Shown here: positions 1-64,000 of the stretch, one piece after another | Numbering within the stretch: position 1 is the first letter of the stretch | Layout: the number at the start of each line of letters is the position of its first letter | NCBI GenBank assembly: GCA_032123355.1 | Contig: JAQBFM010000215.1 | Location: 9,325 to 73,324 of the forward strand | Direction of reading: 5' to 3' | Length of the DNA: 64,000 nt | DNA from: Lentisphaerales bacterium | GTDB lineage: Bacteria; Verrucomicrobiota; Kiritimatiellia; SPBP01 | Program-made: the position numbers and the translations under genes | The notes under the pieces: generated by a model | Database searches by the model: none | What the model was told of the DNA's origin: nothing | The model's input: only the letters and a program-made list of their open reading frames with translations

Positions 1-927
1 ACCCTCTATCATGTGCTCGCAGGCGTCCCGCCGTTTGACGGCAAAACCCCCGTGGAAGTGGTCAAGGCACGCATTGGCAAAGACGCCAAGCCAATTTCTA
101 AACTCCGCAAGAATATCAATCGCGAGCTGGCCCGCACCATCACGCGCATGATCGAAGAACAGCCGGCACGTCGACATCCGACATATGCATCGCTAATCGG
201 CGATCTTGAAGCGGTCCACAGGCACATCCTGACCCAACGTAAGTCTTCGCCGTCTGCAAGCCTTCAGCCCGGCAAGGTTGTGCTCACAAAGAGGTCCACT
301 TTTATAGTGAAGGGCGATTCAGGACAACTCGATCAGGATGGCGGCGGACGAGTTGTCCTGACGAAGCGGCACAAGGCGCCGCTGACCGTAAAGAATCATC
401 CTCTCGGCAAGAGCAACTCCGTCTCTTCTTTTGCTGCCGCGGCCGTGGTGATCGTGCTCATTCTTGCGCTTGCATTCGGGTTCCTCGGATTCTCCTGCGT
501 CCAAAAGCGCGACAAGCAGAAGAAACTGGCCATATCGTTCGGCCAGATCTCGGCCATGGAGCACTCCATGACAGGTCCGGCACAGGCTCTGCTGGCCAAT
601 GCGCACAGCTTGCGCAACAAGCACCTGATCACAATCAAGACTCTTGAAGATGGCACTGCTGCACAGAAACATGCGGTCGCGGCAACACAGCTTGCGGAGG
701 ATGCTCTGGTCAAAGGACAGGCACTGCAGGAGATTCTTGGTCAGGCCTTCAAGGCCAAGACTGCCGCCCAGAACACCTATGATCTAAAGACCGTTCAAAA
801 CGCGCAGGCGAAGATGGCCCGCCTCCATAAAGAAGCGCAGGCGCTAACGCGCGAGATGCGTGAGTTGATTTCCAGGTCCATCTCCGAGATGGAACGAGCG
901 CGTACCGAAAGAAACTCCTCGCTATAG
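1..927 (+). CDS. Ser/Thr protein kinase, C-terminal part (5' partial). Kinase subdomains IX-XI are followed by a TM segment and a coiled-coil tail.
   Basis: The frame is open from nt 1 (TLYHVLAGVPPFDG..., a kinase subdomain IX-like motif). A hydrophobic stretch AAAAVVIVLILALAFGFLGF is followed by a coiled-coil-like Ala/Gln/Lys-rich tail. The start lies outside the window. Confidence 0.55.
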   Translation, partial: TLYHVLAGVPPFDGKTPVEVVKARIGKDAKPISKLRKNINRELARTITRMIEEQPARRHPTYASLIGDLEAVHRHILTQRKSSPSASLQPGKVVLTKRSTFIVKGDSGQLDQDGGGRVVLTKRHKAPLTVKNHPLGKSNSVSSFAAAAVVIVLILALAFGFLGFSCVQKRDKQKKLAISFGQISAMEHSMTGPAQALLANAHSLRNKHLITIKTLEDGTAAQKHAVAATQLAEDALVKGQALQEILGQAFKAKTAAQNTYDLKTVQNAQAKMARLHKEAQALTREMRELISRSISEMERARTERNSSL

Positions 928-970
928 CCGACGTTTCATAATCCTTCGACCTGTACGCAATACACGCAGC

Positions 971-1360
971 CTACGATCCGGGATCAAGCTGAAGCGATAA
1001 GCTCCGGATCCGTTCTTTGCCATAGCGGGTCTTCAACTTCAGTTCCAGTTCGGTCTTGCCGTACCTCTTGAGTTCGTTCAGCCATACGGGGCTGTCCACG
1101 AAAATAACCAGGCGGCCCTGGTCATAACGGCCCGGCCTGGCGTGACGGGCTATGTCCTCGCCGGCAAGACTGACCCACTCGCTCTCCAGTTCCCGCAGCC
1201 AGACCTGACCCTCGATCCCGAGGGACTGCACCACCGAAAGCACGGCTTGAGACAATGGAATTGCGTCCTTCGGGGAGTCGCCCGGAAACCGATGACCTAT
1301 CTGGCATCGTTCCCGTTCAACCTGCCAGCGACCTCCGTTGACTCTTCTTCGTCGTCTCAT
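971..1360 (-). CDS. DUF721 domain protein
   Basis: The motif RPGRYDQGRLVIFVDSPVWLNELKRYGKTELELKLKTRYGKERIRSL matches the DUF721 pattern (RP...G.L.V.V.SS.W..EL......L...L). The start codon is uncertain. Confidence 0.5.
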   Translation of the reverse strand: MRRRRRVNGGRWQVERERCQIGHRFPGDSPKDAIPLSQAVLSVVQSLGIEGQVWLRELESEWVSLAGEDIARHARPGRYDQGRLVIFVDSPVWLNELKRYGKTELELKLKTRYGKERIRSLSLQLDPGS

Positions 1361-1405
1361 TCATACCAGTCATTACACCCAACGCCATCAGACCGCGTTG
1401 CCGGC

Positions 1406-2776
1406 TCAGAACTCTGCTGGCTTCGGCTGATCCTTCAAGCATTCCGTGTATTTCTGCAGTTCCGAATCCGGTAGTTCATAGTCTGACAGTTTTCCACTAA
1501 GGAAAGCGTCATATCCCGACAAATCCATGAGCCCGTGGCCTGACCAGTTCATCAGAATGACCTTCTCTTTGCCTTCCTCCCTGGCCTGTTCAGCTTCCCG
1601 GATCGTCGCCGCGATAGCATGTGACGTTTCAGGTGCAGATATGAAGCCCTCCGTACGTGCCCAGAGCATCGCAGCCGTATAGCATTCAACCTGGTGCAGG
1701 GCCAACGCCTCGATCAGGTTCTCGCGAAGCGCATGGCTAACGAGTGGTGCCATGCCGTGATATCGCAATCCACCCGCGTGAATCGGCGGGGGTACAAACT
1801 TATGGCCCAGTGTGTACATCGGCAGAAGCGGAGTCATCTCTGCAGTGTCCCCGAAGTCATAGGAGAACGGGCCCCTCGTCATGGTTGGACATGCCGTGGG
1901 CTCCGTGGCAATGATCTTTATGTCCTTGCCGCTGATCTTGTCACAAACAAACGGGAAACTAATGCCGGCGAAATTCGATCCGCCGCCAGCACAACCTATG
2001 ATAACATCGGGATAGTCACCGATCTTCTCCAGCTGTTTCTTTGCCTCTAGACCAATTATGGTCTGATGCAGCATCACGTGATTCAGAACGCTGCCCAGCG
2101 AGTACCGCGTATCCTTGGAAGTAACGGCATCTTCTATAGCCTCGCTGATTGCAATTCCGAGACTGCCCGGAGTGTCCGGCATCTGCTCCAGAATTGCCCT
2201 GCCGAATTGGGTCGTGTTGCTCGGACTAGCAATACACTCCGCACCCCATACTCCCATCATTATCTTCCGGAACGGCTTCTGCTCAAAACTGATGCGCACC
2301 ATGTAAACCTTGCATTCCAGACCCATAAGCTGACAAGCAAACGCGAGAGCACTGCCCCACTGTCCTGCACCGGTCTCTGTCGTCAATCTCTTGATCCCGA
2401 ACTCGCGATTGTAGTACGCCTGCACCACCGCAGTGTTCGGTTTGTGGCTTCCAGGTGGCGATACGCCCTCATTCTTGTAGTAGATCTTTGCAGGCGTCTT
2501 AAGCGCGCGTTCAAGCCCTCGAGCCCTGTAAAGAGGCGTTGGCCGCCACATCTTAAGAACTCCCAGTATTTCTTCCGGAATATCAATCCAACGCTGGGTA
2601 GATACTTCCTGTTCGATAAGATTCATCGGAAACACCGGCGCCAACATGTCTGGCGTCAGGGGGTTGCCAGCTGGATCTACAGGTGGCGCCAGCGGATGCG
2701 GCAGATCCGCAGCCAGGTTATACCATTGCCTCGGAATTTCATCGTCGTTAAGAACCACCTTGATTTGCTCTGCCAT
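1406..2776 (-). CDS. trpB: TrpB2-type tryptophan synthase beta-like, PLP-dependent enzyme
   Basis: The full length resembles the TrpB family, including the motifs GSHKPN and [12 protein letters not shown] chose MAEQIK as the start; the GGGAGG RBS lies 9 nt upstream (revcomp of 2785-2793). Confidence 0.85.
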
Positions 2777-2995
2777 TGTCCATGCCTCCCTGTAAGAACA
2801 CCATTGTGCCTGAAACAAACTAGATTTCAAAGTTATGCATTTCGCATCGAGCCTACAAGAAGATTATCCCGCAATGCTTGACCCGAATCCCCCGCAATGG
2901 TAAGAATCGCGTACCTGACTCAAAGATTGCAGGCAACTCCTGCAATATCCGCGTCAGGTTCCGCTGGAAGTAGCGGGGAAAGAGAAGGTAGAACA

Positions 2996-3958
2996 ATGTA
3001 TAGACCCGAAATCACTGTTGTTGATTGCACAATCCGCGACGCTGGTCTCATGAATAACTCGCGATTCCCGGACGAGACAGTCGCCGCCGTTTATCGTGCC
3101 ATTTGCGAAGCCGGAATCCAGATCGTCGAGCTGGGCTATAAGAACAGTAAAAGGATGCTTTCTACCGATGACTACGGCCCGTGGCGCTTCTGCGATGAAG
3201 ATGCCCTGAGACGAGTTACGGAGGGCGTAGAATCACAGACAAAGATATCCGTCATGATGGACTCACACAAGGCGGAGGCGGAAGACCTGCTGCCTAAAGA
3301 CCAGAGCGTTATCGATATGGTCCGTGTCGCCACGTATGTCAAGGATGTGGACAAGGCAATATTGCTTGTGAATCACGCGAACGACAAGGGATACGAGACG
3401 ACAATCAACATCATGGCCATCTCTCACGCGCTCGACCGGGAATTGGACGAGGCTATCGATCAGATCGGAAGGGAGACCAATGTCGCCGCCTGCTACATCG
3501 TCGACAGCTTCGGCGCGCTCTATAGCGAGGACATAGATTACTACGTAGCAAAGTACCGCCAGCATCTTGGGAAGGGAAAAGAAATCGGAATTCACTGCCA
3601 TAACCAGCAGCAGCTCGCCTTCGCGAATACCATCGAGGGCATCATCAAAGGCGCCAACTACCTGGACGGAACCTTGCTGGGAACGGGCCGCGCTGCCGGG
3701 AACTGCCCGCTCGAACTGCTCCTCGGCTTCCTGAAGAATCCGAAGTTCTACATACGCCCCGTACTGGACGTCATTGGAAAATATATTTTGCCGTTGCAGT
3801 CCGAAATGGACTGGGGATACCACGTGCCGTACATGATCTCAGGCATGCTGAACGTTCATCCGCAGGAGTCCATGGATTTCATGGAGAAAGACTCATCAGA
3901 TCCGACAAGGCACGATTTCGTGAAGTTCTACGACGAGGTACTCGAGAGCATTCGGTAG
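2996..3958 (+). CDS. DRE-TIM metallolyase (HMGL-like / 4-hydroxy-2-oxovalerate aldolase-like)
   Basis: Motifs VVDCTIRDAG, HCHNQQQLAFANTIEG and DGTLLGTGRAAGNCPLE match the pyruvate carboxyltransferase fold. The start was chosen at MYRPEI, with AAGGTAG upstream. Confidence 0.6.
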   Translation: MYRPEITVVDCTIRDAGLMNNSRFPDETVAAVYRAICEAGIQIVELGYKNSKRMLSTDDYGPWRFCDEDALRRVTEGVESQTKISVMMDSHKAEAEDLLPKDQSVIDMVRVATYVKDVDKAILLVNHANDKGYETTINIMAISHALDRELDEAIDQIGRETNVAACYIVDSFGALYSEDIDYYVAKYRQHLGKGKEIGIHCHNQQQLAFANTIEGIIKGANYLDGTLLGTGRAAGNCPLELLLGFLKNPKFYIRPVLDVIGKYILPLQSEMDWGYHVPYMISGMLNVHPQESMDFMEKDSSDPTRHDFVKFYDEVLESIR

Positions 3959-3984
3959 CAAGACATTATGCGAAGGCCGCCAGG

Positions 3985-5028
3985 CTATTTTCGTGAATCC
4001 GTGACAAAACGATTCTCCTGCCAGTAGCCATCCAGCATTCGCCCGTCAGAGTAGGTGTAGACTCCGCGACCATGCATCTGGCCCTCCCGCCATTGGCCCT
4101 CGTATTTCTCGCCGTCCGGGAAGATGTAGGAACCGAATCCATTCTTCTTATTCTGCCGCCACTCACCCTTATACTGCTCACCGTTCGAAAAACTGGTGAG
4201 GCCCGTACCGTGTTTCTGCCCGTCGACAAAATAGCCCTCATATCGTTCGCCGTCTCTAAAGACCAGGACTCCGTACCCATGCAAGTTTCCGTTTCTCATC
4301 TCCCCACGATACGTGCTTCCGTCCGGCAGTCTCTTCTCAACCTGCTGTTCGGCGGGACTTCCGGCAAACCGGCGCTCGGGATCACCCTGCGACACAGACT
4401 CAGAGAACTCCGTTCGCGCAGGTACCAGCCCCGCTCCCGGATCAGATTCCTTCGGCCGTACTGTCGATATTGTCGTAGCGGATTGGGGCCGCGTCTTGAG
4501 AATAGCCGTCATTTCAACCAAGTTATCATCCTTTGCCAGGCTGAGTGGAGTCGAATTGTCTTTCGCTCTGGATCCAGGATCCGCACCTCTGGCCAGTAGT
4601 ATGCGGGCAATCTCTCTGGCATCTTTCTTCACTGCCATGTGCAGGCATGTGTACCCGCGATCAGTAGCCGCATTAACGTCGGCTCCTGCATCCATGAGCA
4701 GCCTTGTAAGATCGATGGATCCGAAGACGATAGCACAGTGCAGAGGAGTGAACCCCATTTCCATCGCAGGATCCACGGCTGCCCTGTGCCTGAGCAGCGC
4801 CTTGACCATGTCAACGCGACCAGCCAGACACGCCAGATGCAGCGGAGTTGCACGCCCCTTCGACCTGGAGTTGACCATATTCGGTGCAGCCGATAGCATC
4901 GCCTCAACTTTCTGGACGTCGCCGGCCCGGACAGCATCGTGGATGCCGTCCGCATATGCCGCGACGGACCCGCACCAGACGAATGCCGACAGCAGACCTG
5001 CATATATATGAAATGATGATATCTTCAT
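3985..5028 (-). CDS. Secreted ankyrin-repeat + MORN-repeat protein
   Basis: Signal peptide MKISSFHIYAGLLSAFVWCGSVAAYA. There are ~4 ankyrin repeats (TPLHLAC..., FTPLHCAI..., YTCLHMAV...). At least three C-terminal MORN repeats follow (YRGEMRNGNLHGYG, YEGYFVDGQKHGTG, YKGEWRQNKKNGFG, YEGQWREGQMHGRG). Confidence 0.75.
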   Translation of the reverse strand: MKISSFHIYAGLLSAFVWCGSVAAYADGIHDAVRAGDVQKVEAMLSAAPNMVNSRSKGRATPLHLACLAGRVDMVKALLRHRAAVDPAMEMGFTPLHCAIVFGSIDLTRLLMDAGADVNAATDRGYTCLHMAVKKDAREIARILLARGADPGSRAKDNSTPLSLAKDDNLVEMTAILKTRPQSATTISTVRPKESDPGAGLVPARTEFSESVSQGDPERRFAGSPAEQQVEKRLPDGSTYRGEMRNGNLHGYGVLVFRDGERYEGYFVDGQKHGTGLTSFSNGEQYKGEWRQNKKNGFGSYIFPDGEKYEGQWREGQMHGRGVYTYSDGRMLDGYWQENRFVTDSRK

Positions 5029-5130
5029 GATCAGAACCGGCACGAATAATACTCCCCACCACACTCAAAGACAAGAGCCGAGATTCCGGCAGTGCTGTCC
5101 AATCTCGCCATGTTGTTTAGACAGCCAATA

Positions 5131-8100
5131 CTAGCCAATGTATTCCCTGGCGTTCAGGAACATCCTCAGCCAGGGCCCTTCCTCAACGGCGGCATCCCCG
5201 CAAGGATATGAACACTGCACCGCCCTGAACACGCGTTCAGGATGCGGCATCATTATGGTAGCCCGCCCATCAGTAGACGTCACACTTGTTATCCCACCCG
5301 GCGATCCGTTTGGATTCAAGGGATACCTCTCCGTGAGCATGCCACGGTTGTCCACATACCGCAATGAAACAAGACCTGCCTCCATCAACTCATCAACATC
5401 AACTCCGCTGTCGAACACGGCACGACCTTCCCCGTGTGCCACGGGAATGCCCAGTCGCGATCCCTCCATGCCCTTAAAGAAGATCGACAACGACCGAAGC
5501 ACCTCAACTGTCACATACCTGGCTTCGAACTGCTCAGACCTGTTGCGTTGGAACGTCGGCCAGCATTCAGCGCCCGGTATTATCTCACTCAGCTGCGCCA
5601 GCATCTGACAGCCATTGCATACCCCTAAAGAGAAGGTATCCTCACGCTGAAAGAAACGGGCGAACATCTTCTTCAGCTCCGCATTGAACAGTATCGAACG
5701 AGCCCAGCCCGAACCGGCGCCCAACACATCGCCATATGAGAACCCGCCGCAGGCCACCAAGCCGTTGAATTCGCACAGATCCACACGGGCCCGGTGCAAG
5801 TCCGTCATGTGGACATCGCATGCTGCGAAACCGGCTGCGTCAAAAGCCGCAGCCATTTCGACGTGACCGTTTATGCCCTGTTCCCGAAGAACCGCGATTC
5901 GCGGTCGATTGACCGAACCCTTCGCGGCGCGCACCGGCATGTGTGGATCATAGGTCAACTTGAAACTGAGACCCGGGTCAGTGTCGTCGAGGATGTTGTC
6001 ATATTCTTCCCTGGCACATTCAGGATTGTCTCGAAGCTCCTGCATCAGACAGGTCAGTTCAGACCATATCCGGTTCAACTCAGTCACCGAACGCGACATT
6101 AACTCGCGCCCGTTACTGCAGACAGTAATCACAGGCTTTCCGGTCGTCTCGCCGAGACGATGAGAGCAAGATGAAAGACCGTGACGCGCTAGAACAGCCA
6201 TAACCGCATCAATCTTGCCGGCCTCGATCTGTAGAACGGCACCAAGCTCTTCACTGAACAGCGAAGCAAGTGACTCAGAACCCAGCTCACCAATTTCGAG
6301 CTCAGCACCAACTCTTCCCCCAATCGCCATTTCCACGACCGTTGTCAGCAATCCACCGTCAGATCGATCGTGATAAGCAAGCACCATGCCCGCTCCTATA
6401 AGATCCTGAACCGCCGCGAACAATGAGGCCAGCAGCCTCGGATCGTCCGCATCCGGACAATCGCCCCCCTGCCTGCCATACGCCCGGGCAAGTGCCGAGA
6501 AGCCGAGCCTGTTCTTTCCGCTGCCAAGGTCAATGAGGACCAGATGGGAACCGGCTATGCGTTTCAAATCTGGTGTTGCCGTGCTGCGCACATCAAGAAC
6601 AGGAGCAAAAGAGCTGACTACCAGACTCATGGGCCCCGACATCTTCTCCTTCACGCCGTCGCTCGTCTCCCACAAAGTCCTCATCGATAGAGAGTCTTTT
6701 CCCACAGGAATGGACACCCCGAGCGCCGGACAGAATTCCATACCAATCGCCCTCACCGTATCGTAAAGATTCGCATCTTCCCCATCCTCGCCGCACGCGC
6801 ACATCCAGTTTGCCGATAGCTTTACCTTGCCGATATCACCAATCCAGGACGAACATATGTTTGTAATCGCCTCTCCCACGGCCATGCGTCCAGAACCCGG
6901 AGCTGACACAAGCGCAATGTCGCTTCGTTCTCCGATCGCCATCGCCGAACCCCGATACGACTTGTATGAAATAGTGACAACTGCCGCGTCTGCTATGGGC
7001 GTTTGATATGGACCCACCATCTGGTCGCGCGCCGTCATTCCCATGACGGTCCTGTCCGCAATGGTCACCAGGAATGTCTTATTCGACACGGACGGCATCC
7101 TCAGGACTCTCTCCACTGCCTCCTCGAGAGCAATTCCGTTCAAGTCTATAGGACCATGCTCCTCGCGAAGCCGCTCCACACATCGCTGCATCTTGGGCGG
7201 CTTACCAAGGAGAACCTGCAATTCCATGTCGATTGGTGTGTTCTTGAAATGGTCGTCGCAAAGTCTCAGACGCCCGTCCCCGGTGGCCTCTCCTATCACC
7301 GCTGCCGGACACCGTTCCCTGGAACAGAGGGCCAGGAACCGGTCAAGCCCCTCTTCGTAAACCGCTAGCACATATCTTTCCTGCGCCTCGCAACACCAGA
7401 TCTCCATCGGGCTCATCGATAACTCTTCATTTGAAATCTTGCGAAGCCAGAACACGCCTCCCGACTCAGCTACGAGCTCAGGACACCCGTTCGATAGTCC
7501 GCCGGCGCCAAGATCGTGGATGCTCACAATCGGGTTCAAATCATCGAGTGCAATGCACCCCTCAATGACTTCCTGGCAGCGCCGCTGCATTTCGGCGTTG
7601 TCACGTTGCACCGAGTCGTAGTCCAGATCCTCTACGTTGCTACCTGTTGCCATCGAGGAAGCCGCACCCCCACCCAGCCCGATTCGCAGCGCGGGTCCCC
7701 CTATCTGGATGATCTGCATGCCCTTTTCTATCTTCTGCTTGCCGGAATGCCTGCGCTTTATACTTCCCATCCCGCCCGCAATCATGATCGGCTTGTGGTA
7801 TCCGCGATATCGCCCATTGTAACGAAGTTCCAGCGTCTTGAAGAAACCCGTGAGTTGCGGCCTGCCGAATTCGTTCCCGAACGCCGCCCCGCCAATCGGG
7901 CCTTCAATCATGATTTCGAGCGCCGTTGCAAGTCGCGAGGGTCGTTCGGACTCATCTTCCTCCCATGCCATAATGTGCCCGGGTATCCGCAAATTCGACA
8001 CCATGAATCCCGCAAGCCCCGCTTTGCTCTTGCCGCCTCTACCCGTTGCGGCCTCGTCCCTGATCTCCCCGCCAATACCCGTAGCCGCCCCGGGATACGG

Positions 8101-9060
8101 CGATATCGCCGTTGGATGATTGTGTGTTTCAACCTTCATCACAATGTCGATCAAATCCTGCACATAGCCATATTCCGAACCGTCGGCTGGATCGGGCCTG
8201 AACCATACGTCCTCAAAGCCTTCTATCACCGCGGCGTTGTCGGAATATGCAACCAGTGTGCCGGCGGGATGCAAGGCGTGCGTATTGCGTATCATGTCGA
8301 ACAACCCGCGATCCTGCACGCAGCCGTCCAGCGTCCAATCCGCGTTAAAGATCTTGTGACGACAATGCTCAGAGTTCACCTGGCCAAACATCACGAGTTC
8401 AACGTCCGTCGGGTTCCTGGAAGCAGCGGAATATCGCTGAAACAGGTACTCGATTTCATCATCACTAAGCGCCAGCCCAGTCTCGATATTGGCCCTCCTG
8501 AGTGCATCAATGCCGTTCTTCAGAATGTCCACAAGACTGAAGGGGCTCGGCTCGAGTTCCGCAAAGTAGTCGCGAAGTGCACCTCGGTCATAGATGGACT
8601 GGGTCATTCTGTCGTGAAACAGCCGGAGGGCCGCACCTGCGTCAAACGCGGACAACGGTTTGGGGTCACCGGAGCGGGAGAGCCGGTAGCGCAGGCCTCG
8701 CTCCACTCTTGCAACCTCGCCGATCCCGCAGTTACGAAAGATATCCGTCGCTTTTGACGACCAGGGAGAAATGCTTCCTTTCCGGGGTGCGACAAAGAAT
8801 CCAGCCCCAGCATCCTCTTCCGAAATGATTCCCGTTGCGCCCAGCAGTGCAAGCGTGCGCTCCATCGACAGCCCCGAAAGGCTGCCGCGCAACCGTACCA
8901 GGTAGACAAACTCAACTTCGATGGCTTCAATATCAACCAATCCCGCTTCCCGCGCACGTTTCAGAAGCAGTTCGATGCGAAACGGCGATAGTGATGGGTG
9001 CCCTCCGAGGATAAGCGGCTCCTGCCCCGTAGCCGCAACATGTCCTGGCCCGTTCGTCAT
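5131..9060 (-). CDS. purL: Phosphoribosylformylglycinamidine (FGAM) synthase, single-chain large form
   Basis: At 1309 aa it carries an N-terminal PurS-like region, duplicated AIRS domains, and a C-terminal class I glutamine amidotransferase domain (GVCNGCQ). The ATG overlaps the thiE stop by 1 nt. Confidence 0.95.
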
Positions 9061-9737
9061 CAGACTTCCTCCATCCGCATCACAACACGTTCAATCTCCG
9101 CCAGCAGATCTCCGGCCGCGGCCACGGGATCATCAGCAGCAGCTATCGCGCTGACAACAGCGAACGTGCTGGCCCCGGCAGCAGCCAGGTCCGCCAATTG
9201 CTCCTTGCCAATCCCACCCATCACGGTAAATGGTATTCTGACGGCATCCGCTACCCGCCTCACAACATCAGTTCCAAGAAAGTCGCCCTGCCATTCTTTC
9301 GTCTTCGTCGGAAACACGGGACCTATGTTCACATACGATGCGCCACGTCGCTCCGCATACAGCGCTTCGTCCACCGAATGCGACGATGCGCCAATAATCA
9401 GGTCGGGCGCAATCCTGCGAGCAAGATCTATTGGCAAGTCGTCCTTGCCAAGGTGAACACCTTCGGCCTCAACCGCCAGGGCTATGTCGAGCCGGTCATT
9501 TATCAACAGTAACGCGCCTGCCCTTCTCGTCAGCGCATGCACCTCTCCTGCTAACTCCGTCAGATCGGAGCCGGACAGGCCCTTTTCCCTCAGTTGAACA
9601 AGTCTGACCCCCCCGGCCAATGCCCGTTCAACAACTTCGATGGTCGACCGTCCCCGGGAGAACTCGGCGGATGTGACAAGGTACAGCCCCGCCTTCTGAA
9701 AAAGGCGCATCCTCTCATCATGTCTTGGGGTGCCCAC
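9060..9737 (-). CDS. thiE: Thiamine-phosphate synthase
   Basis: TMP-TENI family motifs are present (LYLVTS..., [32 protein letters not shown]). The alternative start MRLFQ is at 9710. Confidence 0.85.
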
Positions 9738-9805
9738 AACTTCGTAACTCGCCGCGTTCCCCAGCCAGCCGGGATTCCCGACAGCGGGCGGGCGGAATAA
9801 CCGGT

Positions 9806-10348
9806 CTAGTTGCTCGTTTTGCTGTGCTGTGTGACCTTTATTTCGTCCCTGATCCGGGCAGCATCCTCGTACCGCTCGTCTTCTACTGCCTGGCTGAGCT
9901 TGCTCTCCAACCGTTCAATCCTCGTGCCGCCGGACTTCTTTGTGCTCTTCTCTGTCTGGATTATGACCCCGGCTTTGTCCATCACCGACTCTTCCACAAC
10001 AATGGGACAGGAACATCGCAGTGCCAGCGCAATGGCATCGCTTGGCCTCGAGTCAATTCCCACAGTCTTTTCGTCACGGCTCAGCATCAACCTTGCGTAA
10101 AAGGTATGCTCCACCAGATCCGAAATTTCTGCCCGTTCCACCTTCCACCCGAGAGTGGTAACCATGTTCATCATAAGGTCATGCGTCAACGGACGGGGAA
10201 ATTCCAAACCCTCAAGCTTAAGCTCAATCGACTGGGCCTGAGCCGGATCGATCGAGATCGGCAACACCTTCTCATCCACCGTAGATTTCAGCAGAACAAT
10301 CAGGTCTTTATTGTATACAACAATCCGCGCGACTCGCACTTCAATCAT
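9806..10348 (-). CDS. Bifunctional nuclease (BFN/DUF151) with C-terminal UVR motif
   Basis: BFN core (IDSRPSDAIALALRC) plus a UvrB/C-like helix (LESKLSQAVEDERYEDAARIRDEI). Confidence 0.7.
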   Translation of the reverse strand: MIEVRVARIVVYNKDLIVLLKSTVDEKVLPISIDPAQAQSIELKLEGLEFPRPLTHDLMMNMVTTLGWKVERAEISDLVEHTFYARLMLSRDEKTVGIDSRPSDAIALALRCSCPIVVEESVMDKAGVIIQTEKSTKKSGGTRIERLESKLSQAVEDERYEDAARIRDEIKVTQHSKTSN

Positions 10349-10456
10349 CAGGCAGACTCCCATTGCCTCACAGTCATTCCAAACTCAACTATTGATATGG
10401 AACTGCGCGGCTCAAGTCAACAAGAATAGCCCGCGTCTGATTCCGAATCGGCGTTC

Positions 10457-12169
10457 TTGACTTGGCAACGCGAAGGCTTCATTATTCTCTGCCATGATTG
10501 GCGCGGACCAATGACCACCAATCGCGGGACTCACACAATGCAGCTTAATCTCAAAGACAACAGTACCGAACGACGGAGATTACTTCTCCGGGTGATAGCT
10601 CCCGCCTTTCCAGCATTCAACATCTATTCACGATTCGCACGCAGGATGACCGCACTCGGCCCGATCTGCGTCGCAACCGCCGCCCACGAAGTCGAGGGCT
10701 GGGATGTTGAAGTCATCGACGAGAACAACTACCGGGAATTCGCACCCAGCGATGAACATGGACGCCCCGATCATGAGGCGCTGCAGGATATACGACCTGC
10801 TGATGTTGTCGGTCTGTATGGGGGCCTGACATCTACAATTCCGCGGCTCTACGAAGTTGCCAACCTGTACCGGAATCGAGGAGTGCCGATCCTCGCCGGT
10901 GGTCAGCATTTCTGCGCAGAAAACATCCAGGATGCCCTCGATAACGGAGTCGATGTGATAGCCATCGGCGAAGGCGAACTGACTATACAGGACATACTCC
11001 GCCGCACGCAGGACCAGAAGCCCATTGACGACGTGCCCGGCATCGCCTTCTTACAGGACGGCCGACTCGTCCGAACCCAGGATCGCCCACCCATTGTTGA
11101 CTTCGAATCCATGCCACTCCCCGATTTCTCACTCCTTCGCAACACGCGCGTCAAAGTTTACCCGCTGTCCTGGACGCGGGGTTGCGGAATGAATTGTGAG
11201 TTTTGCACGGTTAAGGGAAAGCCCCGCTCGTCCTCGCCGGAACGCCTCTTCCGTCAGGTAACCTCCCTCGTCGAAAAACACAACGCCAGGTTCTTCTTCA
11301 TCGTTGACGACCTGTTTGGGCAGCATCGCACTGATGCACTCAAGTTTCTTTCACTTGTTACTGCCTATCAGCAGAAGATCAGTACCCGACTGAAGTTCAA
11401 CGTCCAGATACGCCTGGACAAGGCAAGTGATACAGAACTGCTCACCGCGATGAAAGCTGCAGGAGTTCGAACCGTCTGCATCGGCTTCGAATCGCCAATA
11501 GAAGAAGAACTCGTGGCGATGAACAAGAAACTCAAACCCGAAGAAATGATTGCGCTTGCCCGTATCTATCACAAGTTCGGATTCTTCGTTCACGGAATGT
11601 TCATCTTCGGCTACCCGCTTGTCGGCAAAGCCCAGTTTACAATGTCCGAAGGGGAACGCGTGCGACGCTTCAGAAAGTTCATAACAGCTGCCAGGATCGA
11701 TACTGTCCAGGTGCTGCTGCCGGTTCCATTGCCGGGCACCAAAATGACCGATCGAATCGTTAAGGCCGGCCGACTCTACTCCCGGGATCATGTCGGGTGG
11801 GAATACTACGATGGGAACTTCCCATGCTTTGAACCCGACCCGCCACTTTCTCCTGAGGAGTTGCATAGGGCCAGCATGAGGATCATGGGAAGCTTCTACC
11901 GGTTCCGTCATATGTTCACTGTCGCCATGCACGTACTGATGTTCCCAAGCATGGTTTTTTCACTCCATAATCTGCGATCAGCCTGGCACCAGTGGTATCA
12001 TGGTTGGAGAATCAGCCTCATCAGGTTCGGCGGATGGGTGACAATCAGGCGGTGGCTCAAGGAATTCAAGAAGGGCGTGTTTTCCAAAAAGCTTAGCGAC
12101 GCAAAACGTGTGTCAATCCGCCCCGACGAAAAAGGCCAGGAGAACTCCGCTTCTCATCTAGCCAACTAA
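10457..12169 (+). CDS. B12-binding domain radical SAM protein
   Basis: An N-terminal cobalamin-binding Rossmann region is followed by a CxxxCxxC radical SAM motif (GCGMNCEFC). The start is ambiguous (10457, 10511 or 10538). Confidence 0.8.
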   Translation: MTWQREGFIILCHDWRGPMTTNRGTHTMQLNLKDNSTERRRLLLRVIAPAFPAFNIYSRFARRMTALGPICVATAAHEVEGWDVEVIDENNYREFAPSDEHGRPDHEALQDIRPADVVGLYGGLTSTIPRLYEVANLYRNRGVPILAGGQHFCAENIQDALDNGVDVIAIGEGELTIQDILRRTQDQKPIDDVPGIAFLQDGRLVRTQDRPPIVDFESMPLPDFSLLRNTRVKVYPLSWTRGCGMNCEFCTVKGKPRSSSPERLFRQVTSLVEKHNARFFFIVDDLFGQHRTDALKFLSLVTAYQQKISTRLKFNVQIRLDKASDTELLTAMKAAGVRTVCIGFESPIEEELVAMNKKLKPEEMIALARIYHKFGFFVHGMFIFGYPLVGKAQFTMSEGERVRRFRKFITAARIDTVQVLLPVPLPGTKMTDRIVKAGRLYSRDHVGWEYYDGNFPCFEPDPPLSPEELHRASMRIMGSFYRFRHMFTVAMHVLMFPSMVFSLHNLRSAWHQWYHGWRISLIRFGGWVTIRRWLKEFKKGVFSKKLSDAKRVSIRPDEKGQENSASHLAN

Positions 12170-12194
12170 CACCATGTTGCCCGTCTCTCTGCAC

Positions 12195-12271
12195 AGCGCC
12201 CGTGGCTCAATTGGATAGAGCACCTGACTTCGGATCAGGATGTTGCAGGTTCGAGTCCTGCCGGGCGCGCC
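12195..12271 (+). tRNA. tRNA-Arg (anticodon TCG)
   Basis: Cloverleaf folded by hand. The 7-bp acceptor stem is GCGCCCG/CGGGCGC and the D stem is GCTC/GAGC. The anticodon stem is CCTGA/TCAGG with loop CTTCGGA (U33, TCG at 34-36). The T stem is GCAGG/CCTGC with a TTCGAGT loop, and CCA is encoded. Confidence 0.85.
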
Positions 12272-12577
12272 ATTCGTAACGTAATCCAGGCGAACCTCTT
12301 GCGAACATGATACCTGGACTCTTCGCCATGAAAGTGCCACTCAACGCCGCATGACGGCAGTCCTTTTCTACAGTTTCTTCTACGGCACGTTGTTCAATGT
12401 TGCATCGGGTTGAACTACGTGCAAAGCGCCCCGCAGATGACATCGCCTCGACTGGACTGACAAAGGCAAGTTTTGGCTCGGAAGCGCACGGGGTAACGTT
12501 ATGATGACATCCGTTTCTCGGGGTTTGCCTCATGGCTTCCGCGGGCCATCCGAGCTTCTCTGTCATAAGAACTTGTC

Positions 12578-12604
12578 TTGACATGGCCGGAGTTATATTA
12601 TACT
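12578..12604 (+). promoter_or_regulatory. Candidate sigma70-like promoter for abiEi (TTGACA ... TATACT)
   Basis: TTGACA lies at 12578-12583 and a TA-rich -10-like TATACT at 12599-12604 (15-nt spacer), ~40 bp upstream of the abiEi start. Confidence 0.3.
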
Positions 12605-12643
12605 TTGCTTTAATGGTGTGTACGCCCATTGTCGGGGAATGTA

Positions 12644-13441
12644 ATGAACTCAAAGCAACAGAAGCTGGGGGATCTCGCAACACGCTTCTTCGCTTATGTC
12701 CAGCTCAAGCGGAAGGAAACAGTTGCCACCGGTGAACTGCAGGATCAACTGGCCATTTCGCCCGCCAAAGAGCGGGATCTGCTCCGCCGACTCGCACGTT
12801 CTGGCTGGATTGTCAGGCTTCGGCGGGGCCTCTATCTTGTTCCCTCCCGAATTCCGGCTGGACGATATAGTCCCGGTGTTTATCTGGCTCTTCAGAAACT
12901 TATGGAAGACTGCCGGGGCGCTTACCAGATATGTGGCCCCAGTGCTTTCAGCTATTATGGATTCAGCGAACAGATAACCAACACTACCTACGTCTACAAC
13001 AACCGAATCTCCGGAGAACGTGTTATCGGAAGTCTCCGGTATGTGTTGATCAAAGTTGCCGATACGCGATTGGGAGGAATCGACCTTTTCGCGACTCCAA
13101 ACGGAGCACAGGCTGTCTATTCGTCCGAGGCCAGAACCCTTGTGGATGCTGTATATGACTGGTCCCGATTCAATAGTCTGCCTCGTGGCTATGACTGGAT
13201 TCGAGACTTTGTGTCCGACCGAAAGAAAGTCCAAGGACTCGTTGACACGACGTTGAGCTTCGGCAATCAAGCCACGCTACGTCGCATTGGCTATCTTCTT
13301 CAGTCTTTGGAACTGCCGAGCCGAATAGTCAGGAGACTCAAGCCTGCCTTAAATCCATCCAAGGCACTGATACCCTTGTTCCCCAACAAACCACAACGTG
13401 GACGAGTGAATCGGGAATGGGGGCTGATCATCAATGACTGA
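12644..13441 (+). CDS. abiEi: Type IV TA system AbiEi-family antitoxin (wHTH transcriptional regulator)
   Basis: N-terminal wHTH: GELQDQLAISPAKERDLLRRLARSGWIVRLRRGLYLVP. A COG5340-like C-terminal domain follows. The stop overlaps the downstream toxin start by 8 nt. The alternative TTG start is at 12629. Confidence 0.8.
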   Translation: MNSKQQKLGDLATRFFAYVQLKRKETVATGELQDQLAISPAKERDLLRRLARSGWIVRLRRGLYLVPSRIPAGRYSPGVYLALQKLMEDCRGAYQICGPSAFSYYGFSEQITNTTYVYNNRISGERVIGSLRYVLIKVADTRLGGIDLFATPNGAQAVYSSEARTLVDAVYDWSRFNSLPRGYDWIRDFVSDRKKVQGLVDTTLSFGNQATLRRIGYLLQSLELPSRIVRRLKPALNPSKALIPLFPNKPQRGRVNREWGLIIND

Positions 13442-14321
13442 AAGAGAATTCGATATGAACAGTTTCCACAATGACCCTGATCTTTTCAGTGCCGCCCTGG
13501 CCGATACTGAAGCTGCATCAGGTTTCACCGCTCGTCTCATTGAGAAGGACTACTTCTGCTCACTCGTGCTGGGCCTCCTGTATAACAAGATTGACTTGCC
13601 TTTGGTCTTCAAGGGTGGAACGTGCCTGAGCAAGGTCTACACTGACTTCTATCGGCTCAGCGAGGATCTGGATTTCATCATACCGATGGAAACTGACTCC
13701 AAGCAGACAGCGCGGCATTCAAGAATCAAGCCGGTGAAGCAGCGCCTGCCACAACTGCGAGATGAGATTCCGTCACTGCAATTGGTCTCTCCCTTAAACG
13801 GGCACAATCAGTCCACTCACTACGCGGCACATCTCGCCTATCAATCTGCAGTCACCGGCCGGCAAGAGTCGATCAAGATCAAAATCGGGCTGCGCGAACC
13901 GTTGCTGCGAGCAGTGCAGTCTCGAGCGGCACACACTTTGATAGTCAGTGGACTCACTCGACGACCAGTCATTCCACCATTCGACGTTGTCGTAATGGAT
14001 ATCCAGGAAGCGTACGCTGAAAAATGCCGGGCTGCTCTAACGCGGAAGGAACCGGCAATTCGAGATATATTCGACATTGACCATGGAATGAAACAACTTG
14101 GCATTGACATGTTCAGCCCCGAGTTCATGAGCATGGTGAAAGAAAAACTTGCGATACCGGGCAATGACCAAATCGACACCGCTGCGAACCGAAAAGAAAT
14201 GCTCTTGAGGCAGCTCGACACGGAACTCAGGCCCGTTCTCAGGCGGAGCGATTTTGATCAGTTCGATCTCGAGACTGCATTCGAAGCCGTCTATCGACTC
14301 GCCCAGACAATTAGAAGCTGA
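13434..14321 (+). CDS. abiEii: AbiEii/AbiGii-family nucleotidyltransferase toxin (DUF1814)
   Basis: Hallmark motifs LVFKGGTCLSKVY ... SEDLDF. The gene is the right size (295 aa) and sits immediately downstream of abiEi with an overlap. Confidence 0.85.
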   Translation: MTEREFDMNSFHNDPDLFSAALADTEAASGFTARLIEKDYFCSLVLGLLYNKIDLPLVFKGGTCLSKVYTDFYRLSEDLDFIIPMETDSKQTARHSRIKPVKQRLPQLRDEIPSLQLVSPLNGHNQSTHYAAHLAYQSAVTGRQESIKIKIGLREPLLRAVQSRAAHTLIVSGLTRRPVIPPFDVVVMDIQEAYAEKCRAALTRKEPAIRDIFDIDHGMKQLGIDMFSPEFMSMVKEKLAIPGNDQIDTAANRKEMLLRQLDTELRPVLRRSDFDQFDLETAFEAVYRLAQTIRS

Positions 14322-14490
14322 AGTCATTGTGCTTGCTCACGAGGCAGGCGCGAAACTCCTGCTGATGGACAAAAAGAGCGGACGCAGCATAGCTGCTCAG
14401 GAGGGACTGAACGTGGTCGGGTTGGTGGGCGTTTTGGTCATGGCGAAGGAGAGCCGAACAATTGAATCCAGAGACTGTTTGTCGCTACCA
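14314..14490 (+). pseudogene. Remnant of a DUF3368 (PIN-like, UPF0175-partner) gene; C-terminal fragment only
   Basis: EAEVIVLAHEAGAKLLLMDKKSGRSIAAQEGLNVVGLVGVLVMAKESRTI matches the conserved C-terminal block of DUF3368 proteins. It has no N-terminal half and no start codon, and it overlaps the abiEii end in another frame. Confidence 0.45.
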
Positions 14491-14669
14491 CGCCAACGCC
14501 TTGCCTCAATGCCACTGAAGCCGGCTTTCTTTTCTACGGTTTCTTCTACGGCACGCTGCCCTCGTAGAAGAACGCTTTCTCCCAGGTGTCGGGCTGGGAA
14601 CCTGTGGGGTCAAATGGCTCGACCCAGCTTCCATCGGGGTGTTTCGGAGCAACAGGGCGGCGTCACTCT

Positions 14670-14790
14670 CATTGCTCCTCAAGTGCGTCGCCTTTCTGCG
14701 GTTCCTGAACTCGCTTTGCCTCGCGGGCAAGAAAGAGATGAGCCATGGCAATGCCGCGGTTACCACCGACCAGACACTTGCCGTGCTCGG
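14670..14790 (-). pseudogene. 3'-terminal fragment of a NUDIX hydrolase gene (duplicate of the 18633-19184 gene end)
   Basis: The minus-strand frame reads ...LVGGNRGIAMAHLFLAREAKRVQEPQKGDALEEQ*. The stretch from GGNRG is nucleotide-identical (98/99) to the corresponding segment of the intact NUDIX gene. Upstream similarity stops and an in-frame stop follows. Confidence 0.5.
14673..14771. repeat. Left copy of a ~99-bp direct repeat (DR; 86 bp exact + 12 bp with 1 mismatch)
   Basis: Identical to 18754-18852 apart from G14685 vs T18766. Confidence 0.85.
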
Positions 14791-14929
14791 TCACTGCAAG
14801 AGAAACTGGAACGTCCGGTGGCCATTTCCACAAATCTGGTGACGACAGGCTGGTATGTGCTAGGGTTCTTGCCCGTGGCCGTGCTCTGGCGTCGAGTCAG
14901 TCACAGGATCTCGCAGGCGAAGGAGTTTC

Positions 14930-16687
14930 ATGACGGTGCGAACTCAATATTCCGTGCGGATGCTCCTGCCCTATCTCCGCCGCTATCGCCGCGTGCTGCT
15001 CCTGGCCATCATCGGGACGGCAGCCTTTAATGCTTTGTCGCTTACACCACCACTGATCTTTCGACATTTAATCGATAGCGTGGTTGAACCCGGCAAATGG
15101 GATCGACTTGCTCTGGTGATTGCAATCTACCTGGCCGCTCCGCTGCTGGCCCAGGCGGTTCAGTTCGTCGTCGCTCAGGTCATCGTGTCAATTGCTCATC
15201 GGATGGTTGCAGATATTCGGATCGGGCTGTATCGCCTGCTCTTACGATTGAGCATGCGATTCCACGGCGAGACATCCACAGGAAGCCTGGTCACGCGGCT
15301 TATGGGCGATGTCGGCACGCTCCAACAGCTGGTGTCCGGCCAGACCATCCAGCTCGTGGGCGACTTAATGGTTTTTCTCTTTTCGGTATTCATCGCCTTC
15401 TCCATTCATCATGTGCTTGCCGCCATTCTAGTGGTAGTTGCCGTTCTGTACGCAGGAGCTTACCTCGTGTTCTCTCGCCATATTCGGGCGGCAACACATT
15501 CCATGCGGACGGTGAACGATCTGCTGGTGGGCCGGCTTCAGGAAACCTTACACGGCGTGCGCCATGTACGCATATACAGCCGTGAGATCGATGAACGGGA
15601 AACGTTTCTACAGCGGGCAACGCAGGGACTCGATCATGCCCTCTCCAGCGGCATGAGTTCCGTCGGGCTTGGAGCGACATGCACCGTGATTGCCGGGTAT
15701 GGGTCTACGGTCATCTACGCGCTCGCCGGCTACTACGTTCTGTGTGATGAAATGACGCTGGGCGATCTGCTCGCCCTGAATACGTACGTATGGATGGCCC
15801 TCAACCCCGCGCTACGGCTAGCCGCGTTTGCCGGCCAGTTTTCCGAGGTCCGTGTTTCGTTACAGCGCGTCCTTGAGCTTCTGGTTATGGAGCCAGACAT
15901 CAGTTCGAAGCCAGGGGCGCCGGATATGAGGTGTACGGAGGGTCGGGTCGAGTTCCGCGATATCGGGTTCCGCTACAAGGAGGATGAGCCCTTGTTCCAG
16001 GGTCTCACGCTGTCTGTGGAGCCCAATACAACCGTGGCACTGGTAGGGCATACCGGGTGCGGCAAAACGACGCTGACGGCTCTGCTCATGCGGCTATGGG
16101 ACGTGCGGGAGGGCCGGGTCCTTATCGATGGAACAGACGTACGGTCGGTAAGCCTGTCCAGTCTGCGGAACATTTTCGGAGTGGTACTGCAGGACCCGAT
16201 AGTCTTTGAGGGCACAATCGCCGAGAACATCGCCTATGGCAGGCCGGAGGCGTCACGACAAGAGATCGAAGATGCCGCCCGAACGGCCGAGGTAATCCAA
16301 TTCTCGGGACAATTGCCAAACGGACTTGACTCAATGTTGGGGACGTATGGCGTGAAGCTCTCCGTTGGACAGAAGCAGCGAGTCAGTATTGCACGGGCCA
16401 TTCTGCGAAATCCACCCATTCTCGTGATGGATGAAGCCACAAGCGCCCTCGACAGTGAGGCCGAGGCCGCGATTCAACGAGCGGTGGCGCGCGTATTGAA
16501 AGGGCGCACGAGTTTCGTGGTAGCCCACCGGCTCTCAACAATCGTTGGCGCGGATCTCATCGTGGTCATGGACCATGGTAGCATTGTCGAGAAGGGCACG
16601 CATGAGGAACTGATGCAGATCCCCGGAGGCCTGTACCACAGATTGTACAAGGAGTTGCAGCGTGCTGGCAGGGAGGGGGCATCATGA
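14930..16687 (+). CDS. ABC exporter subunit, fused TMD-NBD (MsbA/ABCB-like), half of a heterodimer
   Basis: Six TM helices are followed by Walker A (GHTGCGKTT), the ABC signature (LSVGQKQR) and Walker B (ILVMDEATSALD). AGGAG RBS at 14921-14925. Confidence 0.85.
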   Translation: MTVRTQYSVRMLLPYLRRYRRVLLLAIIGTAAFNALSLTPPLIFRHLIDSVVEPGKWDRLALVIAIYLAAPLLAQAVQFVVAQVIVSIAHRMVADIRIGLYRLLLRLSMRFHGETSTGSLVTRLMGDVGTLQQLVSGQTIQLVGDLMVFLFSVFIAFSIHHVLAAILVVVAVLYAGAYLVFSRHIRAATHSMRTVNDLLVGRLQETLHGVRHVRIYSREIDERETFLQRATQGLDHALSSGMSSVGLGATCTVIAGYGSTVIYALAGYYVLCDEMTLGDLLALNTYVWMALNPALRLAAFAGQFSEVRVSLQRVLELLVMEPDISSKPGAPDMRCTEGRVEFRDIGFRYKEDEPLFQGLTLSVEPNTTVALVGHTGCGKTTLTALLMRLWDVREGRVLIDGTDVRSVSLSSLRNIFGVVLQDPIVFEGTIAENIAYGRPEASRQEIEDAARTAEVIQFSGQLPNGLDSMLGTYGVKLSVGQKQRVSIARAILRNPPILVMDEATSALDSEAEAAIQRAVARVLKGRTSFVVAHRLSTIVGADLIVVMDHGSIVEKGTHEELMQIPGGLYHRLYKELQRAGREGAS

Positions 16688-18549
16688 CGACGTCCTCACA
16701 CCGCCGCCGGCGACTCCATCGTATTATCAAGGAGTCACAATCTGATGCGCAGGAACAGACTGGTGTCCAGGCAGGAGACCTGCAACGCCTCTGGCGTGTA
16801 TACCTGACAACTCACCGATGGGCTGTAGCCGGCATGCTGGCGGCACTCGTGGTCTGGGCATCCGTCCCGTACTTTTTCGCCCTGACCCATCGGTACATGA
16901 TCGATGGAATCCTGGTCCCGGGAGCGGGTGCGATGATCGGTGATCACAGCGCTCTGCTACCAAAGTTCCTCCTTGGGCTCGGGTTGGTGTTCGGCGCGAA
17001 TATGCTGCTGCACACCGTCAACCTCGTCTGTAACTGGACTGTATCATCCTCTACGTTGAAGATTGGCCGGGACGTCGCGCTGCGATTGCGCGATCAGCTT
17101 TATCTGAAGTTGAACACCCTGCACCTGGGCTACTATGACCGTACCCAGTCGGGGCGTGTCGTAGCCCGTGTACAGGCGGATGTCGGCCAGATCCAGAATA
17201 CCGTAACGGGACACCTGGCGTCGCTCCTTATTGAACCAATCAAGCTGACGGTCGGATTTGCTGTCCTTTTCTGGCTCGATTGGCGACTTGCGCGCATCCT
17301 TGCCGTGGCAGCACCGCTGTATGCCGGAATCTTTATTCTGCTGCGTCCCCGAATTCGAGTAAACGGCATGGCACAAAGCCGGCTCAACTCGCGGCTGTAC
17401 GGACTGACAGCTGAGCGACTCGAGGCAATCCAGGTCGTAAAGGCCTTCGGGAAGGAACGGGGGGAGCTTGGAGTATTCAGTCGTGCCGTCCATAACGGGG
17501 TCCGTCTTGCACAACGCCACGCCTTGTACAATCAGGGCCTTTCCTTTGCAGCAAGTGCTCTGAGCGCCGTAGCGGTCACTGGCATTCTGCTACACGGTCT
17601 ACTGTCGGTGCGTGACGGCCTGCACGGCATGACCTTGGGATCTGTTGTTGCCTTTGTCCATCTCGCGCAGCAGGTCTTTCAGCCGATTCAAACGCTCACG
17701 GCTATGGGAGCCGTAGTGCAGACGACCATGGTCTCGCTCCGTCGCATCTTCACGCTTCTGGATGAGCCGTGCCCCACGATGTCCGGTGGGATTACCCTTG
17801 CCGGCATGGCGGGTAAGATCCGGCTCGAACACGTAACATTCAGCTATCCCTCACAAAGCCGGCCAGCGTTGCGTGACTTGTCCTTGGAGGTCCGCGCGGG
17901 TGATCATGTGGCGATCATGGGCCCGTCTGGAAGCGGGAAGAGCACGCTGTTTAACATGCTTCTTCGTTTCTATGAACCCCAGCAAGGGAGGATCTTCGTT
18001 GGCGGAGTTGACATCACGGACGCAGATGTAGCCTCTCTGCGTCGCCATGTGCGCTATGTCCAACAAGAGCCTTTCATCTTCTCGGGCACCATTGCGGATA
18101 GTATCCGTTACGGGTGTCCTGACGCAACGGACTCACAGATTGCTGCAGTCGCGGGACTTGCCGAGATGCAGGAGTTTATCTCCGGTCTGCCCGAACGTTA
18201 TGACACCGTGATCGGCGAGAGCGGCATTGGACTTTCTGGCGGCCAGCGCCAACGGCTTGCTCTGGCAACAGCCCTGTTGACGGACCCGGAAATTCTGCTT
18301 CTCGACGACGCTACAAGCGCGTTGGACGCCGAGACCGAGGCGCGCATCCGGAAAACGCTACGCAGCGTCATGGCCGGACGCACAAGTCTAATCATCACCC
18401 AGCGCATCTCCACAGCAAGGAATTGCGACCATATCATTGTTTTGGAGGAGGGCGGCGTCACTCAGTCGGGCACGCATGATGAGCTGACCTCGGCAGATGG
18501 ATTCTACCGGCGTATCTGCAAACAACAGGATGTCGATAGTCATGCCTGA
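16684..18549 (+). CDS. ABC exporter subunit, fused TMD-NBD, second half of the heterodimer
   Basis: The ATGA overlap with the upstream gene implies coupling. Walker A GPSGSGKST, signature LSGGQRQR, Walker B LLLDDATSALD. Confidence 0.85.
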   Translation: MTTSSHRRRRLHRIIKESQSDAQEQTGVQAGDLQRLWRVYLTTHRWAVAGMLAALVVWASVPYFFALTHRYMIDGILVPGAGAMIGDHSALLPKFLLGLGLVFGANMLLHTVNLVCNWTVSSSTLKIGRDVALRLRDQLYLKLNTLHLGYYDRTQSGRVVARVQADVGQIQNTVTGHLASLLIEPIKLTVGFAVLFWLDWRLARILAVAAPLYAGIFILLRPRIRVNGMAQSRLNSRLYGLTAERLEAIQVVKAFGKERGELGVFSRAVHNGVRLAQRHALYNQGLSFAASALSAVAVTGILLHGLLSVRDGLHGMTLGSVVAFVHLAQQVFQPIQTLTAMGAVVQTTMVSLRRIFTLLDEPCPTMSGGITLAGMAGKIRLEHVTFSYPSQSRPALRDLSLEVRAGDHVAIMGPSGSGKSTLFNMLLRFYEPQQGRIFVGGVDITDADVASLRRHVRYVQQEPFIFSGTIADSIRYGCPDATDSQIAAVAGLAEMQEFISGLPERYDTVIGESGIGLSGGQRQRLALATALLTDPEILLLDDATSALDAETEARIRKTLRSVMAGRTSLIITQRISTARNCDHIIVLEEGGVTQSGTHDELTSADGFYRRICKQQDVDSHA

Positions 18550-18632
18550 TGCGATAGTCAAAACGGTCGCGCGGGTGACGGGTCCACCGCAGATAGAGTC
18601 ATCGGGACGCAAATCCAGCTCAGTTTGCCCAG

Positions 18633-19184
18633 TCAGGATCCTGGCCGCAGTTGTCTGAGTGCAAGTGACACAAGTGCTGCCCATGCCAGCACCTTGAACT
18701 CACCATTGGTCAGCGCCGTTTCGAGTTCCTGCAGGCTGAGCTGGACCTCTTCCTGCTCCTCAAGTTCGTCGCCTTTCTGCGGTTCCTGAACTCGCTTTGC
18801 CTCGCGGGCAAGAAAGAGATGAGCCATGGCAATGCCGCGGTTACCACCGACCCGGTAGCTGCCAAGCTTGACCCAGTCCGGCGCTTCATATCCCGTTTCT
18901 TCTAGAAGCTCCCGCTTTGCCGTTGCAACCGGCTCCTCGCCCGGTTCCAGGTACCCGCCGACCGGCGCCAGCACAATGCCCTCGACCCCGTACTTAGGCT
19001 GACGAAAGACCAGAGCTGTGCCGTCGGTTGTAATCGGCAGGATATTGACAAAGTCCGGCGTGATAATCCATGGCCAATCGGAAATGACCCGACCGTCCGG
19101 CAGTTGAACTGCGTGTTCCTCGACAGTAAGGAACTTGCTGTGCTCCAGCACGGTCCGGCGCGAAAGTGTCTTCCATATCTGCAT
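18633..19184 (-). CDS. NUDIX hydrolase (ADP-ribose pyrophosphatase-like)
   Basis: Nudix box GGYLEPGEEPVATAKRELLEETG. Confidence 0.8.
   Translation of the reverse strand: MQIWKTLSRRTVLEHSKFLTVEEHAVQLPDGRVISDWPWIITPDFVNILPITTDGTALVFRQPKYGVEGIVLAPVGGYLEPGEEPVATAKRELLEETGYEAPDWVKLGSYRVGGNRGIAMAHLFLAREAKRVQEPQKGDELEEQEEVQLSLQELETALTNGEFKVLAWAALVSLALRQLRPGS
18754..18852. repeat. Right copy of the ~99-bp direct repeat (DR), inside the NUDIX CDS
   Basis: See 14673-14771. Confidence 0.85.
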
Positions 19185-19436
19185 CTCTGTCTCCTACCAG
19201 CATCCTGTCGGACTTCCCGCCAGAGGCGGGTCTGCCTTCGGCATGATCCGCTTCTCTGCAGATCCGCCATGCTGCTGGATAATCCCGATTTCATCGGGAT
19301 CTGAAGGATTATGAGTTGGAGCGTATTGGAAATCAAGATATCGCGAGCAACGGGGCATCATTCTTATCACCGGCATGAACATAACGCCTGAGCGTTGCTG
19401 GCAGCTACCAGGCAACGTTCCACAAAATCAGCGATC

Positions 19437-19507
19437 AGTTTTGCGAAGCAACACTCACTAGAAGCGTGAGGACTTTGCGTTCAACGCAAAGTCCTCACGC
19501 TTCTAGT
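19437..19507. repeat. REP-like double-hairpin element R1 (copy a)
   Basis: A short palindrome GTTTTGCGAAGCAA(C)AC precedes a perfect 23-bp stem (19457-19479 / 19485-19507) with loop TTCAA. Homologous copies lie at ~44210-44290 (inverted, degenerate) and 45311-45383. Confidence 0.7.
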
Positions 19508-19691
19508 GGTCGTTGAGTACTTCTATCATCGCGGCGACGTTTTCCGACTTGCCGGTGAAGCTGACCTCGTACGGGATCTTGTCGGGCCGCTTGTGGCGCA
19601 GGCTGGTTATTACGCGCTCTTTGTTTGTCATAACTGTTCTCCCGGATAGTATTCCCTGCTCATTCCCTACACCCTCCCTCGCCACTTGCCA

Positions 19692-22600
19692 CTATTCCTT
19701 GCGCAGTGCATTCAACAGATTGCCACGCAGCGCAAAACGAACGGCGATCCAGGTCAATAGCAGCCCGATCAACAGAATTCCTGCAAGAATTGCGGTGAGC
19801 AGGCCGATGGGTGCCTTGACCGCAGGTGACAGAAATGCCGGCACCATCGCAACACCTGCCGCGATGGTTCCAGTCATTACCCCGACAACAAGAAGAGTTC
19901 CGTGTTCTCGGAGGACCATGGTCTCAAGTGCCGATCTGCTGAAACCCAGAGCCCTGAGAAGCGCGAACTCGCTTCTGCGCTCAAGTACGTTGCGCAGCAC
20001 GGCTATGCCTACCCCGAGACTTCCGACAATCAGGCCAAGCCCGCCAAGTGCCAGGAACATGGCCAGGTATGTGCTCTCAATAGAGTAAAACTCCTGCAGC
20101 CGTTCAGTGGTGCCGGAAACCATCAGCCCGAACATATCCAGTCCTGACGTCAACGCCGCCTTGACTGGCTCCTGCCCGCCTTCTGGAACATCGACAAGGA
20201 ACAGACGGTATCCGCTTTCCGATGGATATAGTTTTGTGAATGCTTCTTCTGAAACAAGCAGTGCGCCCTGGAACACGGAGAGCTTCATGGGTAGTGTCCC
20301 GACAAGCCGCACCTTGAATTCCGTTCCGCGTTCATCCGTGTAAACCAACGTGTCTCCGTTCTCCGGTCCGGTCTTGGCCTCGAGTCCCCACATCGCCGTG
20401 TTAACATCTCCGGCAAGAGCCGGAACAGAACCATCATCCGTATCCTGTTCGAGCAAGGCCCAGATATCCGGGCCGCGCTCGGCCACGAATGCACGTCTCG
20501 CGGAAAGATCAGCCGGGTTCACGGCCACCAGCCGGGGAGTGCGTGCGCGATTCAAGTTGAAACAACTTGCGTCATCGCCATCGTGAATCCGGCATGCTAC
20601 GAATTCAACGCCCTCCAGTCGCGCATCAGGTCTCAGTCCGAACCTGCTGAACCCGTCCTTTTCAACGGACTCATACATAAGGGGCAGTGAAGCCTCGGCA
20701 TACAGTTCGAACCCGCCCGTTCCAGACCAGCGTTCGCCTGCATTCAACGTCATGTCTTCCTTCATGGAGGAAACGCCGAAAACAAGAAAACATCCGCACG
20801 CGAGCGAGCCGACCACCGTCAGACTGCGCGACGGCCGCCGGGCTATGTTCCGAATGCCCAGCCCGGCCGCAGCAAGGTGTGCCGGGTCCGGTTCAATACG
20901 ACCCAATCGGTTTATGAACCACTGAACGAGGCAGATGCCGGCAATTAACAGCAGCGAACCAGCCGCGAAGAACGGCATAACGGGTTGCTCCCTGCCGGCC
21001 CCTATAGTGGCGGCCAGTATTCCGATAACCCCTGCGAATGCCAGAATACCGAGCCATCCACTGATACGAGACCGGCGCGTCGACAACCTTGCCACGGGCC
21101 CGCCGAAGTTCGAGGCCAGCAGCTCCCGAATGTTGTCACGCATGTGGCCGAGAACGGCAAACCCCATCGCGATCAGTGCACACACAAATGCCGCGATCGC
21201 ACCAATCGCCGCCGTCCTGGGTTCGGCATAATAGTGCACCGCTGAGCCCGCCACCGCGCCCTGCCAGTACCGACCCAGCATCCAGATCATGCCGCGACCA
21301 TACAATACGCCGAGCGGAACACCGGCAAGGACTCCCGCGCCGGCAACGAGTCCACCCTCCAGCAGCAACAGGGCGTAGACACGCGCACGCCTGTAACCGA
21401 CAGCAAGCAGGAGCCCGATCTGCTCGGCCCTCTGCTGCACCCCGAACACGAACAGCATACCGGTCAGCAACAGAGCCGAGATAATCAGGAAGAAGCTCAT
21501 CCCCAGAAAAAGCTCGCCGAGATTCATCGACTCAGAAACAGCACGCACGGCATCTTCTCTGACCGCCCCGAAAACGAGCCCGAGCCGGGCCGGATCTACT
21601 TCGTCACTAAGCATCCCGTCCACGTCATCCCGGCTGTCTTTCCCCGCTTCGAACCGAACTCCTGTCAGTTCACCGAACCTGTTCGCCCACATCTCACGAC
21701 CAGCGTTCAACGTGACAAATGCTTTCGGCGTCTGCCGATATCGATTCCAGTACTCCTCGTTAGGCTTGTCGGCAAGTTTGTCCTCATCCATCGGCATCCC
21801 GATATCCCAATCCCTGCATGACTCAACGTTGGATAGCCCCGGAAACTCCGGCATAAGATCCTGTTCGGTCGCCAGCAGATCCATCGGAACAATGCCGCGA
21901 ACAGTGAATCTGCTGGATCGCTCAATGAACTCATTTGAGGCTGAGAACTCGTAGTAGGCAACAGTCAGGATGTCGCCCGGCTCTGCCGCAAGCTGGTCGG
22001 CAAGCCAACGGTTGACGATAATCTCATCGTCATTCATGTCGGCCGGAATCATGCTGAGTCCCTGCTCCCTGCCCGGCGCACAGGCGACCGCAAACGAATA
22101 AGGCGTGGTTCTTGCGTTCTGGCCTTCGCCTTTCGAGATCGAGTTCACCAGGTAGGTCAGCGTGCCGACTGTGCCGGTTCGGCTTAATGCGACAGATGCC
22201 ACGGCGGGATCAAGAAATATCCTGTCGCTCTCGAGCTGCAGGACAAGCCCGTCCTTCGATTCGCGCAGGCTCAGTCCGGCATCTGTCGGGCGCCATGCTT
22301 CACGCAATACCCCAGCAAGACTTTCGGAGGAGAAGGCCTGTCCTTCGGTCCGCCCCACCAGTAGAATGTTTGAACGCCCGTCGAGCTCAGCGCTCCGCTG
22401 AAGCCGCGAACGTCGCACGAACGCGTTGTAGGGCGCAACCTGGCTCGCCGACAGACTGAACCGGCCAAGTTCTGAATCGGGCACGATGTATTCGACAACC
22501 AGGCTGATTCGCCTTGAAAATGCGTCCTTCCGCGACGAGAGCGGCGCGTCCGCGGGAACAATACCCGGCTTCCCCACACGAAGCGACAGGTCATCGCCAA

Positions 22601-23030
22601 TCTTCAAATCGAGTTCCGCGGCAAGTTTCCTGCTCACGGCTACTCCCGATTCGGTCAAATCCGGTGCAGTACCTTCGCCGAACTGCCAGAACCGGGAATC
22701 AACACCGAGCACCTCGACACGATTGACCTGTCGATCGGCCGATCCGAGCGCGATCCCGGTCAATCTCAGGACCGCAGCCGTGGGAACATCTGCTGCGCGA
22801 TTCAACCGCTCCGCCAGGTCATCGCTGAAGAACCTGCTCCTGGCATCTATCGCATACTCGATTCCGCCGAGTCGTGTCAGGGCAGCCTGTGCCAGAGAAT
22901 ACTTCGCCGAATCCCCTACAAGCATCGACCCTACCAGCACGGCGGTCGAGAAAGAGGCGCCCAGCAGCACGCCAAGATGCGCCCTCCAGTAGAATCGCAG
23001 GCTTCGGAGCACAAATCGCAGCATGTTCAA
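19692..23030 (-). CDS. FtsX-family ABC permease with two FtsX domains (YbbP/LolE-like, 1112 aa)
   Basis: Each half has an N-terminal TM segment, a large extracytoplasmic loop and three TM helices, and the architecture is duplicated. The ATGA overlap with the upstream ATPase implies coupling. Confidence 0.8.
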   Translation of the reverse strand: MNMLRFVLRSLRFYWRAHLGVLLGASFSTAVLVGSMLVGDSAKYSLAQAALTRLGGIEYAIDARSRFFSDDLAERLNRAADVPTAAVLRLTGIALGSADRQVNRVEVLGVDSRFWQFGEGTAPDLTESGVAVSRKLAAELDLKIGDDLSLRVGKPGIVPADAPLSSRKDAFSRRISLVVEYIVPDSELGRFSLSASQVAPYNAFVRRSRLQRSAELDGRSNILLVGRTEGQAFSSESLAGVLREAWRPTDAGLSLRESKDGLVLQLESDRIFLDPAVASVALSRTGTVGTLTYLVNSISKGEGQNARTTPYSFAVACAPGREQGLSMIPADMNDDEIIVNRWLADQLAAEPGDILTVAYYEFSASNEFIERSSRFTVRGIVPMDLLATEQDLMPEFPGLSNVESCRDWDIGMPMDEDKLADKPNEEYWNRYRQTPKAFVTLNAGREMWANRFGELTGVRFEAGKDSRDDVDGMLSDEVDPARLGLVFGAVREDAVRAVSESMNLGELFLGMSFFLIISALLLTGMLFVFGVQQRAEQIGLLLAVGYRRARVYALLLLEGGLVAGAGVLAGVPLGVLYGRGMIWMLGRYWQGAVAGSAVHYYAEPRTAAIGAIAAFVCALIAMGFAVLGHMRDNIRELLASNFGGPVARLSTRRSRISGWLGILAFAGVIGILAATIGAGREQPVMPFFAAGSLLLIAGICLVQWFINRLGRIEPDPAHLAAAGLGIRNIARRPSRSLTVVGSLACGCFLVFGVSSMKEDMTLNAGERWSGTGGFELYAEASLPLMYESVEKDGFSRFGLRPDARLEGVEFVACRIHDGDDASCFNLNRARTPRLVAVNPADLSARRAFVAERGPDIWALLEQDTDDGSVPALAGDVNTAMWGLEAKTGPENGDTLVYTDERGTEFKVRLVGTLPMKLSVFQGALLVSEEAFTKLYPSESGYRLFLVDVPEGGQEPVKAALTSGLDMFGLMVSGTTERLQEFYSIESTYLAMFLALGGLGLIVGSLGVGIAVLRNVLERRSEFALLRALGFSRSALETMVLREHGTLLVVGVMTGTIAAGVAMVPAFLSPAVKAPIGLLTAILAGILLIGLLLTWIAVRFALRGNLLNALRKE

Positions 23031-23707
23031 ATCAAATCCTCAACCAGCCGACCTTCCCGCAGCACAATTGATCGGCCCATGTTGCGCGCCAGTGGAGGAG
23101 AGTGGGTTACCAGTACCAATGTGACGTTCTCTTCCCGGTTAAGCTCCACAAGCAATGAGGACAACGCCGCTGCATTATCCTCATCCAGAGACCCCGTCGG
23201 CTCATCGGCCAACAGAAGGCGCGGCCGGTTTATCAGCGCACGTACTACAGCCACACGCTGACATTCGCCGCCCGACAGCTGACCCGGCCGATACGAGATA
23301 CGCTGCGAGAGTCCCACGCGTTCAAGAAGTGCCACGGCCCTGGTCCGGGCCTGTGCCATTTCACCCGTGATCACTGCCGGCACCAGCACGTTTTCGAGCA
23401 CCGTGCACTGGGGAAGAAGATGATGAAGCTGGAAGATGAATCCGAGCTTTCGGCTGCGCAGTGCTGCAAGACGCCGGTCATCCAGCTGCGAGATATCTTC
23501 ACCGTCGAATATAATCGTGCCGGCCGTCGGCCGGTCCAGTGCACCCATTATATTGAGGAGTGTACTCTTGCCCGATCCGGACGGACCCGTTACCGCAATC
23601 GTCTCGCCCGGTTCCACGCACAGGTCGATTCCTTTCAACACCGGAACATCGAGTCCGGCGGGTGATAAGTAGGTCTTCGTTATTCCTGACATTGTCAGCA
23701 GCGGCAT
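23027..23707 (-). CDS. ABC transporter ATP-binding protein (LolD/MacB/YbbA-like)
   Basis: Walker A GPSGSGKST, Q-loop, signature LSGGECQR, Walker B LLLADEPTGSLD. Start chosen at MPLLTMSGITKTY; the ORF extends to 23782. Confidence 0.85.
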   Translation of the reverse strand: MPLLTMSGITKTYLSPAGLDVPVLKGIDLCVEPGETIAVTGPSGSGKSTLLNIMGALDRPTAGTIIFDGEDISQLDDRRLAALRSRKLGFIFQLHHLLPQCTVLENVLVPAVITGEMAQARTRAVALLERVGLSQRISYRPGQLSGGECQRVAVVRALINRPRLLLADEPTGSLDEDNAAALSSLLVELNREENVTLVLVTHSPPLARNMGRSIVLREGRLVEDLI

Positions 23708-23735
23708 TGGGACATCCTCGGTTCTGTCCAGTGTG

Positions 23736-24887
23736 TCAGTCTTCCTTTTCGGCGGGCCCGAATGCAACAATGAACCCGTCATCGGTGCCGACAGCCATCA
23801 TGCCGTCGGCAAGAGCCGGGGATGTTATCTCGTCTGAGATCGGCTGCTCCCAGATCTTTTCGCCGTTCGTAAGCCTCAGAAGCACAAGCCTGCCGCCGGT
23901 AGAAACGGCGACCTTATCGCCGGCGATAGTCGGCGAAGAACAACCTGGTTCGTTCGACTTGTAGGTCCATCGCGTTTTGCCGGTCCCTCGTTCTATGCCG
24001 TAAACATCTGCTGCCGCCGCCACGATCAATTCTTTTGAGACGGCGGGGGTTGTAAACATTTCCTCCTTGCCATCGATGTTCTGCCAGATGATCCGGCCGG
24101 TATCAATATCCGCGCAGACCAGTGCACCGCTCCTGGATCCGACCCAGCAAAGGTTACCGTCAAGCGCAGCGCCCGCCGCAACCTGGCTGTTCTCTCCAAG
24201 TTCAACCGCCACCAGTTGCTTTCCGGAATCGGCCGCCAGCACGTGCAATGCCGAAACACAGCTTCCGAAAACGATCTTTGCGGCGCCAACCGACGGGTAT
24301 GTATCCGCCCGACCAATCCCTTCGGATTTCCACTTCAGTTCGCCGGTCACCTGGTTAACGCAGTGGATGACCCCGTCGGGCTGTGTCAGGACGATGATGG
24401 CCGACTCTTTCTCTTCGCCGATCACCAGCTGGTTCGGCGTTCCCCATATCGGCTGGCCCGTATCGTATTCCCAGCCCGGCTCACCGGTGCGCAGGTTGAA
24501 GGAATGGAGTCGGCCGCGCATGGAACCTGCTACGAGTTTATCCCCGGAAACCAGTGGAGACGCCTTTAACGAATCGTTCGTTTCCGAAAAGCTCTTGCGC
24601 CAGACGACCTCGCCCTTCCTGTCCAGGACGCCAACCATGCCATCAGAGGTCGTGAAGCAGACGAACCCACCGGAGATGACCGGTGCGGAGTCCACGGATT
24701 CCCCTACTCTCGTCTTCCATAACTGTACCGGCTTATCCGGCAGTTCGACATCGAGTATTCCAGTCAGCCCGCTGTTCCCGTGAAATGTTGTCCATCCTGC
24801 ATCATCTGCCGCGCCCGACCCGGACCATACCGCGACAGCAAGCAGTACCATGCAGTTGAAGAGCCTCGTTTGCGCTCGCGTCCTCAT
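23736..24887 (-). CDS. Secreted PQQ-like beta-propeller repeat protein (BamB-like fold)
   Basis: Signal peptide MRTRAQTRLFNCMVLLAVAVWSGSGAA followed by repeated ~40-aa blades with G..VW motifs. The start is uncertain (the ORF extends to 24968). Confidence 0.7.
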   Translation of the reverse strand: MRTRAQTRLFNCMVLLAVAVWSGSGAADDAGWTTFHGNSGLTGILDVELPDKPVQLWKTRVGESVDSAPVISGGFVCFTTSDGMVGVLDRKGEVVWRKSFSETNDSLKASPLVSGDKLVAGSMRGRLHSFNLRTGEPGWEYDTGQPIWGTPNQLVIGEEKESAIIVLTQPDGVIHCVNQVTGELKWKSEGIGRADTYPSVGAAKIVFGSCVSALHVLAADSGKQLVAVELGENSQVAAGAALDGNLCWVGSRSGALVCADIDTGRIIWQNIDGKEEMFTTPAVSKELIVAAAADVYGIERGTGKTRWTYKSNEPGCSSPTIAGDKVAVSTGGRLVLLRLTNGEKIWEQPISDEITSPALADGMMAVGTDDGFIVAFGPAEKED

Positions 24888-24949
24888 GCCAACCAGTTTG
24901 CCAGAAAGCCGGTGCTTCGACAAGAACCTCTGCTGACATTCTGGGGGGA

Positions 24950-25195
24950 CTGCAGGACCACGGGACAACGGGACTACGAACCACGGATGAACACGGATGC
25001 GAACTGCAAGTGTGGGCCACGAATCGGCAGAAACCCACGCCCCGTCCCGTCAGGCCAGAGACCCCTCCCGACGGGCCGCTTCCCTATTCTGTTTCCTTTG
25101 TGGCTTTTGTGCCTCTTTGTGGCTATCGACAGTATCGGCGTCTATCTGCGTTCATCGGCGGTCGCTTTCGAATGTCTCGGGCGGGCAGCTCCGCA
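24950..25195. repeat. Mosaic intergenic repeat region (modules M7, M6)
   Basis: GGACTACGAACCACGGATGAACACGGAT occurs here and, inverted, at 29548-29585. GTGCCTCTTTGTGGCTATC...ATCGGCGTCTATC.GCGTTCATCGGCGG also occurs at 38950-39010 and partly at 29650-29700. Confidence 0.7.
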
Positions 25196-25197
25196 GA

Positions 25198-26385
25198 TTA
25201 CCAGGCTCGGCAGACAAGACCCTTGAGATAGGCGGCTTCAGGAAAGCCGAGGGCCACCGGATGATCAGCCGCCTGGCTCAGGAACCGGATAATCTGCGCG
25301 TCGCGCCCGGCATCCACCGCCGCATCAGCAACAATCTTCTGAAACAACGGCTGTTGCACGTAACTGGAACACGAAAACGTGAAGAGCACACCACCCGGCT
25401 TCACAAGCTTGATACCCAGCAGATTGATGTCCTTGTATCCCCGCGCCGCGCCGGGCACGCCGCTGGCCGACGACGCGAACCTTGGCGGATCGAGAATCAC
25501 AATGTCGAACTGGCGCCGTGAGTCCCTGTACTTCCTGAGGACCTCGAACACATCGCCTTCAACGTTCGCCACGAGCCCGGGCTCTAAGCCGTTAAGCTCC
25601 ACGTTGCGTGCAGCCAGGGCGAGCGCTTCGCCGGAGACGTCAATATTCGTTACATGCGATGCGCCTTCTTTCAATGCCCTGACACCGAACGCGCCGGTGT
25701 AAGAAAAGCAGTTGAGCACCTCGGCGCCGCCCGCGAACCCGGCAACCATCGCGCGGTTGTCGCGCTGGTCAAGATAGAAACCCGTCTTCTGCCCATGTCG
25801 AACATCCACCAGCAATCGAGCCGACCCCTCGGTTATTTCGACGGCATCCGGTGGTTCCTTGCCTGAGAGCAGACCCTCGCGCGGCTGGAGCCCCTCTTTC
25901 TGGCGTGCGTCGTCGGACGATCGCTCAAAGAGCCCGGCAACCGAACCTGTGTCGGCGAGAAACTCAACAATAGTATCCCGCCAGTACTCCGCGCCTGCAG
26001 ACAGGAATTGACAGACTCCGAATTCTCCGTACCGGTCAACCATGAGCCCGGGAATGCCGTCCGACTCCGAGAAGACCAGGCGGCAAGCCGTCGTATTGCA
26101 CTCGCGAAGCAGGCTGTCCCTCGCCTCAACAGCACGACGCAGACGGGCTTGAATGAACTCCGCGCAGATCTTCTCCCCTTCCTGGAAGGACCATGCTCTT
26201 ACGCGGATCTGCGAACCGGGCGAGTAGGCGCCCGCAGCCAGCCATTCGCCGCCAGCCGATAATACATCCACTGTTTCGCCGGGGCTTATGGATCCATCGA
26301 CGCGGCCTATCGCACCTTCAAAAATCCACGGATGCCGACGACGGAGCGACTTGTCGCGGCCTTTTCTGAGAGTTACCGAGCCCAT
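25198..26385 (-). CDS. rlmI: Class I SAM-dependent rRNA methyltransferase (RlmI/RlmK-like, PUA + MTase)
   Basis: N-terminal PUA-like region (RHPWIFEGAI...). MTase motifs VLNCFSYTGAFG and DIVILDPPRFA. Confidence 0.8.
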   Translation of the reverse strand: MGSVTLRKGRDKSLRRRHPWIFEGAIGRVDGSISPGETVDVLSAGGEWLAAGAYSPGSQIRVRAWSFQEGEKICAEFIQARLRRAVEARDSLLRECNTTACRLVFSESDGIPGLMVDRYGEFGVCQFLSAGAEYWRDTIVEFLADTGSVAGLFERSSDDARQKEGLQPREGLLSGKEPPDAVEITEGSARLLVDVRHGQKTGFYLDQRDNRAMVAGFAGGAEVLNCFSYTGAFGVRALKEGASHVTNIDVSGEALALAARNVELNGLEPGLVANVEGDVFEVLRKYRDSRRQFDIVILDPPRFASSASGVPGAARGYKDINLLGIKLVKPGGVLFTFSCSSYVQQPLFQKIVADAAVDAGRDAQIIRFLSQAADHPVALGFPEAAYLKGLVCRAW

Positions 26386-26493
26386 GTGCCAGTATCCGAT
26401 GGTTCGACCCGTGCCGGGAACTACCCACGACCTAGAAGGTACGGGTCCGTCCTTCGCGGCCCTTGCGTCCTTCTGTAGAAGAAACGCTTCCGC

Positions 26494-27261
26494 CTATGAT
26501 CGATACTCGGCAACGATTCTCTGCCTTGCAGCCCAGAGAATGCCGCGCTTCACTATCTCGAGGGCTTCCGGCACGTCGAAATCGGCGGCCACATGCCCCA
26601 GCGAAGTGTAGAACACGCGGCCCTTGCCGTATATCCGCTTCCACACCGCCGGCATGACCGTGTTCCGAACCCACGGCACACCGCCATGTCGTCCGCTGAA
26701 AGTCGTTGTGGCAATCACTTCATTGCCCGGATCAGTATGCATGTAGTACTGCTCGGAGCTCAAACTGAAATCGGCGAGGTTCGCGGTAATCGGATCTTTG
26801 CGATCAGTAATATTTACTTTGTACCGGACTATGCCGCCGGGATGCACGACCCACTGCCCGCCGGTCATGAACTGATACTCCGTGTCGTTCCGAAACGAAT
26901 CGCACATGCCCCCATGCCAGCCTGCCAGCCCGATCCCACTCCGGATCGCGTCGCGAAGCGCCTGGCTCTGCTCTCCCGTGATCTGACCCATGGTCCATAT
27001 GGGGACGATCACCGACTGACGCGCAATCAGTTTCTTATCGAGATATGTATCGAGAGAATTGGAAACCGTGACTGTGAACCCCCTGGACACAAGCCATGTC
27101 TCGATAATGCGCGCGCATTTATCGGGTTCGTGTCCTTCCCACCCGCCCCACACGATCAACGCCGATCTCTTTGCCGATTTCTTTGCGGCTCTCTTTACTG
27201 ATTTCTTTACCCGTTTCTTTGCCGGTTTCTTCATTGTGCCCTTGTCTCCCTTGTCGGCCAA
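26494..27261 (-). CDS. ThuA-domain protein (DUF1037) with Lys-rich N-terminal extension
   Basis: ThuA core [13 protein letters not shown] ... GQWVVHPGG ... YTSLGH. The 5' ~70 nt are built from a 12-bp tandem repeat encoding [23 protein letters not shown]. An alternative in-frame TTG start at ~27165 would remove the extension. Confidence 0.7.
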
Positions 27262-27745
27262 CCCGTCCCGTTGCGTCAGAACGACCTCTCGATAAGAATT
27301 GCGCGGACACTACATCCGCACGTGGGTCCGGTCAAGCTTTGTCCTTGCAGTCACAAATATGGTGACGTATTCGTTGCGGCTCAGCCTGAGGCTTCGCCCT
27401 ACCTTTCACCGTACATGCAGGTCGAGGTGTCCTGCCCTGAACCGTGGCCGGAGGGGCGTAGCGAATTGTGCGTGGCCACGGAACGCGAAGCAGGAATAGC
27501 AGCACTATGTCGATGCAGCGTGACGCTGGCCATGCGCAATACAGTAGCCAAAACGCCTACAGTATTGTTGAAACTGATCTAGCTCGGCATATTTCATGAG
27601 TGGTTCTACCTGCGTGCGTCAGGCAGGTCACGGCCGTTGCCCGCGTTTCCGGCTGCCCCATCTTCGGGAGCAGTTTGGGCTTTCTCGTCAGGCATCAGCG
27701 GATTAGAGTATCGAGCTTAATCATTCCAGGGGAGAAAATCATACG

Positions 27746-28984
27746 ATGCAAACATCACTCAGAATCGCGGCAGTTTCGGTAACGGCATGCCTTATGGCTG
27801 TCCAACTTGTTGCAGCGCCTCAGCTCTTGATGCGAAGCGTTGTGGAGCCCGACTGGCCGAGTTGGCGAGGACCGAACCACAATGGCATATCCCCGGAAAA
27901 GGACTGGAACCCGGCGGCACTTGCTGACGGCCCGAAGAAGTTGTGGCAGGCGAATGTCGGAAAAGGCTACTCGGCCGTGGCCGTGAAGGGCGAGAACCTC
28001 TATACAATGGGAAATAGCGAAGACCAGGACACGGTCTACTGTTTCAATGCGGTAACCGGCGCCGAAATCTGGCGTTACTCATACCCGTGCAAGAGCGGCG
28101 ACTTCCCAGGGCCGCGCGCGACGCCCTGCGTTGACGGCAATTCTGTTTATACCATCAGCCGCGAAGGGCTGGTCTTGTGCCTGGATGCGGCCAAGGGCGC
28201 TGTTGTGTGGCAGAAAGATGTCGTCTCTGAGCTGGGCGCAAAGTTGCCGACCTGGGGCATTTCTGGTTCGCCGGTCGTGCATGGCGACATGCTTCTGCTC
28301 AATGTCGGTGAATCGGGCGCCGCGCTGGACAAGAAGACCGGCGACAAGATCTGGGCAAGTGCGCCCGAGACCTGCGGGTATGCCTCACCCGTCGTCATCC
28401 CGTCCCCCATTTCACAGACCGTCCTGTTCTTCGGTGCAAGAGCTCTGCATGTTGCCGATCTCAAGACCGGCGAGAAGCTGCAATCGTACAAATGGATAAC
28501 ATCCTATGACGTAAATGCGCCCGATCCGCTGCCCGTTGGAAATAATCGGGTCTTCATTACGTCCGGTTACGGTAAAGGCAACGCGATGCTGGATATCGGG
28601 AAAGCCACGCCATCTGTTGTCTGGGAACACAAGAAGCTCAGCAGTCATTTCGGAAGTCTCATACTGATCGACGGCTACATCTACGGAAGTGATGGGAATG
28701 CAGGTCGCGGCTCACTGGTATGCCTGAAAGCATCGGATGGCTCGGAACAGTGGCGGCAGAACACCGGTTTATGCTCTATCACTGCAGCAGGAGGACGGCT
28801 GATTGTTCTATCTGAAAGCGGCGACCTGTCCATCGTGGAAGTCAACCCATCTGAATACAAGGAAATCTCGAGCGCAAAGGGGCTGCTCCAGAAGACATGC
28901 TGGACCGCACCAGTCCTGTGTCGCGGTCTCATATACTGCCGCAGGGATAACGGCGACCTGGTCTGCATTGACGTGAGGAAGTAG
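27746..28984 (+). CDS. Secreted PQQ-like beta-propeller repeat protein (second paralog)
   Basis: Signal peptide MQTSLRIAAVSVTACLMAVQLVAA followed by blade repeats with G..IW/VW motifs. Confidence 0.7.
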   Translation: MQTSLRIAAVSVTACLMAVQLVAAPQLLMRSVVEPDWPSWRGPNHNGISPEKDWNPAALADGPKKLWQANVGKGYSAVAVKGENLYTMGNSEDQDTVYCFNAVTGAEIWRYSYPCKSGDFPGPRATPCVDGNSVYTISREGLVLCLDAAKGAVVWQKDVVSELGAKLPTWGISGSPVVHGDMLLLNVGESGAALDKKTGDKIWASAPETCGYASPVVIPSPISQTVLFFGARALHVADLKTGEKLQSYKWITSYDVNAPDPLPVGNNRVFITSGYGKGNAMLDIGKATPSVVWEHKKLSSHFGSLILIDGYIYGSDGNAGRGSLVCLKASDGSEQWRQNTGLCSITAAGGRLIVLSESGDLSIVEVNPSEYKEISSAKGLLQKTCWTAPVLCRGLIYCRRDNGDLVCIDVRK

Positions 28985-29304
28985 CAAGACGTCCGCCGAG
29001 CCTGGTAATCTACGGCTTTAGCTTCTTGCCTTCGGGTGAGGTGGTGTTGGGCTTGCCAGCAGTTCTGCGAGCGGATTTCGCGTGGAGAATGGCAAGACGA
29101 TCCTGCGCGCTCGCGGCGTTCTCTCGGGTCGTGCGTAGGACCTCAAATACCTGACAGGATGAACAGGATGTATTCGATCCTGTAGATCCCGATCAATTGC
29201 AGTTGGTCAACTGCCTTGGTAACAGGGCAGGTGAACAACTGTATCGCAAGGCAACAAGTCCCCGTTCCCGCGATCGTGGCAGGAAGCATTTCGGAATGAA
29301 GATT

Positions 29305-29349
29305 CTGGAGATCCAAAGGCTGCGGCATGCCGCAGCTTTGGATCTCCAG
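29305..29349. terminator. Near-perfect 45-bp palindrome between convergent genes (candidate bidirectional terminator)
   Basis: CTGGAGATCCAAAGGCTGCGG-CATG-CCGCAGCTTTGGATCTCCAG forms a ~20-bp stem with one bulge. It has no T-tract. Confidence 0.4.
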
Positions 29350-29399
29350 ATCAGATCGACAAGATAATCGTGCCTGGCCCGCAAGGCGGGGACCATCCT

Positions 29400-29696
29400 G
29401 TTATCCTGTCAGGCATTTCTTCTTTGTGCCTTTTGCGCCTCTTTCCTCCAGAGGCGGACAAGTGTGGCTGGTCTTGCTGGAGAAGCGGCGCGGCGGGAGG
29501 GCTTGTGGCCTGGCGGGACGTTGTCTCTCACTCACACACTTGCAGTTCCCATCCGTGTATATCCGTGTTCATCCGTGGTTCGTAGTCCTGCTTGCCCCGC
29601 GTTTATCGCGGGGTAGTCCTTCGCGGTCTTCGCGTCCTTCTGTAAAAGAAAGGTATTCATCGGCGTCTATCGGCGTTCATCGGCGGTTGCAGGTCT
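29400..29696. repeat. Mosaic intergenic repeat region (modules M6, M7 inverted, M8)
   Basis: It shares modules with 24950-25195, 26455-26492 and 38880-39010 in mixed orientation. Confidence 0.7.
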
Positions 29697-31985
29697 TCAG
29701 AAGTTATACCCGGCGGCAAAGGAGAACCGGTGTCGGCCTTCTTCATTCGTGGTATCATCCTCACTGACTTCGAGTGGCCAGGCGAGATCCAGGCGGAGCG
29801 GCATGTTCTGCGCCCGTATCGTCAGCCCTACGCCCGCATCACTCACGGCTCCTTCCTGGTCAAAGTCGAATGCGTCTGCAGTCACGTTCCCGATGTCGTA
29901 ATAGACTGAGACATCAAGCAGGGAAACGAGGGGCATTGGAAGCGTGTATTCAAGGGTCGCGAAATAGGCTGTGCGCCCACCGATTTCCTTGCCGTCCTCG
30001 TCGCGGGGTGAGACGGTCTGGGCGTCGAATCCCCTCAAGTCCCGGGATCCACCCAGAAAGAGTCGCATCGGCAACGGCACCTCTTCGGTGTCGCCGTAGG
30101 GCTCGATGCTCTCTGCGCCCATCCGCAGGTTCACGATATGGTCAAAGCCCGGGGACCAGAAGAATGACGAACGCAGCCTGGCGCTGTTGACCTCCGTACC
30201 GCCGCCAAGCATGTCGCTGCCCGCCAGGGCCTTGATCGAGAAATATATGCCATTCTGCGGTCGATATCGCCTGTCCATCACATTGAACGTGTACTGAGCT
30301 CCTACTGCGCCCAGTTCGATTGTTTCCTCTTCATACAGCGTTGATGCGTCGGGGTCGATGTCATAGACCGTCATCTGGTCCCATTGATAGAACAGGGACG
30401 CCCGCTGATAACGACCCAGGGAACGTCCTGTCCGCAACGTAGCACCGACCGATCTCTGCGAGTAATCATCCTGGTACTCAACGTCCCGATATTGCAGCTC
30501 AGTAGAAACATAGAACCTCGAGTCCCAGAACCTCGGATTGCGGAAACTCAGGTTGGCATCACGGTGTTCGGGTCCATATTCACCGCCCAGCGACACCCGG
30601 TATCCCGCGCCACGGAACGGGCGACGGAAACTGAGATTGGCTTCAGTCAGTTTGAAAGCCACCGCGGCCCCCTCCTCCGAACCTGCAGTTACCCCTGCCT
30701 CGACCTTGCCGGTATTCCTTTCTTCGACAGCAAAAGTGATGTCGCACTCATCCGGAGTCTCGGCAGATGCCACCTTGGCTCGTACTTCCTCGAACATGGG
30801 AAGTCTTTCCAACCTCGCCCTGCTTCGCATCGCGTCGGCCTCGTTGTAGAGTTCACCGCGCTTCACATCGATCTCGCGAAGGATTACCCCGTCATGCGTC
30901 GTGTCGTTGCCGGATATCGTAACGTTCCGCACACGTTCCCGGCGGCCCGGCTCAACTTCGAGCATGACATCCGCGAGCGCCGTTGCTTCGATGGGTTTCC
31001 ACTTCGCAATGACCTCCGCGTGGGGGTAACCTATCGACCTGTAGTGCGATTGCAGTTCACCCGCCGCTTTCGCCAGGGCCCTGGGCGTGAGCAGGTCCTT
31101 TGGCTGCAGAGAAATCCATTTCTTTGACCAGTCATCAGGGTAGCCCGGACTGCCCTCGAAGTGTATCGTTTCCACCCGGTACCAGAGCCCTTCTTCTATG
31201 TGCCACGCAATCCGCAGCGAAGACGACCCAATCTGCTCGATGTCCGGCAGCGCCACCTTGACCGCCATGTAGCCACGTCTACGGTAAGCACCCCTGATCG
31301 CCTCGTAGTCGTCCTTAAGCTGCTCCGTATAGAACGCATCGTTGCGGGCCCACCTCGCAAACGGGTTCCGGTTGGGTTTGACGGATACCATCCTTCTCAG
31401 TTCTTTGTCCGTGAACTCATTATTGCCGTCAAACGTCAGCTCGGTGACCACACCAGGCGACCCCTCCTCGATGTTCAATATGTAGTTTACCCACCCGGGA
31501 TCGGCGGTGGGCTCTACCCGCCATTTTATCTCGATGTCATAGTAGTAGCGCGCGCGATAGTAGTTCATCAGGGAGCCCGCGGCACGCGCGGCCATTTTCC
31601 GGCCCAGGCGTTTGCCTGGTCCGACCTGTGTAACCCTTTCAATCTCCTTGAGCGAAAAGATCGTAGACCCTTCGGTAATTACCTCGCTGACCAGCGGGCG
31701 GGCGGTGACTTCATAGTCGATGAAGACGGAGACATCTGACGCCCTGCTGACCACATTGGAAACATCCTCAAAATATCCGAGTGCCTTGAGCGTTTTCACA
31801 TCCGCCCTAAGCTTCCTTGGGTTGACCGGTGCCCCGGGCCTGGATGCCAGGACTTTTCGGGCTTTTCCCTCATCGAACTGGCCAATTCCGACGTTCTTGA
31901 ATCGAATGGCCTCGATGCGCAAATTGAAATAGTTCGTCTGCCCCACGGCGGTGGTAGAAAGGATGATCAGTGAGGCGACGATCAT
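29697..31985 (-). CDS. bamA: Outer membrane protein assembly factor BamA (POTRA repeats + Omp85 barrel)
   Basis: Signal peptide MIVASLIILSTTAVG. It has multiple POTRA-like ~75-aa units and a C-terminal 16-strand barrel ending ...SFAAGYNF. The ORF extends to 32111, but a start at 31985 gives a canonical signal peptide. Confidence 0.85.
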   Translation of the reverse strand: MIVASLIILSTTAVGQTNYFNLRIEAIRFKNVGIGQFDEGKARKVLASRPGAPVNPRKLRADVKTLKALGYFEDVSNVVSRASDVSVFIDYEVTARPLVSEVITEGSTIFSLKEIERVTQVGPGKRLGRKMAARAAGSLMNYYRARYYYDIEIKWRVEPTADPGWVNYILNIEEGSPGVVTELTFDGNNEFTDKELRRMVSVKPNRNPFARWARNDAFYTEQLKDDYEAIRGAYRRRGYMAVKVALPDIEQIGSSSLRIAWHIEEGLWYRVETIHFEGSPGYPDDWSKKWISLQPKDLLTPRALAKAAGELQSHYRSIGYPHAEVIAKWKPIEATALADVMLEVEPGRRERVRNVTISGNDTTHDGVILREIDVKRGELYNEADAMRSRARLERLPMFEEVRAKVASAETPDECDITFAVEERNTGKVEAGVTAGSEEGAAVAFKLTEANLSFRRPFRGAGYRVSLGGEYGPEHRDANLSFRNPRFWDSRFYVSTELQYRDVEYQDDYSQRSVGATLRTGRSLGRYQRASLFYQWDQMTVYDIDPDASTLYEEETIELGAVGAQYTFNVMDRRYRPQNGIYFSIKALAGSDMLGGGTEVNSARLRSSFFWSPGFDHIVNLRMGAESIEPYGDTEEVPLPMRLFLGGSRDLRGFDAQTVSPRDEDGKEIGGRTAYFATLEYTLPMPLVSLLDVSVYYDIGNVTADAFDFDQEGAVSDAGVGLTIRAQNMPLRLDLAWPLEVSEDDTTNEEGRHRFSFAAGYNF

Positions 31986-32163
31986 GGGCAGCGTGAGCGG
32001 AACGGCGTGAGCACCGCGCGGGCCGCGAGTCACGTGATGGTGCAATGGAAACATGGCAGGAGCATAGCAGAACCCCTGAATCTTGTACAATGGTGAGAGA
32101 GTGACTGGCAATGAAGAATCGGCGCCGGGGTTCAGGGTTCAGTGTCCGGTCCCTGTAGGTCCT

Positions 32164-32423
32164 CAATCGTCCTCGTCCTCGTCCTCAGTGAGCGTAGCGA
32201 ACGGTCCTCGTCCTCGATTTTTCACTGGTCACGTTTCCCGCCAGGAGCAGGTCCTGGTGGGTGAAGGCGCTGGGGAACGTTGCGACCGCGCCGGGCTCGG
32301 CATTGCCCGACGTAACCATGAACGAAGCGAAGGCGAAGTCGGGACGGCCCGCCGCACCCGAACTGCCGAGGACGAGGACCGTTCGTCACGCTTCGCGTTC
32401 CTCACTGAGGACGAGGACGATTC
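32164..32423. repeat. MITE-like element with ~55-bp terminal inverted repeats (TIRs; module M1)
   Basis: The left arm CAATCGTCCTCGTCCTCGTCCTCAGTGAGCGTAGCGAACGGTCCTCGTCCTCG is the reverse complement of the right arm CGAGGACGAGGACCGTTCGTCACGCTTCGCGTTCCTCACTGAGGACGAGGACGATTC. The ~150-bp core contains an M2-like segment. Confidence 0.7.
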
Positions 32424-32520
32424 ATGATGTTCCTGACACCAGAAACCTGAAGCCTCCTGGGCTATACGCACAAAAAAAACGCCGGTGGCTGTTGCCACCG
32501 GCGTCTTTTCTTACGTCTGT

Positions 32521-34902
32521 TTAGAACTCTGCGCCGGCCATGACGCGACCAAGCACCGTATCTGCCGTGGTGAACGAAACACCGGCGTTAACCGTCACGC
32601 GATTCTTCGCATGCTTCTCCAGTTTCAGGAGATGTGTTGCATTTACACCAACCGCAGTCTCACCTTCATAGTAGGCTGTGCCAACCATGACGGCGGTCTT
32701 GCCCGGGGCTGACGGCTCAAGCAAGGTATCGAGGGCCGCAGCTGCTGCAACGCCGCTGTAAGCCTTCTTGCCAATCTTGTCCATGTTTGCACCCAGGTCA
32801 TCAATCGCCTGCTCGTTCTCGGCGTTTTGCGCGTCGAGTGCGCTGATCATGTCTTCCTGCTGGTTGATCACCGTGGCATGCTGGTTGATCACCGAGGCCT
32901 GCTCATTGACGTATTCGACGGTCTTGTTGATGACGGTTGAATTGTTGTTGATGGCCGCGGCATGTGACACAACGGTCACCAGCCCGCCAATCTGATCCAT
33001 GTTGACCGCATCGGTGCCATTTACGCCCGGTGCCACGTTGACAAGCCGGCGTTCGCTGCCAGCCGCGCCAACACTCACCGTGTTGTCTTCGGTCGCTATA
33101 CTGCCGTTACCGAGCGCCACGCTGTTGTTACCTGTGACGAGCGCGTTATCGCCAAGGGCCGTGCTGGTGGCTCCCAGTGCCTGGGCATTAACGCCCACCG
33201 CGACAGAGGACAGGGCAACCGCACCCTCGCCGATTGCAATAGAACCGGCGGTTGCTGCATAGGAGAACCTGCCGATGGCTACCGAGCCCTGGCCTGAGGC
33301 GTCTGATTTTTCACCCATGGCAACTGCGTCCTTTGCCGAATATGAGCGACGCCCGATGGCAACACTGTTATGACCTTCGGCGTATGCCTCCCCACCGACT
33401 GCGACTGAGAAGCGACCTGCTGCTTCCGCGTCACTGCCGATAGCCGTGGCGTAATAGTGGTCTGCCAATGCGTGGGTACCAACCGCAAGACTCTCTTCGT
33501 CCAGAGCTTCAGCGCCCTCGCCGATGGCCGTGGCATGGTAGTCGTCGGCGAGCGCCCATGCGCCAACTGCTGTGGAGTAATCTCCCCTGGCATCGGACTT
33601 ACGGCCCAGAGCCGTCGACTCGTAGCCCTTGGCCTTCGCACCTTCGCCAAACGCTGCCGTGCCATCGTCTCTTGCTTCAGAGTTACGACCTACAGCTGTG
33701 CTGTTATTTCCTTCGGCGGAGGAGTCCGCACCAACGGCTGTTGCGAAGCGACCGTCAGCATATGAGTTGTTACCCAGAGCCGTCGCACCGTCACCACTGG
33801 CTTCGGAATCCTCACCAACCGCCGTGCTCTCATCCCCACTGGCAATGGAAGATTCACCCAATGCTGTGCTCTGCGATCCGCTGGCCACGGAATCCTCGCC
33901 CAGCGCCGTTGAACCGAATTCTCCGGAAGCCTCTGCGTTCCGACCGACCGCAGTCGCTGCACCAAACCAGCTAGCAGCATTCGCGCCCTGTCCGACCGCT
34001 GTGTTTCCACCAGCCAAGCTGCTCGCATTCGCATCCTGACCGAGGGCCGTTGCACCTTCGCCCAATGTAGACGCATTCGCGTTCTGGCCGAAAGCTGAAG
34101 AGTTTTCGCTGCGCGCCGACGCGTCCTGACCGACTGCGGTGGCGTTATCATTCCCGGGGAAGATCCAGAAACCAGCGGTTCCGGCTTCTGCGCCTTCACC
34201 GACAGCTACTGAACTATCTCCACTGGCCCGTGAGTCCTGGCCGAGTGCCGTGGTCTCTTCACCAGTTGCACGCGCATCTTCGCCGAGTGCTGTGGAAGCA
34301 TACCCTGTTGCACGCGAGTCCTGACCGACTGCCGTGGCGTCTTCCTCATCCGCACGAGCATCCTGACCGACTGCCGTGCTGTCTTCGCCCGTGGCTTCAG
34401 CATCCTGGCCGACAGCCGTTGTTCCGGTGGCGGTAGCTTCTGCCCGAGCGCCCAGTGCTGTGGAAGAGTCCGCAGTAGCCTGTGACTGGCCACCCAAGGC
34501 GGTGCTCATGGTTCCGTTTGCATCCGACTGAGTTCCTATCGCAGTACTGGCGTTTCCGTCCGCGAGAGACTGATTTCCAACCGCTGTCGCGTTATTGGCC
34601 GTTGCATTCGCCTGAGCTCCCAACGCCGTGGTGTAGTTTGCTGTGGCCTGTGACAGGCCGCCCAAAGCGGTGCTTTGGGTTCCGTTGGCATCCGATAGAA
34701 CTCCTATGGCGGTACTGGCGTTCCCGCTAGCGAGTGCCGCGTTACCACCAGCGACAGAATTTGCGCCGCTCGCTGTTGCGGTGCTGGGACCAGAATCTAC
34801 CAGCGCCTGCCCGTATGTGCACGGCACCATGGCCATGACTGCGAGGGCGACAACGCCCGAGATCATGTTGATTACTGCCCGACGATTATTTCTACCGATC
34901 AT
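32521..34902 (-). CDS. Trimeric autotransporter adhesin (TAA; YadA-like, type Vc secretion)
   Basis: It has dozens of 14-aa YadA-head-type repeats (NSTAVGxxAxAxGxxSTALG) and a neck-like motif RRLVNVAPGVNGTDAVNMDQ. A coiled-coil stalk and a C-terminal YadA anchor (KKAYSGVAAAAALDTLL...AVGVNA...VNAGVSF) complete it. The start is uncertain (34992, 34902 or 34866). Confidence 0.8.
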   Translation of the reverse strand: MIGRNNRRAVINMISGVVALAVMAMVPCTYGQALVDSGPSTATASGANSVAGGNAALASGNASTAIGVLSDANGTQSTALGGLSQATANYTTALGAQANATANNATAVGNQSLADGNASTAIGTQSDANGTMSTALGGQSQATADSSTALGARAEATATGTTAVGQDAEATGEDSTAVGQDARADEEDATAVGQDSRATGYASTALGEDARATGEETTALGQDSRASGDSSVAVGEGAEAGTAGFWIFPGNDNATAVGQDASARSENSSAFGQNANASTLGEGATALGQDANASSLAGGNTAVGQGANAASWFGAATAVGRNAEASGEFGSTALGEDSVASGSQSTALGESSIASGDESTAVGEDSEASGDGATALGNNSYADGRFATAVGADSSAEGNNSTAVGRNSEARDDGTAAFGEGAKAKGYESTALGRKSDARGDYSTAVGAWALADDYHATAIGEGAEALDEESLAVGTHALADHYYATAIGSDAEAAGRFSVAVGGEAYAEGHNSVAIGRRSYSAKDAVAMGEKSDASGQGSVAIGRFSYAATAGSIAIGEGAVALSSVAVGVNAQALGATSTALGDNALVTGNNSVALGNGSIATEDNTVSVGAAGSERRLVNVAPGVNGTDAVNMDQIGGLVTVVSHAAAINNNSTVINKTVEYVNEQASVINQHATVINQQEDMISALDAQNAENEQAIDDLGANMDKIGKKAYSGVAAAAALDTLLEPSAPGKTAVMVGTAYYEGETAVGVNATHLLKLEKHAKNRVTVNAGVSFTTADTVLGRVMAGAEF

Positions 34903-35436
34903 ACTGTATCTCCCTTTTTGCCCTTGTTGAAACACCGTCTCTAATTCGGTCCTTCTTTGAGCGCAACCCGCGCCCAATTTGCTGAAAAACACGTAGGGGT
35001 AACACTCTCACGGAGCAGTCTGGGGCTCAACAATAATTCTTTTTTTTTTCTGATCCTGCCGGTCCCGGACAGGCATCTGCGGCCGTCCTTTGTAATCAAC
35101 TGCAATTCAAAGAGTTAGAGCGCCCCGAGCTGAACACGGGCCCAGGGCATGACATGACCTCCGGGCACGTGCCCTGGTCGGGCCAGCAGAGCCCCCCTGT
35201 TTGCGCAGATTCACATACTGGACAGTTCACTGCTTTATGGGACAGCCCTCACGGCCGCACAATACTGAAGGGCGAAGGGGGCAGAACAAGAAGTTCATCG
35301 GAGGTTGATCGGAACGTGGTTGACTACACGTGAGGGGCAACGGTACGTTCTGTTGCGAGAAATGCACGCTGGCAAAGGCAGCGGGATCTGACTGACTGCC
35401 GGAGCTTGTATCTGATAAAGAACCATACTACGGGAG

Positions 35437-36735
35437 ATGAAAGTGATGAAAAGCGTATTCGGAAGATTCAGTTGCATGGTGCTGGCCACCGTGTTGGTTG
35501 CCCTGACCTGCGGTGCCGCAGAGGTGGTAAAAGTTTCCCCGCTCATCGCGGCATGCGAGCGCGGCAGCATGAAGCAACTGAAGAAACTGGTGGCGGAAGG
35601 TGTGGACGTCAATGTCTCAACGGATGCCAAAGGCCGGACTGCCCTGATGATCGTGGCCGACAAGGGAAACTCTTCTCTCGTCACTTACCTTCTTGCTAAC
35701 GGCGCAACCCTGGAAACTGTCGACGCCCGCGGCAACACTGCGCTCACACTCGCAAGCTCGAAGGGCCATAAAAGAGTGGTCACTTTGCTGCTCGACGCGA
35801 GGGCCAATCCCAATCTCGCCAGCGGCAAAAGTGCGACCCCACTCATGGCGGCAAGTATGGGCGGACACACTGCCGTCGTGAAAGAGCTTCTTGCTACGAG
35901 GGCGGAACCCGACGCTGCCAACGCATACGGCGGCACTGCGCTCATGGTTGCGAGCGAGAGCGGACACGGGGCAGTGGTGAAAGAGCTTCTCATCGCAAGG
36001 GCGGATCCGAATCTTGCCAACAAGGGAGGATGGACTTCACTGATACTGGCAAGCATGAAGGGCCACAGCAAAGTCGTGAAGCTTCTGCTCAAAGAGAGGG
36101 TGAACCCCGATGCCGCCGCAGAAAACGGCAGCACCGCGCTGATGGTCGCAAGCGAGAACGGCCACGCCGACACGGTCAAGCTGCTGCTCGCCGCGAAAGC
36201 TGATCCCAACCTGGTCAACAAGGGCGGTGCGACCGCGCTCACCGTCGCAAGCGTGAATGGCCACAGCAAAGTGATCAAGCTGCTGCTCGCCGCGAAAGCT
36301 GATCCGGATGTCGTCATGAACGGCGGGGTGACCTCACTGATATTCCTGAGCCAGCGCGGCAATACGGAAGCGGTCCAGGCACTCCTGAAAGTCGGGGTCA
36401 ATCCCAACATAACCGACAATCGCGGCATGACCGCGCTCATACCTGCAAGTCGGAACGGCCATACCTCGGTGGTGAAACTGCTGCTCGCCGCCCGGGCCGA
36501 CCCGAACATCGCCAACGTGGACGGGGTGACCGCACTAATGGCCGCAAGCGATAATGGCCGGACTGATGTGGTCAAGCTGATCCTCGCCGCCAGGGCTAAC
36601 CTGAATCCAGTCAGCAAGGCCGGGCTTAACGCGCTCGGCTATGCCAGGCTGAACGGACACGAGGGCGTCGTCAAAACGCTGCTTGCTTACGAAGCAAAGA
36701 AGCTGCGCGCGAGCCAGAAACGCGTGCGGAGGTAG
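35437..36735 (+). CDS. Secreted ankyrin-repeat protein (~12 ANK repeats)
   Basis: A signal peptide is followed by 12 tandem 33-aa repeats of the form G.TALM.AS..GH..VVK.LL.A.A.PN. Confidence 0.8.
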   Translation: MKVMKSVFGRFSCMVLATVLVALTCGAAEVVKVSPLIAACERGSMKQLKKLVAEGVDVNVSTDAKGRTALMIVADKGNSSLVTYLLANGATLETVDARGNTALTLASSKGHKRVVTLLLDARANPNLASGKSATPLMAASMGGHTAVVKELLATRAEPDAANAYGGTALMVASESGHGAVVKELLIARADPNLANKGGWTSLILASMKGHSKVVKLLLKERVNPDAAAENGSTALMVASENGHADTVKLLLAAKADPNLVNKGGATALTVASVNGHSKVIKLLLAAKADPDVVMNGGVTSLIFLSQRGNTEAVQALLKVGVNPNITDNRGMTALIPASRNGHTSVVKLLLAARADPNIANVDGVTALMAASDNGRTDVVKLILAARANLNPVSKAGLNALGYARLNGHEGVVKTLLAYEAKKLRASQKRVRR

Positions 36736-37325
36736 AAGAAGGTTTCAGGTGTCAGGTTTCAGGAAACTGCCAGTGTGTGGGAGTATGGGAGTGTCGGAGT
36801 GCCAGGGGTGTGACCAGAAATCCTAATCGTCCTCGCCTGCCCGACGAAGCCACGCAGGGCGAAGTCGGGTCCTCAGTGAGGAACGCGAAGCGTGACGAAC
36901 GGTCCTCGCGTGCCAGGCCGTAGTCCCCACCTCGAAGAGAGTCGGGGCGAAGTCGAATCCTCCAACCGAGAAGCCATAACATCGAATGAAGAACCGAGGA
37001 CGAGGACCGTTCGCTCCGCTCACTGAGGACGAGGACGATTGAGGCCTGCGGGAACGGGACGCGGAATCTGGAGCTTGGATGCTCCTTGTGTCACTCCAAT
37101 TCCCAATCCTGAACCCTGAACACTGAACTCTGGCAGTTCCACTGCCCCCCGAAACCTGACACCGACAAAGTTCGCGACAAGGCTCGCGACAAAGTCTCCA
37201 TTCATCCATCAACCTTCATTCCCCATTCGTGTCCATTCGTGTGATTCGTGGGCAGAAGTTCTTCTTCGCGTCCATCAGCCTTCAACCTTATTCCTGACAC
37301 CTGAACACTGGCCGCCTCTGGTGGC
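36736..37325. repeat. Composite palindromic mosaic element (modules M4rc-M3rc-M1rc/M2 ... M1 ... M4)
   Basis: GGTTTCAGGTGTCAGG and GGGAGTATGGGAGTGTCGGAGTG sit on the left. GAGGACGAGGACCGTTCG...CACTGAGGACGAGGACGATT and CTGAACCCTGAACACTGAACTCTG sit on the right. Confidence 0.65.
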
Positions 37326-38825
37326 CTACCGGTACAACTCGAACGGATTCTCGCCTTCGTACAGGACCGTCGACGGCAATGGAACGCCGATATCGTCAAT
37401 CCCCAGCATCTTCACCGCTTCGAACAGAAGCCTGCCCACTTTCTTGAAGCCGAACGCAGCATGATGCGGGAACTGCTTCCCGATAAGCACATGCCGATAG
37501 AACCGAGCGAAGCCGGGAATGGCAACCACCCCTATTCCGCCGAATGAACACGGATCAACATCAAGAATCGCACCGTCGGCAATGTAGCTGCGAAGCTGAC
37601 AGTCAGACGTCGATTGCAGTCTGAACATCGTTATGGGACCCGGCTTCAACTGGCCCTCGAGCGTGCCGCGCGTAATATCCGCTTCCTTCCCGTCTTCCAT
37701 CAGCCGGTTCATGATGACCTGGTATTTCATGCTGCAATTCTTCATGCAGTCCGAACATGTGTTGCCGCAATGGAAACCCATGAACAGGTCTTCAAGTGCC
37801 GCGCCCTTCAAGTCCGGCTGTTTCGGTAGAACATCGGACGGCACGGAGTTATTAATATCCAGCAATGTTGCGGGCACTGACGAGGCAAGCTGAACCATGT
37901 ACTCGCTGAGTGCGCCGTACATATCCACCTCGCATGCCGCCGGGATGCCGCGGCCGGCAAGTCGGCTGTTCACGTAACATGGAACGAAGCCGAACGCGCT
38001 TTCGAATGCGGGCCAGCACTTGTTGGCAAACACGCCATATTGACTCGCACCAAGATTCTCTTCCATGAAATCGACCATCGCGACTTCGAACTGCGCCAGT
38101 TTCGGCAGCAGGTCCGGATATGCGCAACCGTCACCGAGTTCCTTCTTCATCTCGTTCACAACCCGGCTTATCTCCGATTTCTTCTCGCCCGCTTTGCGGT
38201 AGAGCTGAACCATATCCAGCTCGGAATTCTCCATCACCTCAATGCCCAGGTCGTAGAACGGCCGGATCGGCGCATTGCAGGCAAGGAAATCATGGGGCCT
38301 CGGACCGAATGCAAAGATCTTCAGGTTAGCAATTCCCAGGATGACACGTGCGATACTCTCGAAGTCGGCAATCTTCGAAACAAGTTCCCCGGGCAGGCCG
38401 ACCGGCATCTGCGGTATGTAAGCCGGCATCGTGCGGAGTCCGAGATTGTATGAACAGTTGAGCATGCCACACAGGGCATCGCCACGTTCAGATGCCAGTA
38501 CAGCCTTGTTCTCCTCCGCCGCTGCACAGACCATTACCGGACCACCGAAACGCTGCGCGAATATGGTCGTCGGCCCTTCAGGTCCGAAGTTGCCCAGATA
38601 TATCACTGCCGCATTGCATCCCGCATCCATCAATTCCGCGCAGGCAAGAAGTGAATCTTTCTCGCTCTCGATGACAACGGAACACTTGTGGGCCGCGACC
38701 CCGGCCTTCTTGAGCTCGTCCATCAAAATGCCGAGCCGTTTCTTCGTCAGTGAAGCGGGGAAACAGTCCCGCGAAACGCCAACCACGCCCAGTGTCACTT
38801 TCGGAGTGTTAGTCAGTTCTGTCAT
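37326..38825 (-). CDS. L-fucose/L-arabinose isomerase family protein (FucI-like), likely the L-arabinose isomerase of this cluster
   Basis: The full length resembles the FucI/AraA-like isomerase family (N-terminal Rossmann-like domain plus C-terminal domain). ATG at 38825 with GGGAGA RBS. The ORF extends to 38900. Confidence 0.75.
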   Translation of the reverse strand: MTELTNTPKVTLGVVGVSRDCFPASLTKKRLGILMDELKKAGVAAHKCSVVIESEKDSLLACAELMDAGCNAAVIYLGNFGPEGPTTIFAQRFGGPVMVCAAAEENKAVLASERGDALCGMLNCSYNLGLRTMPAYIPQMPVGLPGELVSKIADFESIARVILGIANLKIFAFGPRPHDFLACNAPIRPFYDLGIEVMENSELDMVQLYRKAGEKKSEISRVVNEMKKELGDGCAYPDLLPKLAQFEVAMVDFMEENLGASQYGVFANKCWPAFESAFGFVPCYVNSRLAGRGIPAACEVDMYGALSEYMVQLASSVPATLLDINNSVPSDVLPKQPDLKGAALEDLFMGFHCGNTCSDCMKNCSMKYQVIMNRLMEDGKEADITRGTLEGQLKPGPITMFRLQSTSDCQLRSYIADGAILDVDPCSFGGIGVVAIPGFARFYRHVLIGKQFPHHAAFGFKKVGRLLFEAVKMLGIDDIGVPLPSTVLYEGENPFELYR

Positions 38826-38859
38826 TTTCGGTTCTCCCTTTTGTTCAGGTGTCAGGTTT

Positions 38860-39130
38860 CGGAAACCGGAGGTTCTCCGCTTATCCATATCCGTGTCCAT
38901 CCGCGGTTCAACAAATCATTTCTCTGTGTCTCTGCGCGAGAATCTCTGCTTGTGCCTCTTTGTGGCTATCAAGATCGGCGTTCATCGGCGTCTATCGGCG
39001 GTTGCATTTCGGTTCACTCCCCCCACACTCCGACACTCCCATACTTCCACACACAATCAGTTCCCTGACGAAGTCCCTGAGCTTGTCGAACGGGCGATCT
39101 CTGCTCCCCTGCGCCTCCGCGGGAGGCATC
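38860..39130. repeat. Mosaic intergenic repeat region (M4rc, M7-like, M6, M3)
   Basis: CACACTCCGACACTCCCATACTTCCACACACAATCAGTTCCCTGAC (M3) also occurs at 42195-42250 and, inverted, at 36768-36806. Confidence 0.65.
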
Positions 39131-39149
39131 TTCTCGCACTCACACACAA

Positions 39150-39839
39150 TTACTTCTGCCCGTAGTATGCGCCCGGTCCATGCTTACGCGAAAAATGTTT
39201 GTCGAGTATGTGCTGTGGAATCGGGCCAACCTTCGGATCGAGTTGCACGGTGGCAAATGCCATCTTCGCCACCTCTTCCAGAGCCACGGCGTTCTCGACC
39301 GCACCTGCGGGATCCCCACCCCACACGAACGGCCCATGATTTGCCGCGAGTACGCCGGGTGCATGTGAACGGTCCAACTTCGCAAAGCGCTCGACGATGA
39401 CCCGACCGGTATTGATTTCATAGCCCGCATCGACTTCTTCTTTCGTCAAAGACCTCGTAATCGGCACTTCGCCGTAAAACAGGTCAGCATGCGTCGTGCC
39501 CAGGCACGGAATCGGACGGCATGCCTGCGCAAAAGCAGTAGCGTACGTGCTGTGTGCATGCACAATCCCACCGATGTCAGGCCAGGTCCTGTACAGCAGC
39601 AGATGCGTTGGTGTGTCTGACGACGGCTTATAATCACCCGCAACAACATTTCCCTCGAGATCGACAGCCACCATCTTCTCGGGAGTGAGCGAATCATACG
39701 GGACGCCGCTGGGCTTGATGACGACCAGCCCGCTGTCCCGGTCTATTCCGGAGACATTTCCCCAGGTAAGAACTACGAGCTCATGGCAGACAAGAGCACG
39801 ATTGGCCTCACAGACCTGTTCTTTCAGTTGTTCGAGCAT
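39150..39839 (-). CDS. araD: L-ribulose-5-phosphate 4-epimerase (class II aldolase/adducin family)
   Basis: Motifs GNVSGIDRDSGLVVIKPSG and HAHS resemble AraD. Confidence 0.85.
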   Translation of the reverse strand: MLEQLKEQVCEANRALVCHELVVLTWGNVSGIDRDSGLVVIKPSGVPYDSLTPEKMVAVDLEGNVVAGDYKPSSDTPTHLLLYRTWPDIGGIVHAHSTYATAFAQACRPIPCLGTTHADLFYGEVPITRSLTKEEVDAGYEINTGRVIVERFAKLDRSHAPGVLAANHGPFVWGGDPAGAVENAVALEEVAKMAFATVQLDPKVGPIPQHILDKHFSRKHGPGAYYGQK

Positions 39840-39982
39840 CTTACTTTCCTTAATACCCGCTTACGGATGGCTTTCTTGACCGGATAACCCCGCCTTGCGA
39901 GACAGGCACAATATCATCATGTTTTTCAATATCCAACCCCGCAGAGCGGGGCAAGTATCCAATTTATCCCGCCATGGCGGGA

Positions 39983-40204
39983 CAAGGAATATCCAAGTTT
40001 CAAGGTTAACACATGAATCGTAATCGTCCTCGCCTGCACGACGAAGCCACGAAGGGCGAAGTCGGGTCCTCAAATAGGGTGTGAAACAGAAATCAAGACG
40101 TCACGAGCTACGGCCGGAAAGGAGAGTGCGGTTCCCTTGGTCATTGGATTTGGGTGTTGGATATTGGATATTCGTTTTCGTTCTTTCATAGAATTCTTGA
40201 CACT
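39983..40204. repeat. MITE-like element Y (TIRs GGAATATCCAA / TTGGATATTGG) carrying nested M1/M2 modules
   Basis: The ends match 52783-52920 (~90% identity over ~30 bp on the left and ~75 bp on the right). The internal segment differs and here contains AATCGTCCTCGCC...CGACGAAGCCACGAAGGGCGAAGTCGGGTCCTCA. Confidence 0.7.
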
Positions 40205-40230
40205 ACCATTCTTCCCCCAGAACCCGGCGG

Positions 40231-41925
40231 TCAGCCTTTTCGTGCACGGTCCCGGATGCCGATCAGCTTCTTCATTGCACCATTGAGTTTGCCCCTGAAT
40301 CGCGGAGTTCCGAACGCATCATGCATATCCTTATACATAGCGTACAGCTCAGCATAGGCCCTGGCATGTGCCTTATTCGGCTTATAAACCTTCGATTCCA
40401 CGCCTGCCATACGCTTCTGGGCCGATCCGGTGTCGTTATACACGCCGCCTGCAACGGCCCCGAATATGGCAGCGCCCAGTGCACAGGCCTGGGGTGACCG
40501 GCTGATCTTCATGGACCGATTGAAGACATCGGCATAAATCTGCATCAGAAGTGCGTTCTTTTCGGCGATTCCGCCGCAAGTAACCACTTCCTTTACCTTC
40601 ACGCCATATTCCTCGAACCGGTTAATGATGGTAAGGGCGCCGAACGCGGTTGCCTCAATAAGGGCGCGATAGACCTCCGGTGCACTCGTATGCAGAGTCT
40701 GCCCGATGAGCAACCCGGTAAGGAGCGGATCGACCAGGATTGTCCTGTTGCCATTATTCCAGTCAAGCGCAAGCAGGCCGCTTTCGCCCGGCTTCAATTT
40801 TGCAGCAGCCCGCGACAGGTTCACGTGCGGATCGCCTTTCGAATACTGCGGCGGACACAGACTGTTCACAAACCAGTTGAATATATCGCCCACCGCCGAC
40901 TGCCCCGCTTCAAGACCATACATGCCGGGCACAATCGAACCCGGGACGATTCCGCAGACCCCGGGAATATCCTTAAGCTTCCTGCCAAGCGACGAAACCA
41001 TCATATCGCAGGTTGATGTCCCGATGATCTTTACCAGCGTGCCGGGCTTCACGCCTGACCCAACGGCGCCGTAGTGCGCGTCGAACGCGCCGACTGCCAC
41101 CGGTATACCCGCAGGTAATCCCACTTTCCTTGCAACGGCCGGCACAAGACGGCCGGCAACCTGGTCGGAAGCCAACGCCTTTCGATACAGCCGGCTGCGC
41201 AGCTTCGCGAGGTCCGGCGAGAGCTTCTTCAGGAACGAGACTGACGGCAACCCGCCCCACTCTTCATTATACATCGCCTTGTGCCCCGCAGCACACACAC
41301 CGCGCGCCATCTTCAGCGGATCAGTGTTACCGGTGATGTAGCCTGGCACGAAATCGCACGCTTCCACCCAGGAATAAGCGGCCTTGAAGACGTCCGGCGC
41401 CACATTCCGGCAATGCCAGACCTTCGACCAGAACCACTCCGAGGAATAAGTCATCCCACACTTCGCCAGGTACGGCACCCCGCTCTTCCGGGCAATCTCC
41501 GTGATCTTCGCCGCTTCCTCGTGGCCGGTATGATCTTTCCAGAGCCAGGCATGGGCGTTCAGGTTTCGCTTGAACTTTGCCGTCATCGCCAGCGGCACAC
41601 CCTTGCGGTCGACCGGTATCGGTGTCGAGCCCGTGGTGTCTATGCCTATGCCGACAACCCGGTCGGGCCGGAACCCCTTCTCTTTCCCGGCGCGCTTGAC
41701 CGCCGCCGCAACTGAAACAAGAAAACCGCTGATGTAGTCTGCAGGATTCTGCCTCGCGAGATTCGGATCTTTGGGATCCAGCAGAATGCCCGCCTTCCCA
41801 CTGGGATAGTTGTATACATGCGTGCCGAGTTCCTTGCCGTTGTCGACATCAACAACAAGTGCACGCACACTGTTGGTGCCGTAGTCTACTCCGATCGAGA
41901 ACCTTTTGCCTGACGTCTTGCTCAT
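40231..41925 (-). CDS. araB: Ribulokinase (FGGY carbohydrate kinase family)
   Basis: The N-terminus FSIGVDYGTNSVRALVVD is followed by the FGGY N- and C-domains over the full length. Confidence 0.85.
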   Translation of the reverse strand: MSKTSGKRFSIGVDYGTNSVRALVVDVDNGKELGTHVYNYPSGKAGILLDPKDPNLARQNPADYISGFLVSVAAAVKRAGKEKGFRPDRVVGIGIDTTGSTPIPVDRKGVPLAMTAKFKRNLNAHAWLWKDHTGHEEAAKITEIARKSGVPYLAKCGMTYSSEWFWSKVWHCRNVAPDVFKAAYSWVEACDFVPGYITGNTDPLKMARGVCAAGHKAMYNEEWGGLPSVSFLKKLSPDLAKLRSRLYRKALASDQVAGRLVPAVARKVGLPAGIPVAVGAFDAHYGAVGSGVKPGTLVKIIGTSTCDMMVSSLGRKLKDIPGVCGIVPGSIVPGMYGLEAGQSAVGDIFNWFVNSLCPPQYSKGDPHVNLSRAAAKLKPGESGLLALDWNNGNRTILVDPLLTGLLIGQTLHTSAPEVYRALIEATAFGALTIINRFEEYGVKVKEVVTCGGIAEKNALLMQIYADVFNRSMKISRSPQACALGAAIFGAVAGGVYNDTGSAQKRMAGVESKVYKPNKAHARAYAELYAMYKDMHDAFGTPRFRGKLNGAMKKLIGIRDRARKG

Positions 41926-42039
41926 CTGTTATTGCCCTCCGTCTTTGCTACTCAGTGCCGTCCAAACCATGTGTGTGAGTGTGTGGGTATGTGAGTGGGT
42001 GAGTTCATTAGTCATCTCGTACACCTACTCATACACCTA

Positions 42040-42290
42040 CTCGCACACGTAAATTTCTCAATCTTCATCCGTCATCCTTCCGCCTTAAGATTGGCGCGTA
42101 TTAGTATGGATGTCATGTTGTGATTTCCGTTTGACACCTTAGTTCGAGGACGAGGACCGTTCGCGCCGCTCACTGAGGACAAGGACGATTTCTCGTCACA
42201 CCCCCACACTCCGATACTCCCATACTCCCACACGCAATCAGTTCCCTGACACCTGAACACTGAACTCTGAACACTCCCCACACACGTCAG
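42040..42290. repeat. Mosaic intergenic repeat region (M1-M3-M4 arm)
   Basis: CGAGGACGAGGACCGTTCGCGCCGCTCACTGAGGACAAGGACGATTTC, M3 and CCTGACACCTGAACACTGAACTCTGAAC. Confidence 0.65.
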
Positions 42291-42496
42291 TTCCCTGTGG
42301 CCGGACTCACAACCAACCGGTCGCCTTCAACTCTCAGGCTGTCGATTCTCCTTATCCTGGCCATTGCTTCCGCGTCTTCATAAACACCTTTGGCCAGGTT
42401 TTCTTCACGGAAAGCTGTCGTACAGCCGTAGAACCAGCAACCCCGTCCGCTCTTCTTTGGCGGAGCACTTATTGCCGCATTCTGATCAGGGATCAT
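42287..42496 (-). CDS. Small hypothetical protein (69 aa)
   Basis: It is ORF-only with no recognisable domain. The end abuts a repeat region, so it may be spurious. Confidence 0.25.
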   Translation of the reverse strand: MIPDQNAAISAPPKKSGRGCWFYGCTTAFREENLAKGVYEDAEAMARIRRIDSLRVEGDRLVVSPATGN

Positions 42497-42677
42497 GTCT
42501 AGCTCCGGTTTCGTTTGTTTCTCATGGCCAGGGTCTTGCGCAAGCCTGAAAAGATATTCAATCGCGACACCCTTGTCAACGTGCCTATGGGTTCGTGCTC
42601 TTGCAAACCGTCGTCAAAAAGTCCATAATAAGCGCGTCAGGGATGCCGAAGCAGGTGTATGAGAAGGCGGGCACGCG

Positions 42678-44213
42678 ATGAACTACAAGTCCGGCAGTGC
42701 GGTGATTGCGCTGGTGTGTCTCGTCGCAGGATTCCGCCCTGCAGGGGTTGATGCTTCGTACAAGGACGATATAGGCTTCACGAGGCTCGCGGCGGAGCTT
42801 GGACCAGGCGTTCCAACGGGAACAAATATCACCGTGACCCAGGTCGAATCGCCCATCGTTGTGTCAACAAACTATTTTGTCATGCCGGAACCGAGCGAGC
42901 CCGCGTTTGCAGGGAAGAGCTTCGAGAACAGGTCCGGCGCCCCTACGAACGGTTCCTGGCACGCCACCGAAGTCGGCCGGAATCTCTACGGCGCCAACAG
43001 CATCGCTTCTAGCATCAATCTGATCTCCGTTTACGATGCGAATCACTGGCTCACGAATGGCTACCTTCACAGGTACGACACGTCGTTTGAGCCGGACGTT
43101 GAGACCAACCGTATCCAGAATCATTCTTGGGTCGGCGATTCATCTGCACGCATAGACATAATCAGGCGGCTCGACTATGCGATCGTGCGCGACGGCTTCA
43201 CCGCAGTTGTGGCCTTACATAACATCGGCGCCTTTCCTCAAGACCTTCTTGCTCATAGTTACAACGCCATTGTCGTCGGCAAAACGAGCGGTGAACATAA
43301 TGCCGGACTGACGGTATTCGACGAGCCCGGCCGTATAAAGCCGGATATCGTAGCGCCGCTGAGCGGAACCAGTTATTCGGCCGGGCTCATCAGCGCGGCT
43401 GCCGCCCTGATGATGCAGACGGCAGACGATAACCCCTCACTCACAAATGCTACCAGGCCGGAATGTATCAAAGCCCTGCTGATGGCCGGTGCAACAAAGA
43501 CGGAGTTCCCCGGCTGGGACCGGACAACCGCGCGACCGCTTGACGATGTTTACGGCGCCGGCGAGCTGAACGTATACAACAGCTATTACATCCTGACCGG
43601 TGGCGAGCAGCCTGCAGATGAGTCGAACACCGTCTCCTTAACCGGCTGGCACTACGGGTCCGCATCCGGCTCGGTAACATCGCGTTATTTCTTCGCGGTG
43701 CCGCCGACAAACGTGATGGTGAGGATATCGGCCATGCTCACCTGGAACCGGAACATATATGACCTGCCCTCGGCCGGCTTCAATCCACTTGCCTCTCTCG
43801 CGGACCTGAGCCTGAAGTTCTACAGCGCAAGCAACTTCGTGCCGATCATGCTGCTTGATGAAAGCACGAGCGCAGTTGACAACGTGGAACACATCTATCA
43901 GCAGAACCTGCAGCCGGGCCAGTACGCCCTCGAAGTTGCCGGGGACAGTGCGACCAACTATTGCCTCGCATGGTTCGGGCAGGCTGGAACAACGCCGGGT
44001 ATTGCGTCGGTCGGACTCACGAACGGCCAGTTCACGTGCAGCGTGGACCTCACAACAGGTTACGACTACATCGTCGAGGCGACTACGAACCTGCTGGACA
44101 CGAACGGCTGGTCCGTCCTGGAGACCAATACACCCGGCGTCAGTCCGTATTACTACGTCGATACAGACTCAACCAATGTGCCATTGCGCTTCTATCGGTT
44201 CACTGTGCACTAG
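42678..44213 (+). CDS. Secreted S8-family (subtilisin-like) serine peptidase, divergent, with C-terminal beta-rich domain
   Basis: A signal peptide is followed by Asp-, His- and Ser-region-like blocks (YKDDIGF, GSWHATEVGRNLYG, LSGTSYSAGLISAAAALMMQ). Confidence 0.55.
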   Translation: MNYKSGSAVIALVCLVAGFRPAGVDASYKDDIGFTRLAAELGPGVPTGTNITVTQVESPIVVSTNYFVMPEPSEPAFAGKSFENRSGAPTNGSWHATEVGRNLYGANSIASSINLISVYDANHWLTNGYLHRYDTSFEPDVETNRIQNHSWVGDSSARIDIIRRLDYAIVRDGFTAVVALHNIGAFPQDLLAHSYNAIVVGKTSGEHNAGLTVFDEPGRIKPDIVAPLSGTSYSAGLISAAAALMMQTADDNPSLTNATRPECIKALLMAGATKTEFPGWDRTTARPLDDVYGAGELNVYNSYYILTGGEQPADESNTVSLTGWHYGSASGSVTSRYFFAVPPTNVMVRISAMLTWNRNIYDLPSAGFNPLASLADLSLKFYSASNFVPIMLLDESTSAVDNVEHIYQQNLQPGQYALEVAGDSATNYCLAWFGQAGTTPGIASVGLTNGQFTCSVDLTTGYDYIVEATTNLLDTNGWSVLETNTPGVSPYYYVDTDSTNVPLRFYRFTVH

Positions 44214-44290
44214 CAGTGCGTCGGACTTAGCCCCTCCTTCGTCGGAGCAAAGTCCTGGCCCTGCTAGTTAGTTTTGCTTCGCAAAACTGA
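44210..44290. repeat. REP-like element R1 (copy b, inverted, degenerate)
   Basis: CTGCTAGTTAGTTTTGCTTCGCAAAACTGAT is the reverse complement of the R1c head. The hairpin is imperfect and sits immediately after the peptidase stop. Confidence 0.55.
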
Positions 44291-44588
44291 TGCGGAAGAT
44301 CGGGGATCCGCTTGACCCGGACTTGATCTGGCGGGGCCTTATCCTACCGGAATTGCCAACAGGTTACGTTCATTCGCTAGGAGTCTGTCGGACTTTCGCC
44401 ATGCGAAAGTCCTCCATACTCCTCCTGAGTTTTGTAAGTGTTTGCACAATAAGCTCTTGCAGAACCAACCAAGAAAGTTCCGGAAAATCCGAGGTCTGGT
44501 TTCTTCTATATATAGTAGGGATGGAGTCTGCGGGGGTGGGCCTTGCATCCATTCGAACGACGAGGGGACGGCCGTATCGAGGCTTATT

Positions 44589-45245
44589 ATGGAGATAATC
44601 GTTGATGATCGAGAGTCAAATGCAGGGGTCCTTACACACCTGCAAGCCATCCAGACCTTGACGGTCGCGGTCAGGCGCCTGCCTGTGGGCGACTACTTGA
44701 TCGATAAGCGGGTAGTCTTTGAGCGCAAGACTCTCCATGATCTGGCGATCTCAATCATTGATGGCCGCCTGTTCAATCAGGCTTGTCGCCTGGTTTCGTG
44801 CCCATACCGTCCTGTCTACATTATCGAGGGCCAAACTTCGGACCTGGCTGCGAGTGGAATACGCCGCGAAGCCTATCAGGGGGCCATTATCAGTCTGACT
44901 GTGCTGTTCAATCTTCCTCTCTTGCGATCCAATAACGCCGAAGAAACGGCTCGCCTGATCAGGTACGCCGCGGGACAGATGGATCGGACAGCCAAGGATT
45001 CCCTATATCGCCCCGGTTATCGACCAAAAGGCAAACGCAAGAGACAGATCTACATTCTTCAGGGCTTGCCCGGCATTGGACCCGGGCGAGCAGCGCGTCT
45101 GTTGGACATGTTCGGAAGTGTAGAGGCAGTCTTCTGTGCGCGTGCGGACGCTCTATCGCAAGTGGAAGGTGTGGGGCAGAAAACGGCCGGCAAAATCCGG
45201 CAACTGATCACCGAAAGATGGATACCCGGGGCACAGAAGACCTGA
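44589..45245 (+). CDS. ERCC4-type (XPF/Mus81/Hef-like) nuclease with C-terminal HhH motif
   Basis: ERCC4 signature IIVDDRES ... VGDY ... ERKTLHDL. HhH motif LQGLPGIGPGRAARLLDMFGSVEAV. ATG at 44589. Confidence 0.7.
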   Translation: MEIIVDDRESNAGVLTHLQAIQTLTVAVRRLPVGDYLIDKRVVFERKTLHDLAISIIDGRLFNQACRLVSCPYRPVYIIEGQTSDLAASGIRREAYQGAIISLTVLFNLPLLRSNNAEETARLIRYAAGQMDRTAKDSLYRPGYRPKGKRKRQIYILQGLPGIGPGRAARLLDMFGSVEAVFCARADALSQVEGVGQKTAGKIRQLITERWIPGAQKT

Positions 45246-45310
45246 GACATTTCCAGCATTACGCGCCGGTGCCAAGGCAGTTGCCGAAGGAACGATCGAA
45301 AAAATGAAGA

Positions 45311-45383
45311 ATCAGTTTTGCGAAGCAAAACTATCTAGCAGCGTTAAGACTTTGCGTTAGACTCAAAGTCTCAACGCTGCTAG
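45311..45383. repeat. REP-like element R1 (copy c)
   Basis: ATCAGTTTTGCGAAGCAAAACTAT is followed by a ~19-bp stem CTAGCAGCGTTAAGACTTT / AAAGTCTCAACGCTGCTAG. Confidence 0.65.
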
Positions 45384-45904
45384 TGCTGATGCAACTTGCG
45401 ATGTTCTTCGGCATGCCTGGCCGATGGGGTATGCGAGGGCGCGGTTGACTGCGCGGAGGCCCATGCAATGGTCTGCTGGAGAATCTCCCAGCGGTGCCGG
45501 GAATTCCAGTGTCGCTCCCGCTTCTGCTCTTCCCGCACCTTGAGTTCGTCCAATGTCATGTCAGTCGCCCTGTACTGCTTTGCGAAGCCCATCCAGTCGA
45601 AACCTGCGTTGGCCCGACTTCTCCAGGGCTTCCTCCGCTCTCAGCATATCCTCATCCGAAAGACCAAGATATTCGACGTCCGAGGCCGTCTTTCCCCTGT
45701 ACGCTCTGGCCCGACATTCGTTCCAGTCACCCAGCCCCTTAACCCTCCTGAAGACATCAATTGCTCCCAAATCGCTGGTCAAGCAGAACACGGTTTGTTT
45801 CGCCAACCACCTCGGTTGTCGCTGCGCAACCGGTCCCCACTCGTGGTCGGATTCGCCCCATTCCGCGCCAAGCCCATAGTCGCAACCGGTTATCAACGCC
45901 TGCT

Positions 45905-48139
45905 TCAGTTCAAATCCAGCAAGCGTGTCTTCTCCGCAGCGGACAGTGATGAATCTCTTATCCACGCATCTGCTGCTGCCGCGTCCGTACTGCGCCACGC
46001 GCGGATACTCCTGTCTAGGGCAGGCGTGCGAATCGCCGTGTCGTCTATCGTTGTCGATAATCGGCAGGCCGTGGCGGAATCAGACAAGATGCTTGAGTTG
46101 ACCAGCGACAGAACGGCCTGGTCCTTCGATCTGCCGACAGGCAGACCATCAACCCAGGCCGACACGAGATCCGGCTCATCGCGAAGCATGGCAGATGTTA
46201 TTGCCGAGAAGGCTTTTTCGCGGCCGGCGCATTCACTAAGCAACAGAGCCATGTTCTTCGACCTGGCAAGATCCGTTACGGCCAGTTCCGCGGCCACCCC
46301 GCCGATCGCGCTCTCACGCGAGCCGGCGGCCGACAGGCTGTCGGCCCACGCAAGGGCTGCATCAGGATCGGACGCCGCCCTGTACGCTCCTATCTGGGCA
46401 ATGGCATAGTCCCGACCGTTCTCGGCATCCATCGCTCCGGCCCAGCTTGAAGCAGCTTCGAGGTCACGTTCCGCCCACTGGTAAGCAATGCTGCCAAGCA
46501 TAGAGATTTTCGTCTCACTGTCCGTCATGTTCCCCAGAAAGCCTGCGGCGACCGACGGATCCGTTTTCGTCAGCGCCATCGTTATAGTAGATACGGCGCC
46601 GGCCTTTGCATGATCGTCGTCCAGGCTCAATGCCCATTCCGCGGCTGTGTCGGCATCCCTTGCCGTCCAGTCCCATACGATGACCCGCATCGTTGCATCC
46701 ACCGGACGGCCGGCGGGCAACTGTGCCATCGCCCATGCGGCTGCCGCGGATGGATCGTCAATTGCCCATTGCACTGCAATTGCGTGAACCAGTCCGTTCC
46801 GCAACTCACCATCAGGAAGTTGTTCAACAAGATCGACCGCTATGGACGGATCGAGATACAGCAGGTCAAGTCCCTGTGCCGGTTCCGCTTCCTGCCCGGC
46901 CGACTCGACACCTTCAAGTGCGCTCTCCCGGTCGCCGGCATCCGTTAACTGCTCGGCCCACTCCTGAGCGGTTTCGGCATCCGTTTCTGCCCTGACTCCT
47001 GCCAGTGCCGTGACCGCCGCCTGACGCGCCGTGTCGGAGTCAATGGTGAACACCCAGTCTGAAGCTGCCTGCAGATCCTGCCGCGCCCACACCAGGGCAA
47101 TTCTGCGAATGGTATCTGTCTTCTCATCTCCATCCGGCATGGCTGCCGCCAGAACCGAAGCGGCTTCTGGATTCGATTTCGCCAGGACCTGCGCGATTGT
47201 CGCAAGCGCTTTGTCGCGTTCGCGCTCTCCGGCAAGCTGCATCACCCAGGCATCCGCTTCATCCGTGTTGCGCAGAGCCCAGTCGGCAAGCCGAACCTGG
47301 AGCAGCGGAGACGAACCCCGCCCGCCGGGAATCTGCTGTTGAACCCATTGCACTGCTCCCTCCATATCACTTTCGGCAACAAGAGAAGCGATGGCGAGAA
47401 TGGTCGTGTCGCGAGTCGGCCCTTCCGGCAATTGCTCTGCCCAGGCCCTGGCCGCGGCGCTGTCCGATGAGTAGAGCTGCCTGCCGATGTTCGCGAGCGC
47501 GTAGTCGCGACCCGCGCCCGCGGGGAGGCCCCAGGCCCAGCCGGTGGCTGCGTTCAGATCCTTTCCAGCCCAGTAATAAGCAACTGCTGCAAACGCAAGA
47601 CCGGCTGTCTCAAAGCTCTCCAGCTTTGCAAGTTCACCGGCCGCGCTTTCGGGATCCGATTTCGCCCACACCTGAAAAACGGTTCTGATCGCGCTCTCGC
47701 GAGAACCACCCGACGCCACTGCCGACGCGCGCGCCAGCGCGGAGCGTGGATCGCGTTCGGCAAGTTTCCAGAAAGCGTAATGCAGCGCGAACGAAAGGTT
47801 TCCCGACGCCTTCACATTCTTCAGCGCCCAGTCGATGGCCGCGCCAGGATCAGTCGCGGAAAGCCGAATCACATGATCCCGGTCAGTACGCCAGTCCGGA
47901 CCGACGGCGGACGAGTATGCCGTCGGAACTGGTGGTGGCGGACGAGTTGAGCTGACTGAGGTCGCAGACGGTCGAGTGCCCGCGGCGTCGGCCCTCGGCT
48001 CAAGTTCACCCGACATCGCAGGCTCTTCAATGGCGCCCGCGGCCGCATTCCGGGTCGACCATGCCCTGATTGAAATCAACACCGCAACGGCAGTCACCAC
48101 GCCAAACAATAGGACAACAGTAATCTTCGCTTTCGACAT
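45905..48139 (-). CDS. Membrane-anchored tandem-repeat protein (~16 x ~33-aa helical repeats, HEAT/TPR-like)
   Basis: An N-terminal TM anchor (ITVVLLFGVVTAVAVLISI) is followed by repeats of consensus DP..A..WA..LP.G..RD.A...IA..WA.. The function is unknown. Confidence 0.6.
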   Translation of the reverse strand: MSKAKITVVLLFGVVTAVAVLISIRAWSTRNAAAGAIEEPAMSGELEPRADAAGTRPSATSVSSTRPPPPVPTAYSSAVGPDWRTDRDHVIRLSATDPGAAIDWALKNVKASGNLSFALHYAFWKLAERDPRSALARASAVASGGSRESAIRTVFQVWAKSDPESAAGELAKLESFETAGLAFAAVAYYWAGKDLNAATGWAWGLPAGAGRDYALANIGRQLYSSDSAAARAWAEQLPEGPTRDTTILAIASLVAESDMEGAVQWVQQQIPGGRGSSPLLQVRLADWALRNTDEADAWVMQLAGERERDKALATIAQVLAKSNPEAASVLAAAMPDGDEKTDTIRRIALVWARQDLQAASDWVFTIDSDTARQAAVTALAGVRAETDAETAQEWAEQLTDAGDRESALEGVESAGQEAEPAQGLDLLYLDPSIAVDLVEQLPDGELRNGLVHAIAVQWAIDDPSAAAAWAMAQLPAGRPVDATMRVIVWDWTARDADTAAEWALSLDDDHAKAGAVSTITMALTKTDPSVAAGFLGNMTDSETKISMLGSIAYQWAERDLEAASSWAGAMDAENGRDYAIAQIGAYRAASDPDAALAWADSLSAAGSRESAIGGVAAELAVTDLARSKNMALLLSECAGREKAFSAITSAMLRDEPDLVSAWVDGLPVGRSKDQAVLSLVNSSILSDSATACRLSTTIDDTAIRTPALDRSIRAWRSTDAAAADAWIRDSSLSAAEKTRLLDLN

Positions 48140-48168
48140 GTTTCCATCTCCCGCGTCGGCAACCTGCG

Positions 48169-51111
48169 CTATTCAACAAGTATCCTGTAGAATCTCTGCG
48201 TTGATCCGCCGGCCGGGGGAACCGGGCCGACATCCTCGTCGGTCCAGGTGTTCAGCCCCATCCGTCCTTCAAGATTCGTGACGTTCTGCCATGCCTGCGT
48301 GCCGCCAAGCGCGCCGACATATTGAATGCGGTATGTATACGACGCATCGCCATCCCATGCGAACGAAATCCCGCTCGTGCTCCAGCTGAAATTCGCTATT
48401 GTTGAAGGCGCTTCAAAGATGTCCAGTGCCAGGTAGTAGTCGGGACACGCAGAATTCGTTGCGAACCCGACCACTTTGACGTAGTACCTGCCGGGATCAA
48501 GGTCGGCCTGATAGAACGCAGAGAAATAGTCGTTGTTGTCGTCGTCGCTGTACGCGATTGGCGGCTGCGTGACGTCGTCACCGAAAAGCTCAAGTACTGT
48601 ATCGCCGTCCGTCTCCGGGTCGAGCAATGGGTTGATCGTGTCGGTCATGATCAGCACATTTGCCCTGTTCGAAAGGATGAAGGTGTGCCAGTCGATATCG
48701 GAGGCCGGAAAGATGGACCGGTCCAGCCGAACACCGTGCGATATCACAACGGCGTTGTTTGTATCGTTGTCCGGCTCATACTCATCTGCGGTCCACGGTT
48801 CCAGGACAAGCTGGTATGCCGTCAGGTCAAGGCCTTCGCGATCCCTGACTCGGACGTAATAGACACCTGCATTCAGGGATGTGTAGATGTTTGCCACCAC
48901 GGCTGTGTTGGGATCCCAGTATTCAGCGAGCAGGTTCGTGTTGGAATCCCACAGCGACAACTCGAGCCAGCCGTCCCATTCGCCCATGGTCGTTATGCTG
49001 AGGTCCGCGGTCACCGTCAGCTCGAACGTGGCCCAATCCTCATCACCGGCCGGATACAGAGTTCTGTACTGCATGCTGCGGGGAAAGAGCGTCTTGGCCG
49101 AGTTGGTGGCGTCGTCCGGCTCGAAGGAATCCACCTGCTGCAGAACGGCCAGGTGTAGTCCGTACTGTGGAACAATCGTGCAGGTCGCGCTTTCGACGCT
49201 TACGTAATATGTGCCCGGATTAACGTTCGTTGACAGTCTTGAATACGAAGGATATCCCTGGTCCTGGGCCACTTCGTTGGTCGCAGCATCGTAGAGACGC
49301 AGAAACGTATTCGTAGCACCTACAATCTTCAGTTCAATGACTGATCCCGCAGCCATCGTGAAAGAGGCCCAGTCAACGTCGGAGGTGGAAGCAAGCGAAC
49401 GATACTGCAGTTCACCATCGGCTATCGGCCCGGCAAGCGTGGCATCATTGTCAGGCTCGTACGGATCCCACGGTTGTTGCGGCTCGGAAAGGGCCGCCCA
49501 GGCATTCATCCGGCCAAACCCGTACGTATTATTCCACCCGCGTTCGTTGTATGGAAATGCTGCCGAATCGATCCGGTCACACGTGTCTTCCAGTTGCCTG
49601 CGTACTTCCAGTCCGGTCCAAGCCGGATTCTGTGAGACGAGCAGTGCGGCGCCCGCGGCAGCGAGCGGGCAAGATGCCGAGGTGCCGTAAACGCTGAAAT
49701 AATCGCTGTTGGTCGCATAGCCAAGTCCCGCCCCGCTACGGTCCGTCGAAATGAGGTCCACGCTCCCTCCGCCGCCCGGACACACGAAACTGAGTGGCGG
49801 GCCGTAATCGCTGAACCAGGGACGGCGTTCAAAGTTCGATGTGCCTGATATCGTCAGGACCTCGGCCGCCGCTGCCGCATCGGTCGAATAACTGCGCAGG
49901 ACCCCATCGTTTCCCAGCGCGCAACAGACAATGCATCCGAGTCCGTTACGGCCCTGCACCAGTGCCTCGTTGATCGAATCGAGTACCGCCCGGGTCGGTT
50001 CGATGTAGTAACTGATCGACAGTACGTCCGCGGTGGCTGAGGCATAGGCGATTGCCGAAACCCAGTCGGAATCCCACGAGATTTCGCCTGCCGCGCGAAT
50101 GGGCAGGATTGTGCACCGGCCGGCCAGACCGGCTACGCCCAGGCCGTTGTCGAAGACGCCTGCCGCAAGACCGGCCATCGCGGTGCCGTGATTGTCGTCA
50201 GGAAGGCTGGGCGACGGATCGTTGTCACCATCCACGAAATCCCAGCCGCGCCAGTCGTTGGTAAAACCGTTTCCATCACCATCAACATCGGGCAGCCCCT
50301 CGAGCCGGTTGCTGAAGATGTTTGCGGCAAGATCGGGATGATCGAGGTCGCAACCGTCGTCGAGCACGGCAATGATAACCGACGAAGTACCAGCCGTAAT
50401 GTTCCAGGCCCGTTCCGCGCCGAGGTCGCGGTTCTTCATGCCGCCGTCTTGCCCGGTGTTGTGAAGATACCACTGGTTGCCGAGCTCCGTGTCGTCAGGC
50501 AGAAACTTTTTTGCATTGCGCCGGAGAAGATCCTCGTGTGCCCAGAGTGTTTCCGGCAACGCAGCCAGGCGCGCAGCAAGTTCGCTCCCGGAATCGTCCG
50601 GGCTCGCGGGCACAACGACATACCGGTTGCCCACGCCTTGTAGCTGCTTGAGAATCACCGCATCTAAATCAGCTAACATCTCGCGTATGGAAGCATGCGA
50701 GATGTCATCGCGGAAGCGCACGATAACCCGGTCAGCTGAAACGGCCCAGCGACCTCCCTTCGATCGCTGGCGAGAAAGTTCCTGGAAATCGCGAGCGGGA
50801 AACAACGTACGGAGTAAGTCGACCGCAACATCGCGTTCTTCACCTTCGGGTAGACCGACAACCACAACGCCGGAGTCGCCGTAGTCGGCAACAAGCCTCA
50901 GTGGGGCAGGCACAGCCGGTGTCTCGAGTGCCGGCCGCTTCTTTCGAAACACCATGTAGGGGTCAGCAGCAGACCGCCTTCTGGCAATCCCGATCCCGCG
51001 GGCGACGTGATCCCGTCGGGGCCGGGCAGTGGCGTCTCCCGGGCAGAGCATGGCGCCGCACAGTAAGAGCCCGACTGTACTGTAGAGAATCATTCTGCCT
51101 GGCGCTCTCAA
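48169..51111 (-). CDS. Secreted S8 subtilase with four tandem PPC (pre-peptidase C-terminal) domains
   Basis: Catalytic blocks DDGCDLDHPD, HGTAMAG, GTSASCPLAAAGAALL. Four repeats of the form YEPDND...A..I...........DVDW..F follow. Confidence 0.85.
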   Translation of the reverse strand: MRAPGRMILYSTVGLLLCGAMLCPGDATARPRRDHVARGIGIARRRSAADPYMVFRKKRPALETPAVPAPLRLVADYGDSGVVVVGLPEGEERDVAVDLLRTLFPARDFQELSRQRSKGGRWAVSADRVIVRFRDDISHASIREMLADLDAVILKQLQGVGNRYVVVPASPDDSGSELAARLAALPETLWAHEDLLRRNAKKFLPDDTELGNQWYLHNTGQDGGMKNRDLGAERAWNITAGTSSVIIAVLDDGCDLDHPDLAANIFSNRLEGLPDVDGDGNGFTNDWRGWDFVDGDNDPSPSLPDDNHGTAMAGLAAGVFDNGLGVAGLAGRCTILPIRAAGEISWDSDWVSAIAYASATADVLSISYYIEPTRAVLDSINEALVQGRNGLGCIVCCALGNDGVLRSYSTDAAAAAEVLTISGTSNFERRPWFSDYGPPLSFVCPGGGGSVDLISTDRSGAGLGYATNSDYFSVYGTSASCPLAAAGAALLVSQNPAWTGLEVRRQLEDTCDRIDSAAFPYNERGWNNTYGFGRMNAWAALSEPQQPWDPYEPDNDATLAGPIADGELQYRSLASTSDVDWASFTMAAGSVIELKIVGATNTFLRLYDAATNEVAQDQGYPSYSRLSTNVNPGTYYVSVESATCTIVPQYGLHLAVLQQVDSFEPDDATNSAKTLFPRSMQYRTLYPAGDEDWATFELTVTADLSITTMGEWDGWLELSLWDSNTNLLAEYWDPNTAVVANIYTSLNAGVYYVRVRDREGLDLTAYQLVLEPWTADEYEPDNDTNNAVVISHGVRLDRSIFPASDIDWHTFILSNRANVLIMTDTINPLLDPETDGDTVLELFGDDVTQPPIAYSDDDNNDYFSAFYQADLDPGRYYVKVVGFATNSACPDYYLALDIFEAPSTIANFSWSTSGISFAWDGDASYTYRIQYVGALGGTQAWQNVTNLEGRMGLNTWTDEDVGPVPPAGGSTQRFYRILVE

Positions 51112-51371
51112 CGTACGGTTTCACTCCCCGTTCCGGGCCCGTTCCGGGCCGTGTGTTGCGACGGATTGAGTCTCAAATCCTTAAAGCGTGATCGGCGGCA
51201 AAGTGAGCCGATTCCGCCCATATTCCGGTCATTCTAGCACCCGTTTGCCGCAATGTCGTGTACAAAAGAAGGCTCCAGTATTGACTTCCAGATGACTCAT
51301 GTGTAACATGCATAGATTCGGAAAGATAAACTTGGTTCTGAAGCCTCTTTTTAGAAAACGGGAGAAACATC

Positions 51372-52373
51372 ATGAAGAATCACTTCTGCAGAGCGTCTGT
51401 GATGGCAGCTTTGCTGTTTGCGTTGGTAGCTTCTGCCTACGGCGGCGGCGCAGGACGGATAGTGCGGGAAAGAAAAGGTGGCGGACCTGACGAATCGCCA
51501 GGCGCAATTGAGCTGGCAATCGACGTCGCTTTCTCCAAGCAGGTCGGCGAAACGGTGACCGACCAGAATGGAACGTTCTACCATGTTTTCGGAATGGTCT
51601 TCTACGAGGACCTGGTCTATCCGCCCCAGTATTGGGGTGTGTTCCCGCTGTACTTCTTCGGTGAGGAAGTAGGCATCAACGTGAACGTTGCCAACCTGAG
51701 CGCGCAGAAGGCTGCATTCCTGCTTCGGTGCGCAGCCTATTGCCTGCGCACCGACGGCAGCAATGGCGCCCAGCTTCTTGCGCCGACCGACAGGGTTGTC
51801 GCGATCGCCAAGAACGGCTCGGCGAATATTGATTCCTCGTTCGTCGCCGGTTATGTCGAGGGCGCGGAATCCGGACTCGACCGGTTCATCGTCAAGGCGC
51901 TCGATCAGAATGGATCGGAAAGCGACGGGCATGTTATTGGCGGAGAACTGCTTCTCAACCCTGCCAACAATTCCGACATGGAATTCACGCTGACTCTTCC
52001 GGACGACAGCACAATTACGCATGACGACTTGCAAGACGGTTATCCCGGTTATGCCGGCGCAGCAGTGGCCATCCATTTCAAGCCAAAGGGTAATGGGAAC
52101 CAGAACGCACTGATCGTCGACGGCCAGTCTTATCCCCTGTCGAACGCCGAGACGTACGACTTTCTTTCGGACTCCATGACAGTCAACCTCTACAATGCCG
52201 GCAACGGTAACACGATGGGCCAGTGGTGGATTGCAGTTGATGCCACTGATGCGACGATTATCTGTTCCGGTGAAGAGGCGCCCGGCCTGATAATGTCCAA
52301 GGAAGCCATCTTCTGTCCGCCGGAGTATAATGGCGAAGCCATGCAGGCTGTAGAGAACGTGCTCGCGCAGTAG
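51372..52373 (+). CDS. Secreted hypothetical protein
   Basis: Signal peptide MKNHFCRASVMAALLFALVASAYG. No recognisable domain. Good coding periodicity. Confidence 0.5.
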   Translation: MKNHFCRASVMAALLFALVASAYGGGAGRIVRERKGGGPDESPGAIELAIDVAFSKQVGETVTDQNGTFYHVFGMVFYEDLVYPPQYWGVFPLYFFGEEVGINVNVANLSAQKAAFLLRCAAYCLRTDGSNGAQLLAPTDRVVAIAKNGSANIDSSFVAGYVEGAESGLDRFIVKALDQNGSESDGHVIGGELLLNPANNSDMEFTLTLPDDSTITHDDLQDGYPGYAGAAVAIHFKPKGNGNQNALIVDGQSYPLSNAETYDFLSDSMTVNLYNAGNGNTMGQWWIAVDATDATIICSGEEAPGLIMSKEAIFCPPEYNGEAMQAVENVLAQ

Positions 52374-52782
52374 CAGCGCCTGCGGTTTAGGGGTGTCAAG
52401 CGTTCTCGGATCTTGCCCCCTTATCCTTGATTATCCGTCACTTTCCGGCTCTTCACGGAAGTGTGTAGTCAGGGAGTTCTATACGACTTGTACAACCATA
52501 CTCAGAACGGGGCAGACTCAGGATGGAAGTCGATCGATTAAGTGTATCCGAGTAAGTGACGCGTTTAAGGGTGCGACGAAGAGTGCGTTTTCCGCCGGAG
52601 GCTGCCTGCCCGCCTCTGGAGGGGATCCGCCTTTGGCGGAAAGCGTGAGCTTCGCACTTCTTACACTTTCTCGTTCACCCCGACATTCGTCGGGATGCAA
52701 GCGCTTAACCGTACTCTTAACCGCCACTTTTACTCGGTTACGCTTAGACGACCCTCTTGATCGATCCAATCTTTCATGCCAA

Positions 52783-52920
52783 CAAGGAATGTCCAGGTTT
52801 CAAGGTTAGTTCCCCGCCTGACAGCGCGGCCGGGAAGCAGAATGCAGTCTCCTTGGTCATTGGATTTGAGTGTTGGATATTGGATATTCGCTCTCATTCT
52901 TTCATAGAACTTTTGACACT
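52783..52920. repeat. MITE-like element Y (short copy)
   Basis: CAAGGAATGTCCAGGTTTCAAGGTTA ... CCTTGGTCATTGGATTTGAGTGTTGGATATTGGATATTCGCTCTCATTCTTTCATAGAACTTTTGACACT. Homologous to 39983-40204. Confidence 0.7.
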
Positions 52921-52982
52921 GCCGACAAGAGTGGGCTGAAGGACGGAAGGAGGTTTGGGGCCGGTTTCCCCATCGATCATGC

Positions 52983-53300
52983 TCAGCAGAATGTTCCTTC
53001 CTGCAAGCCATCGGCTATTTCTTCGAGTATCTCGTCCCAGGCCCCGCTCTGTTCAGCCGTTCTTACGAGTTCCCTGATCGAAGGAGAGAACTCTGCCTGG
53101 TGGTCCTGCAGCGCCTCACTGAGCGTCTTGCCTTTGTCGATCGATTTCCGAATGGAATCCACGACCTTCTTGAACTCGGGATCGGTTTCTTCTTCACTGA
53201 TAACCCGTAACGCCCGCAGGACCGGAACACGGCCGCGTGTCAGCCTCAGAAACTTCTTCCAGAACCTGGCCAGCTGAGTATGTTTTTCCGTGATTCCCAT
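52983..53300 (-). CDS. Stand-alone GspF/PilC (T2SS-F) cytoplasmic-domain protein or gene fragment (105 aa)
   Basis: VLRALRVISEEE...GKTLSEALQDHQAEFSPSIRELVRTAEQSGAWDEILEEIADGL matches the T2SSF domain consensus. It has no TM helices, and PilC/GspF normally has two such domains plus three TM segments. Confidence 0.5.
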   Translation of the reverse strand: MGITEKHTQLARFWKKFLRLTRGRVPVLRALRVISEEETDPEFKKVVDSIRKSIDKGKTLSEALQDHQAEFSPSIRELVRTAEQSGAWDEILEEIADGLQEGTFC

Positions 53301-53301
53301 G

Positions 53302-53871
53302 TCATTCCACGAATCGCTCGGGCGTAACAGGCGGAGGATTGGTCTGCAGAATCTGCCATGGGATCTTGCGATCCACTGAATTCATGTCCATCGTCACGTT
53401 CTCTCCGGACGAAGCACCCGAGTAGACTTCCACCAGCCACTGGAGTGAGAAGGGCTGATCAATCGATCGCACTATTCCGTGAAGCTCTTCCAGGTGCTTG
53501 TCGGAAGCGACCCGACCTGCAATGCCAAGAAAGATTCTGTCGCCGTATTCAGTGCACGAGGCCACCGCAATGTTCGTATACCTTGCGTCGCCGACAAGCG
53601 CGTCGGCGACCATGTTCATGCACTTGTCCGCTTCTTTCAGTTCCCTCCTGTATCTGCCCGCGGGACTGAACGGGTAGAATGCAACCAGGCAAACCACCGC
53701 CACGACGACGATGATGCCAATCCGCCTTACTCCGTCCCTGGTAATGATCTCCTGCATCGTGTTTGAGCTTACAGGAGTTTCGGATTCGCTGCCAACTCCA
53801 TTCTTATTCGCGTGGATTCGTGAGGATTCGTGGACAAGCAGTCTCTTCTTTGCGTTGTTCTCCGCTTTCAC
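53302..53871 (-). CDS. Hypothetical single-pass membrane protein
   Basis: TM helix IGIIVVVAVVCLVAFYPF. The probable real start is MQEIIT at ~53757. The stop is 1 nt from the downstream GspF-domain ORF start. Confidence 0.4.
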   Translation of the reverse strand: MKAENNAKKRLLVHESSRIHANKNGVGSESETPVSSNTMQEIITRDGVRRIGIIVVVAVVCLVAFYPFSPAGRYRRELKEADKCMNMVADALVGDARYTNIAVASCTEYGDRIFLGIAGRVASDKHLEELHGIVRSIDQPFSLQWLVEVYSGASSGENVTMDMNSVDRKIPWQILQTNPPPVTPERFVE

Positions 53872-53913
53872 TGTTGCCTCGCGAAGGAACCGGCCGTAGA
53901 CTACACGCAGCCA

Positions 53914-55185
53914 ATGAATTCCGCTTCCCTTATCACAACACTCGGAGAATGCCGGTTCGATTCCCCGGTAGAATCGGCCGTGTTCATCGACGATGACCGG
54001 GTGTTGATCGACGTCAGCCTGTCCGCGTGCCGGGACTGCAAGGGCGATCCACCTTCATTCGAAGCAGCCGGGCCGCGAAAGCGTATCTTCTTCGAACCGG
54101 CCCGCACGAGCGTGGCAATTGTTACCTGCGGTGGATTATGCCCGGGCCTGAATGACGTAATCCGCGCACTCGTAATGGTGTCATGGTACCGCTACGGTAT
54201 CAGGAACATCCGCGGGCTTCGGTACGGTTACGAGGGACTCGTGAAGTCCATCGGCCACAAACCCATAACGCTCGATCCCGACACCGTCGAGGACATTCAC
54301 CAGCACGGCGGCACGATACTCGGCTCGTCGCGCGGCCCACAGGATCCCGCCGTTATGACGGACTACCTCGTGGAGAATGGCATCGATATCCTGTTCGCAA
54401 TAGGCGGCGACGGCACACAGCGCGGCGCACTGAAAATCGCCCGTGAAATTGAAAGACGCTCGTTGTCTATCTCAGTGGTCGGCATTCCGAAGACTATCGA
54501 CAACGACATAGCGTTTACCGAGCGGACATTCGGCTTCGAAACCGCCGTCGCCGCCAGCCAGCCGGCCATTACCTGCGCCCACATGGAAGCCAAGGGTGTG
54601 CGAAACGGCATAGGCCTCGTCAAGCTCATGGGGCGCGAGTCCGGATTCGTCGCGGTCCATGCATCACTTGCCTCAAGCGATGTGAACCTGCTCCTCATTC
54701 CCGAACTTCCTTTCGCGATGGAGAACATCTTTGCCTACCTCGAAGAGCGGCTTGCCCGGAAGGCACATGCTGTCATCGTTGCCGCCGAAGGAGCGGGCCA
54801 GAACCTGGTCAGCAGCACCGGCACAGACAAGTCAGGGAACCGAAAACTGGGCGACATAGGGCCTTTCTTGAAATCCGCATTGACCGACCATTTCGCGCAC
54901 GCGGGTATGCCAACCTCAGTGAAATACATCGACCCGTCATATACAATCAGGAGCATCCCGGCGAATGCTGACGACTCGGTCTTCTGCTTCCAGCTTGCAG
55001 AAAACGCAGTGCATGCCGCCATATCGGGCCGGACCTCAATGGTGGTCAGCCTGTGGAACGGGCACTTTATCCACGTGCCGATCGAGCGCGCGGTCGGAAG
55101 CCGGAAGACCGTCGACACGTCCAGCCTGCTCTGGCAAAGCGTTCTCGACAATACCGGCCAACCTGCGAGACTTACGCCCCTATGA
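53914..55185 (+). CDS. 6-phosphofructokinase (ATP- or PPi-dependent, PFK family)
   Basis: Motifs CGGLCPGLNDVIRA, GYEGL, GGDGTQRGA, MGRESGF. Start chosen at MNSASL; the ORF extends to 53830. Confidence 0.8.
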   Translation: MNSASLITTLGECRFDSPVESAVFIDDDRVLIDVSLSACRDCKGDPPSFEAAGPRKRIFFEPARTSVAIVTCGGLCPGLNDVIRALVMVSWYRYGIRNIRGLRYGYEGLVKSIGHKPITLDPDTVEDIHQHGGTILGSSRGPQDPAVMTDYLVENGIDILFAIGGDGTQRGALKIAREIERRSLSISVVGIPKTIDNDIAFTERTFGFETAVAASQPAITCAHMEAKGVRNGIGLVKLMGRESGFVAVHASLASSDVNLLLIPELPFAMENIFAYLEERLARKAHAVIVAAEGAGQNLVSSTGTDKSGNRKLGDIGPFLKSALTDHFAHAGMPTSVKYIDPSYTIRSIPANADDSVFCFQLAENAVHAAISGRTSMVVSLWNGHFIHVPIERAVGSRKTVDTSSLLWQSVLDNTGQPARLTPL

Positions 55186-56453
55186 ATTCAACCACCCAAC
55201 TGATTGTTGCAGGTCTGGCATTGTCGGCCGGCGTGGTTATCGGCTACCTGGCAGCGCTCGCGCGACGGGCCGCGGCGCTTCAGAAGCTGGGTGAGGACCG
55301 CGCCCGGGCCATGCAGGAAGCGGAACGAGTGCCGTCGCTTGAAGAAAGACTTCATGAGTTGTCCCGGGAGAATACCACGCTGTGCGCCAGGATCGCGGAA
55401 CTTGATCAGCTCCAGGAATCCGAAAAGGAAAAGACCGGCTGGCTCAAAAGCGCCGAAGAACATCTAAGGGAGGCATTCGAAGCGCTTGCCTCCAAGGCGC
55501 TGCATACTAACTCCGAAGAGTTTGCCAGTCGCACAAAAGAACAGTTCGTTGTTCCACTCGAAAAGAGCCTGAAGGATCTTGACGGTCATGTCCGGGAACT
55601 TGAACGCAAACGCGAGGGCGCATATCGCGCACTCGACGAACATGTTCTCAGCTTGAAAGGGGCATACGAACAGCTCAGAAACACCACCTCGAACCTCGCC
55701 ACCGCACTCACTACCAGTTCCGGCACACGCGGCCAATGGGGCGAGGTCCAGCTTCGCCGCATAGTCGAATTGGCCGGCATGGTTCCGCACGTCGATTTCG
55801 AGGAACAGGAACGTGCCGATTCCGGACAGCCGGACATGCTCGTGCATTTGCCGAACGACGTAATTCTCCCTGTTGACGCCAAGACAACGCTGAAGACATA
55901 CCTTGCCGTGATGGATGCGGAAGATGACAGTACCAGGAAGGCGAAACTCGTGGCACACGCGAATGCGGTCAAGCTCAGGGTGCGCGAGCTGTCGAGCCGT
56001 GAATACTGGAAGACTTTCGAGCATGCCCCGGATTTTGTCGTGATGTTCGTGCCGAACGACGCATTCCTGAGTGCGGCTTTCGAGGGAGAGCGGGACCTTT
56101 TCGAGTATTCGTTCAACCTGCGCGTGTTGATAACAACCCCCGTTACGCTCCTCGCCCTGCTTCGCACCGTTGCCTACGCGTGGCAACAGCAGCGAATGTC
56201 GGACAGCGCAAGGGAAATAGCCGAGCAGGCACGTGAGCTGTCCTCGCGAATCGGCACATTCATCGAACACATGAGAAAAACAGGTAAGGGTCTTGATACT
56301 GCGGTGAGATCATACAATGATGCAGTCGGTTCACTTGAATCAAGGGTGCTGCCTTCGGTAAGGCGGTTCAAGGAACTCGGCGTGACCGTCGAGGACCCGC
56401 AAACTGTTGAACCGGTCGACCTTCAGGCCAGGTTGCCGGTCGGAAACGAATAA
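55182..56453 (+). CDS. rmuC: DNA recombination protein RmuC
   Basis: An N-terminal TM anchor and a long coiled coil are followed by the RmuC C-terminal nuclease-like domain. The ATGA overlap with pfk implies coupling. Confidence 0.8.
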   Translation: MNSTTQLIVAGLALSAGVVIGYLAALARRAAALQKLGEDRARAMQEAERVPSLEERLHELSRENTTLCARIAELDQLQESEKEKTGWLKSAEEHLREAFEALASKALHTNSEEFASRTKEQFVVPLEKSLKDLDGHVRELERKREGAYRALDEHVLSLKGAYEQLRNTTSNLATALTTSSGTRGQWGEVQLRRIVELAGMVPHVDFEEQERADSGQPDMLVHLPNDVILPVDAKTTLKTYLAVMDAEDDSTRKAKLVAHANAVKLRVRELSSREYWKTFEHAPDFVVMFVPNDAFLSAAFEGERDLFEYSFNLRVLITTPVTLLALLRTVAYAWQQQRMSDSAREIAEQARELSSRIGTFIEHMRKTGKGLDTAVRSYNDAVGSLESRVLPSVRRFKELGVTVEDPQTVEPVDLQARLPVGNE

Positions 56454-56458
56454 CTGAT

Positions 56459-57832
56459 ATGGTCGTAAGACGATTTCTGCAGAGACTCAAAGGTGGTGCA
56501 CGGTCAAAAGCCGATGCACCGATCCCGGATGCTGCACCGAACATTCCACCTGCTGCCGGGAAGAAACCGAACGTTACGCCTGCCGCGGAGAAGAAGCCGA
56601 AGAGAAGCCAGCCGACGGAGAATCGACAGCAGCGTGAGCCATGGACACGGGACCAGTTCCAGGTACCATCGGAAAAAGGAAAGACCCGTTTCGTTGATCT
56701 GGATATCCCGGACTCCATACTTCATGCCACTGCAGACCTGAACTTCCAGTACTGCACTCCTGTCCAGGCGCACACGCTGCCCGTTGCGCTCCTCGGGAAA
56801 GACATCGCCGGCCAGGCCCAGACCGGCACCGGCAAGACGGCCGCGTTTCTCATCACGGCTTTTGCCAGGTTCCTGAAGGACGAGCCCGCCGGAGACAGGA
56901 AGCCCGGCACACCGCGTGCACTGGTGCTCGCGCCCACCCGGGAACTCGTGGCGCAGATACTGAAAGACGGTAACGCGCTCACCAGACATTGCGGATTGCA
57001 CTGCGAGGCGGTATTCGGCGGAATGGATTTCGAGAAACAGCTTCGAGCTCTTCAGGCGAAACCCGTCGACCTGCTGGTCGCCACGCCCGGCCGCCTGCTT
57101 GACTTCCAGAGGCGTGGCCGCCTCAATCTGCGGCACGCCGAGATACTAGTGCTGGACGAGGCAGATCGCATGCTCGACATGGGCTTCATCCCCGACGTCC
57201 GTAGCATCATACGCTCATTGCCTCCCAGAGAAAAGCGGCAGACGATGCTGTTCAGCGCCACGTTGTCATCCGACGTAATGAGACTCGCTGCACAGTGGAT
57301 GGTCGATCCGGTCCGAATCGACATCGAACCGGACAATGTCACGGTCAGCACCGTTGACCAGATTGCTGTTGCCGTGACATCCCGCGATCGGGGATCGCTC
57401 CTGGTCAAGCTGCTCAGTCGGCCGGACGCCCAGCGCGTCCTGGTTTTTGTAAACCGCCGGGATATGGCCGATCGTGTCACAAAGAACCTGCAGCGCGCGC
57501 GGGTTCAGTGTGGCCTGATTTCAGGCGCCATGCCCCAGAACAGACGAATGAAGATGCTGGAAGATTTCCGCGCGAGCAGAATCAATGTCCTGATTGCCAC
57601 CGACGTCGCGGCTCGCGGAATTCACATCGATGATGTCAGTCACGTGGTCAATTATGACGTCCCCTACGAGCCGGAATCATACGTGCACAGGATCGGACGT
57701 ACCGCCAGGGTCGGGAAGACCGGGAAAGCCATAATGTTCGCGTGCGAACGGGAAGCATTCTCCATCCCGGCAATAGAAGAACTGACCGGCAAGCCGCTGC
57801 GATGGGTCACCCCTGAGGAACTTCTCGCCTAG
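56459..57832 (+). CDS. DEAD-box ATP-dependent RNA helicase
   Basis: Q motif, AQTGTGKT, DEAD (VLDEAD), SAT, HRIGRTAR. A basic N-terminal extension is present. Confidence 0.85.
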   Translation: MVVRRFLQRLKGGARSKADAPIPDAAPNIPPAAGKKPNVTPAAEKKPKRSQPTENRQQREPWTRDQFQVPSEKGKTRFVDLDIPDSILHATADLNFQYCTPVQAHTLPVALLGKDIAGQAQTGTGKTAAFLITAFARFLKDEPAGDRKPGTPRALVLAPTRELVAQILKDGNALTRHCGLHCEAVFGGMDFEKQLRALQAKPVDLLVATPGRLLDFQRRGRLNLRHAEILVLDEADRMLDMGFIPDVRSIIRSLPPREKRQTMLFSATLSSDVMRLAAQWMVDPVRIDIEPDNVTVSTVDQIAVAVTSRDRGSLLVKLLSRPDAQRVLVFVNRRDMADRVTKNLQRARVQCGLISGAMPQNRRMKMLEDFRASRINVLIATDVAARGIHIDDVSHVVNYDVPYEPESYVHRIGRTARVGKTGKAIMFACEREAFSIPAIEELTGKPLRWVTPEELLA

Positions 57833-57884
57833 GAGCGTGGAGGACTCAGCTCGCCCGACGGGGCGACCTGAGTCCTCCACGCTC

Positions 57885-58931
57885 CTAGTTGAACAGGAAA
57901 TGGCAGATGTCGCCATCCTCCATGACGTAATCCTTCCCGCGTGTGTTCATTCTTCCCGCATCACGGGCCGCCTTTTCGCTGCCAAGTTCGACGAGATCGT
58001 CGAACTTGACGACCTCTACCCTGATGAAGCCCCTTTCAATATCCGTATGTACCTTGCCCGCCGCGGTCGGCGCGAGGGATCCCTTCCGAATCGCCCACGC
58101 CCGCACTTCGTCGCTTCCAATCGTGTAGAACGACATCAGACCGAGCGCTTCATACGCCGCGTGGTTCAGACGTTCTGGACCAGGCAGATCGAGACCAATC
58201 GATGTAAGGTATTCCGTTCGTTCCCGCATATCCTCTATCTTCATGATCTCGCTTTCGATAAGGCACGATACGATGAACACGTTCGACGTGTCCGCAGTCT
58301 CTTCACCTGCCCTGGACCCCAGCGCATCCTCGTCAACGTTATGTGCCCAGAGCGCCGGCTTGAGTGTGAGAAACCCCAGGCTCCTGATGGACGCAAGCTC
58401 GTGAGCATCGAGTGGCAGGTCGGCCAGCGGCTTTTCTTCCTCAAGTGCAGCGTGACATTTCTGCAACGTCTTCTCCGCAAGGACCTGGCCCGGTGTCTGC
58501 CCTGCCCTCTTCTCCTTTGAGATCCGGTCGAGGCGTTTTTCGATGGTTTCAAGATCGGTCAAAAGGAGTTCAGCACGAAGATTCGCGTGATCCCGTCGTG
58601 CATCAACGGAACCTGCCGGGTGATACACCTGGCCAGAGGCAAACGAGCGGATGAGAATGCAGAGCAGGTCACAACTGCGCGCAGGTTCCAGCCAATCCCG
58701 CTTGTCGCTGCCCACAACTATATCGGGACAAAGCACAATATGGTTCTCCGCATAAGTGGTCTTCTTCGGATTGAACATCTTCGATAATGCATCCACCCGC
58801 GCATCCCGGACCGGTGCCACGCCTTCGAATGGCTCGGATGGACTGCGACCCGGCGGAATGTCGCGGTTCGTGAGCAGCGAAAAAAGAGTACGCTTGCCTG
58901 ACTGTCCGTAGCCCAGTAATCCAACTTTCAT
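57885..58931 (-). CDS. ychF: Ribosome-binding ATPase YchF (Obg-family GTPase with TGS domain)
   Basis: P-loop GYGQSGKRT. The C-terminal TGS-like tail is GKDYVMEDGDICHFLFN. The ORF extends to 58994. Confidence 0.75.
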   Translation of the reverse strand: MKVGLLGYGQSGKRTLFSLLTNRDIPPGRSPSEPFEGVAPVRDARVDALSKMFNPKKTTYAENHIVLCPDIVVGSDKRDWLEPARSCDLLCILIRSFASGQVYHPAGSVDARRDHANLRAELLLTDLETIEKRLDRISKEKRAGQTPGQVLAEKTLQKCHAALEEEKPLADLPLDAHELASIRSLGFLTLKPALWAHNVDEDALGSRAGEETADTSNVFIVSCLIESEIMKIEDMRERTEYLTSIGLDLPGPERLNHAAYEALGLMSFYTIGSDEVRAWAIRKGSLAPTAAGKVHTDIERGFIRVEVVKFDDLVELGSEKAARDAGRMNTRGKDYVMEDGDICHFLFN

Positions 58932-59168
58932 ATCCTGTATGCTCCCCACGCGGTTGAATGAAACAGCTTCAACATAAGACCATAGCAACACCAACGCAAA
59001 TCAAACTATTGTCGGCACTGTGCGGCCTGAAGCCATTTTGTTCCGATACTTCATGTGTCTCCTTGATTAGGCGAATGGATTCATGTATTGGAACGGTACG
59101 GACTTATGAGACTAACCCGCACATCACGTCAGCTCTCCTTAACTCAAGCAATATGCGCCTCTAAGCCA

Positions 59169-60566
59169 ATGGCTGGGAAAAGCCATTGGCGGAGGCCGAG
59201 CGCTGCATCCGGACTAATTGCTGTAATGTTCGCCCTCCTGCTGTGCCGTCTGCCAGGTTCCGTCCGCGCGCAGCAGCGCGAACCGGAGAACGCATCCCCG
59301 CCCGGCTTTGACCTGGGCAGTCTGTTTGACAGGTCGGGCTCGATCTGGCAGTACTCACCCGACAAACTGCGCGAGGTCGTCCCTGCCGCTCATTTCACAC
59401 TGATGGCCGGCGCGCAGGATGAGATCTCGGCGGTCTCAACGGACCCGCACCTGGCGTTCGCTTCCATCCCCATCATGGAAACAACTGCCAGGTTCATATC
59501 GGGAGAACTGCAGGAGATGATTCTCTACGTGTATAACCAGGGCGATGCGGGAAATATGAATCGCAAGGTCTTCGACAATATCGTGGCTGACTCGCAAAAG
59601 CGTCTTTCTGACAACTTGAAGACAAAGCCTTCCCCGGTCATCACGGGGAACAGGCCTACCGGCGCGGTCTTAGAAAGTTGCTCGTGGGCTGCGCCGCCAT
59701 ACAGGGTGGACCTGGAATGGGGCTATACCAGAAGCAGGATTGTCAGCGGCACGAGGTTCCCTGCACGAACGGAGTATATCCGGATCCGTGCCACACCATT
59801 CGACGCGGCCAATGATCCTCGCCGGATCCTGAGCGGCAGCGCTCTGAAATCCGACCGTGCTGACCTTTCGGCCCGGCAACTGACAGGGCACGTGGCCAGG
59901 CACAAAAACGGTGACGTATTGATAAACGGCATTCCGATGGTCGACCAGGGCGAAAAAGGTTACTGTGTGGTTGCAACCGCCGAACGGATCTTTCGCTACT
60001 ACGCTGTTGATATCGATCAACATGAGCTCGCGCAGCTCGCCAGGACATCGGCCGCGGGTGGCACGAATCCGCAGATCATGCTCGATGTTCTCAGGAAGAC
60101 GGCCTCGACTCTCGGAATCCAGGTTCGTGAACACTACCGCCTCCAAGAACGGGAACTCGAAAGACTCATTGATCGCTATGACAGGGCTGCGCGCCGAGCA
60201 AGGATCAGGGGAATAGATCCGGAGGCGATCAACTCGCTCTCGGATCTATATGACCAGATGAACCTTCCAATTCTAAAGCAGGTCCGGCTCACTCCGCGCA
60301 GTGCGTTCACGCGGTTCATCGGGGACGTCAGGGAAAAGATTCAGGCCGGGATTCCGCTGGCCTGGTCGGTAATGCTCGGGAAGGTGGCAGAATCCGAAAG
60401 AGTGCTACAGACCGGTCCTCATATGCGGCTGATCATCGGGTATAATGATCATGATTCCGAAGTGATCTACAGCGATTCCTGGGGAGACAGGCATGCGTTG
60501 AAACGCATGGATCCTGGCAATGCATGGACAATAACCCTGGGCCTGTTCACGCTGGAACCTCGCTGA
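59169..60566 (+). CDS. Secreted protein with C-terminal papain-like (C39-like) cysteine peptidase domain
   Basis: A signal peptide is followed by a Cys block GEKGYCVVATAE and a His block HMRLIIGYNDHDSEVIYSDSWG. Together they resemble the Peptidase_C39-like fold. Confidence 0.4.
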   Translation: MAGKSHWRRPSAASGLIAVMFALLLCRLPGSVRAQQREPENASPPGFDLGSLFDRSGSIWQYSPDKLREVVPAAHFTLMAGAQDEISAVSTDPHLAFASIPIMETTARFISGELQEMILYVYNQGDAGNMNRKVFDNIVADSQKRLSDNLKTKPSPVITGNRPTGAVLESCSWAAPPYRVDLEWGYTRSRIVSGTRFPARTEYIRIRATPFDAANDPRRILSGSALKSDRADLSARQLTGHVARHKNGDVLINGIPMVDQGEKGYCVVATAERIFRYYAVDIDQHELAQLARTSAAGGTNPQIMLDVLRKTASTLGIQVREHYRLQERELERLIDRYDRAARRARIRGIDPEAINSLSDLYDQMNLPILKQVRLTPRSAFTRFIGDVREKIQAGIPLAWSVMLGKVAESERVLQTGPHMRLIIGYNDHDSEVIYSDSWGDRHALKRMDPGNAWTITLGLFTLEPR

Positions 60567-60676
60567 CAGGCGCATGGGCCCTGAAGCGACTGATGAGCAT
60601 GGTGGAGCTGTTCGAATGGAAGAAAAGAATCATCCAATATAGGCGGACAAGCGCGAGAGATGGAGCCCTGTTTCAA

Positions 60677-61279
60677 ATGCCGCGATTATCGAAGAAGTTC
60701 TATCTGGGATCCGATGTCATACGAATCAGTCGGCAACTGCTTGGCAAGCGGCTGATGACAAAGGTCGATGGATATCGCACCGGCGGCATCATTGTCGAAA
60801 CCGAAGCATACGCCGGAGTAACTGATCGTGCGTCCCATGCGTACGGCCACAGACGCACAGAAAGGAACGAAATGATGTTCCATGAAGGTGGCGTGGCCTA
60901 TGTCTACTTCTGCTACGGCATGCACTGGCTTCTCAACTTCGTAGCCAATCGCGCAGATGTGCCCGACGCGGTGTTGATTCGCGGGATCCTGCCGACCGTC
61001 GGCATTGAGACCATGTTGCGCAGACGAGGCAGGGAGAAGGTTGACCGAAGACTCGCCGGGGGGCCGGGAATGCTGAGCCAGGCGCTCGGGATCGACCGTT
61101 CCTTCAATGGCGAGAGCCTGCGGTCCGATAGGCTCTGGATTGAAGACACGGGCCGGAGGATTGACTCGCGGCGGATTGTCGCCTCGCCACGCATCGGGGT
61201 TGACTACGCCGGCCCGGACGCCCTGCGCCCCTGGCGCTTCACCATCAAGCCGAAGGGCCGGGGCATGGAAGATGTCTAG
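60677..61279 (+). CDS. mpg: DNA-3-methyladenine glycosylase (Mpg/AAG family)
   Basis: ETEAYAG ... HAYGHRRTERNEMMF ... YVYFCYGMHWLLN are hallmark Mpg-family blocks. Confidence 0.8.
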   Translation: MPRLSKKFYLGSDVIRISRQLLGKRLMTKVDGYRTGGIIVETEAYAGVTDRASHAYGHRRTERNEMMFHEGGVAYVYFCYGMHWLLNFVANRADVPDAVLIRGILPTVGIETMLRRRGREKVDRRLAGGPGMLSQALGIDRSFNGESLRSDRLWIEDTGRRIDSRRIVASPRIGVDYAGPDALRPWRFTIKPKGRGMEDV

Positions 61280-61330
61280 CCCTGAATGGCACTTTATGTT
61301 GCGCGCAACCTAAAGCGCCATTCAGGGCTA
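61276..61330. terminator. Stem-loop after mpg (15-bp perfect stem)
   Basis: CTAGCCCTGAATGGC ... GCCATTCAGGGCTAG. There is no T-tract, and it lies just outside the CRISPR array. Confidence 0.4.
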
Positions 61331-61361
61331 GCGCATAGTGCCCTCATAGAGCATCATGCTC

Positions 61362-61573
61362 CGGACCATCCCCACGCGCGTGGGGAAAACATGTGGACCC
61401 GGTTCAGGTGGTGTCGCTCGTCCGGACCATCCCCACGCGCGTGGGGAAAACAGCGCAGCCAGCGAAGTCGTCACCGTGAATTCCGGACCATCCCCACGCG
61501 CGTGGGGAAAACGAACTTTGTGACGTCGGGCGGAACCAACGACTTGGACCATCCCCACGCGCGTGGGGAAAAC
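61362..61573 (-). CRISPR. Type I-E CRISPR array: 4 repeats of 29 nt, 3 spacers of 32 nt
   Basis: Plus-strand repeat CGGACCATCCCCACGCGCGTGGGGAAAAC at 61362, 61423, 61484 and 61545; the last copy starts with T. Its reverse complement GTTTTCCCCACGCGCGTGGGGATGGTCCG has the canonical I-E shape. Spacers are exactly 32 nt. The orientation is inferred from the repeat and the cas genes. Confidence 0.9.
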
Positions 61574-61648
61574 CGCAGTATTTTGCGGAATCGCCTCGAA
61601 CCAAACACATCATATTGTATACCTCGCCTATTCGGAGTCAACCGCCGA
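61574..61648 (-). promoter_or_regulatory. Probable CRISPR leader
   Basis: A 75-bp AT-richer segment lies between the exonuclease gene stop and the first repeat, on the cas-proximal side. Confidence 0.45.
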
Positions 61649-62431
61649 TCAATCCGGCCACACAATTCGAGGTTGTTTCGGAAGCGACAGAGGTTTGAAT
61701 AACGGATAACGCCGCATACTGGTGTTGTAACTCTTGATCAACAGCAGCTCAAGGCTGAGGACGTCCTGAGTGTTGTAAGCAAGAAGCTTCGAGAGCGCTG
61801 TGGCGTCGCCACTCCGATGCAAATACCATAGGTGTACAGCTTCAAGTCCGTTAATAGCCTCTGGCACCTGCCTCCGAATACCTAGCAACCTCTCGCATAG
61901 TTTCAGACCGCCGGAGAAGCCCTGTGATCGCAAAGTGCGCGCGATGTCCAGATGGGCCATGTCCATTGGAAGATTCGACTTTCGACGAATGAACGGCAGA
62001 TCGAACCGCGATCCGTTGTACGTAACGACAAGCGAGAAAGAGCCAATCGCGTCAGCAAAGTCATCGAGGTTGACGCCGTTGACGAATGTTTGAACCGCTC
62101 TTCCGTCATAGAGAGCAATCGTCGTGATCTCCGAGTAGGCATCAAGACCAGTAGTCTCGATGTCCAGATACGCAATCCGCCCTTTGAAGTGCGGGTATAT
62201 TCGCGGGAACGCTCTGGCGGGAAGACGCTCAAGAAAATACGCCGCATTCAATTCTTCCAGCGCCCGCTGCGACGCCTGCAATTGTGCTCGCACTTGTTCG
62301 GCTTTTTTCAGAGATAACGGCGGTGCCGGACATCGCTCGTAGTGCGCCCACGTCAGAATACCCGATTCCCATAACTTGCCTTCCCCGCCTCCCGGCAGAC
62401 CCTTGAGATGACAGAAGGTGGCGGGTAGCAT
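61649..62431 (-). CDS. DEDDh 3'-5' exonuclease (DnaQ/RNase H-like fold), CRISPR-associated by position
   Basis: Exo I motif [10 protein letters not shown], plus downstream Exo II- and Exo III-like blocks ([17 protein letters not shown]). The start overlaps the cas2 stop by 1 nt (TGATG). Confidence 0.7.
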
Positions 62432-62751
62432 CAGTTGCAACCTTCCCGGGATGGTTCTTCTGTCGGTTCGGTGTCGCTCCATTTCTCGGCAATCAGGTTG
62501 AGCCCCGAGAGAACGACGTCCTTGCGGTTGGTTTCGCCGAACGCCTGGACGGAAAAGCCCTGCGAGGAGTTATCTGAAGCGATGACCAGCATGCCCAAGC
62601 CGGCGGCGTTTCGCCGAATGTATTCCAGCGTCTTTTCCCTGGTCCGCCGATTGACCGAGCCCACAAACACGTTCGGACGCGGTTCCACAAACCAACGCTT
62701 GAGCAGGCCGCGAATGGCGGGCGGAACATCGTTAGCAACGATTACGGTCAT
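62431..62751 (-). CDS. cas2: Cas2 (type I-E)
   Basis: MTVIVANDVPPAIRGLLKRWFVEPRPNVFVGSVNRRTREK... resembles E. coli Cas2/YgbF. GAGGA RBS. The ATGA overlap with cas1 implies coupling. Confidence 0.85.
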   Translation of the reverse strand: MTVIVANDVPPAIRGLLKRWFVEPRPNVFVGSVNRRTREKTLEYIRRNAAGLGMLVIASDNSSQGFSVQAFGETNRKDVVLSGLNLIAEKWSDTEPTEEPSREGCN

Positions 62752-63581
62752 TTTAACAGTTCCTCGATTTCCTTCGGCATACGCCGAAGAATCTTTTGTT
62801 GTTCGATCAAGGTCTTGAGCAGTTGGATCACCTCTTTTCCATCCGCTTCCGGTTTGATGCTGATTGTCTGAAAGGCGGCCTCCAGCGAGGTCTCGTGTTT
62901 GTAGAGGTCGGCCACATCGAACACGAACGGCATGGTTCCGCCCTGATGCACGAATCCGAGTTGGGGCAGATAACCCAGAGAGCAGACTACCGCCGTCGTA
63001 AGGGCATAGAGCGCCGCATTGGCGGCGGAGACGGAGCGGTTGATATTGTCGGCCAGATCCCATTCGCTCTTGTCGTACTGACGGCCTTTCCACGAAACGC
63101 CGTATTTCAGCCCCAGTTCGCCATAGAGCGCCTTCACCCGTTTGCCTTCCATTCCGCGCAATTCTTCCACGCCTTTGCTCATAACATCCACATCCGGAAA
63201 CCGCTTCACAAACATCCGGCGGGCCACTTCCGCCCGTCTCGCTTTGGAAGCATGTGTGGCGGCTTGGTGCAGCGCCCGTTCATTGGCATGCGTGGGCGTT
63301 GTACCGAAGGCATAGAAGCGCATGCCTTCCTCGCCCACCCAGCAGACTGGAGTATTTGAGTTGCTGCAGGCCTTGATGGCAGCATGCGTAACCGTTGTGC
63401 CGGGACCGAGCATCAGCACGCTGACCGTGGCCACCGGAATGCGGAAGATTGTGCGGTCAGCCCCGATCCACTTCACGCTGGAATCGTCAACCTCAAGCCG
63501 CCCGTGTTCAAGATAGAGCGGCGTCCACCGTTCATTGGCGGGTGTCAATGTCTCAAGCGGCGGTTTTTCGAAGACAGGCAT
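62748..63581 (-). CDS. cas1: Cas1 (type I-E)
   Basis: Strongly collinear with E. coli Cas1e (TVTHAAIKA..., VCWVGEEGMRFYA, ELRGMEGKRVKALY, YLPQLGFVHQGG, FVFDVADLYK). Confidence 0.9.
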   Translation of the reverse strand: MPVFEKPPLETLTPANERWTPLYLEHGRLEVDDSSVKWIGADRTIFRIPVATVSVLMLGPGTTVTHAAIKACSNSNTPVCWVGEEGMRFYAFGTTPTHANERALHQAATHASKARRAEVARRMFVKRFPDVDVMSKGVEELRGMEGKRVKALYGELGLKYGVSWKGRQYDKSEWDLADNINRSVSAANAALYALTTAVVCSLGYLPQLGFVHQGGTMPFVFDVADLYKHETSLEAAFQTISIKPEADGKEVIQLLKTLIEQQKILRRMPKEIEELLK

Positions 63582-63599
63582 GGAAAGATGATCGATCTG

Positions 63600-64000
63600 T
63601 TATTCGGCGACTTTTTGATTGATCCTGCGCACAGGCCATGGACGCGTGCCGGCGTAGGATGCAGGCACGCCGTCACTCCAAGTGTCGTTGCCGGCGGTGA
63701 AAGTCGACTCCTCAATACGGGTGCATTGGGCAATCGGTTTGCCGTCAAGAAGCGACTTTTCCGCTTCCTCGCGCGAATCAAACAGTCTCCGGCAAACCGG
63801 TTCAGCCGGAATGCAGTTCTTGCGACCGAACCAGATGCCCCAGACCGGATCTTCAAGAGCCCGTCTCACCTTTTCCAATAACTTCCGCTCGCCTTCGAGA
63901 ATAACGCCGAACTTTGCGTCAAGAAGATACTGGCGGTGTGAGATCACCGCGTCCTTCTTGATTCCTCCACTTGCCGCGCGTGTCTTCATCACGGTATGGA
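63600..64000 (-). CDS. cas5: Cas5e/CasD C-terminal part (5' end outside window)
   Basis: RQYLLDAKFGVIL and LEKVRRALEDPVWGIWFGRKNCIP align with the E. coli CasD blocks REYLCDASFTVAL and LEKAVLKPRYTPYLGRRSCPL. The ORF is open to the window edge. Confidence 0.5.
   Translation of the reverse strand, partial: HTVMKTRAASGGIKKDAVISHRQYLLDAKFGVILEGERKLLEKVRRALEDPVWGIWFGRKNCIPAEPVCRRLFDSREEAEKSLLDGKPIAQCTRIEESTFTAGNDTWSDGVPASYAGTRPWPVRRINQKVAE

Follow-up and report, generated by a model that had tools for sequence, protein, structure and literature searches.

An AbiEi-AbiEii cassette bracketed by a 30-nt direct repeat beside tRNA-Arg(TCG) of an uncultured Lentisphaerales bacterium

Beside a tRNA-Arg gene of an uncultured Lentisphaerales bacterium (a MAG), we find a chromosomal islet of ~2.1 kb whose only intact cargo is one complete abiEi-abiEii operon, bracketed by a 30-nt direct repeat. 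The islet lies in a 2.66-kb stretch of gene fragments between tRNA-Arg(TCG) and an ABC-exporter operon; all positions refer to the window, the whole 64-kb (64,000-nt) stretch of DNA that was analysed. Our preferred reading, to which we assign a probability of roughly 0.6, is that the islet was acquired horizontally and is now immobile, that the repeat is the scar of its insertion, that the tRNA gene is a separate attachment site, and that the toxin is probably attenuated. Taken as a whole, the locus belongs to a known kind and is an ordinary member of it.

The features discussed below are, from left to right:

12196..12272, + strand: tRNA-Arg(TCG) (ARAGORN; Rfam tRNA, 71.6 bits)
12224..12272, + strand: 3′ 47-49 nt of the tRNA gene (anticodon loop through 3′ end), the attB site; outside the islet
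12273..12362, no strand: 90-nt spacer from the tRNA to the left repeat; no Rfam family above threshold
12363..12392, + strand: left repeat copy (DR-L), with two TTCTACRG sub-repeats inside
12393..12577, no strand: unassigned non-coding DNA within the islet, not common to the homologous L187/L188 cassette
12578..12643, + strand: abiE promoter region from a promoter scan, with TTGACA at 12578-12583, an AT-rich -10 and an inverted repeat
12644..13441, + strand: abiEi, 265 aa, wHTH antitoxin and putative autorepressor (Pfam AbiEi_4, 2.6e-8)
13434..14321, + strand: abiEii, 295 aa, DUF1814 nucleotidyltransferase toxin (Pfam PF08843, 1.6e-24)
13881..13883, + strand: abiEii codon 150, AAA (Lys), in motif 2a, h[DE]h; Glu in 120/120 homologs
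14314..14439, + strand: putative internal piece of a PIN-like toxin gene (DUF3368/COG2405), ~125 nt, abutting the abiEii stop
14529..14558, + strand: right repeat copy (DR-R), the second match of the 30-nt repeat
about 14546..14662, - strand: 38-codon putative ORF remnant, ending in WEKAFFYEGSVP and a stop; its last three codons and stop lie in DR-R
14673..14771, - strand: 99-nt internal fragment of a NUDIX gene, a copy of 18754-18852

A complete AbiE pair lies between the repeats

An earlier note, made from the sequence, had placed an AbiEi/AbiEii pair between the repeats, and the profile searches bear this out. AbiEi matches the PADLOC AbiEi model over its full length (residues 12-264; 7.7e-31) and AbiEii matches its own PADLOC model at 2.6e-29, in addition to the Pfam matches of both genes. 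The antitoxin gene lies upstream in the same operon and overlaps the toxin gene by 8 nt (ATGACTGA). NCBI calls the two products, TFH18128 and TFH18129, hypothetical; together they are a clear AbiE pair.

Within the promoter region, the inverted repeat TTAATGG-N-CCATT sits between the -10 region and the start codon. The 72%-identical L187 cassette, whose AbiEi is 78% identical to that of the window, shares the promoter elements and keeps the inverted repeat in the same position, there as a perfect 9-bp repeat. By analogy with AbiEi autoregulation through promoter inverted repeats (PMC3985639, PMC7319586), TTAATGG...CCATT is a candidate AbiEi operator, and AbiEi, with its wHTH and C-terminal domain, would repress its own operon promoter.

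In AbiEii, motifs I (hGG), II (R..[ST].DhD), III (K..A...R) and IV (+DxxD) are all intact, with G61, G62, R74, S76, D78, D80, K197, R204, R210, D211 and D214 present; the motif columns are conserved in 119-120 of 120 homologs. These four motifs are needed for the toxicity of AbiEii from S. agalactiae (PMC3985639). An AF2 model of the protein (pLDDT 87) gives TglT/MenT3 and JHP933 as its top Foldseek matches. If the pair behaves as its studied relatives do (PMC3985639, PMC7450476, PMC7205606, PMC11375011, bioRxiv 10.64898/2026.01.19.700257), free AbiEii, of the pol-beta fold, would add nucleotides to tRNA 3′ ends and so stop translation, which would be the basis of both abortive infection and addiction. 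AbiEi may neutralise the toxin by inducing its auto-phosphorylation, as described in recent work, at the Ser/Thr of R-x-S/T-x-D-x-D, here S76.

A lysine replaces the motif-2a glutamate of the toxin

The AbiEii allele of the window lacks the motif-2a carboxylate, the third of the active site, which is carried on the strand next to motif II; residue 150, here a lysine, falls in strand 144-153 of the AF2 model. A 99.6%-identical conspecific variant (L183/P0001) has GAA at this codon and differs from the window by 10 SNPs, three of them in non-coding islet DNA (12428, 12503 and 12568). In all sampled conspecific contigs other than L183, K150 is the sole allele. The E150K change probably arose in the toxin within the present lineage.

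Judged by motif order, position 150 appears equivalent to E146 of TglT (PMC7205606). Because E150K strikes the third active-site carboxylate, the toxin is probably attenuated. It need not be a null allele, however, since TglT with the E146Q change stayed toxic to a large extent (PMC7205606). The idea that the toxin is decaying in general was rejected, as it departs from consensus about as often as its relatives do and has a comparable mean identity to outgroups. The motif-2a change concerns the activity of this allele and not its membership of the AbiE family. The AbiE module is genuine, but the description of the islet as "addiction cargo" has to be tempered, given K150 in place of a glutamate invariant in 120/120 homologs.

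The direct repeat is real and is not derived from the tRNA

The repeat reads CTTTTCTAC(A/G)GTTTCTTCTACGGCACG(T/C)TG, and its copies are identical at 28 of 30 positions. It had been noticed near ~12362 and ~14524, and formal alignment places it at 12363-12392 and 14529-14558. At ≤3 mismatches, the 64-kb window holds just these two matches, and 100 shuffles yield 0. Aligned locally, the two intergenic flanks score 53, compared with 19.8 ± 2.3 (maximum 32) for 1000 dinucleotide shuffles. Together, the shuffle count (0/100) and the alignment score rule out a chance origin.

The limits of the repeat differ somewhat from those first described. A looser similarity of ~20 bp upstream of each copy survives only as a faint leftward extension that is weak, interrupted by indels and marginal (p ~0.04); to the right, the flank alignment shows no extension and the similarity ends abruptly. 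Nor does the left copy follow the tRNA "immediately", as a 90-nt spacer intervenes and the repeat starts 91 nt past the tRNA. The repeats show no similarity to the tRNA and are not derived from it.

Several other identities for the repeat were rejected. Folding z-scores of -1.0 to +0.4 and the lack of an Rfam family speak against a structured RNA or terminator. Terminal inverted repeats, which would accompany a transposon target duplication, are absent both inside and outside the repeats. For a phage attP, there are 0 exact IMG/VR matches and none in ~190 fetched loci. Most likely, the 30-bp repeat is a recombination scar of islet placement, either an att-like core or a target duplication.

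Gene fragments near the right repeat and a possible coding origin

The stretch holds three gene fragments of ~100-125 nt each. The first, the DUF3368-like fragment, is identical at 27 of 42 residues (64%, E 4.8e-6) to P0121, a protein that carries PF11848; the assignment rests on this one database homolog. The fragment itself has no Pfam match at E≤10 and no NCBIfam or PDB match, and tblastn of the DUF3368-related pieces against all fetched loci gave no matches. It lacks the PIN-like N-terminal part, and it begins at the abiEii stop codon with no UPF0175 ORF beside it. At the P0121 locus a UPF0175 gene lies upstream, and P0121 is itself truncated. Thus the earlier note was right about a DUF3368-like remnant without its UPF0175 partner, but what it called the C-terminal third is an internal piece, supported by a single homolog and without a Pfam match.

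The second fragment is the minus-strand ORF that ends in DR-R. An exhaustive phmmer search with it, covering 1.84 billion proteins, returned delta-60-type and other repeat proteins with many matched stretches, which we judged spurious. The third fragment, from a NUDIX gene, is identical at 98 of 99 positions to 18754-18852 within an intact NUDIX hydrolase gene (18633-19184) ~4 kb downstream, and is separate from the right repeat. A NUDIX piece does therefore lie just downstream of the islet, as first described, but it is a 99-nt internal piece and not a 3′ fragment. Illegitimate recombination after the arrival of the islet may have left the DUF3368, unknown-ORF and NUDIX fragments.

A neighbourhood of this kind raises the possibility that the repeat is the duplicated 3′ end of a gene, left by two paralogous or partially duplicated genes, and that the AbiE cassette landed between them independently. 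On both strands the repeat translations run to stop codons: on the plus strand both copies read LFY[S/G]FFYGTL with a stop codon shortly after (the mini-ORF of DR-L is MTAVLFYSFFYGTLFNVASG followed by a stop), and on the minus strand both end in VP and a stop. DR-R may be the frameshifted C-terminus of the DUF3368 remnant (ending in LNATEAGFLFYGFFYGTLPS and a stop, i.e. in GFLFYGFFYGTL). Weak similarity with indels on the left only, with an abrupt right end, is also expected of decaying coding sequence, and the stretch does collect short gene fragments, the 99-nt NUDIX copy among them. However, neither reading has a homolog, the phmmer search of the minus-strand ORF having yielded only spurious repeat-protein matches, and the tblastn search of fetched loci and the PDB search came back empty for the DUF3368-related pieces. 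The truncation of P0121 leaves its C-terminus not comparable, and the two differences between the copies carry no synonymous/non-synonymous signal. We consider this coding origin possible but unlikely, and retain the recombination scar as our reading of the repeat.

The tRNA-Arg gene is a separate integration site

The earlier note took the tRNA-adjacent region for an integration hotspot. Junctions in conspecific strains independently support this for the tRNA-Arg gene. The att used there is the 3′ half of the tRNA, a site separate from the 30-nt repeats. In conspecific MAGs, a phage-like element carrying an integrase-like ORF occupies the attB of tRNA-Arg. Its attR junctions are found on L084, L085, L087 and L093, where DNA left of window position 12226 is unrelated, and its attL junction on L177, where a complete tRNA is followed by unrelated DNA and an integrase-like N-terminus. 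The 47-nt tRNA segment is 100% identical across the attR copies. A homolog (69%) of the protein at the right end of the element is encoded on a genuine phage contig, together with a terminase, a portal and a major head protein. A further junction, on L181, where the tRNA meets low-GC DNA bearing tadA, we took for a chimeric assembly and not for another integration.

Since some conspecific strains have an integrating element in the 3′ half of the tRNA, the islet could itself be a decayed tRNA-gene island, one that entered through this site and has since lost its integrase and distal repeat, the 30-nt repeat being incidental. The islet starts no more than 91 nt from the tRNA end, as such an origin would have it. 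Moreover, in a relative with 87% amino acid identity to the flanking radical-SAM protein (P0138, from a protein search), all three contigs stop at the tRNA or ≤45 nt after it, suggesting variability. Yet the 64-kb window has no second copy of the tRNA 3′ 25 nt at ≤3 mismatches. In strains bearing the phage-like element, the AbiE islet is unchanged and lies outside attR. Finally, the 30-nt repeat is far too significant for an incidental origin, and we regard entry through the tRNA as improbable. On our preferred reading, the tRNA 3′ half is the other att site, that of the phage-like element, with the islet just outside it.

Composition, relatives and distribution of the islet

Judging from its sequence, the abiE segment looks horizontally acquired. 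Its GC content, at 52.2%, is the lowest in the window (mean 57.0%, sd 1.9) and ranks among the bottom 0.6% of 2.1-kb windows. For the two abiE genes GC3 is 0.54 and 0.58, compared with ~0.60-0.70 in neighbouring genes. The neighbouring radical-SAM gene is likewise fairly GC-poor (54%), which weakens the argument from composition. Leaving self matches aside, the nearest AbiEii shares 63% identity; the named ones that follow come from Spirochaetales and Bacteroidetes, and the closest relatives of the toxin (≤63%) are in other phyla. The L187/L188 cassette matches 12596-14309 only, with different flanks.

Within the species, the arrangement is identical in 8/8 conspecific contigs spanning the locus, with no islet-free version among them, and it is fixed in every conspecific contig, drawn from at least 10 samples. 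Scans with the radical-SAM protein across genome_contigs and metagenome_contigs (GTDB representatives and JGI metagenomes) recovered relatives of ≤62% only, and tRNA-Arg was next door in 0 of the 60 genome_contigs loci scanned. With the protein search added, every relative recovered other than the 87% one was ≤63% identical. Because an islet-free allele or relative was not found, we infer the insertion rather than observe it. The DNA between the repeat copies contains only abiEi, abiEii and the DUF3368 remnant, with no integrase, recombinase or transposase gene found there, and the islet itself shows no sign of present mobility. Lacking an integrase and present in every conspecific contig, the islet looks like a fixed, decayed acquisition, a unit of ~2.1 kb that would have arrived by horizontal transfer and is now immobile.

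The same fixation in every conspecific contig would be expected if the abiE operon and the DNA around it were old and vertically inherited, with no islet involved and the repeat a local duplication. Mobility genes are absent, and the toxin is neither accelerated in its overall rate nor generally decayed, both of which fit such a history. Against it, GC and GC3 of the segment are the lowest in the window, its nearest homologs are ≤63% identical and scattered across phyla, and the homologous L187/L188 cassette has a completely different flank. The operon also abuts the truncated toxin gene of another TA family with zero intergenic space. We therefore hold vertical inheritance to be highly improbable and keep to horizontal acquisition.

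Discussion

A more elaborate account would make the 2.17-kb unit a minimal defence cassette mobilised in trans, with E150K selected to disarm the toxin. The two TTCTACRG half-sites of each repeat would then serve a recombinase encoded elsewhere, for instance one from the phage-like element at the neighbouring tRNA-Arg attB, and a disarmed toxin might be favoured in a population repeatedly lysogenised at the adjacent site. We give this account very little credence and return to the immobile, acquired islet as our reading.

At this locus a defence/TA module adjoins a phage attachment site, and in some conspecific strains that site is occupied; the current understanding of TA systems and genomic islands stays as it was. 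The practical gain is better annotation of an AbiE pair in the poorly studied Lentisphaerales. In addition, the role of motif 2a in DUF1814 toxins could be probed with the two alleles, E150 and K150, which differ at an active-site glutamate that is otherwise invariant.

Comparison with known systems

The DUF3368 remnant can be set beside the COG2405 (DUF3368)/UPF0175 pairs (Matelska et al. 2017, PMC5499597) through the 64% identity of its 42 residues to the PF11848 protein, whose gene comes after a UPF0175 gene, as in those pairs. Here, by contrast, only an internal remnant is left: it lacks the PIN N-terminal part and the UPF0175 partner, and it gives no direct match in Pfam.

Defence and TA cargo clusters near tRNA-gene integration sites. 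Like tRNA-gene islands and temperate phages, the phage-like element of conspecific strains uses tRNA-Arg and duplicates 47-49 nt of it, and the AbiE islet shares the atypical base composition of such islands (GC 52.2%). In contrast to them, its repeats begin 91 nt downstream of the tRNA and are not tRNA-derived, it has no integrase, and no presence/absence polymorphism is seen in the 8 spanning conspecific contigs.

The best structural match of the toxin is MenA3-MenT3 of Mycobacterium tuberculosis (TakA-TglT, Rv1044-Rv1045), with a Foldseek probability of 1.0 and a TM of 0.55-0.62, at a sequence identity of 13-16%. The motif residues of TglT (G62, R76, S78, D80, D82, E146, K189 and D208) recur in the same order in the AbiEii of the window (G62, R74, S76, D78, D80, K150, K197 and D211), with a lysine in place of the E146 equivalent.

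The pair can also be compared with AbiE of S. agalactiae and of Lactococcus lactis pNP40, a type IV TA system that a 2026 preprint reclassifies as type VII (bioRxiv 10.64898/2026.01.19.700257). In sequence the toxin is very distant: against 9HLO_B, which is AbiEii in the S. agalactiae AbiEi:AbiEii complex (bioRxiv 10.64898/2026.01.19.700257), the profile match has an E of 0.018. The Lentisphaerales pair differs further in its chromosomal location in a MAG and in the replacement of the motif-2a glutamate by lysine. As in those systems, however, the operon has two cistrons whose reading frames overlap, the antitoxin gene leading, AbiEi combines an N-terminal wHTH (AbiEi_4) with a C-terminal domain, AbiEii is a DUF1814 protein with motifs I-IV and the R-x-S/T-x-D-x-D phospho-acceptor loop, and the promoter region carries an inverted repeat.

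Gene content downstream of tRNA-Arg(TCG)

Downstream of tRNA-Arg(TCG), the only tRNA that ARAGORN finds in the window, an ordinary AbiE module lies in an islet that is fixed and decayed, and the tRNA next to it is a genuine integration hotspot. This confirms, with corrections, what an earlier note had observed here, and partly supports its interpretation.

Features of the locus (window coordinates)
12196-12272, + strand: tRNA-Arg(TCG) (ARAGORN; Rfam concurs)
12224-12272: putative attachment site of an element, the 3′ 47-49 nt of tRNA-Arg; element side in conspecific contigs, at L177:11689-12053 and the left ends of L085, L084, L087 and L093
12363-12392: left repeat copy, CTTTTCTACAGTTTCTTCTACGGCACGTTG (sequence match)
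12644-13441: abiEi, 265 aa (Pfam AbiEi_4; PADLOC AbiEi, 7.7e-31, full length)
13434-14321: abiEii, 295 aa (Pfam AbiEii; PADLOC AbiEii, 2.6e-29)
13716-13718: abiEii codon 95 (R in 93/120 homologs)
13881-13883: abiEii codon 150 (E invariant in 120/120 homologs)
14314-14439: DUF3368-like 42-residue stretch, in another frame than abiEii and adjoining its stop codon (similarity to protein P0121)
14529-14558: right repeat copy, CTTTTCTACGGTTTCTTCTACGGCACGCTG (sequence match)
14549-14662, - strand: 38-codon ORF remnant (translation)
14673-14771, - strand: NUDIX fragment, 99 nt, 98/99 identical to 18754-18852
14930-18549: two ABC-exporter genes, bracketed by a 99-nt direct repeat (98/99)
18633-19184, - strand: intact NUDIX gene, containing 18754-18852

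The 2.66 kb from the tRNA to the ABC operon contain a single intact operon plus fragments of three unrelated genes, each ~100-125 nt long. The operon is the reported abiEi-abiEii pair with its 8-nt overlap, as Pfam, PADLOC and the coordinates bear out; its two products have the same sequences as TFH18128 and TFH18129, annotated as 'hypothetical proteins' in a Lentisphaerales bacterium MAG. The 42-residue stretch has no match in Pfam, NCBIfam or PDB. It is 64% identical to P0121, a database protein that carries PF11848 (DUF3368) and whose gene is placed downstream of a UPF0175 gene. Through this single homolog the proposed DUF3368 remnant is accepted on thin evidence, as a putative internal piece of a COG2405 PIN-like toxin gene (family described in PMC5499597). 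The 38-codon ORF remnant ends inside the right repeat, which takes in its stop codon and the three codons before it; phmmer matches of the remnant in an exhaustive search were repeat proteins only and were judged spurious.

The NUDIX piece, previously taken for a 3′ fragment, is an internal copy of the gene at 18633-19184 with sharp boundaries. Because 14673-14771 copies 18754-18852, the ABC-exporter pair lies between direct repeats, which would permit its deletion via homologous recombination. The copy has the look of a duplication remnant or of captured filler DNA; Logan contigs end within it, at 14715.

Probable foreign origin and the transferable unit

The 2136 nt between the repeats have a GC content of 52.2%, against a window mean of 57.0% (sd 1.9), placing them in the lowest 0.6% of 2.1-kb windows; among long ORFs of the window, GC3 is lowest in abiEi and abiEii. 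In a search of 5.8 billion proteins, the nearest non-self homolog of AbiEii is 63% identical, and the next named relatives come from Spirochaetales and Bacteroidetes. A homologous cassette on two retrieved contigs (L187/L188) is 72% identical to the window in DNA. Its alignment is limited to 12596-14309, comprising abiEi, abiEii and the -10 region of their promoter, and its flanks are unrelated to those of the window. The transferable unit is therefore the bare abiE operon; what surrounds it in the window (the DUF3368 remnant, both repeat copies and 185 nt on the left side of the promoter) is local context. Amino-acid identity to this closest cassette (window 12644-14321 against L187:203-1880) is higher for the antitoxin AbiEi (78%) than for the toxin AbiEii (63%). 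Judged by identity to 114 outgroup homologs, the window lineage shows no specific acceleration.

The 30-nt direct repeat

The direct repeat claimed by the earlier note is present, its copies being 28/30 identical and 2166 nt apart, with no further matches in the 64 kb at ≤3 mismatches and 0 in 100 shuffles. Aligning the two intergenic stretches locally gives a score of 53, against 19.8 ± 2.3 (maximum 32) in 1000 dinucleotide shuffles; chance origin is excluded by the shuffles and this score. The looser similarity proposed upstream of the copies is marginal (p ~0.04), and the alignment finds no extension rightward. The left copy is not immediately 3′ of tRNA-Arg, as had been stated, but starts 91 nt past its end, and the repeat has no sequence likeness to the tRNA. 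A 20-codon hydrophobic mini-ORF, MTAVLFYSFFYGTLFNVASG plus stop (12351-12413, + strand), spans the left repeat; the right repeat has the same LFY[G]FFYGTL stretch without an ATG.

Folding analysis excludes a structured RNA. No flanking inverted repeats were found, and searches of IMG/VR and of the fetched loci give no match to the repeat. It is read most economically as a scar of the recombination that brought in the islet, taking the form of an att-like core or of a long target duplication. A serious alternative is that a gene 3′ end was duplicated: the + strand of each copy reads LFY[S/G]FFYGTL with a stop codon shortly after, and, through a frameshift, the DUF3368 remnant could have its C-terminus in the right copy. 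If the repeat is a recombination scar, any mobility genes that the arriving element carried would have been lost later.

A phage-like element in tRNA-Arg

Four conspecific MAG contigs (L084, L085, L087 and L093) are identical to the window rightwards from 12226, in the tRNA anticodon loop, and carry unrelated DNA to the left. Conversely, L177, from the same MAG as one of these, matches the window through the complete tRNA-Arg end and then enters unrelated DNA, in which an ORF starts MSLEIRKTSKWWYGRW..., a putative integrase-like N-terminus. By sequence, these junctions form the classical attL/attR pattern of an element in the tRNA 3′ 47-49 nt; GCA_032123875.1 is an example of a MAG carrying it, and the window represents the empty site. 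An IMG/VR contig (L182) with genes for terminase, portal, head protease and major head protein also encodes a 69% homolog of the protein at the element's right end, which makes the element a probable temperate phage.

In element-carrying strains the islet is unaltered and sits outside attR, and the tRNA 3′ end has no further copy anywhere in the window, which rules out the 30-nt repeat as the att of this hotspot. The integration hotspot suggested beside the tRNA thus stands on the element junctions, at a different site from the 30-nt repeats.

The motif TTTGGTAAAA[AT]GTTTGGCAA occurs close to both element ends, as a candidate arm-type site for the integrase. The T-stem of tRNA-Arg (12245, 12261) has a compensatory G-C to A-T allele, seen at the element attL (L177) and in an empty-site contig (L083) with the islet directly adjacent; it may be a natural allelic variant or left over from an earlier round of integration and excision. 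L181:3219-3575 (GCA_032126375.1) departs from the window inside the tRNA, at ~12258, into low-GC DNA with a TadA-like deaminase, most likely an assembly chimera at conserved tRNA sequence rather than an integration.

Conservation among relatives

Exact-protein look-ups collected many conspecific contigs (>99.5% DNA identity, at least 10 samples). The arrangement is identical in all eight that span the locus, with no presence/absence polymorphism of the islet among them. With the flanking radical-SAM protein as query, scans of GTDB representative genomes and JGI metagenomes gave nothing above 62% identity, and synteny with tRNA-Arg was absent in the 60 genome loci scanned. Protein search yielded one relative with an 87% identical radical-SAM protein and tRNA-Arg(TCG) directly after the gene. 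Its three contigs (L184:11633-11820, L185 and L186) all end at the tRNA or ≤45 nt beyond, where the 45 nt differ from the window, hinting that the site past tRNA-Arg is variable in this species too.

AbiE mechanism and the E150K allele

AbiE here is a known type of system. By homology, AbiEi would repress its own promoter; a TTGACA box and the inverted repeat TTAATGG...CCATT are conserved with L187. The AlphaFold model of AbiEii (pLDDT 87) has as top PDB matches TglT/MenT3 (Rv1045) and JHP933. AbiEii is a DUF1814 nucleotidyltransferase; members of this family bind NTPs and extend tRNA 3′ ends, blocking aminoacylation, and the antitoxin neutralises them via induced auto-phosphorylation of Ser/Thr in an R-x-S/T-x-D-x-D loop (PMC3985639, PMC7450476, PMC7205606, PMC11375011, bioRxiv 10.64898/2026.01.19.700257). 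AbiEii, which retains G61, G62, R74, S76, D78, D80, K197, R204, R210, D211 and D214, would likewise act on tRNA 3′ ends.

At position 150 (IKI-E-IG, within strand 144-153 of the model), the window has Lys where 120/120 homologs have Glu. A conspecific variant (P0001 on L183; DNA 99.6% identical) has Glu150 (GAA versus AAA at 13881) and the consensus Arg95. Three conspecific alleles thus exist, R95/E150 (L183), R95/K150 (L094, L095) and H95/K150 (the window and most MAGs), with both changes at conserved positions. Since the conspecific variant has Glu150 and homolog comparison finds no general decay of the toxin, E150K is a recent, specific change. By motif order (PMC7205606), position 150 would correspond to E146 of TglT, which is the third carboxylate of the cavity (motif 2a). 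Because the TglT E146Q mutant retained much toxicity (PMC7205606), the K150 allele is probably attenuated, not dead.

Follow-up and report, generated by a model that had tools for sequence, protein, structure and literature searches.

A near-perfect direct repeat of about 99 bp brackets a transporter operon in a Lentisphaerales bacterium, with one of its copies inside a NUDIX hydrolase gene, and the question raised by this locus is whether the two copies are the ends of a mobile island or the trace of an ordinary rearrangement. The stretch of DNA analysed here, hereafter the window, is 64,000 nucleotides long. Within it, positions 14673–14771 and 18754–18852 match at 98 of 99 bases in the same orientation, at an offset of 4081 bp, and enclose 14772–18753. 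The exact core covers 86 bp (14686–14771 = 18767–18852), and the sole mismatch is a G at 14685 against a T at 18766 on the + strand. Alignment thereby bears out the repeat and the identical core described in an initial annotation of the sequence. Background identity at the same offset averages only 5.1 matches per 20 bp, which rules out a chance resemblance. The pair is the only near-identical repeat in the window that touches coding sequence; the others are short dispersed elements, 79–96% identical, or tandem repeats within genes.

Occurrence of the repeat in the population

A repeat of this kind exceeds the usual k-mer sizes of assemblers, and the initial annotation had accordingly allowed that the left copy might be an artefact of collapse or misjoining. 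The structure recurs, however, in 13 contigs of other assemblies from the same Lentisphaerales population. Seven of these, drawn from NCBI MAGs and JGI metagenomes, cross both copies and the 4 kb of unique sequence that separates them, and six more cross the left (three) or the right copy (three) with the expected flanks. All 13 show the same flanks, and the two copies retain their distinct G and T alleles in every one, so that an assembly error is scarcely credible. The repeat is a genuine feature that has become fixed in this population. An exact 42-mer taken from it gave no match in the JGI metagenome_contigs collection, from which the population is therefore absent.

The bracketed exporter operon

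Two half-transporter genes lie between the copies, as annotated at 14930–18549: ABC1 (14930–16687, + strand, 585 aa) and ABC2 (16684–18549, + strand, 621 aa). In each product an ABC_membrane domain precedes an ABC_tran domain (Pfam E-values 1e-29 to 1e-33), and the start of ABC2 overlaps the stop of ABC1 (ATGA). ABC2 is given as 571 aa in the JGI contigs, a difference of gene calling alone that involves no mutation. The nucleotide-binding motifs of the two products are complementary in their departures from consensus. ABC1 has a non-canonical signature, LSVGQ, and keeps the catalytic Glu (DEATS), and ABC2 has the canonical LSGGQ but an Asp where the catalytic Glu is expected (LDDATS). Adjacent TMD-NBD genes and one predicted degenerate nucleotide-binding site point to a heterodimeric exporter. 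The arrangement resembles what we take, from the motifs, to be the PatAB, LmrCD, BmrCD and TM287/288 type, in which two translationally coupled TMD-NBD half-transporters combine a partner with the Asp-for-Glu exchange and a partner with a non-canonical signature to leave one degenerate site.

The composition of the operon, which the initial annotation had proposed to compare with the flanks, is typical of the window. GC (0.577–0.580), GC3 (0.64–0.66) and codon-usage distance (0.065–0.100) of both genes fall inside the range of 25 other window genes. Homologs of the pair occur in varied contexts elsewhere. Three homologs of ABC1 at 76–80% identity (L095, L096 and L098) align with the coding sequence only and have different neighbours, and for this reason they cannot set the borders of the unit.

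Native and orphan copies of the NUDIX repeat

The intact NUDIX gene (18633–19184, − strand) encodes a 183-aa protein that resembles ADP-ribose pyrophosphatases, in keeping with its Pfam match (E = 1.1e-13), the names given to it in the source databases and its segment-wise identity to an ortholog. The right copy (18754–18852, − strand) corresponds to codons 112–144, downstream of the Nudix box. It does lie within an intact coding sequence, as annotated, but it does not form the gene's 3′ end, since another 121 bp of native coding sequence (18633–18753; 39 codons and the stop) come after it. Comparison with the ortholog in a relative of about 82% nucleotide identity (L090) gives 85.2% for the 5′ part of the gene, 85.9% for the repeat and 83.5% for the tail, and homology extends to the stop codon. 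This even divergence indicates that the right copy and the tail were inherited vertically, and that the tail was not supplied by an element. The right copy is native and original, and it carries the ancestral allele at 18766.

The left copy (14673–14771, − strand), by contrast with the right, is an orphan internal fragment equivalent to the same codons 112–144, and its base at 14685 is matched neither by the right copy nor by the relative; the left copy thus carries the derived allele. The annotated abrupt end of NUDIX similarity beside it holds on both of its sides, and a TGA stop follows directly, at 14669–14671, as had been noted. The accompanying claim that the two copies encode the same peptide needs correction, because the mismatch changes GDELEEQ... 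in the right copy to GDALEEQ* in the left. Further left lies a non-coding patchwork (14322–14672) without family match, which holds the right arm of a 30-bp direct repeat (14529–14558); a PIN/DUF3368 remnant proposed at 14322–14470 went unconfirmed by Pfam even at E ≤ 1.

A gene call of 54 aa at the left copy in JGI data was rejected, as the frame has no family match and no ribosome-binding site: no Shine-Dalgarno-like sequence precedes its only in-frame start-like codons. A role as promoter or regulatory RNA was likewise set aside, with no matches in Rfam and no sigma-70-like promoter upstream, the latter being weak evidence because promoters in the PVC group may differ. The fragment appears to have no function of its own.

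The same observations bear on the idea that the copies form a functional pair, either as template and variable repeats of a diversity-generating retroelement (DGR) or through a trans-antisense RNA made from the left copy, within the ABC leader, against the NUDIX mRNA. As in a DGR, the 3′ third of a gene contains one copy of a repeat of about 100 bp, and a second, non-coding copy is close by; this second copy precedes ABC1 by 158–257 bp, on the strand that is antisense to NUDIX. Among local ORFs and strain contigs, however, no RVT family match, and hence no reverse transcriptase gene, is present nearby. The single mismatch also has the wrong polarity: read in the NUDIX sense, it is A in the gene copy and C in the non-coding copy, the reverse of the DGR pattern and opposite in direction to adenine mutagenesis. 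DGR repeats are rejected on these two grounds. An antisense role has against it the missing promoter-like site and Rfam match, and the strains are too alike to reveal conservation of the pair beyond clonality. The chance of either function is close to nil.

The proposed site-specific integration and the tRNA-Arg neighbourhood

In the initial annotation the repeats were likened to attL and attR, the ends of a decayed integrative island that carried the exporter, entered the 3′ end of NUDIX site-specifically and brought a replacement for that end. The locus does share features with genomic islands and prophages at gene 3′ ends: a discrete cargo sits between direct repeats, one of them in a gene, and a tRNA hotspot at which integrative elements are active in the population lies nearby. 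In addition, an ABC cassette is missing behind NUDIX in the nearest relative, and homologs of the ABC pair elsewhere keep varied company. The locus differs from such islands in other respects. The NUDIX tail, which on this model came with the element, is orthologous to that of the relative and has diverged as much as the rest of the gene. On the far side of the left copy a stop comes at once, and the sequence after it is unrelated where a displaced 3′ end would be expected; it is also the left copy that bears the derived base. The cargo has the GC and codon usage of its surroundings. The earlier observation that no integrase is visible stands: Pfam searches of local ORFs and of the genes called in strain contigs found no integrase, excisionase, transposase or resolvase from purL to the PQQ gene, and six-frame reading of 14300–14935 and 18540–18760 found no remnant of a recombinase.

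An empty site is equally missing from the genomes compared. None occurs in the 13 strain contigs, and the relative, the only one available, has wholly different genes after NUDIX, about 10 kb of them, in place of an empty site. NUDIX relatives in 80 GTDB genomes are 55–68% identical and mostly from Chloroflexota; no conserved NUDIX neighbourhood with this ABC pair exists among them, so that they are of no use in locating an empty site. Insertion of an element with a replacement gene end is on this evidence very improbable.

The initial annotation had also considered a larger island that begins at tRNA-Arg(TCG) (12196–12272, + strand). Part of this proposal holds. The stretch 12273–18632 has no counterpart at the two orthologous loci of the relative, whose rSAM contigs all end within about 50 bp past tRNA-Arg, and four strain assemblies switch at the 3′ 47 nt of the tRNA gene (12226–12272) to different sequence, which is probably phage-derived. 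In some strains the tRNA gene still serves as an integration site. The far end of such an island, on the other hand, is unmarked, as no copy of the tRNA-Arg 3′ end, even a decayed one, occurs within 12273–19700.

Downstream of the tRNA gene, the region 12629–14321 (+ strand) encodes a putative AbiEi/AbiEii toxin-antitoxin (abortive infection) pair, recognized by AbiEi_4 and AbiEii matches in Pfam and by PADLOC (AbiEi 8e-31, AbiEii 3e-29). An AbiEi gene followed by an AbiEii nucleotidyltransferase gene that overlaps it by 8 bp is the gene order expected of a type IV toxin-antitoxin system, to which the pair may be assigned from its sequence. Its GC content is the lowest among the window genes, and the 30-bp direct repeat (12363–12392 and 14529–14558) brackets it. 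Together with this repeat, a URO-D remnant and a 310-bp insertion upstream of NUDIX add to the deletion and insertion scars nearby.

Probable origin by duplication and deletion

The preferred explanation, to which we assign a probability of roughly 0.55, is that the left copy is a dead internal fragment of NUDIX, 99 bp long, left as a scar of illegitimate recombination by tandem duplication and subsequent deletion. The duplicated unit, as read from the geometry, would span 4,081 bp (14772–18852) and comprise the ABC upstream region, ABC1, ABC2, an 83-bp spacer, the NUDIX tail and the repeat. Its tandem duplication would have created a new joint between NUDIX position 18852 and position 14772. 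A later deletion would then have removed nearly all of the first copy along with some flank and spared its last 99 bp, which would have come to adjoin the toxin-antitoxin patchwork downstream of tRNA-Arg. We infer this order of events from the arrangement that survives.

The geometry fits a tandem-duplication joint: upstream of ABC1, and oriented as NUDIX is, the fragment stops at the very point from which the unit would begin again. Over the 20 bp past the joint at 14771|14772, 10 of 20 positions match at the repeat offset, a value reached by 0.8% of background positions. Such a match would be expected from a crossover at a patch of microhomology and is a modest pointer (about 1%) that concerns one boundary only. 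In the standard model, duplications arise at non-homologous microhomology joints and are later expanded or lost through RecA (PMC11721125). The locus resembles the remnants of tandem duplications and the amplifiable units described there in its same-orientation repeats around a unit with efflux genes, in having as one repeat a truncated version of the gene from the other end of the unit, in the patchy microhomology at the joint and in exact homology sufficient for RecA (PMC11721125). It differs in scale from clinical amplifiable units, where the flanking role usually falls to IS elements or rrn operons, with homologies of about 1 kb or more, and not to a 99-bp vestige. The typical GC and GC3 of the ABC genes and the deletion and insertion scars nearby also count in favour of this origin. 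Neither an intact two-copy intermediate nor a genome in the pre-duplication state was found, and the adjacency of the ABC genes to NUDIX before the event remains presumed, since the only relative has entirely different genes at that position. The stop codon right after the fragment could be a coincidence or a hint of something else.

A single step, in which a repair joint received 99 bp by templated insertion, would also yield the same sequence. The joining of the ABC block to the patchwork on the tRNA-Arg side, whether by break repair or by homology-facilitated illegitimate recombination following uptake of DNA, would then have picked up the fragment as a copy from the nearby NUDIX gene, and a full tandem duplication would never have existed. 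In line with this, the left copy is abrupt at both edges and its left flank is a mosaic of unrelated fragments without family match, and the lack of 12273–18632 at the orthologous loci of the relative implies that the region was assembled by several joins. A random template switch would not, however, require the direct orientation or an end at the very position of a duplication joint, and to our knowledge templated insertions of such size are poorly documented in bacteria. The two routes are inseparable by sequence alone, and we consider the templated one rather improbable.

Possible present-day recombination between the copies

Duplication and deletion, as favoured here for the past, leave an exporter flanked by 86 bp of exact direct homology, so that RecA-dependent unequal exchange could re-duplicate, amplify or delete the cassette. 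The exact core is longer than RecA-mediated recombination needs in model bacteria. The suggestion of the initial annotation that the segment is capable of excision or amplification is thus viable from its structure; the support from population data is one ambiguous junction contig, with the deletion allele not found.

That contig, L100 (Logan ERR5010617, 949 bp), reads from the NUDIX tail through the repeat into the ABC upstream region and ABC1, has the right-copy allele and encodes an 80-aa member (P0242) of the NUDIX protein cluster. It is what would be predicted for the head-to-tail junction of a tandem array or the junction of a circle. A real junction would mean that the 4,081-bp exporter unit is being amplified, or excised as a circle, between the 99-bp repeats in wild populations, which seems doubtful. 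The 86-bp core exceeds k, and every junction k-mer of L100 is consequently present in the normal genome as well; in the k = 31 graph from which the contig derives, a true junction and a mis-path are indistinguishable. Four Logan contigs end at 14715, the mismatch plus 30 bases, as k = 31 assemblies break or branch at the repeat. L100 itself starts with Illumina adapter sequence, a sign of very low coverage and a likely wrong path, and this one hybrid junction stands against 20 observations of parental junctions.

The reciprocal deletion allele appears neither in 14 contigs with exact AbiEii nor in 16 with exact ABC1, nor in the 90% cluster of NUDIX. No contig joins the left flank through the repeat to the NUDIX 5′ part, and the cluster contains no 146-aa member, the length to which RecA-mediated deletion of the cassette would be predicted to truncate NUDIX. 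A deletion allele may be counter-selected because of this truncation. Current use of the repeats for tandem amplification or circular excision in natural populations would be compatible with the scar origin, to which it adds present-day function and dynamics, and is best regarded as an unlikely but tenable extension of it. Amplification of efflux genes is documented, including that of the heterodimeric ABC exporter patAB (PMC11721125).

Implications

The repeat pair has the look of a common rearrangement scar, left by duplication and then deletion, and not that of mobile-island ends, and the locus opens no long-standing question. It does illustrate that a long, near-perfect direct repeat with one copy in a gene can mimic a pair of att sites; here simple tests point to a scar instead: divergence of the gene tail from its ortholog, polarity of the mismatch, a search for recombinases, and composition. 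The structure leaves an exporter operon that homology between its flanks could amplify or remove. Should the junction in L100 prove true, the efflux system of an uncultured bacterium of the PVC group would have natural copy-number plasticity, and amplification of this heterodimeric ABC exporter, with the copy-number heterogeneity that results, would be the environmental parallel to efflux-gene amplification and heteroresistance.

A coding-sequence repeat fixed in the population

A direct repeat joins positions 14673-14771 to 18754-18852 at an offset of 4,081 bp, with 98 of 99 bp matching, an exact core of 86 bp (14686-14771 and 18767-18852) and a sole mismatch of 14685 G versus 18766 T, as reported in the initial annotation. 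Because the background at this offset averages only 5.1 matches per 20 bp, the repeat is not due to chance. The right copy lies within the NUDIX hydrolase gene, where it covers codons 112-144 with 121 bp of coding sequence still beyond, and is not the 3' end of the gene as first described. The left copy translates to VGGNRGIAMAHLFLAREAKRVQEPQKGDALEEQ and then reaches a stop, as had been noted, and the peptide, thought to be the same, differs from NUDIX by one residue. The reported loss of NUDIX similarity beside the left copy is seen at both of its edges.

Contigs gathered by exact-protein look-ups with NUDIX, AbiEii and ABC1 (the first of two half-transporter genes between the copies) come from six NCBI MAGs, four JGI metagenomes and several Logan run assemblies, and are 99.7-99.97% identical to the window. 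Both copies and the intervening 4 kb are spanned by seven distinct contigs, and one copy only by six more (three left, three right). The window's flanks are present in all of them, the left copy always having G and the right copy T, which rules out the assembly artefact feared at the outset. The NUDIX repeat is real and fixed, and has an ordinary explanation.

No other near-identical repeat in the whole window involves coding sequence; its remaining repeats are tandem ones within genes or short dispersed elements of 79-96% identity. A ~95-bp hairpin element with 33-nt arms (91% complementary), resembling dispersed repeats of the REP or MITE type, occurs in three copies that are 79-89% identical (19414-19515, 45291-45385 and 44247-44291); the centre of the copy beside NUDIX (19467-19480) varies among strain assemblies. 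Further short families of 45-97 bp, direct and inverted, lie at 36819-36875/40016-40072, 40111-40207/52827-52923, 39020-39069/42201-42250 and 36995-37040/42145-42190/32173-32224. The repeat at 36825-36874/40022-40074 is conserved across lineages, since it is also found in an 82%-identical relative (L090 13281-13334, 93-94% identity). An ORF at 35437-36735 holds six copies of a 99-nt (33-codon) repeat (35737-36627), and its predicted product is a repeat-domain protein.

The exporter and the att-site reading

The genes purL, thiE, a bifunctional nuclease gene and a B12/radical-SAM gene, in that order, precede tRNA-Arg(TCG) (12196-12272), which is followed by AbiEi/AbiEii (12629-14321), ~350 bp without family match and the left copy. 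After a gap of 158 bp, ABC1 (14930-16687) and ABC2 (16684-18549) overlap stop to start (ATGA); 83 bp separate ABC2 from the intact, 183-aa NUDIX gene (18633-19184), on the minus strand and thus opposite to the ABC genes, and a large FtsX-type permease and its ATPase lie beyond. ABC1 and ABC2 are TMD-NBD half-transporters with asymmetric motifs (LDDATS in ABC2, LSVGQ in ABC1), as in heterodimeric exporters of which one ATP site is degenerate.

The repeat was initially read as attL/attR-like, the trace of an element inserted into NUDIX with a replacement end. The only moderately close relative found (contigs L090-L094; NUDIX protein 89% identical, ~82% nucleotide identity) keeps the order ThuA, methyltransferase, ABC-ATPase, FtsX, URO-D remnant, NUDIX. 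Its homology to the window ends exactly at the NUDIX stop codon, after which it has activase and dehydratase genes and no ABC exporter. An insertion bringing a replacement end would have left a foreign gene tail (18633-18753). The tail is native, with 83.5% identity to the relative, next to 85.2% in the 5' part and 85.9% in the repeat. The mismatched base, read in the NUDIX sense, is A in both the right copy and the relative but C in the left copy, which makes the left copy the derived one. The remark that no integrase is visible holds: Pfam results for every gene from purL to a PQQ-like beta-propeller gene contain no integrase, transposase, resolvase or reverse transcriptase. GC (0.577-0.580) and GC3 (0.64-0.66) of the ABC genes, a suggested check for foreign cargo, fall inside the range of 25 other window genes, low GC being limited to the AbiE pair (0.515-0.523). 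An empty site, likewise sought, is absent from every strain contig examined. Given the native NUDIX tail, the lack of a recombinase and the ordinary cargo composition, the attL/attR reading fails three defining tests; on a fourth, the empty site, the evidence points neither way, since the strains have none and the relative has other genes after NUDIX instead.

The relative lacks the PQQ-like gene (23736-24968), which in the window stands between the ABC ATPase and a PUA-methyltransferase gene; L090 joins 2404 to 2523 there. Here, too, an insertion or deletion specific to one lineage interrupts synteny that is otherwise kept. Outside its own lineage (100%, 89%), the best homologues of NUDIX, at up to 69% identity, carry names mostly from Chloroflexota (Anaerolineae, Caldilineae) rather than PVC bacteria; the best named homologue of ABC1 (69%) is likewise from a Chloroflexota family. 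This affinity could stem from an old transfer or from the way databases are sampled.

A variable zone beside tRNA-Arg

The relative's radical-SAM contigs are homologous through the last tRNA-Arg base (12272) and end ~50 bp further, so the whole of 12273-18632 appears lineage-specific. Four MAG contigs of the same population, L003 (16960-17793), L005 (7346-7941), L006 (7339-7675) and L110 (1-307), have different sequence left of 12226 and retain only the 3' 47 nt of tRNA-Arg(TCG) (12226-12272), a switch that indicates a polymorphic element integrated at tRNA-Arg in some strains. The element ends in a 172-aa ORF that matches no PHROG or Pfam family; a relative 69% identical to this ORF lies on IMG/VR viral contig UViG_3300025316_001103 (L121), and the element is therefore probably a prophage. 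The window has no second copy of the tRNA-Arg 3' end as far boundary. Of the larger island proposed to start at tRNA-Arg, these data support a variable island zone adjoining the tRNA gene; they do not support the NUDIX repeat as its att site.

Origin of the left copy

The left copy sits upstream of ABC1, oriented like NUDIX, and ends at 14771/14772. Its most likely origin is tandem duplication followed by deletion. The unit 14772-18852 would have been duplicated in tandem, joining the unit end inside NUDIX to the unit start upstream of ABC1, and a later deletion, starting in the left flank and running into the first copy, would have spared only that copy's last 99 bp; 14771/14772 is the joint expected from such a duplication. 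In the 20 bp past this joint, 10 positions match at the repeat offset, a level reached by only 0.8% of background positions and a weak sign of microhomology-guided crossover; the other edge of the repeat gives no microhomology signal (7/20). In the standard model (PMC11721125), duplications form at non-homologous joints with microhomology and are afterwards expanded or collapsed through RecA. The left copy might instead have come from a templated insertion made in a single step at a repair joint.

Scars of like kind lie nearby: a URO-D remnant has lost part of its sequence, ~310 bp have been inserted, and a 30-bp direct repeat surrounds AbiE. The remnant is internally deleted, with N-terminal MTNKERVITSLRHKRPDKIPYEVSFTGK fused to C-terminal ENVAAMIEVLNDH, and the ~310 extra bp lie upstream of NUDIX (19185-19700) by comparison with the relative, whose URO-D remnant stops 10 bp short of the NUDIX start. 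The 30-bp repeat (28/30; 12363-12392 and 14529-14558) brackets AbiEi/AbiEii and ~200 bp of unassigned sequence, and may mark the borders of a second module or be another recombination scar.

Present-day effect of the repeat

A role as substrate for RecA-mediated excision or amplification was the initial fallback. An 80-aa cluster member (P0242) and its 949-bp contig L100 (Logan ERR5010617) run from the ABC1 5' end through the ABC upstream sequence and the repeat into the NUDIX tail, the order of a head-to-tail or circle junction. At k < 86, all k-mers of this junction also exist in the normal genome. Four Logan contigs stop at 14715, the mismatch plus 30 bases, and the repeat node is thus where these assemblies break, which is the behaviour expected of a k=31 graph such as Logan's. 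Adapter sequence at the start of L100 points to very low coverage. For these reasons L100 is taken as ambiguous. The reciprocal deletion allele, with NUDIX cut to 146 aa, is not seen among strain contigs or in the NUDIX cluster. The fallback, with the 86-bp homology and one ambiguous junction in its favour, stays viable but is rather unlikely. The left fragment itself has no plausible start signal, family match, Rfam match or promoter-like site, and its one clear consequence is structural: it leaves the exporter flanked by 86 bp of exact direct homology.

What the first reader, a model, noticed from the sequence alone, without database searches (positions are those of the whole stretch)
24888..52930. 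Family of mosaic, modular intergenic repeats built from a shared vocabulary of short modules
At least eleven intergenic regions here are 250-700 bp long and are assembled from a small vocabulary of modules used in both orientations and different orders.

I identified these modules:
- M1: GAGGACGAGGACCGTTCG...CACTGAGGACGAGGACGATT
- M2: CGACGAAGCCACG(C/A)AGGGCGAAGTCGGGTCCTCA
- M3: CACACTCCGACACTCCCATACT(T/C)CCACACACAATCAGTTCCCTGAC
- M4: CCTGACACCTGAACACTGAACTCTG
- M6: GTGCCTCTTTGTGGCTATC...ATCGGCGTCTATCGGCGTTCATCGGCGG
- M7: GGACTACGAACCACGGATGAACACGGAT
- M8: GCGTCCTTCTGTA(G/A)AAGAAA

The regions are 24950-25195, 26440-26500, 27262-27745, 29400-29696, 32112-32470, 36736-37325, 38860-39130, 39940-40215, 42040-42290 and 52770-52930. 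They generate spurious ORFs with recurring peptides such as SSSSVSGANGPRPRFF.

This is not a CRISPR array, since there is no periodic repeat-spacer pattern. It looks like a modular MITE-like or REP-like system, or alternatively a set of shared cis-regulatory cassettes. The modules sit upstream of the fucI-like isomerase, araD and araB individually, and also upstream of bamA, the TAA adhesin and the ankyrin gene.
Basis: seen in the sequence. Interest (0 to 1): 0.65.

Follow-up and report, generated by a model that had tools for sequence, protein, structure and literature searches.

The report
Mosaic dispersed intergenic repeats, Lentisphaerales genome
The long spacers between genes in this Lentisphaerales genome are patchworks of several families of short, hairpin-prone repeats that are gained, lost and reshuffled even between near-identical strains; one family matches the inverted arms that enclose an uncharacterised nuclease gene (GxxExxY) in soil bacteria, which points to a possible undescribed mobile element.

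Summary
All seven named modules recur. Exact 16-mers repeated more than 200 nt away cover 9.2% of non-coding but 0.25% of coding bases. Nine of the ten listed spacers share modules; 27262-27745 does not, nor does the TAA/ankyrin spacer 34993-35436.

The modules are dispersed repeats, not conserved regulatory DNA and not a local duplication.
- A sister species has the same vocabulary at different loci.
- Near-identical strains differ by whole blocks: 184 nt at 42105, and about 374 nt at 29010-29383.
- Modules lie between convergent, divergent and tandem genes, with no obvious orientation bias.

M1 (45 nt) is nearly identical in 45 loci from about a dozen PVC-type MAGs, where it usually forms a long hairpin with a conserved 17-nt bulge. 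M6 is widespread in soil, peat and sediment metagenomes. There its inverted arms flank every GxxExxY (PD-(D/E)XK) gene examined and supply its start codon.

I found no target-site duplication, no transposase and no Rfam family.

Verdict: a BIME/REP/MITE-like mosaic whose families appear undescribed in the literature I could search. The mobilising mechanism is unproven. Interest 0.6.

The parts
32161..32224 (-). M1a copy (reverse orientation). It is the left arm of the inverted M1 pair upstream of bamA.
   Evidence: (I2, I4, I22)
32365..32424 (+). M1b copy, an M1 variant with an 11-nt longer centre. It is the right arm of the inverted pair. The whole element 32161-32424 (264 nt) folds into one long hairpin.
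   Evidence: I5, I13, I14; z = -7.5
36869..36908 (-). M1b copy, 40/40 identical to 32373-32412. It lies in the spacer between the convergent ankyrin and fucI genes.
   Evidence: (I5)
36987..37044 (+). M1a copy, in the same convergent spacer.
42141..42192 (+). M1a copy in the divergent FGGY-kinase / S8-protease spacer.
36819..36875 (+). M2 copy, which contains the small hairpin CCCGAC..GTCGGG.
   Evidence: (D11)
40016..40072 (+). M2 copy, 95% identical to 36819-36875. The sister species keeps it at the orthologous place.
39020..39069 (+). M3 copy (period-8 CCCAYACT words).
   Evidence: (D8)
42201..42269 (+). M3 and M4 contiguous.
   Evidence: (D8, D13, I3)
36744..36821 (-). M4 and M3 contiguous, in inverted orientation.
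   Evidence: (I1, I3)
37108..37132 (+). M4 copy (period-7 CCTGAAC words). Further M4-like runs lie at 37286-37310, 32128-32142 and 38845-38862.
   Evidence: (D13)
40111..40207 (+). M5, a new 97-nt module (ATTGGAT words). Together with 39982-40008 it matches the 52.8-kb locus. M2 lies in the segment (40009-40110) that separates the two blocks.
   Evidence: (D6, D19)
52782..52923 (+). M5 second copy (52782-52808 and 52827-52923, 87-93%).
25107..25165 (+). M6 copy: a CTTTGTGGC block followed by a triple decamer ATCGGCG-N3. It lies 33 nt beyond the methyltransferase stop codon.
   Evidence: (D9)
29659..29690 (+). M6 copy, 7 nt beyond the bamA stop codon.
38950..39005 (+). M6 copy between araD and fucI. 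It is absent from the orthologous spacer of the sister species.
24962..25014 (-). M7 copy: a decamer ATCCGTG-N3 block followed by GTTCGTAGTCC.
   Evidence: (I8, I10)
29535..29597 (+). M7 copy. Weaker relatives lie at 38886-38910 and 37223-37250.
26442..26484 (+). M8 copy.
   Evidence: (D15)
29609..29651 (+). M8 copy.
29150..29414 (.). Complete 265-nt hairpin element. Its arms, CCTGACAGGATGAACAGGATG and CATCCTGTTATCCTGTCAGG, enclose nested hairpins, including the palindrome 29304-29350.
   Evidence: z = -9.7
29010..29383 (.). Strain-variable block. It is present here and in L288. In L289-L292, whose flanks are 99.7-99.9% identical, about 16-20 unrelated bases take its place.
42105..42106 (.). 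Site where other strains and the sister species carry a 184-nt hairpin-rich block. There is no target-site duplication, only 1 nt of ambiguity. Several assemblies break inside the block.

Best explanation
The spacers are a mosaic of several families of small, non-coding, non-autonomous dispersed repeats. In kind they resemble REP/BIME, BOX or MITE elements.

Each family is built from about 3 tandem copies of a 7-12-nt word. In its complete form, two such arms in inverted orientation form a long hairpin. Most copies in this window are solo or decayed arms. Two are complete elements of about 265 nt (32161-32424 and 29150-29414).

Shown:
- The families are dispersed.
- They are shared with a sister species at different loci.
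- They are shared with many other PVC genomes (M1) and with soil, peat and sediment metagenomes (M6).
- They turn over faster than the flanking genes, by block gain, loss or replacement and by slippage between their internal direct repeats.

Inferred: they spread or are exchanged as hairpin-forming DNA that is handled by a trans-acting, structure- or sequence-specific nuclease or recombinase encoded elsewhere. Homologous or microhomology-mediated recombination between copies then adds the shuffling.

For the M6 class there is a concrete candidate partner. In Acidobacteria-type contigs, the same triple-decamer arms flank GxxExxY (PD-(D/E)XK fold) genes and supply their ATG. The gene-less hairpins and solo arms would then be miniature derivatives of that cassette. 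Any effect on neighbouring genes (RNA hairpins, insulation) is secondary and untested.
For: Enrichment in non-coding DNA:
- Repeats are 37-fold enriched in non-coding DNA.
- Every module recurs above chance.

Dispersal and turnover:
- The sister-species contig L103 has genes 84-89% identical. It carries the same modules, but in other spacers and in other orders.
- In L103 the interior of the araD-fucI spacer is replaced while its gene-proximal flanks are conserved.
- Synteny breaks at module-rich spacers.

Strain-level block polymorphisms, with flanks 99.5-99.9% identical:
- 184 nt at 42105.
- 29010-29383.
- In L005 the fucI-downstream spacer is replaced, and the M1 core is lost exactly between its two GTCCTCGTCCTC repeats.

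Context:
- Modules occur in convergent, divergent and tandem spacers.
- A crude tally of the 13 scorable M1 copies showed no obvious orientation bias.
- Contigs of independent assemblies end inside these spacers.

M1 elsewhere:
- The full 45-nt core is found in 45 fetched loci from about a dozen PVC-type MAGs.
- About half of the 47 folded copies form a long hairpin whose 3' side carries the conserved 17-nt CGTTCGCT-N-CGCTCACT as an internal loop.

M6 elsewhere:
They hold 117 element-like copies, and 50 of these have an inverted decamer arm within 170 nt.

GxxExxY link:
- All four complete GxxExxY genes in those loci abut the arms; a fifth hit is a partial ORF whose flanks I did not read.
- Four loci sampled independently from the protein side show the same.
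- 78 of 120 homologues begin with the arm-encoded peptide MN[AT]DE...
- The cassette is present between fumC and an M20 peptidase gene in L230. Relatives have an 18-nt spacer (L286, L287) or other cargo (L283) at that place.
Against: - No target-site duplication or unambiguous element end was found for any module. The apparent TCA at the M1 pair is part of M1 itself (I22, 8, 9).
- The window has no transposase, RAYT or GxxExxY gene. None was seen in 280 kb of PVC loci either, so the trans-acting partner in this lineage is purely inferred.
- Most window spacers do not fold better than shuffled controls (z = -1.2 and -1.65).
- An identical GxxExxY protein sits in the same context in 10 of 10 places, so very recent transposition of the cassette is not shown.
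- The strain polymorphisms are replacements as often as clean insertions or deletions. That fits recombination as well as transposition.
- Genome-wide copy numbers for this species could not be obtained.
Confidence: 0.7

Rival explanations
1. Passive origin. The patches are produced only by replication slippage, template switching and homologous or microhomology-mediated recombination (gene conversion) between low-complexity spacers. No dedicated mobilising enzyme is involved.
For: - Modules are short tandem words.
- The M1 core is lost by slippage between its direct repeats in L005.
- The L005 junction lies at a 12-nt near-identity.
- Strain alleles are replacements rather than clean insertions.
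- The bamA 3' tract is only 96-97% identical in some strains, which indicates imported DNA.
- No target-site duplication and no transposase were found.
Against: - Slippage cannot explain 45-nt (M1) or 28-nt (M6) sequences that are nearly identical across genomes of different orders and phyla.
- It cannot explain the strongly conserved 17-nt non-repetitive centre of M1.
- It cannot explain the constant association of M6-type arms with one gene family.
- The 184-nt block is lost or gained precisely, with only 1 nt of ambiguity.
Confidence: 0.2
2. Classical MITEs: deletion derivatives of a DDE-type insertion sequence, mobilised through terminal inverted repeats, with target-site duplications.
For: - Two elements of about 265 nt have long inverted ends (32161-32424; 29150-29414).
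- Some blocks are present or absent between strains.
Against: - Neither element has a target-site duplication.
- Most copies are single arms.
- M1 copies 4 kb apart in L077 enclose housekeeping genes, not a transposase.
- No recurrent transposase family was found next to about 210 element-bearing loci.
Confidence: 0.07
3. Functional cis-elements selected in place: shared promoters or operators, terminators, mRNA-stabilising hairpins or small RNAs for the flanking genes.
For: - All three M6 copies lie in the same orientation downstream of stop codons on the transcribed strand.
- Gene-proximal parts of the spacers (the hairpin next to araD, and the RBS-proximal CTGAAC run before fucI) are conserved in the sister species.
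- The M1 pair forms a very stable hairpin in the bamA leader.
Against: - Modules are gained or lost between strains with 99.7-99.9% identical flanks.
- Interior modules are not conserved in the sister species.
- Modules occur between convergent genes.
- In a crude tally of 13 scorable M1 copies, no orientation bias was evident.
- There is no excess of promoter- or terminator-like sites.
- There is no Rfam match.
Confidence: 0.08
4. Local segmental duplication confined to this region, or an assembly artefact.
For: Within the window, most copies lie between 24.9 and 53 kb.
Against: - The same sequences occur in independent assemblies of the species.
- They occur at other loci in a sister species.
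- They occur in dozens of other genomes and metagenomes.
Confidence: 0.01

Closest known systems
REP / BIME (bacterial interspersed mosaic elements) and REPINs with their RAYT transposases (Enterobacteria, Pseudomonas; GTAG/CGTC-tagged REPs are also reported in PVC bacteria, PMC3733652, PMC2817692, PMC3116915)
   Same: - Short extragenic repeats in high local density.
- Both orientations occur.
- They are assembled into mosaics with linker motifs.
- Complete forms are hairpins made of two inverted units (REPIN-like).
- There is no target-site duplication.
- Copies far outnumber any coding partner.
- They are long-lived within lineages.
   Different: - Single units are not palindromes. They are triple direct repeats (M6, M7), or two direct repeats around a 17-nt core (M1).
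- No GTAG or CGTC tag sits at the unit ends.
- No RAYT was seen.
- The only gene found embedded between arms (M6 class, other phyla) is a PD-(D/E)XK GxxExxY protein, not an HUH tyrosine transposase.
- M1 is nearly identical across many species, whereas REPs are usually lineage-specific.
Cyanobacterial short tandemly repeated repetitive sequences (STRR) and small dispersed repeats (Nostoc; from my own knowledge, Elhai et al. 2008, not read here)
   Same: - Intergenic runs of heptamer-scale tandem words.
- Very small mobile-looking units nested inside other repeats.
- The result is a mosaic, and no transposase is known.
   Different: - Different phylum and different sequences.
- Here the words are organised into inverted arms and hairpins.
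- One class is linked to a specific gene family.
BOX elements of Streptococcus pneumoniae (boxA-boxB-boxC; from my own knowledge)
   Same: Modular intergenic elements built from a few module types in variable number. They are hairpin-forming, and how they move is unknown.
   Different: BOX has a fixed A-Bn-C grammar and is restricted to one genus. Here there are at least 8 module types with only a loose syntax: M1 followed by M4, M3 followed by M4, and a word block followed by the decamer block.
IS200/IS605-derived palindrome-associated transposable elements (PATEs)
   Same: The 184-nt block at 42105 has subterminal hairpins at both ends and no target-site duplication. It abuts TTAG on its left side. 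Its absence from the window relative to other strains and the sister species looks like a precise excision.
   Different: Only one copy of this block was seen. No TnpA or TnpB was seen. The left hairpin has an unusually large loop. The other modules do not fit this architecture.
ORF-containing stem-loops such as 23S rRNA intervening sequences, and start-codon sequestration in IS200/IS10 transposase mRNAs (from my own knowledge)
   Same: In the GxxExxY cassettes, the ORF sits in the loop of a long stem and its start codon lies inside the stem.
   Different: The cassettes lie between ordinary protein-coding genes, not in rRNA. Whether the stem acts in RNA or in DNA is unknown.

Membership tests
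REP/BIME-REPIN | The unit is a 20-40-nt imperfect palindrome. | tested here: not met
   M1, M6 and M7 units are direct-repeat structures. Hairpins arise only from pairs of inverted units.
REP/BIME-REPIN | Extragenic, multi-copy, found in both orientations, and clustered into mosaics. | tested here: met
   Genome-wide copy number could not be obtained.
REP/BIME-REPIN | A conserved GTAG or CGTC tag at one end of the unit. | tested here: not met
   Read directly from the sequences. There is no terminal GTAG or CGTC. A GTAGTCC lies beside M7 but not at a unit end.
REP/BIME-REPIN | A cognate single-copy RAYT (HUH Y1 transposase) flanked by the repeats. | not testable with these tools
   There is none in the window. 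No recurrent Y1-like family was found next to about 210 loci. The rest of the genome was not available.
MITE | Terminal inverted repeats bounding a unit of 100-400 nt. | tested here: inconclusive
   This holds for 32161-32424 and 29150-29414. Most copies are single arms.
MITE | A target-site duplication. | tested here: not met
   None at the 184-nt block, at the 29010-29383 block or at the two hairpin elements. The TCA beside the M1 pair is part of M1 (I22).
MITE | An autonomous IS with the same ends. | tested here: not met
   No transposase lies between or beside copies in the loci fetched. Whole genomes were not searchable.
IS200/IS605-type PATE (the 184-nt block only) | Subterminal hairpins, no duplication, and insertion 3' of a fixed tetra- or pentanucleotide. 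| tested here: inconclusive
   Hairpins are present, there is no duplication, and the block follows TTAG. With a single copy, the target rule cannot be checked.
GxxExxY cassette arms (proposed here, for M6/M7-type modules) | A triple decamer ATCNGYG-N3 that ends in GGCGG(C/T). | tested here: met
   Window copies at 25134-25165, 29659-29690 and 38974-39005, compared with the cassette arms in L140, L144, L230 and L298.
GxxExxY cassette arms (proposed here, for M6/M7-type modules) | A GxxExxY (TIGR04256 / PF13366) gene between or next to the arms in the same genome. | tested here: not met
   No such ORF occurs in the window, in the strain and sister-species contigs fetched up to that point, or in 280 kb of PVC loci. 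The rest of the genome was not available.
CRISPR array | Regular repeat-spacer periodicity. | tested here: not met
   There is no periodicity in the spacers. A separate small array does exist at 61360-61574.
Known structured RNA (Rfam, including Acido-Lenti-1) | A covariance-model match. | tested here: not met
   Searches gave nothing at gathering score, and no relevant sub-threshold hit.

The most novel reading that the evidence does not exclude
The triple-decamer arms (M6/M7 class) may be the ends of an undescribed kind of mobile or selfish cassette. Its autonomous form would be a small PD-(D/E)XK 'GxxExxY' nuclease gene enclosed by inverted arms that also carry its start codon. The gene-less hairpins and solo arms that litter the intergenic DNA of Acidobacteriota, PVC bacteria and other soil phyla would be its miniature derivatives. 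M1, a hairpin with a conserved 17-nt bulge, would be a second family of this type with a still unknown partner. This would give the large, function-unknown GxxExxY family (PF13366) a role as a structure-specific nuclease that propagates hairpin repeats, in analogy to RAYT and REPIN but with an unrelated enzyme.
Probability: 0.3. Interest if true: 0.8.

Novelty: new variant of a known kind. Interest (0 to 1): 0.6.

Why it matters
- Dispersed intergenic repeats are well studied in Proteobacteria and little studied elsewhere. Here is a rich, multi-family mosaic in Lentisphaerota.
- These repeats mark assembly breaks, synteny breakpoints and strain-level indels. That matters for MAG quality and for comparative genomics of PVC and soil bacteria.
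- Two families reach far beyond this genome. M1 is almost invariant across many PVC species. That implies a conserved trans-acting recognition system, or frequent horizontal spread.
- The decamer arms are tied to GxxExxY genes, a very large protein family (7020 homologues at E <= 1e-20 to a single query) with no known function.
- If that nuclease mobilises or processes the hairpins, the family gains a function and a new autonomous/miniature element pair is defined. Both claims are directly testable in vitro.

Tried and rejected
- **Rfam.** I searched at gathering score and at E-value level, on the window and on canonical copies elsewhere. Nothing relevant came back.
- **Coding hypothesis for M1.** The free position in CT-N-CGCT is a synonymous third position in one reading frame on each strand. 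But hairpin loop lengths are not multiples of 3, and ORFs that start at the GTG in reverse-complemented M1 are not conserved. Rejected.
- **M1 as transposon ends.** The inverted M1 copies 4 kb apart in L077 enclose an epimerase, an HtrA-type protease and an Hsp20. Rejected.
- **Target-site duplication TCA at the M1 pair.** The TCA is part of M1a (I22). Rejected.
- **Recurrent neighbour genes.** I clustered all ORFs from about 210 element-bearing loci. Only GxxExxY stood out.
- **Phage vectors.** M1 is absent from viral contigs. Most of the 44 viral M6-pattern hits are chance coding matches.
- **Other copies of the 184-nt block.** None were found.
- **Exact-sequence and keyword literature searches.** There is no description of these repeats, and GxxExxY is listed as function unknown.
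- **Recent transposition of the cassette.** An identical GxxExxY protein sits in one context only.
- **Technical failures.** The first lookup, with the FGGY kinase ORF, found no exact protein on record. One Pfam call failed on a wrong frame.

Full report
**Setting**

The window is ordinary chromosome from a Lentisphaerales MAG; identical proteins are named that way in NCBI. The region of the finding encodes these genes:

| Gene | Coordinates (strand) |
|---|---|
| BamB-like protein | 23736-~24900 (-) |
| PUA-methyltransferase | 25198-26385 (-) |
| ThuA | 26494-27261 (-) |
| second BamB-like protein | 27746-28984 (+) |
| BamA | 29697-~32054 (-) |
| YadA-type adhesin | 32521-34992 (-) |
| ankyrin protein | 35437-36735 (+) |
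| fucI-like isomerase | 37326-~38825 (-) |
| AraD | 39150-39839 (-) |
| FGGY kinase | 40231-41925 (-) |
| S8 proteases, an ERCC4 nuclease and others | further downstream |

No transposase, RAYT or integrase is encoded anywhere in the 64 kb. Spacers in this stretch are unusually long, at 228-752 nt.

Yes.
- A self-comparison finds more than 20 significant matches of 22-99 nt between different spacers, at 82-100% identity and on both strands.
- Each named module recurs far above the shuffled expectation.
- Exact 16-mers that recur more than 200 nt away cover 9.2% of non-coding and 0.25% of coding bases.
- Per spacer, the repeated fraction is 8-34% for nine spacers between 24.9 and 53 kb. It is zero for 27262-27745 and for 34993-35436.

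- A 97-nt module (40111-40207 / 52827-52923).
- An M1 variant with a longer centre (M1b; 32365-32424 and 36869-36908, 40/40 identical).
- A complete 265-nt hairpin element at 29150-29414 (z = -9.7).
- The inverted M1a/M1b pair at 32161-32424 folds as one hairpin (z = -7.5).
- Nearly every module consists of about 3 tandem copies of a 7-12-nt word.
- There is a loose syntax. M3 is contiguous with M4. M1 is followed within 0-70 nt by a CTGAAC-type run, here and in two other genomes. The decamer block of M6 is preceded by another word block.

**2. Dispersed or syntenic?**

Dispersed, with fast turnover.

Sister species. The contig L103 has AraD 92% identical and genes 84-89% identical in DNA. It carries the same vocabulary, redistributed.
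- M2 stays in the FGGY-araD spacer. The 97-nt module, two mini-hairpins and a GCCTGTCTCGCAAGGCGGGG hairpin differ in presence or position.
- In the araD-fucI spacer the gene-proximal ends are conserved. These are a hairpin after araD, and the RBS plus a CTGAAC run before fucI. The interior is replaced: about 190 nt with M3 and M6 here, against about 90 unrelated nt there.
- Downstream of fucI, L103 runs through 1.26 kb of modules that match seven different window spacers. It then goes straight into the orthologue of the BamB-like gene at 27746-28984. Synteny therefore breaks at these spacers.

Strains of the same species, 99.5-99.9% identical in flanking DNA, differ by whole blocks.
- A 184-nt hairpin-rich block sits at window position 42105 in L001-L004 and in the sister species, and is absent here. 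The junction has only 1 nt of ambiguity and no duplication.
- Window 29010-29383 is replaced by about 16-20 nt in four MAGs.
- In L005 the spacer downstream of fucI is replaced, and the M1 core is lost exactly between its two GTCCTCGTCCTC repeats.
- Independent assemblies repeatedly break inside these spacers.

These results exclude both a local duplication and conserved regulatory DNA.

**3. Beyond this species**

M1.
45 of them carry the whole 45-nt element GAGGACGAGGACCGTTCGCT-N-CGCTCACTGAGGACGAGGACGAT.
- All of these come from PVC-type MAGs: Victivallales, Lentisphaerae, Kiritimatiellia, Planctomycetota and 'PVC group'. One MAG has hits on more than 15 contigs.
- The remaining hits, from Streptomyces and others, share only the 18-mer, in coding-like context.
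- In these genomes M1 is usually preceded by a run (TCGTCC/TCGTCG)n-TCGTCCTCGA and a variable loop of 19-25 nt. In about half of the 47 folded copies, the minimum-energy structure is a long stem whose 3' strand carries the invariant 17-nt centre as an internal loop.
- Loop lengths are not multiples of three and downstream ORFs are not conserved, so M1 is non-coding.
- In a crude ORF-based tally, the 13 copies that could be scored showed no obvious orientation bias relative to neighbouring genes.
- M1 has no recurrent neighbouring gene, no viral copies and no Rfam match.

M6.
- 117 occurrences look like the element: three decamers ending in GGCGG(C/T). 50 of them have an inverted decamer arm within 170 nt, which gives stems of about 30 bp.
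- Sibling word families appear in the same loci: ATCTGCG, ATCCGCG/ATCCGTG (the window's M7), CTTGGCG, CTCTGTG, AATCCTGT and CACGAAT.
- Two viral-collection contigs carry tandem arrays of composite units.

**4. A gene partner for the decamer arms**

I clustered all ORFs from about 210 element-bearing loci. One informative family stood out, small proteins matching TIGR04256 'GxxExxY protein' / PF13366 PDDEXK_3.
- All four complete genes of this family in the M6-selected loci (L136, L140, L144, L173) abut decamer arms. A fifth hit, in L120, is a partial ORF whose flanks I did not read.
- Either inverted arms enclose the ORF, in the form [GGCCGCCGATGAACGCCGATGAACGCGGAT]-ORF-[ATCGGCGTTTATCGGCGTTCATCGGCGGCC]. 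Or a complete hairpin precedes the ORF and its second arm provides the start codon.
- I then sampled independently from the protein side. One query has 7020 homologues at E <= 1e-20, and the few that carry source names are labelled Bryobacteraceae. The contexts in L230, L234, L236 and L298 show the same architectures.
- 78 of the 120 best homologues begin with MN[AT]DE-type peptides. These are the translation of ATGAACGCCGATGAACGC.
- At the fumC-M20 peptidase locus, the cassette is present in L230. Two relatives have an 18-nt spacer, and a closer relative carries other cargo. The right boundary of the difference falls exactly at the end of the arm.
- The literature I could search lists this family as function unknown, with 'multiple transfers', and says nothing about flanking repeats. 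The repeat sequences themselves are not found in any paper.

Caveats:
- An identical protein occupies the same context in 10 of 10 places.
- No GxxExxY gene is present in the window, in the strain and sister-species contigs fetched by then, or in the PVC loci.
- The link to the window rests on the identity of the arm pattern alone.

**5. How it most likely works**

Shown:
- These are dispersed, multi-family, non-coding repeats confined to spacers.
- Their complete forms are long hairpins.
- They turn over by block gain, loss or replacement and by internal slippage.
- They coincide with rearrangement and assembly breakpoints.

Inferred:
- Hairpin-forming DNA arms are recognised by trans-acting enzymes, and recombination between copies adds shuffling.
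- The phased 10-bp triple repeat of M6/M7 and the exposed 17-nt loop of M1 look like protein recognition sites.
- Placing a start codon inside a stem is a known way for mobile elements to limit expression. This point rests on my own knowledge of IS200 and IS10.

Against a regulatory role:
- Modules occupy a spacer between convergent genes.
- They vary between strains.
- In the crude tally, M1 showed no evident orientation bias.
- They are not enriched in promoter- or terminator-like sites.
- Two of the three spacers folded do not fold better than shuffled sequence.

A minor signal in favour: all three M6 copies lie in the same orientation just downstream of stop codons.

**6. Comparison with known systems and verdict**

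In kind, this is closest to BIMEs/REPINs, to cyanobacterial STRR and small dispersed repeats, and to BOX elements. It fails the REP membership tests: units are not palindromes, there is no GTAG or CGTC tag, and no RAYT was seen. It fails the MITE tests: there is no target-site duplication and no IS partner. The 184-nt block resembles an IS200/IS605-type PATE, but only one copy was seen.

I therefore file the finding as a new variant of a known kind. The families (M1, and the decamer arms with the GxxExxY cassette) appear undescribed in the literature I could search.

The most novel reading not excluded is that GxxExxY nucleases are the autonomous partners of a hairpin-repeat system analogous to RAYT/REPIN. 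I give this probability about 0.3; it would be of high interest if true.

Noticed in passing
window 61360-61574: A small CRISPR-like array: 4 copies of TCCGGACCATCCCCACGCGCGTGGGGAAAAC at a 61-nt period. No cas genes were identified in the rest of the window.
   Followed up: no
window 12196-14558: An AbiEi/AbiEii toxin-antitoxin pair (12629-14321) is flanked by 27-30-nt direct repeats (12363-12392 and 14529-14558). It lies immediately 3' of tRNA-Arg (12196-12272). This looks like a small integrated islet with att-like repeats.
   Followed up: no
window 14673-14771 and 18754-18852: A 99-nt direct repeat at 99% identity. One copy lies in a spacer. The other lies inside or next to the NUDIX ORF.
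   Followed up: no
window 19434-19508, 44247-44291, 45311-45385; also 57829-57888, 61276-61331, 29304-29350: A separate family of long, nearly perfect palindromes, several of them bounded by CTAG (CTAG-N-AGCGTGAGGACTTTGCGTT...). The sister-species contig L103 also has a copy (4850-4927). They may be a REP-like family in their own right.
   Followed up: partly
L005 3256-4119; L290 and L291 1-575: The 3' part of bamA and the adjacent spacer are only 96-97% identical in some strains, while the rest is 99.5-99.9% identical. This suggests an imported recombination tract. L005 also joins window 37022 to 30172 at a 12-nt near-identity, which is either a 6.85-kb deletion or a chimeric contig.
   Followed up: partly
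L234, L236, L298 (about 50 nt between the upstream arm and the ATG-bearing arm): The loop between the two arms upstream of GxxExxY genes is itself conserved (..CAATNATAATNG..TGAGAGGTATTNG..GCACATNNATATTGG). It may be a promoter or leader of the cassette.
   Followed up: no
L236 about 1300-1380: A truncated second copy of a GxxExxY gene (DSLTERVLGAVFEVSNTLGCGFLE) lies just upstream of the hairpin that precedes the intact gene. It may be a trace of tandem insertion or of recombination between cassettes.
   Followed up: no
L253 1800-2050; L264 1190-1450 (IMG/VR contigs): Tandem arrays with a period of about 80 nt. Each unit combines a CTCTGTG/CTCTCCGCG word block with an ATCGGCG block. These are BIME-like clusters in contigs classed as viral.
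   Followed up: no
L111 1700-1747 (reverse strand; public contig OBLW0100117153.1): The contig ends in Illumina adapter sequence (..GTGACTGGAGTTCAGACGTGTGCTCTTCCGATCT) directly joined to an M6 unit. This is adapter contamination in a public assembly.
   Followed up: no
L055 476-596: A sub-threshold Rfam hit to the group II intron domain V/VI model (30.4 bits against a gathering score of 40, E = 0.02), a few hundred nt from M1 copies in a Victivallales MAG.
   Followed up: no
window 32521-34992 and 35437-36735: The adhesin and ankyrin genes contain their own in-frame tandem repeats (42-nt and 99-nt periods). These are unrelated to the intergenic modules.
   Followed up: no

Follow-up and report, generated by a model that had tools for sequence, protein, structure and literature searches.

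A type I-E CRISPR adaptation module with a stand-alone gene for a predicted DEDDy exonuclease between cas2 and the leader

Type I-E CRISPR systems lack Cas4 and, to our knowledge, prespacer trimming and PAM removal in these systems have been worked out only for the Cas2-DEDDh fusion and, in vitro, for exonucleases of the E. coli host. The fusion, also written Cas2-DnaQ, is the trimmer-integrase of some type I-E systems (Megasphaera NM10, PDB 8FYC; S. thermophilus CRISPR4); its DEDDh domain trims prespacers, and the same action in trans is expected by the authors of that work from unfused exonucleases (PMC10284694). Standalone DEDDh exonucleases are moreover widespread ancillary CRISPR components (Wang et al. 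2023, PMC10284694), and an acquisition-linked 'RNaseH' cluster, UAS-45, has been listed by Altae-Tran et al. 2023 (PMC10910872; representative GCA_016876015.1 VGOD01000184 7922-8489). An initial annotation of the DNA studied here considered a separate exonuclease gene beside cas2 to be without well-characterised precedent, a view that has to be narrowed since standalone DEDDh genes are already catalogued (PMC10284694), though we found no stand-alone case that is biochemically characterised. Our literature search found no paper tying PF13482, COG3359 or DEDDy exonucleases to cas2, and exonucleases are absent from the 2025 CRISPR classification paper.

We report the analysis of a type I-E adaptation module within a 64,000-nt stretch of DNA (the window, meaning the whole stretch analysed). 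As the initial annotation had proposed, the minus-strand order is cas5e (partial), cas1, cas2, exonuclease gene, leader and array, each feature lying where it had been placed, and the DEDD exonuclease is encoded by a gene of its own that separates cas2 from the leader (Table 1). The cas2e and cas1e genes overlap in the sequence ATGA. The remainder of the operon is found on L010, one of five loci recovered by a single-protein scan of genome contigs, which is near-identical to the window over the common cas region (Cas2 100%, Cas1 99.6%). This locus holds the full-length cas5e (228 aa, 7079-7765), 100% identical across the window's part, and its gene order reads cse2-cas6e-(ORF)-cas7-cas5-cas1-cas2. 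Between them, the window (cas5e, cas1e, cas2e and array) and L010 supply the features of a type I-E system: cas3, cse1, cse2, cas6e, cas7, cas5e, cas1e and cas2e, with 29-nt repeats at a 61-nt period.

Table 1. Positions of the CRISPR-associated features in the window.
Feature	Position	Strand	Remarks
cas5e (casD), partial, C-terminal 132 codons	63600-64000	minus	5' part beyond window end; Pfam PF09704 Cas_Cas5d 1.7e-17; TIGR01868 8e-15; PADLOC Cas5e 8.6e-20
cas1e, 277 aa	62748-63581	minus	TIGR03638 cas1_ECOLI 1.4e-92 (309.8 bits, cutoff 215.6)
cas2e, 106 aa	62431-62751	minus	TIGR01873 7.4e-23; PF09707 2.2e-23
DEDDy 3'-5' exonuclease (predicted), PF13482/MrfB-like, 260 aa	61649-62431	minus	N-terminal helical region 1-83; exonuclease core 87-231
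CRISPR leader, 75 nt	61574-61648	minus	sigma-70-like promoter TTGACT-16-TACAAT at 61641-61614
CRISPR array, 4 x 29-nt type I-E repeats and 3 x 32-nt spacers	61362-61573	minus	period 61 nt
Long hairpin after last repeat, 21-bp stem	61280-61327	minus	RNA fold of 83-nt stretch: -46.2 kcal/mol, z -6.5

The leader promoter scored 10 of 12 matches in a promoter scan, and both of its hexamers, together with the CTGCGG that precedes the first repeat, are kept in the leaders of five related loci (L001, L006, L008, L016 and L101). The array is built on the 29-nt repeat GTTTTCCCCACGCGCGTGGGGATGGTCCG; repeats of this family, at this period, are shared by L005, L016, L095, L097 and L101, with up to at least 37 repeats. 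Related arrays of 25 to at least 37 repeats keep strictly to the 61-nt period, and therefore adaptation is active and well measured. Beyond the array, at 60524-61279, lies a convergent gene for a methylpurine DNA glycosylase (PF02245, 3e-61); the hairpin which separates the two is likely to be a bidirectional terminator facing this gene.

The ATG of the exonuclease gene (62431-62429) shares one nucleotide with the cas2 stop codon (TGA, 62433-62431), the junction reading ...AAC TGATG CTA, exactly as first described. The program-called ORF starts 17 codons further upstream, at 62482; we take the 260-aa start as the real one because all homologues begin MLxxTFCH. The Exo I motif that had been recognised in this protein is present at residues 87-97. 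The Exo II/III-like blocks that had been proposed likewise exist and have not lost their catalytic residues, although Exo III reads Y-x3-D, the DEDDy form, rather than the H-x4-D of DnaQ. D90, E92, D144, Y219 and D223 do not vary across 42 sequences, and neither does L96; the acidic and Tyr residues place the protein in the DEDD superfamily. The description 'DnaQ-like' fails, however, at the level of the family. Of the two Pfam families that had been suggested, PF00929 RNase_T falls below threshold (E 0.033; 15.2 bits vs a cutoff of 24) and is matched by residues 89-107 only, with no H-x4-D, whereas PF13482 RNase_H_2 is matched over profile positions 1-161 of 165 (E 4.5e-29; 101.9 bits vs a cutoff of 22). 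Judged by these motifs and profiles, the 260-aa protein is a predicted DEDD 3'-5' exonuclease of PF13482 (the MrfB/YprB, COG3359 group, related to PolB proofreading domains) and of DEDDy type. Its predicted structure (pLDDT 94.8) has the exonuclease fold, the closest folds being the proofreading domains of family B and family A polymerases. The PADLOC 'DEDDh' profile matches weakly (E 6.4e-6) and over residues 122-169 only, and NCBIfam holds no model for the protein, returning only weak, spurious matches. The N-terminal 83 residues match no Pfam family up to E 10 and may resemble a helix-hairpin-helix motif. The C-terminus ends in a conserved LPxQPxxxWP tail, which, like the N-terminal helical region, is a candidate for a contact with Cas1-Cas2.

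The best sequence match in the PDB (8.5e-9, residues 83-235) is MrfB (YprB), the mitomycin C repair exonuclease of B. subtilis (PDB 8UN9), which degrades ssDNA and 3' overhangs (PMC11194089). Both proteins belong to PF13482 and both carry an N-terminal insertion before strand 1, at an identity of about 23%. In the HMM alignment D90, E92, D144, Y219, D223 and L96 stand opposite D107, E109, D172, H258, D262 and the wedge residue L113 of MrfB, so that the Exo III position is occupied by Tyr219 in the window protein (DEDDy) and by His258 in MrfB (DEDDh). MrfB also possesses a C-terminal TPR, which the window protein lacks: there is no Pfam TPR match, and the chain ends at residue 260, soon after the exonuclease core and its last helix (212-238). 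The genomic contexts are those of repair and CRISPR respectively, the MrfB gene adjoining that of the MrfA (YprA) helicase and the window gene having cas2 and the CRISPR leader as its neighbours; in the linked loci no helicase gene accompanies the exonuclease gene except cas3, ~8 kb upstream.

The position of the gene is a recurrent one. Among loci sampled through exonuclease homology, ten distinct loci carry the stand-alone gene directly after cas2e, ahead of the leader, and encode exonucleases 50-81% identical to that of the window. The gaps from cas2 to the exonuclease gene are -1, -1, -7, -7, -7, -7, +3, +13, +15 and +151 nt, and from the exonuclease stop to the array the linked loci have 24-82 nt. 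These ten come from 15 sampled members of the clade (at least 48% identity), while none of 81 distant homologues (35-46% identity), of which 67 have over 400 nt of sequence on the upstream side, has an array or I-E cas genes nearby. The association is thus recurrent, specific in position and absent from the wider family, our operational definition of a cas-linked gene. That an unrelated gene happens to sit at this one locus had been raised as a possibility at the outset; the homologous loci place the gene there as well, and the linkage to cas2e is not due to chance.

The protein is probably a stand-alone, CRISPR-dedicated 3'-5' DNA exonuclease which, made together with Cas1 and Cas2, trims the 3' overhangs of prespacers in trans. 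Operon membership and the overlapping stop and start codons would provide for co-production with Cas1 and Cas2. A prespacer duplex would be bound by Cas1-Cas2, and the exonuclease, which we infer to be an active enzyme with DNA 3' overhangs as its substrate, would cut back the single-stranded 3' overhangs as far as the border of the Cas1-Cas2 footprint, leaving integration-ready ends of defined length; such trimming would explain the uniform 32-nt spacers. The enzyme would presumably contact Cas1-Cas2, and trimming of the PAM-side end may be delayed, Cas1 shielding that end for longer, by which the orientation of the spacer would be set. This job would match that of the DEDDh domain of Cas2-DEDDh fusions and of host DnaQ/ExoT in E. 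coli, performed here in trans by a DEDDy enzyme of PF13482. More tentatively, a DEDDy clade resembling MrfB and PolB proofreading domains may have been recruited independently to I-E adaptation, to form a three-protein trimmer-integrase with Cas1-Cas2 in trans. If so, the exonuclease would count as a Cas protein family in itself, new and docking through an interface of its own, and would lend itself to the study of how an unfused exonuclease is coupled to the integrase; its unlinked close homologues would be escaped or trans-acting copies.

The linkage to cas genes would serve equally well for an exonuclease acting at another step of the CRISPR pathway, either converting Cas3 products into prespacer precursors during primed adaptation or clearing 3' flaps or assisting in the repair of gaps after leader-repeat integration. 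MrfB is a repair exonuclease that acts also on nicked and gapped DNA; some members of the wider family are fused to repair helicases (MrfA-like or DinG-like), and Cas3 is a helicase of the same operon. We nevertheless consider such a role unlikely, as the gene always accompanies cas1-cas2 at the leader end and not cas3, as in nine of the ten loci the cas2 stop and the start of the exonuclease gene overlap or adjoin, and as prespacer trimming is the only role demonstrated in type I-E for a DEDD exonuclease that a CRISPR system encodes.

A general MrfB-like DNA-repair gene that in one lineage became caught between cas2 and the array, and that has no CRISPR-specific function, might also be envisaged. 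The wider family comprises 1,821 cluster representatives and has no CRISPR linkage. In plasmid and phage collections we found only distant haloarchaeal megaplasmid homologues (31-36% identity) and one weak phage match; the one megaplasmid locus inspected has no cas context. Four close homologues (P0010, P0012, P0016 and P0022, 53-60% identical) have ordinary chromosomal surroundings in which no CRISPR locus is visible, and therefore the protein can exist apart from cas genes. One of these groups in a subclade with a linked member in a neighbour-joining tree, which was midpoint rooted, carries no support values and was used only for the interleaving of linked and unlinked members. The glycosylase gene adjoining the window's array would likewise suit a repair gene. 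Against this, the gene keeps an identical position in the ten loci, although Cas5 of the linked loci is only 41-65% identical to that of the window, Cas1 of the other linked loci 73-88% identical (a difference of at most 27%) and Cas2e of one locus, L017, just 29.5% identical. It lies within the locus and ahead of the leader, its start codon overlapping the cas2 stop, and it diverges in step with its neighbours, the pairwise identity of the exonuclease correlating with that of Cas1 (r 0.78) and Cas2 (r 0.82). The exonuclease changes faster (mean identity 58%, compared with 80% for Cas1 and 76% for Cas2), a point against the dedicated role. Its gene is under purifying selection, with dN/dS of 0.06-0.11, dS being saturated in most pairs and trustworthy only for L006 vs L008 (dS 0.79, dN/dS 0.11). 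In an all-against-all comparison of ~90 loci the recurrent neighbours were cas genes and otherwise only generic response-regulator proteins, in six loci. A simple hitchhiker was accordingly rejected as the main explanation, in view of the shared position across diverged loci, the codon overlap, the co-divergence and the lack of another conserved neighbour, and a trapped repair gene appears quite improbable.

Action on RNA, such as trimming of crRNA or pre-crRNA 3' ends in the manner in which the DEDDy enzymes RNase D and Rrp6 trim RNA 3' ends, is very improbable, given that the best fold matches are DNA polymerase proofreading domains, that MrfB, the closest protein by sequence, is a DNase, that the gene is grouped with the adaptation genes and not with cas6e, and that type I-E crRNAs retain a 3' hairpin bound by Cas6e and are not known to be trimmed.

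Exonucleolytic trimming of prespacers is a known concept, and stand-alone DEDDh genes are known as ancillary components; what differs here is the DEDD family, in a gene unfused within the operon. A conserved, operon-encoded, unfused exonuclease of another DEDD family would mean that a 3'-5' trimmer, where one was needed, was acquired on two or more independent occasions. Such an enzyme would make trans-acting trimming cleanly accessible to genetics and biochemistry, through one small gene and without the pleiotropy of DnaQ, and could supply a compact part for engineered spacer-acquisition recorders. It would also indicate what one clade probably does in a large family otherwise annotated just as 'ribonuclease H-like domain-containing protein'.

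Among catalogued genes, the stand-alone 'DEDDh' ancillary genes and UAS-45 are likewise recorded as genes for exonucleases or RNase H-fold proteins that accompany cas loci or adaptation modules, but their entries carry neither a PF13482/DEDDy assignment nor a mechanism; UAS-45 may be the family of the window's exonuclease. A further cluster, UAS-48 (IMG 3300019992 Ga0197015_1040 6129-7227, 366 aa), is catalogued as 'Cas2 + 3'-5' proofreading exonuclease' and may be a fused form. In Cas2-DEDDh the exonuclease is a domain of Cas2, whereas here it is a separate gene. A query of Cas2 concatenated with the exonuclease found no fusion of Cas2 to this PF13482 clade in the best 120 matches, and the long family members with N-terminal extensions (P0243 and P0284) have no Cas2 domain, a result that counts against the proposed role. 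The exonuclease of the fusion is of the RNase_T/DnaQ family with a His as general base, while the window protein belongs to PF13482, has a Tyr and carries an extra N-terminal helical region of 83 residues, and the Cas2-DEDDh chain ranks only 36th among its fold matches; on these grounds its recruitment would be parallel to, and independent of, that of the Cas2-DEDDh fusions. The E. coli host enzymes DnaQ and ExoT, as stand-alone 3'-5' exonucleases acting in trans on Cas1-Cas2-bound prespacers of a type I-E system (PMC10284694), are alike in being unfused, but they are housekeeping genes located elsewhere in the genome, whereas the enzyme of the window is encoded in the cas operon and inherited with it.

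The initial annotation placed the type I-E locus on the minus strand of 61343-64000 in the order cas5e (partial)-cas1-cas2-exonuclease-leader-array, with the exonuclease ATG sharing one nucleotide with the cas2 stop codon, and the profile matches together with the ORF and repeat positions bear out this description. We take the exonuclease product to be 260 aa since all homologues start at MLxxTFCH, the mechanical ORF opening 17 codons upstream. The remainder of the operon is supplied by L010, a contig of an uncultured Planctomycetia MAG (Cas2 100% and Cas1 99.6% identical over the shared cas region), in which the full order is cas3, cse1, cse2, cas6e, ORF179, cas7, cas5, cas1, cas2, exonuclease; cas5e immediately precedes cas1 because cas6e stands before cas7 in this I-E variant. 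An 83-nt stretch with the hairpin at the end of the locus folds at -46.2 kcal/mol (z -6.5), and this hairpin, between the array and the glycosylase gene, is probably a bidirectional terminator. The repeat nearest the leader (61545-61573) terminates in ...GGTCCA and the other three in ...GGTCCG; in type I-E systems the final repeat base is the PAM-derived position on acquisition.

Features of the type I-E locus and its flank (window coordinates)
Feature	Position	Strand	Evidence or remark
cas5e (partial)	63600-64000	minus	Pfam Cas_Cas5d 1.7e-17, TIGR01868 8e-15
cas1e, 277 aa	62748-63581	minus	TIGR03638 1.4e-92
cas2e	62431-62751	minus	TIGR01873 7.4e-23; ATGA overlap with cas1
Exonuclease ORF, 260 aa	ATG at 62431	minus	A of ATG common to cas2 TGA
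CRISPR leader, 75 nt	promoter at 61641-61614	minus	TTGACT-16-TACAAT
CRISPR array	61362-61573	minus	four 29-nt type I-E repeats, 61-nt period
Hairpin, 21-bp stem	61280-61327		end of locus, just beyond last repeat
Methylpurine DNA glycosylase gene	60524-61279		convergent with array, across hairpin

The exonuclease had been called a DnaQ-like DEDD protein, of which the DEDD assignment stands and the DnaQ assignment does not. Pfam PF13482 (RNase_H_2) matches it at 4.5e-29, far over threshold, whereas RNase_T (the DnaQ family, 0.033) and DNA_pol_B_exo1 (0.012) fall below threshold; NCBIfam holds no model for the protein and the PADLOC Cas-associated 'DEDDh' profile covers residues 122-169 only (6.4e-6). 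An alignment of 42 homologues shows D90 and E92 of Exo I (DIETTG), L96, D144 of Exo II (NGxxFDxP) and Y219 and D223 of Exo III (AYNxQD) to be invariant, and since Exo III reads Y-x3-D the enzyme is of the DEDDy type. Its family is not that of the DnaQ-type domain which other systems carry as a fusion to Cas2. A PDB profile search returned a sole clear sequence relative, the Bacillus subtilis mitomycin C repair exonuclease MrfB (8.5e-9), whose residues D107, E109, L113, D172, H258 and D262, each probed by mutagenesis, pair in the profile alignment with D90, E92, L96, D144, Y219 and D223, respectively; MrfB digests 3' overhangs as well as ssDNA and gapped DNA (PMC11194089). Unlike MrfB, the window protein has neither a TPR domain nor a helicase partner, and a helical region for which Pfam gives no match spans its residues 1-83. 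The family match, the invariant catalytic residues and the MrfB alignment together identify a genuine DEDD exonuclease.

The family comprises 5,707 matches in 90% clusters (1,821 representatives at 50% clustering), and genomic context was examined for a sample of these. In ten distinct loci, counting the window and L010 once as the reference, the gene directly follows cas2e; identities to the window exonuclease are 81% (P0001, L001), 66% (P0005, L005), 61% (P0013, L006/7), 59% (P0015, L008/9), 61% (P0020, L016), 52% (P0021, L095), 53% (P0026, L097/98), 50% (P0036, L101) and 50% (P0032, L017). Relative to the cas2 stop, the exonuclease begins at -1, -1, -7, -7, -7, -7, +3, +13, +15 and +151 nt. 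Where downstream sequence is available, the array begins 24-82 nt beyond the exonuclease stop; its repeats are of one common family, keep strictly to a 61-nt period and number as many as 37 or more. The exonuclease ORFs of L005 (2681-3511) and L017 (363-1196) are 276-277 aa rather than the usual ~260; the usual stop is absent and the frame enters the leader, leaving 24-31 nt to the first repeat. The Cas2e of L017 is only 29.5% identical to that of the window, though still clearly Cas2e (Pfam 1e-36), and the pairing thus spans diverged I-E systems.

Among 81 more distant homologues (35-46% identity; 67 with more than 400 nt upstream), none had I-E cas1, cas2 or cas5 or an array with at least three repeats. 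When the neighbouring ORFs of all loci were compared all-against-all, only cas genes recurred, besides generic response regulators in six loci. The same position in ten loci, set against none of 81 distant relatives, speaks against an unrelated gene that happens to sit at this site.

Over nine linked loci (L017, which has no cas1, was left out) pairwise identities of the exonuclease rise and fall with those of Cas1 (r 0.78) and of Cas2 (r 0.82). Mean identities of 58% for the exonuclease, 80% for Cas1 and 76% for Cas2 show that the exonuclease changes faster than either, and dN/dS values of 0.11 (L006/L008, an unsaturated pair) and 0.06 (window/L001) place it under purifying selection. Conservation of Cas1 is unusually high: the Cas1 proteins of L001, L005, L006, L008 and L016 are invariably 277 aa and 84-88% identical to that of the window, against 41-65% for Cas5 and 58-80% for the exonuclease, implying that the adaptation module is much more tightly constrained than its neighbours or is swapped among loci.

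The effector operons of linked loci also carry variable additional genes: a DUF1016/YhcG PD-(D/E)xK nuclease between cse1 and cse2 (L001 2694-3899), a 323-aa HEAT-repeat protein between cas6e and cas7 (L006 and L008, 4084-5055), a 95-aa remnant of the latter between cse1 and cse2 (L097 3435-3722) and, in the window's own operon, a 179-aa serine-rich ORF that matches no Pfam family and may not be a real gene (L010 5471-6010).

The reading that we favour, and consider rather probable, is that the exonuclease is the I-E system's own prespacer trimmer. Co-expressed with Cas1 and Cas2, it would resect the 3' overhangs of Cas1-Cas2-bound prespacers back to the integrase footprint, which would yield uniform 32-nt spacers, as found in all arrays of these loci. 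The analysis establishes the gene, its fold and catalytic residues, its conserved position, its co-divergence and the selection on it; we infer that the enzyme is active, which substrate it takes, that it touches Cas1-Cas2 and how trimming is timed on the PAM side. Such a role matches the prespacer trimming shown for a Cas2/DEDDh fusion, and Wang et al. expect exonucleases that are not fused to trim likewise in trans (PMC10284694). Service in another CRISPR step, preparing precursors from Cas3 products or in post-integration repair, appears unlikely.

That the gene is a hitchhiking repair gene we hold to be improbable, given its conserved position and co-divergence. The wider family does contain fusions that fit an ancestral DNA-repair role, namely to HEAT repeats and an MrfA-like helicase (P0211), a DinG-like helicase (P0192) and DUF429 (P0264, P0283, P0289 and P0324); no Cas2 fusion was found among the 120 best matches to a concatenated Cas2+exonuclease query or among long family members. 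HEAT repeats accompany the exonuclease in two ways, fused in P0211 and encoded by a gene of their own in some of the linked I-E operons. Four close homologues, P0010 (60%), P0012 (60%), P0016 (59%) and P0022 (53%), lie in unrelated chromosomal contexts with every catalytic residue retained. In a rough neighbour-joining tree unlinked homologues interleave with linked ones, the linked P0020 clustering with P0012 and P0010, and the four may be copies that moved, genes that outlasted the loss of their cas neighbours, or trans-acting genes whose genomes carry an I-E locus at another site. A further homologue, P0031 (48%), comes from a Deltaproteobacteria MAG; type III cas10 and cas6 stand some 5 kb away from it on the other strand, and the 9 kb of this contig (L102 1-9056) contain no cas1, cas2 or array, so that the proximity may be chance or a looser tie to another CRISPR type. 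An RNA-directed role is very improbable.

The concept of a DEDD exonuclease serving type I-E adaptation is well established, through Cas2-DEDDh fusions and host DnaQ/ExoT. The split arrangement had been described as having no well-characterised precedent, and this holds only in part: according to Wang et al., DEDDh exonucleases that stand alone are common among the ancillary components of CRISPR systems (PMC10284694). Our literature search found no publication tying PF13482, COG3359 or DEDDy to cas2, and exonucleases go unmentioned in the 2025 CRISPR classification paper. Two entries in Altae-Tran et al. (2023), given with no description, are UAS-45, an acquisition-linked 'RNaseH' cluster, and UAS-48 (366 aa), a 'Cas2 + 3'-5' proofreading exonuclease' (PMC10910872), and the present family may already have been catalogued there. 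What appears to be new is the assignment to PF13482 as an MrfB/PolB-proofreading-like DEDDy enzyme, the evidence for a recruitment separate from that of the DnaQ-type Cas2 fusion, and a clade defined by a fixed cas2-exonuclease-leader arrangement. The stand-alone exonuclease is a real finding, useful to adaptation biochemistry, which bears out the current model and does not overturn it.
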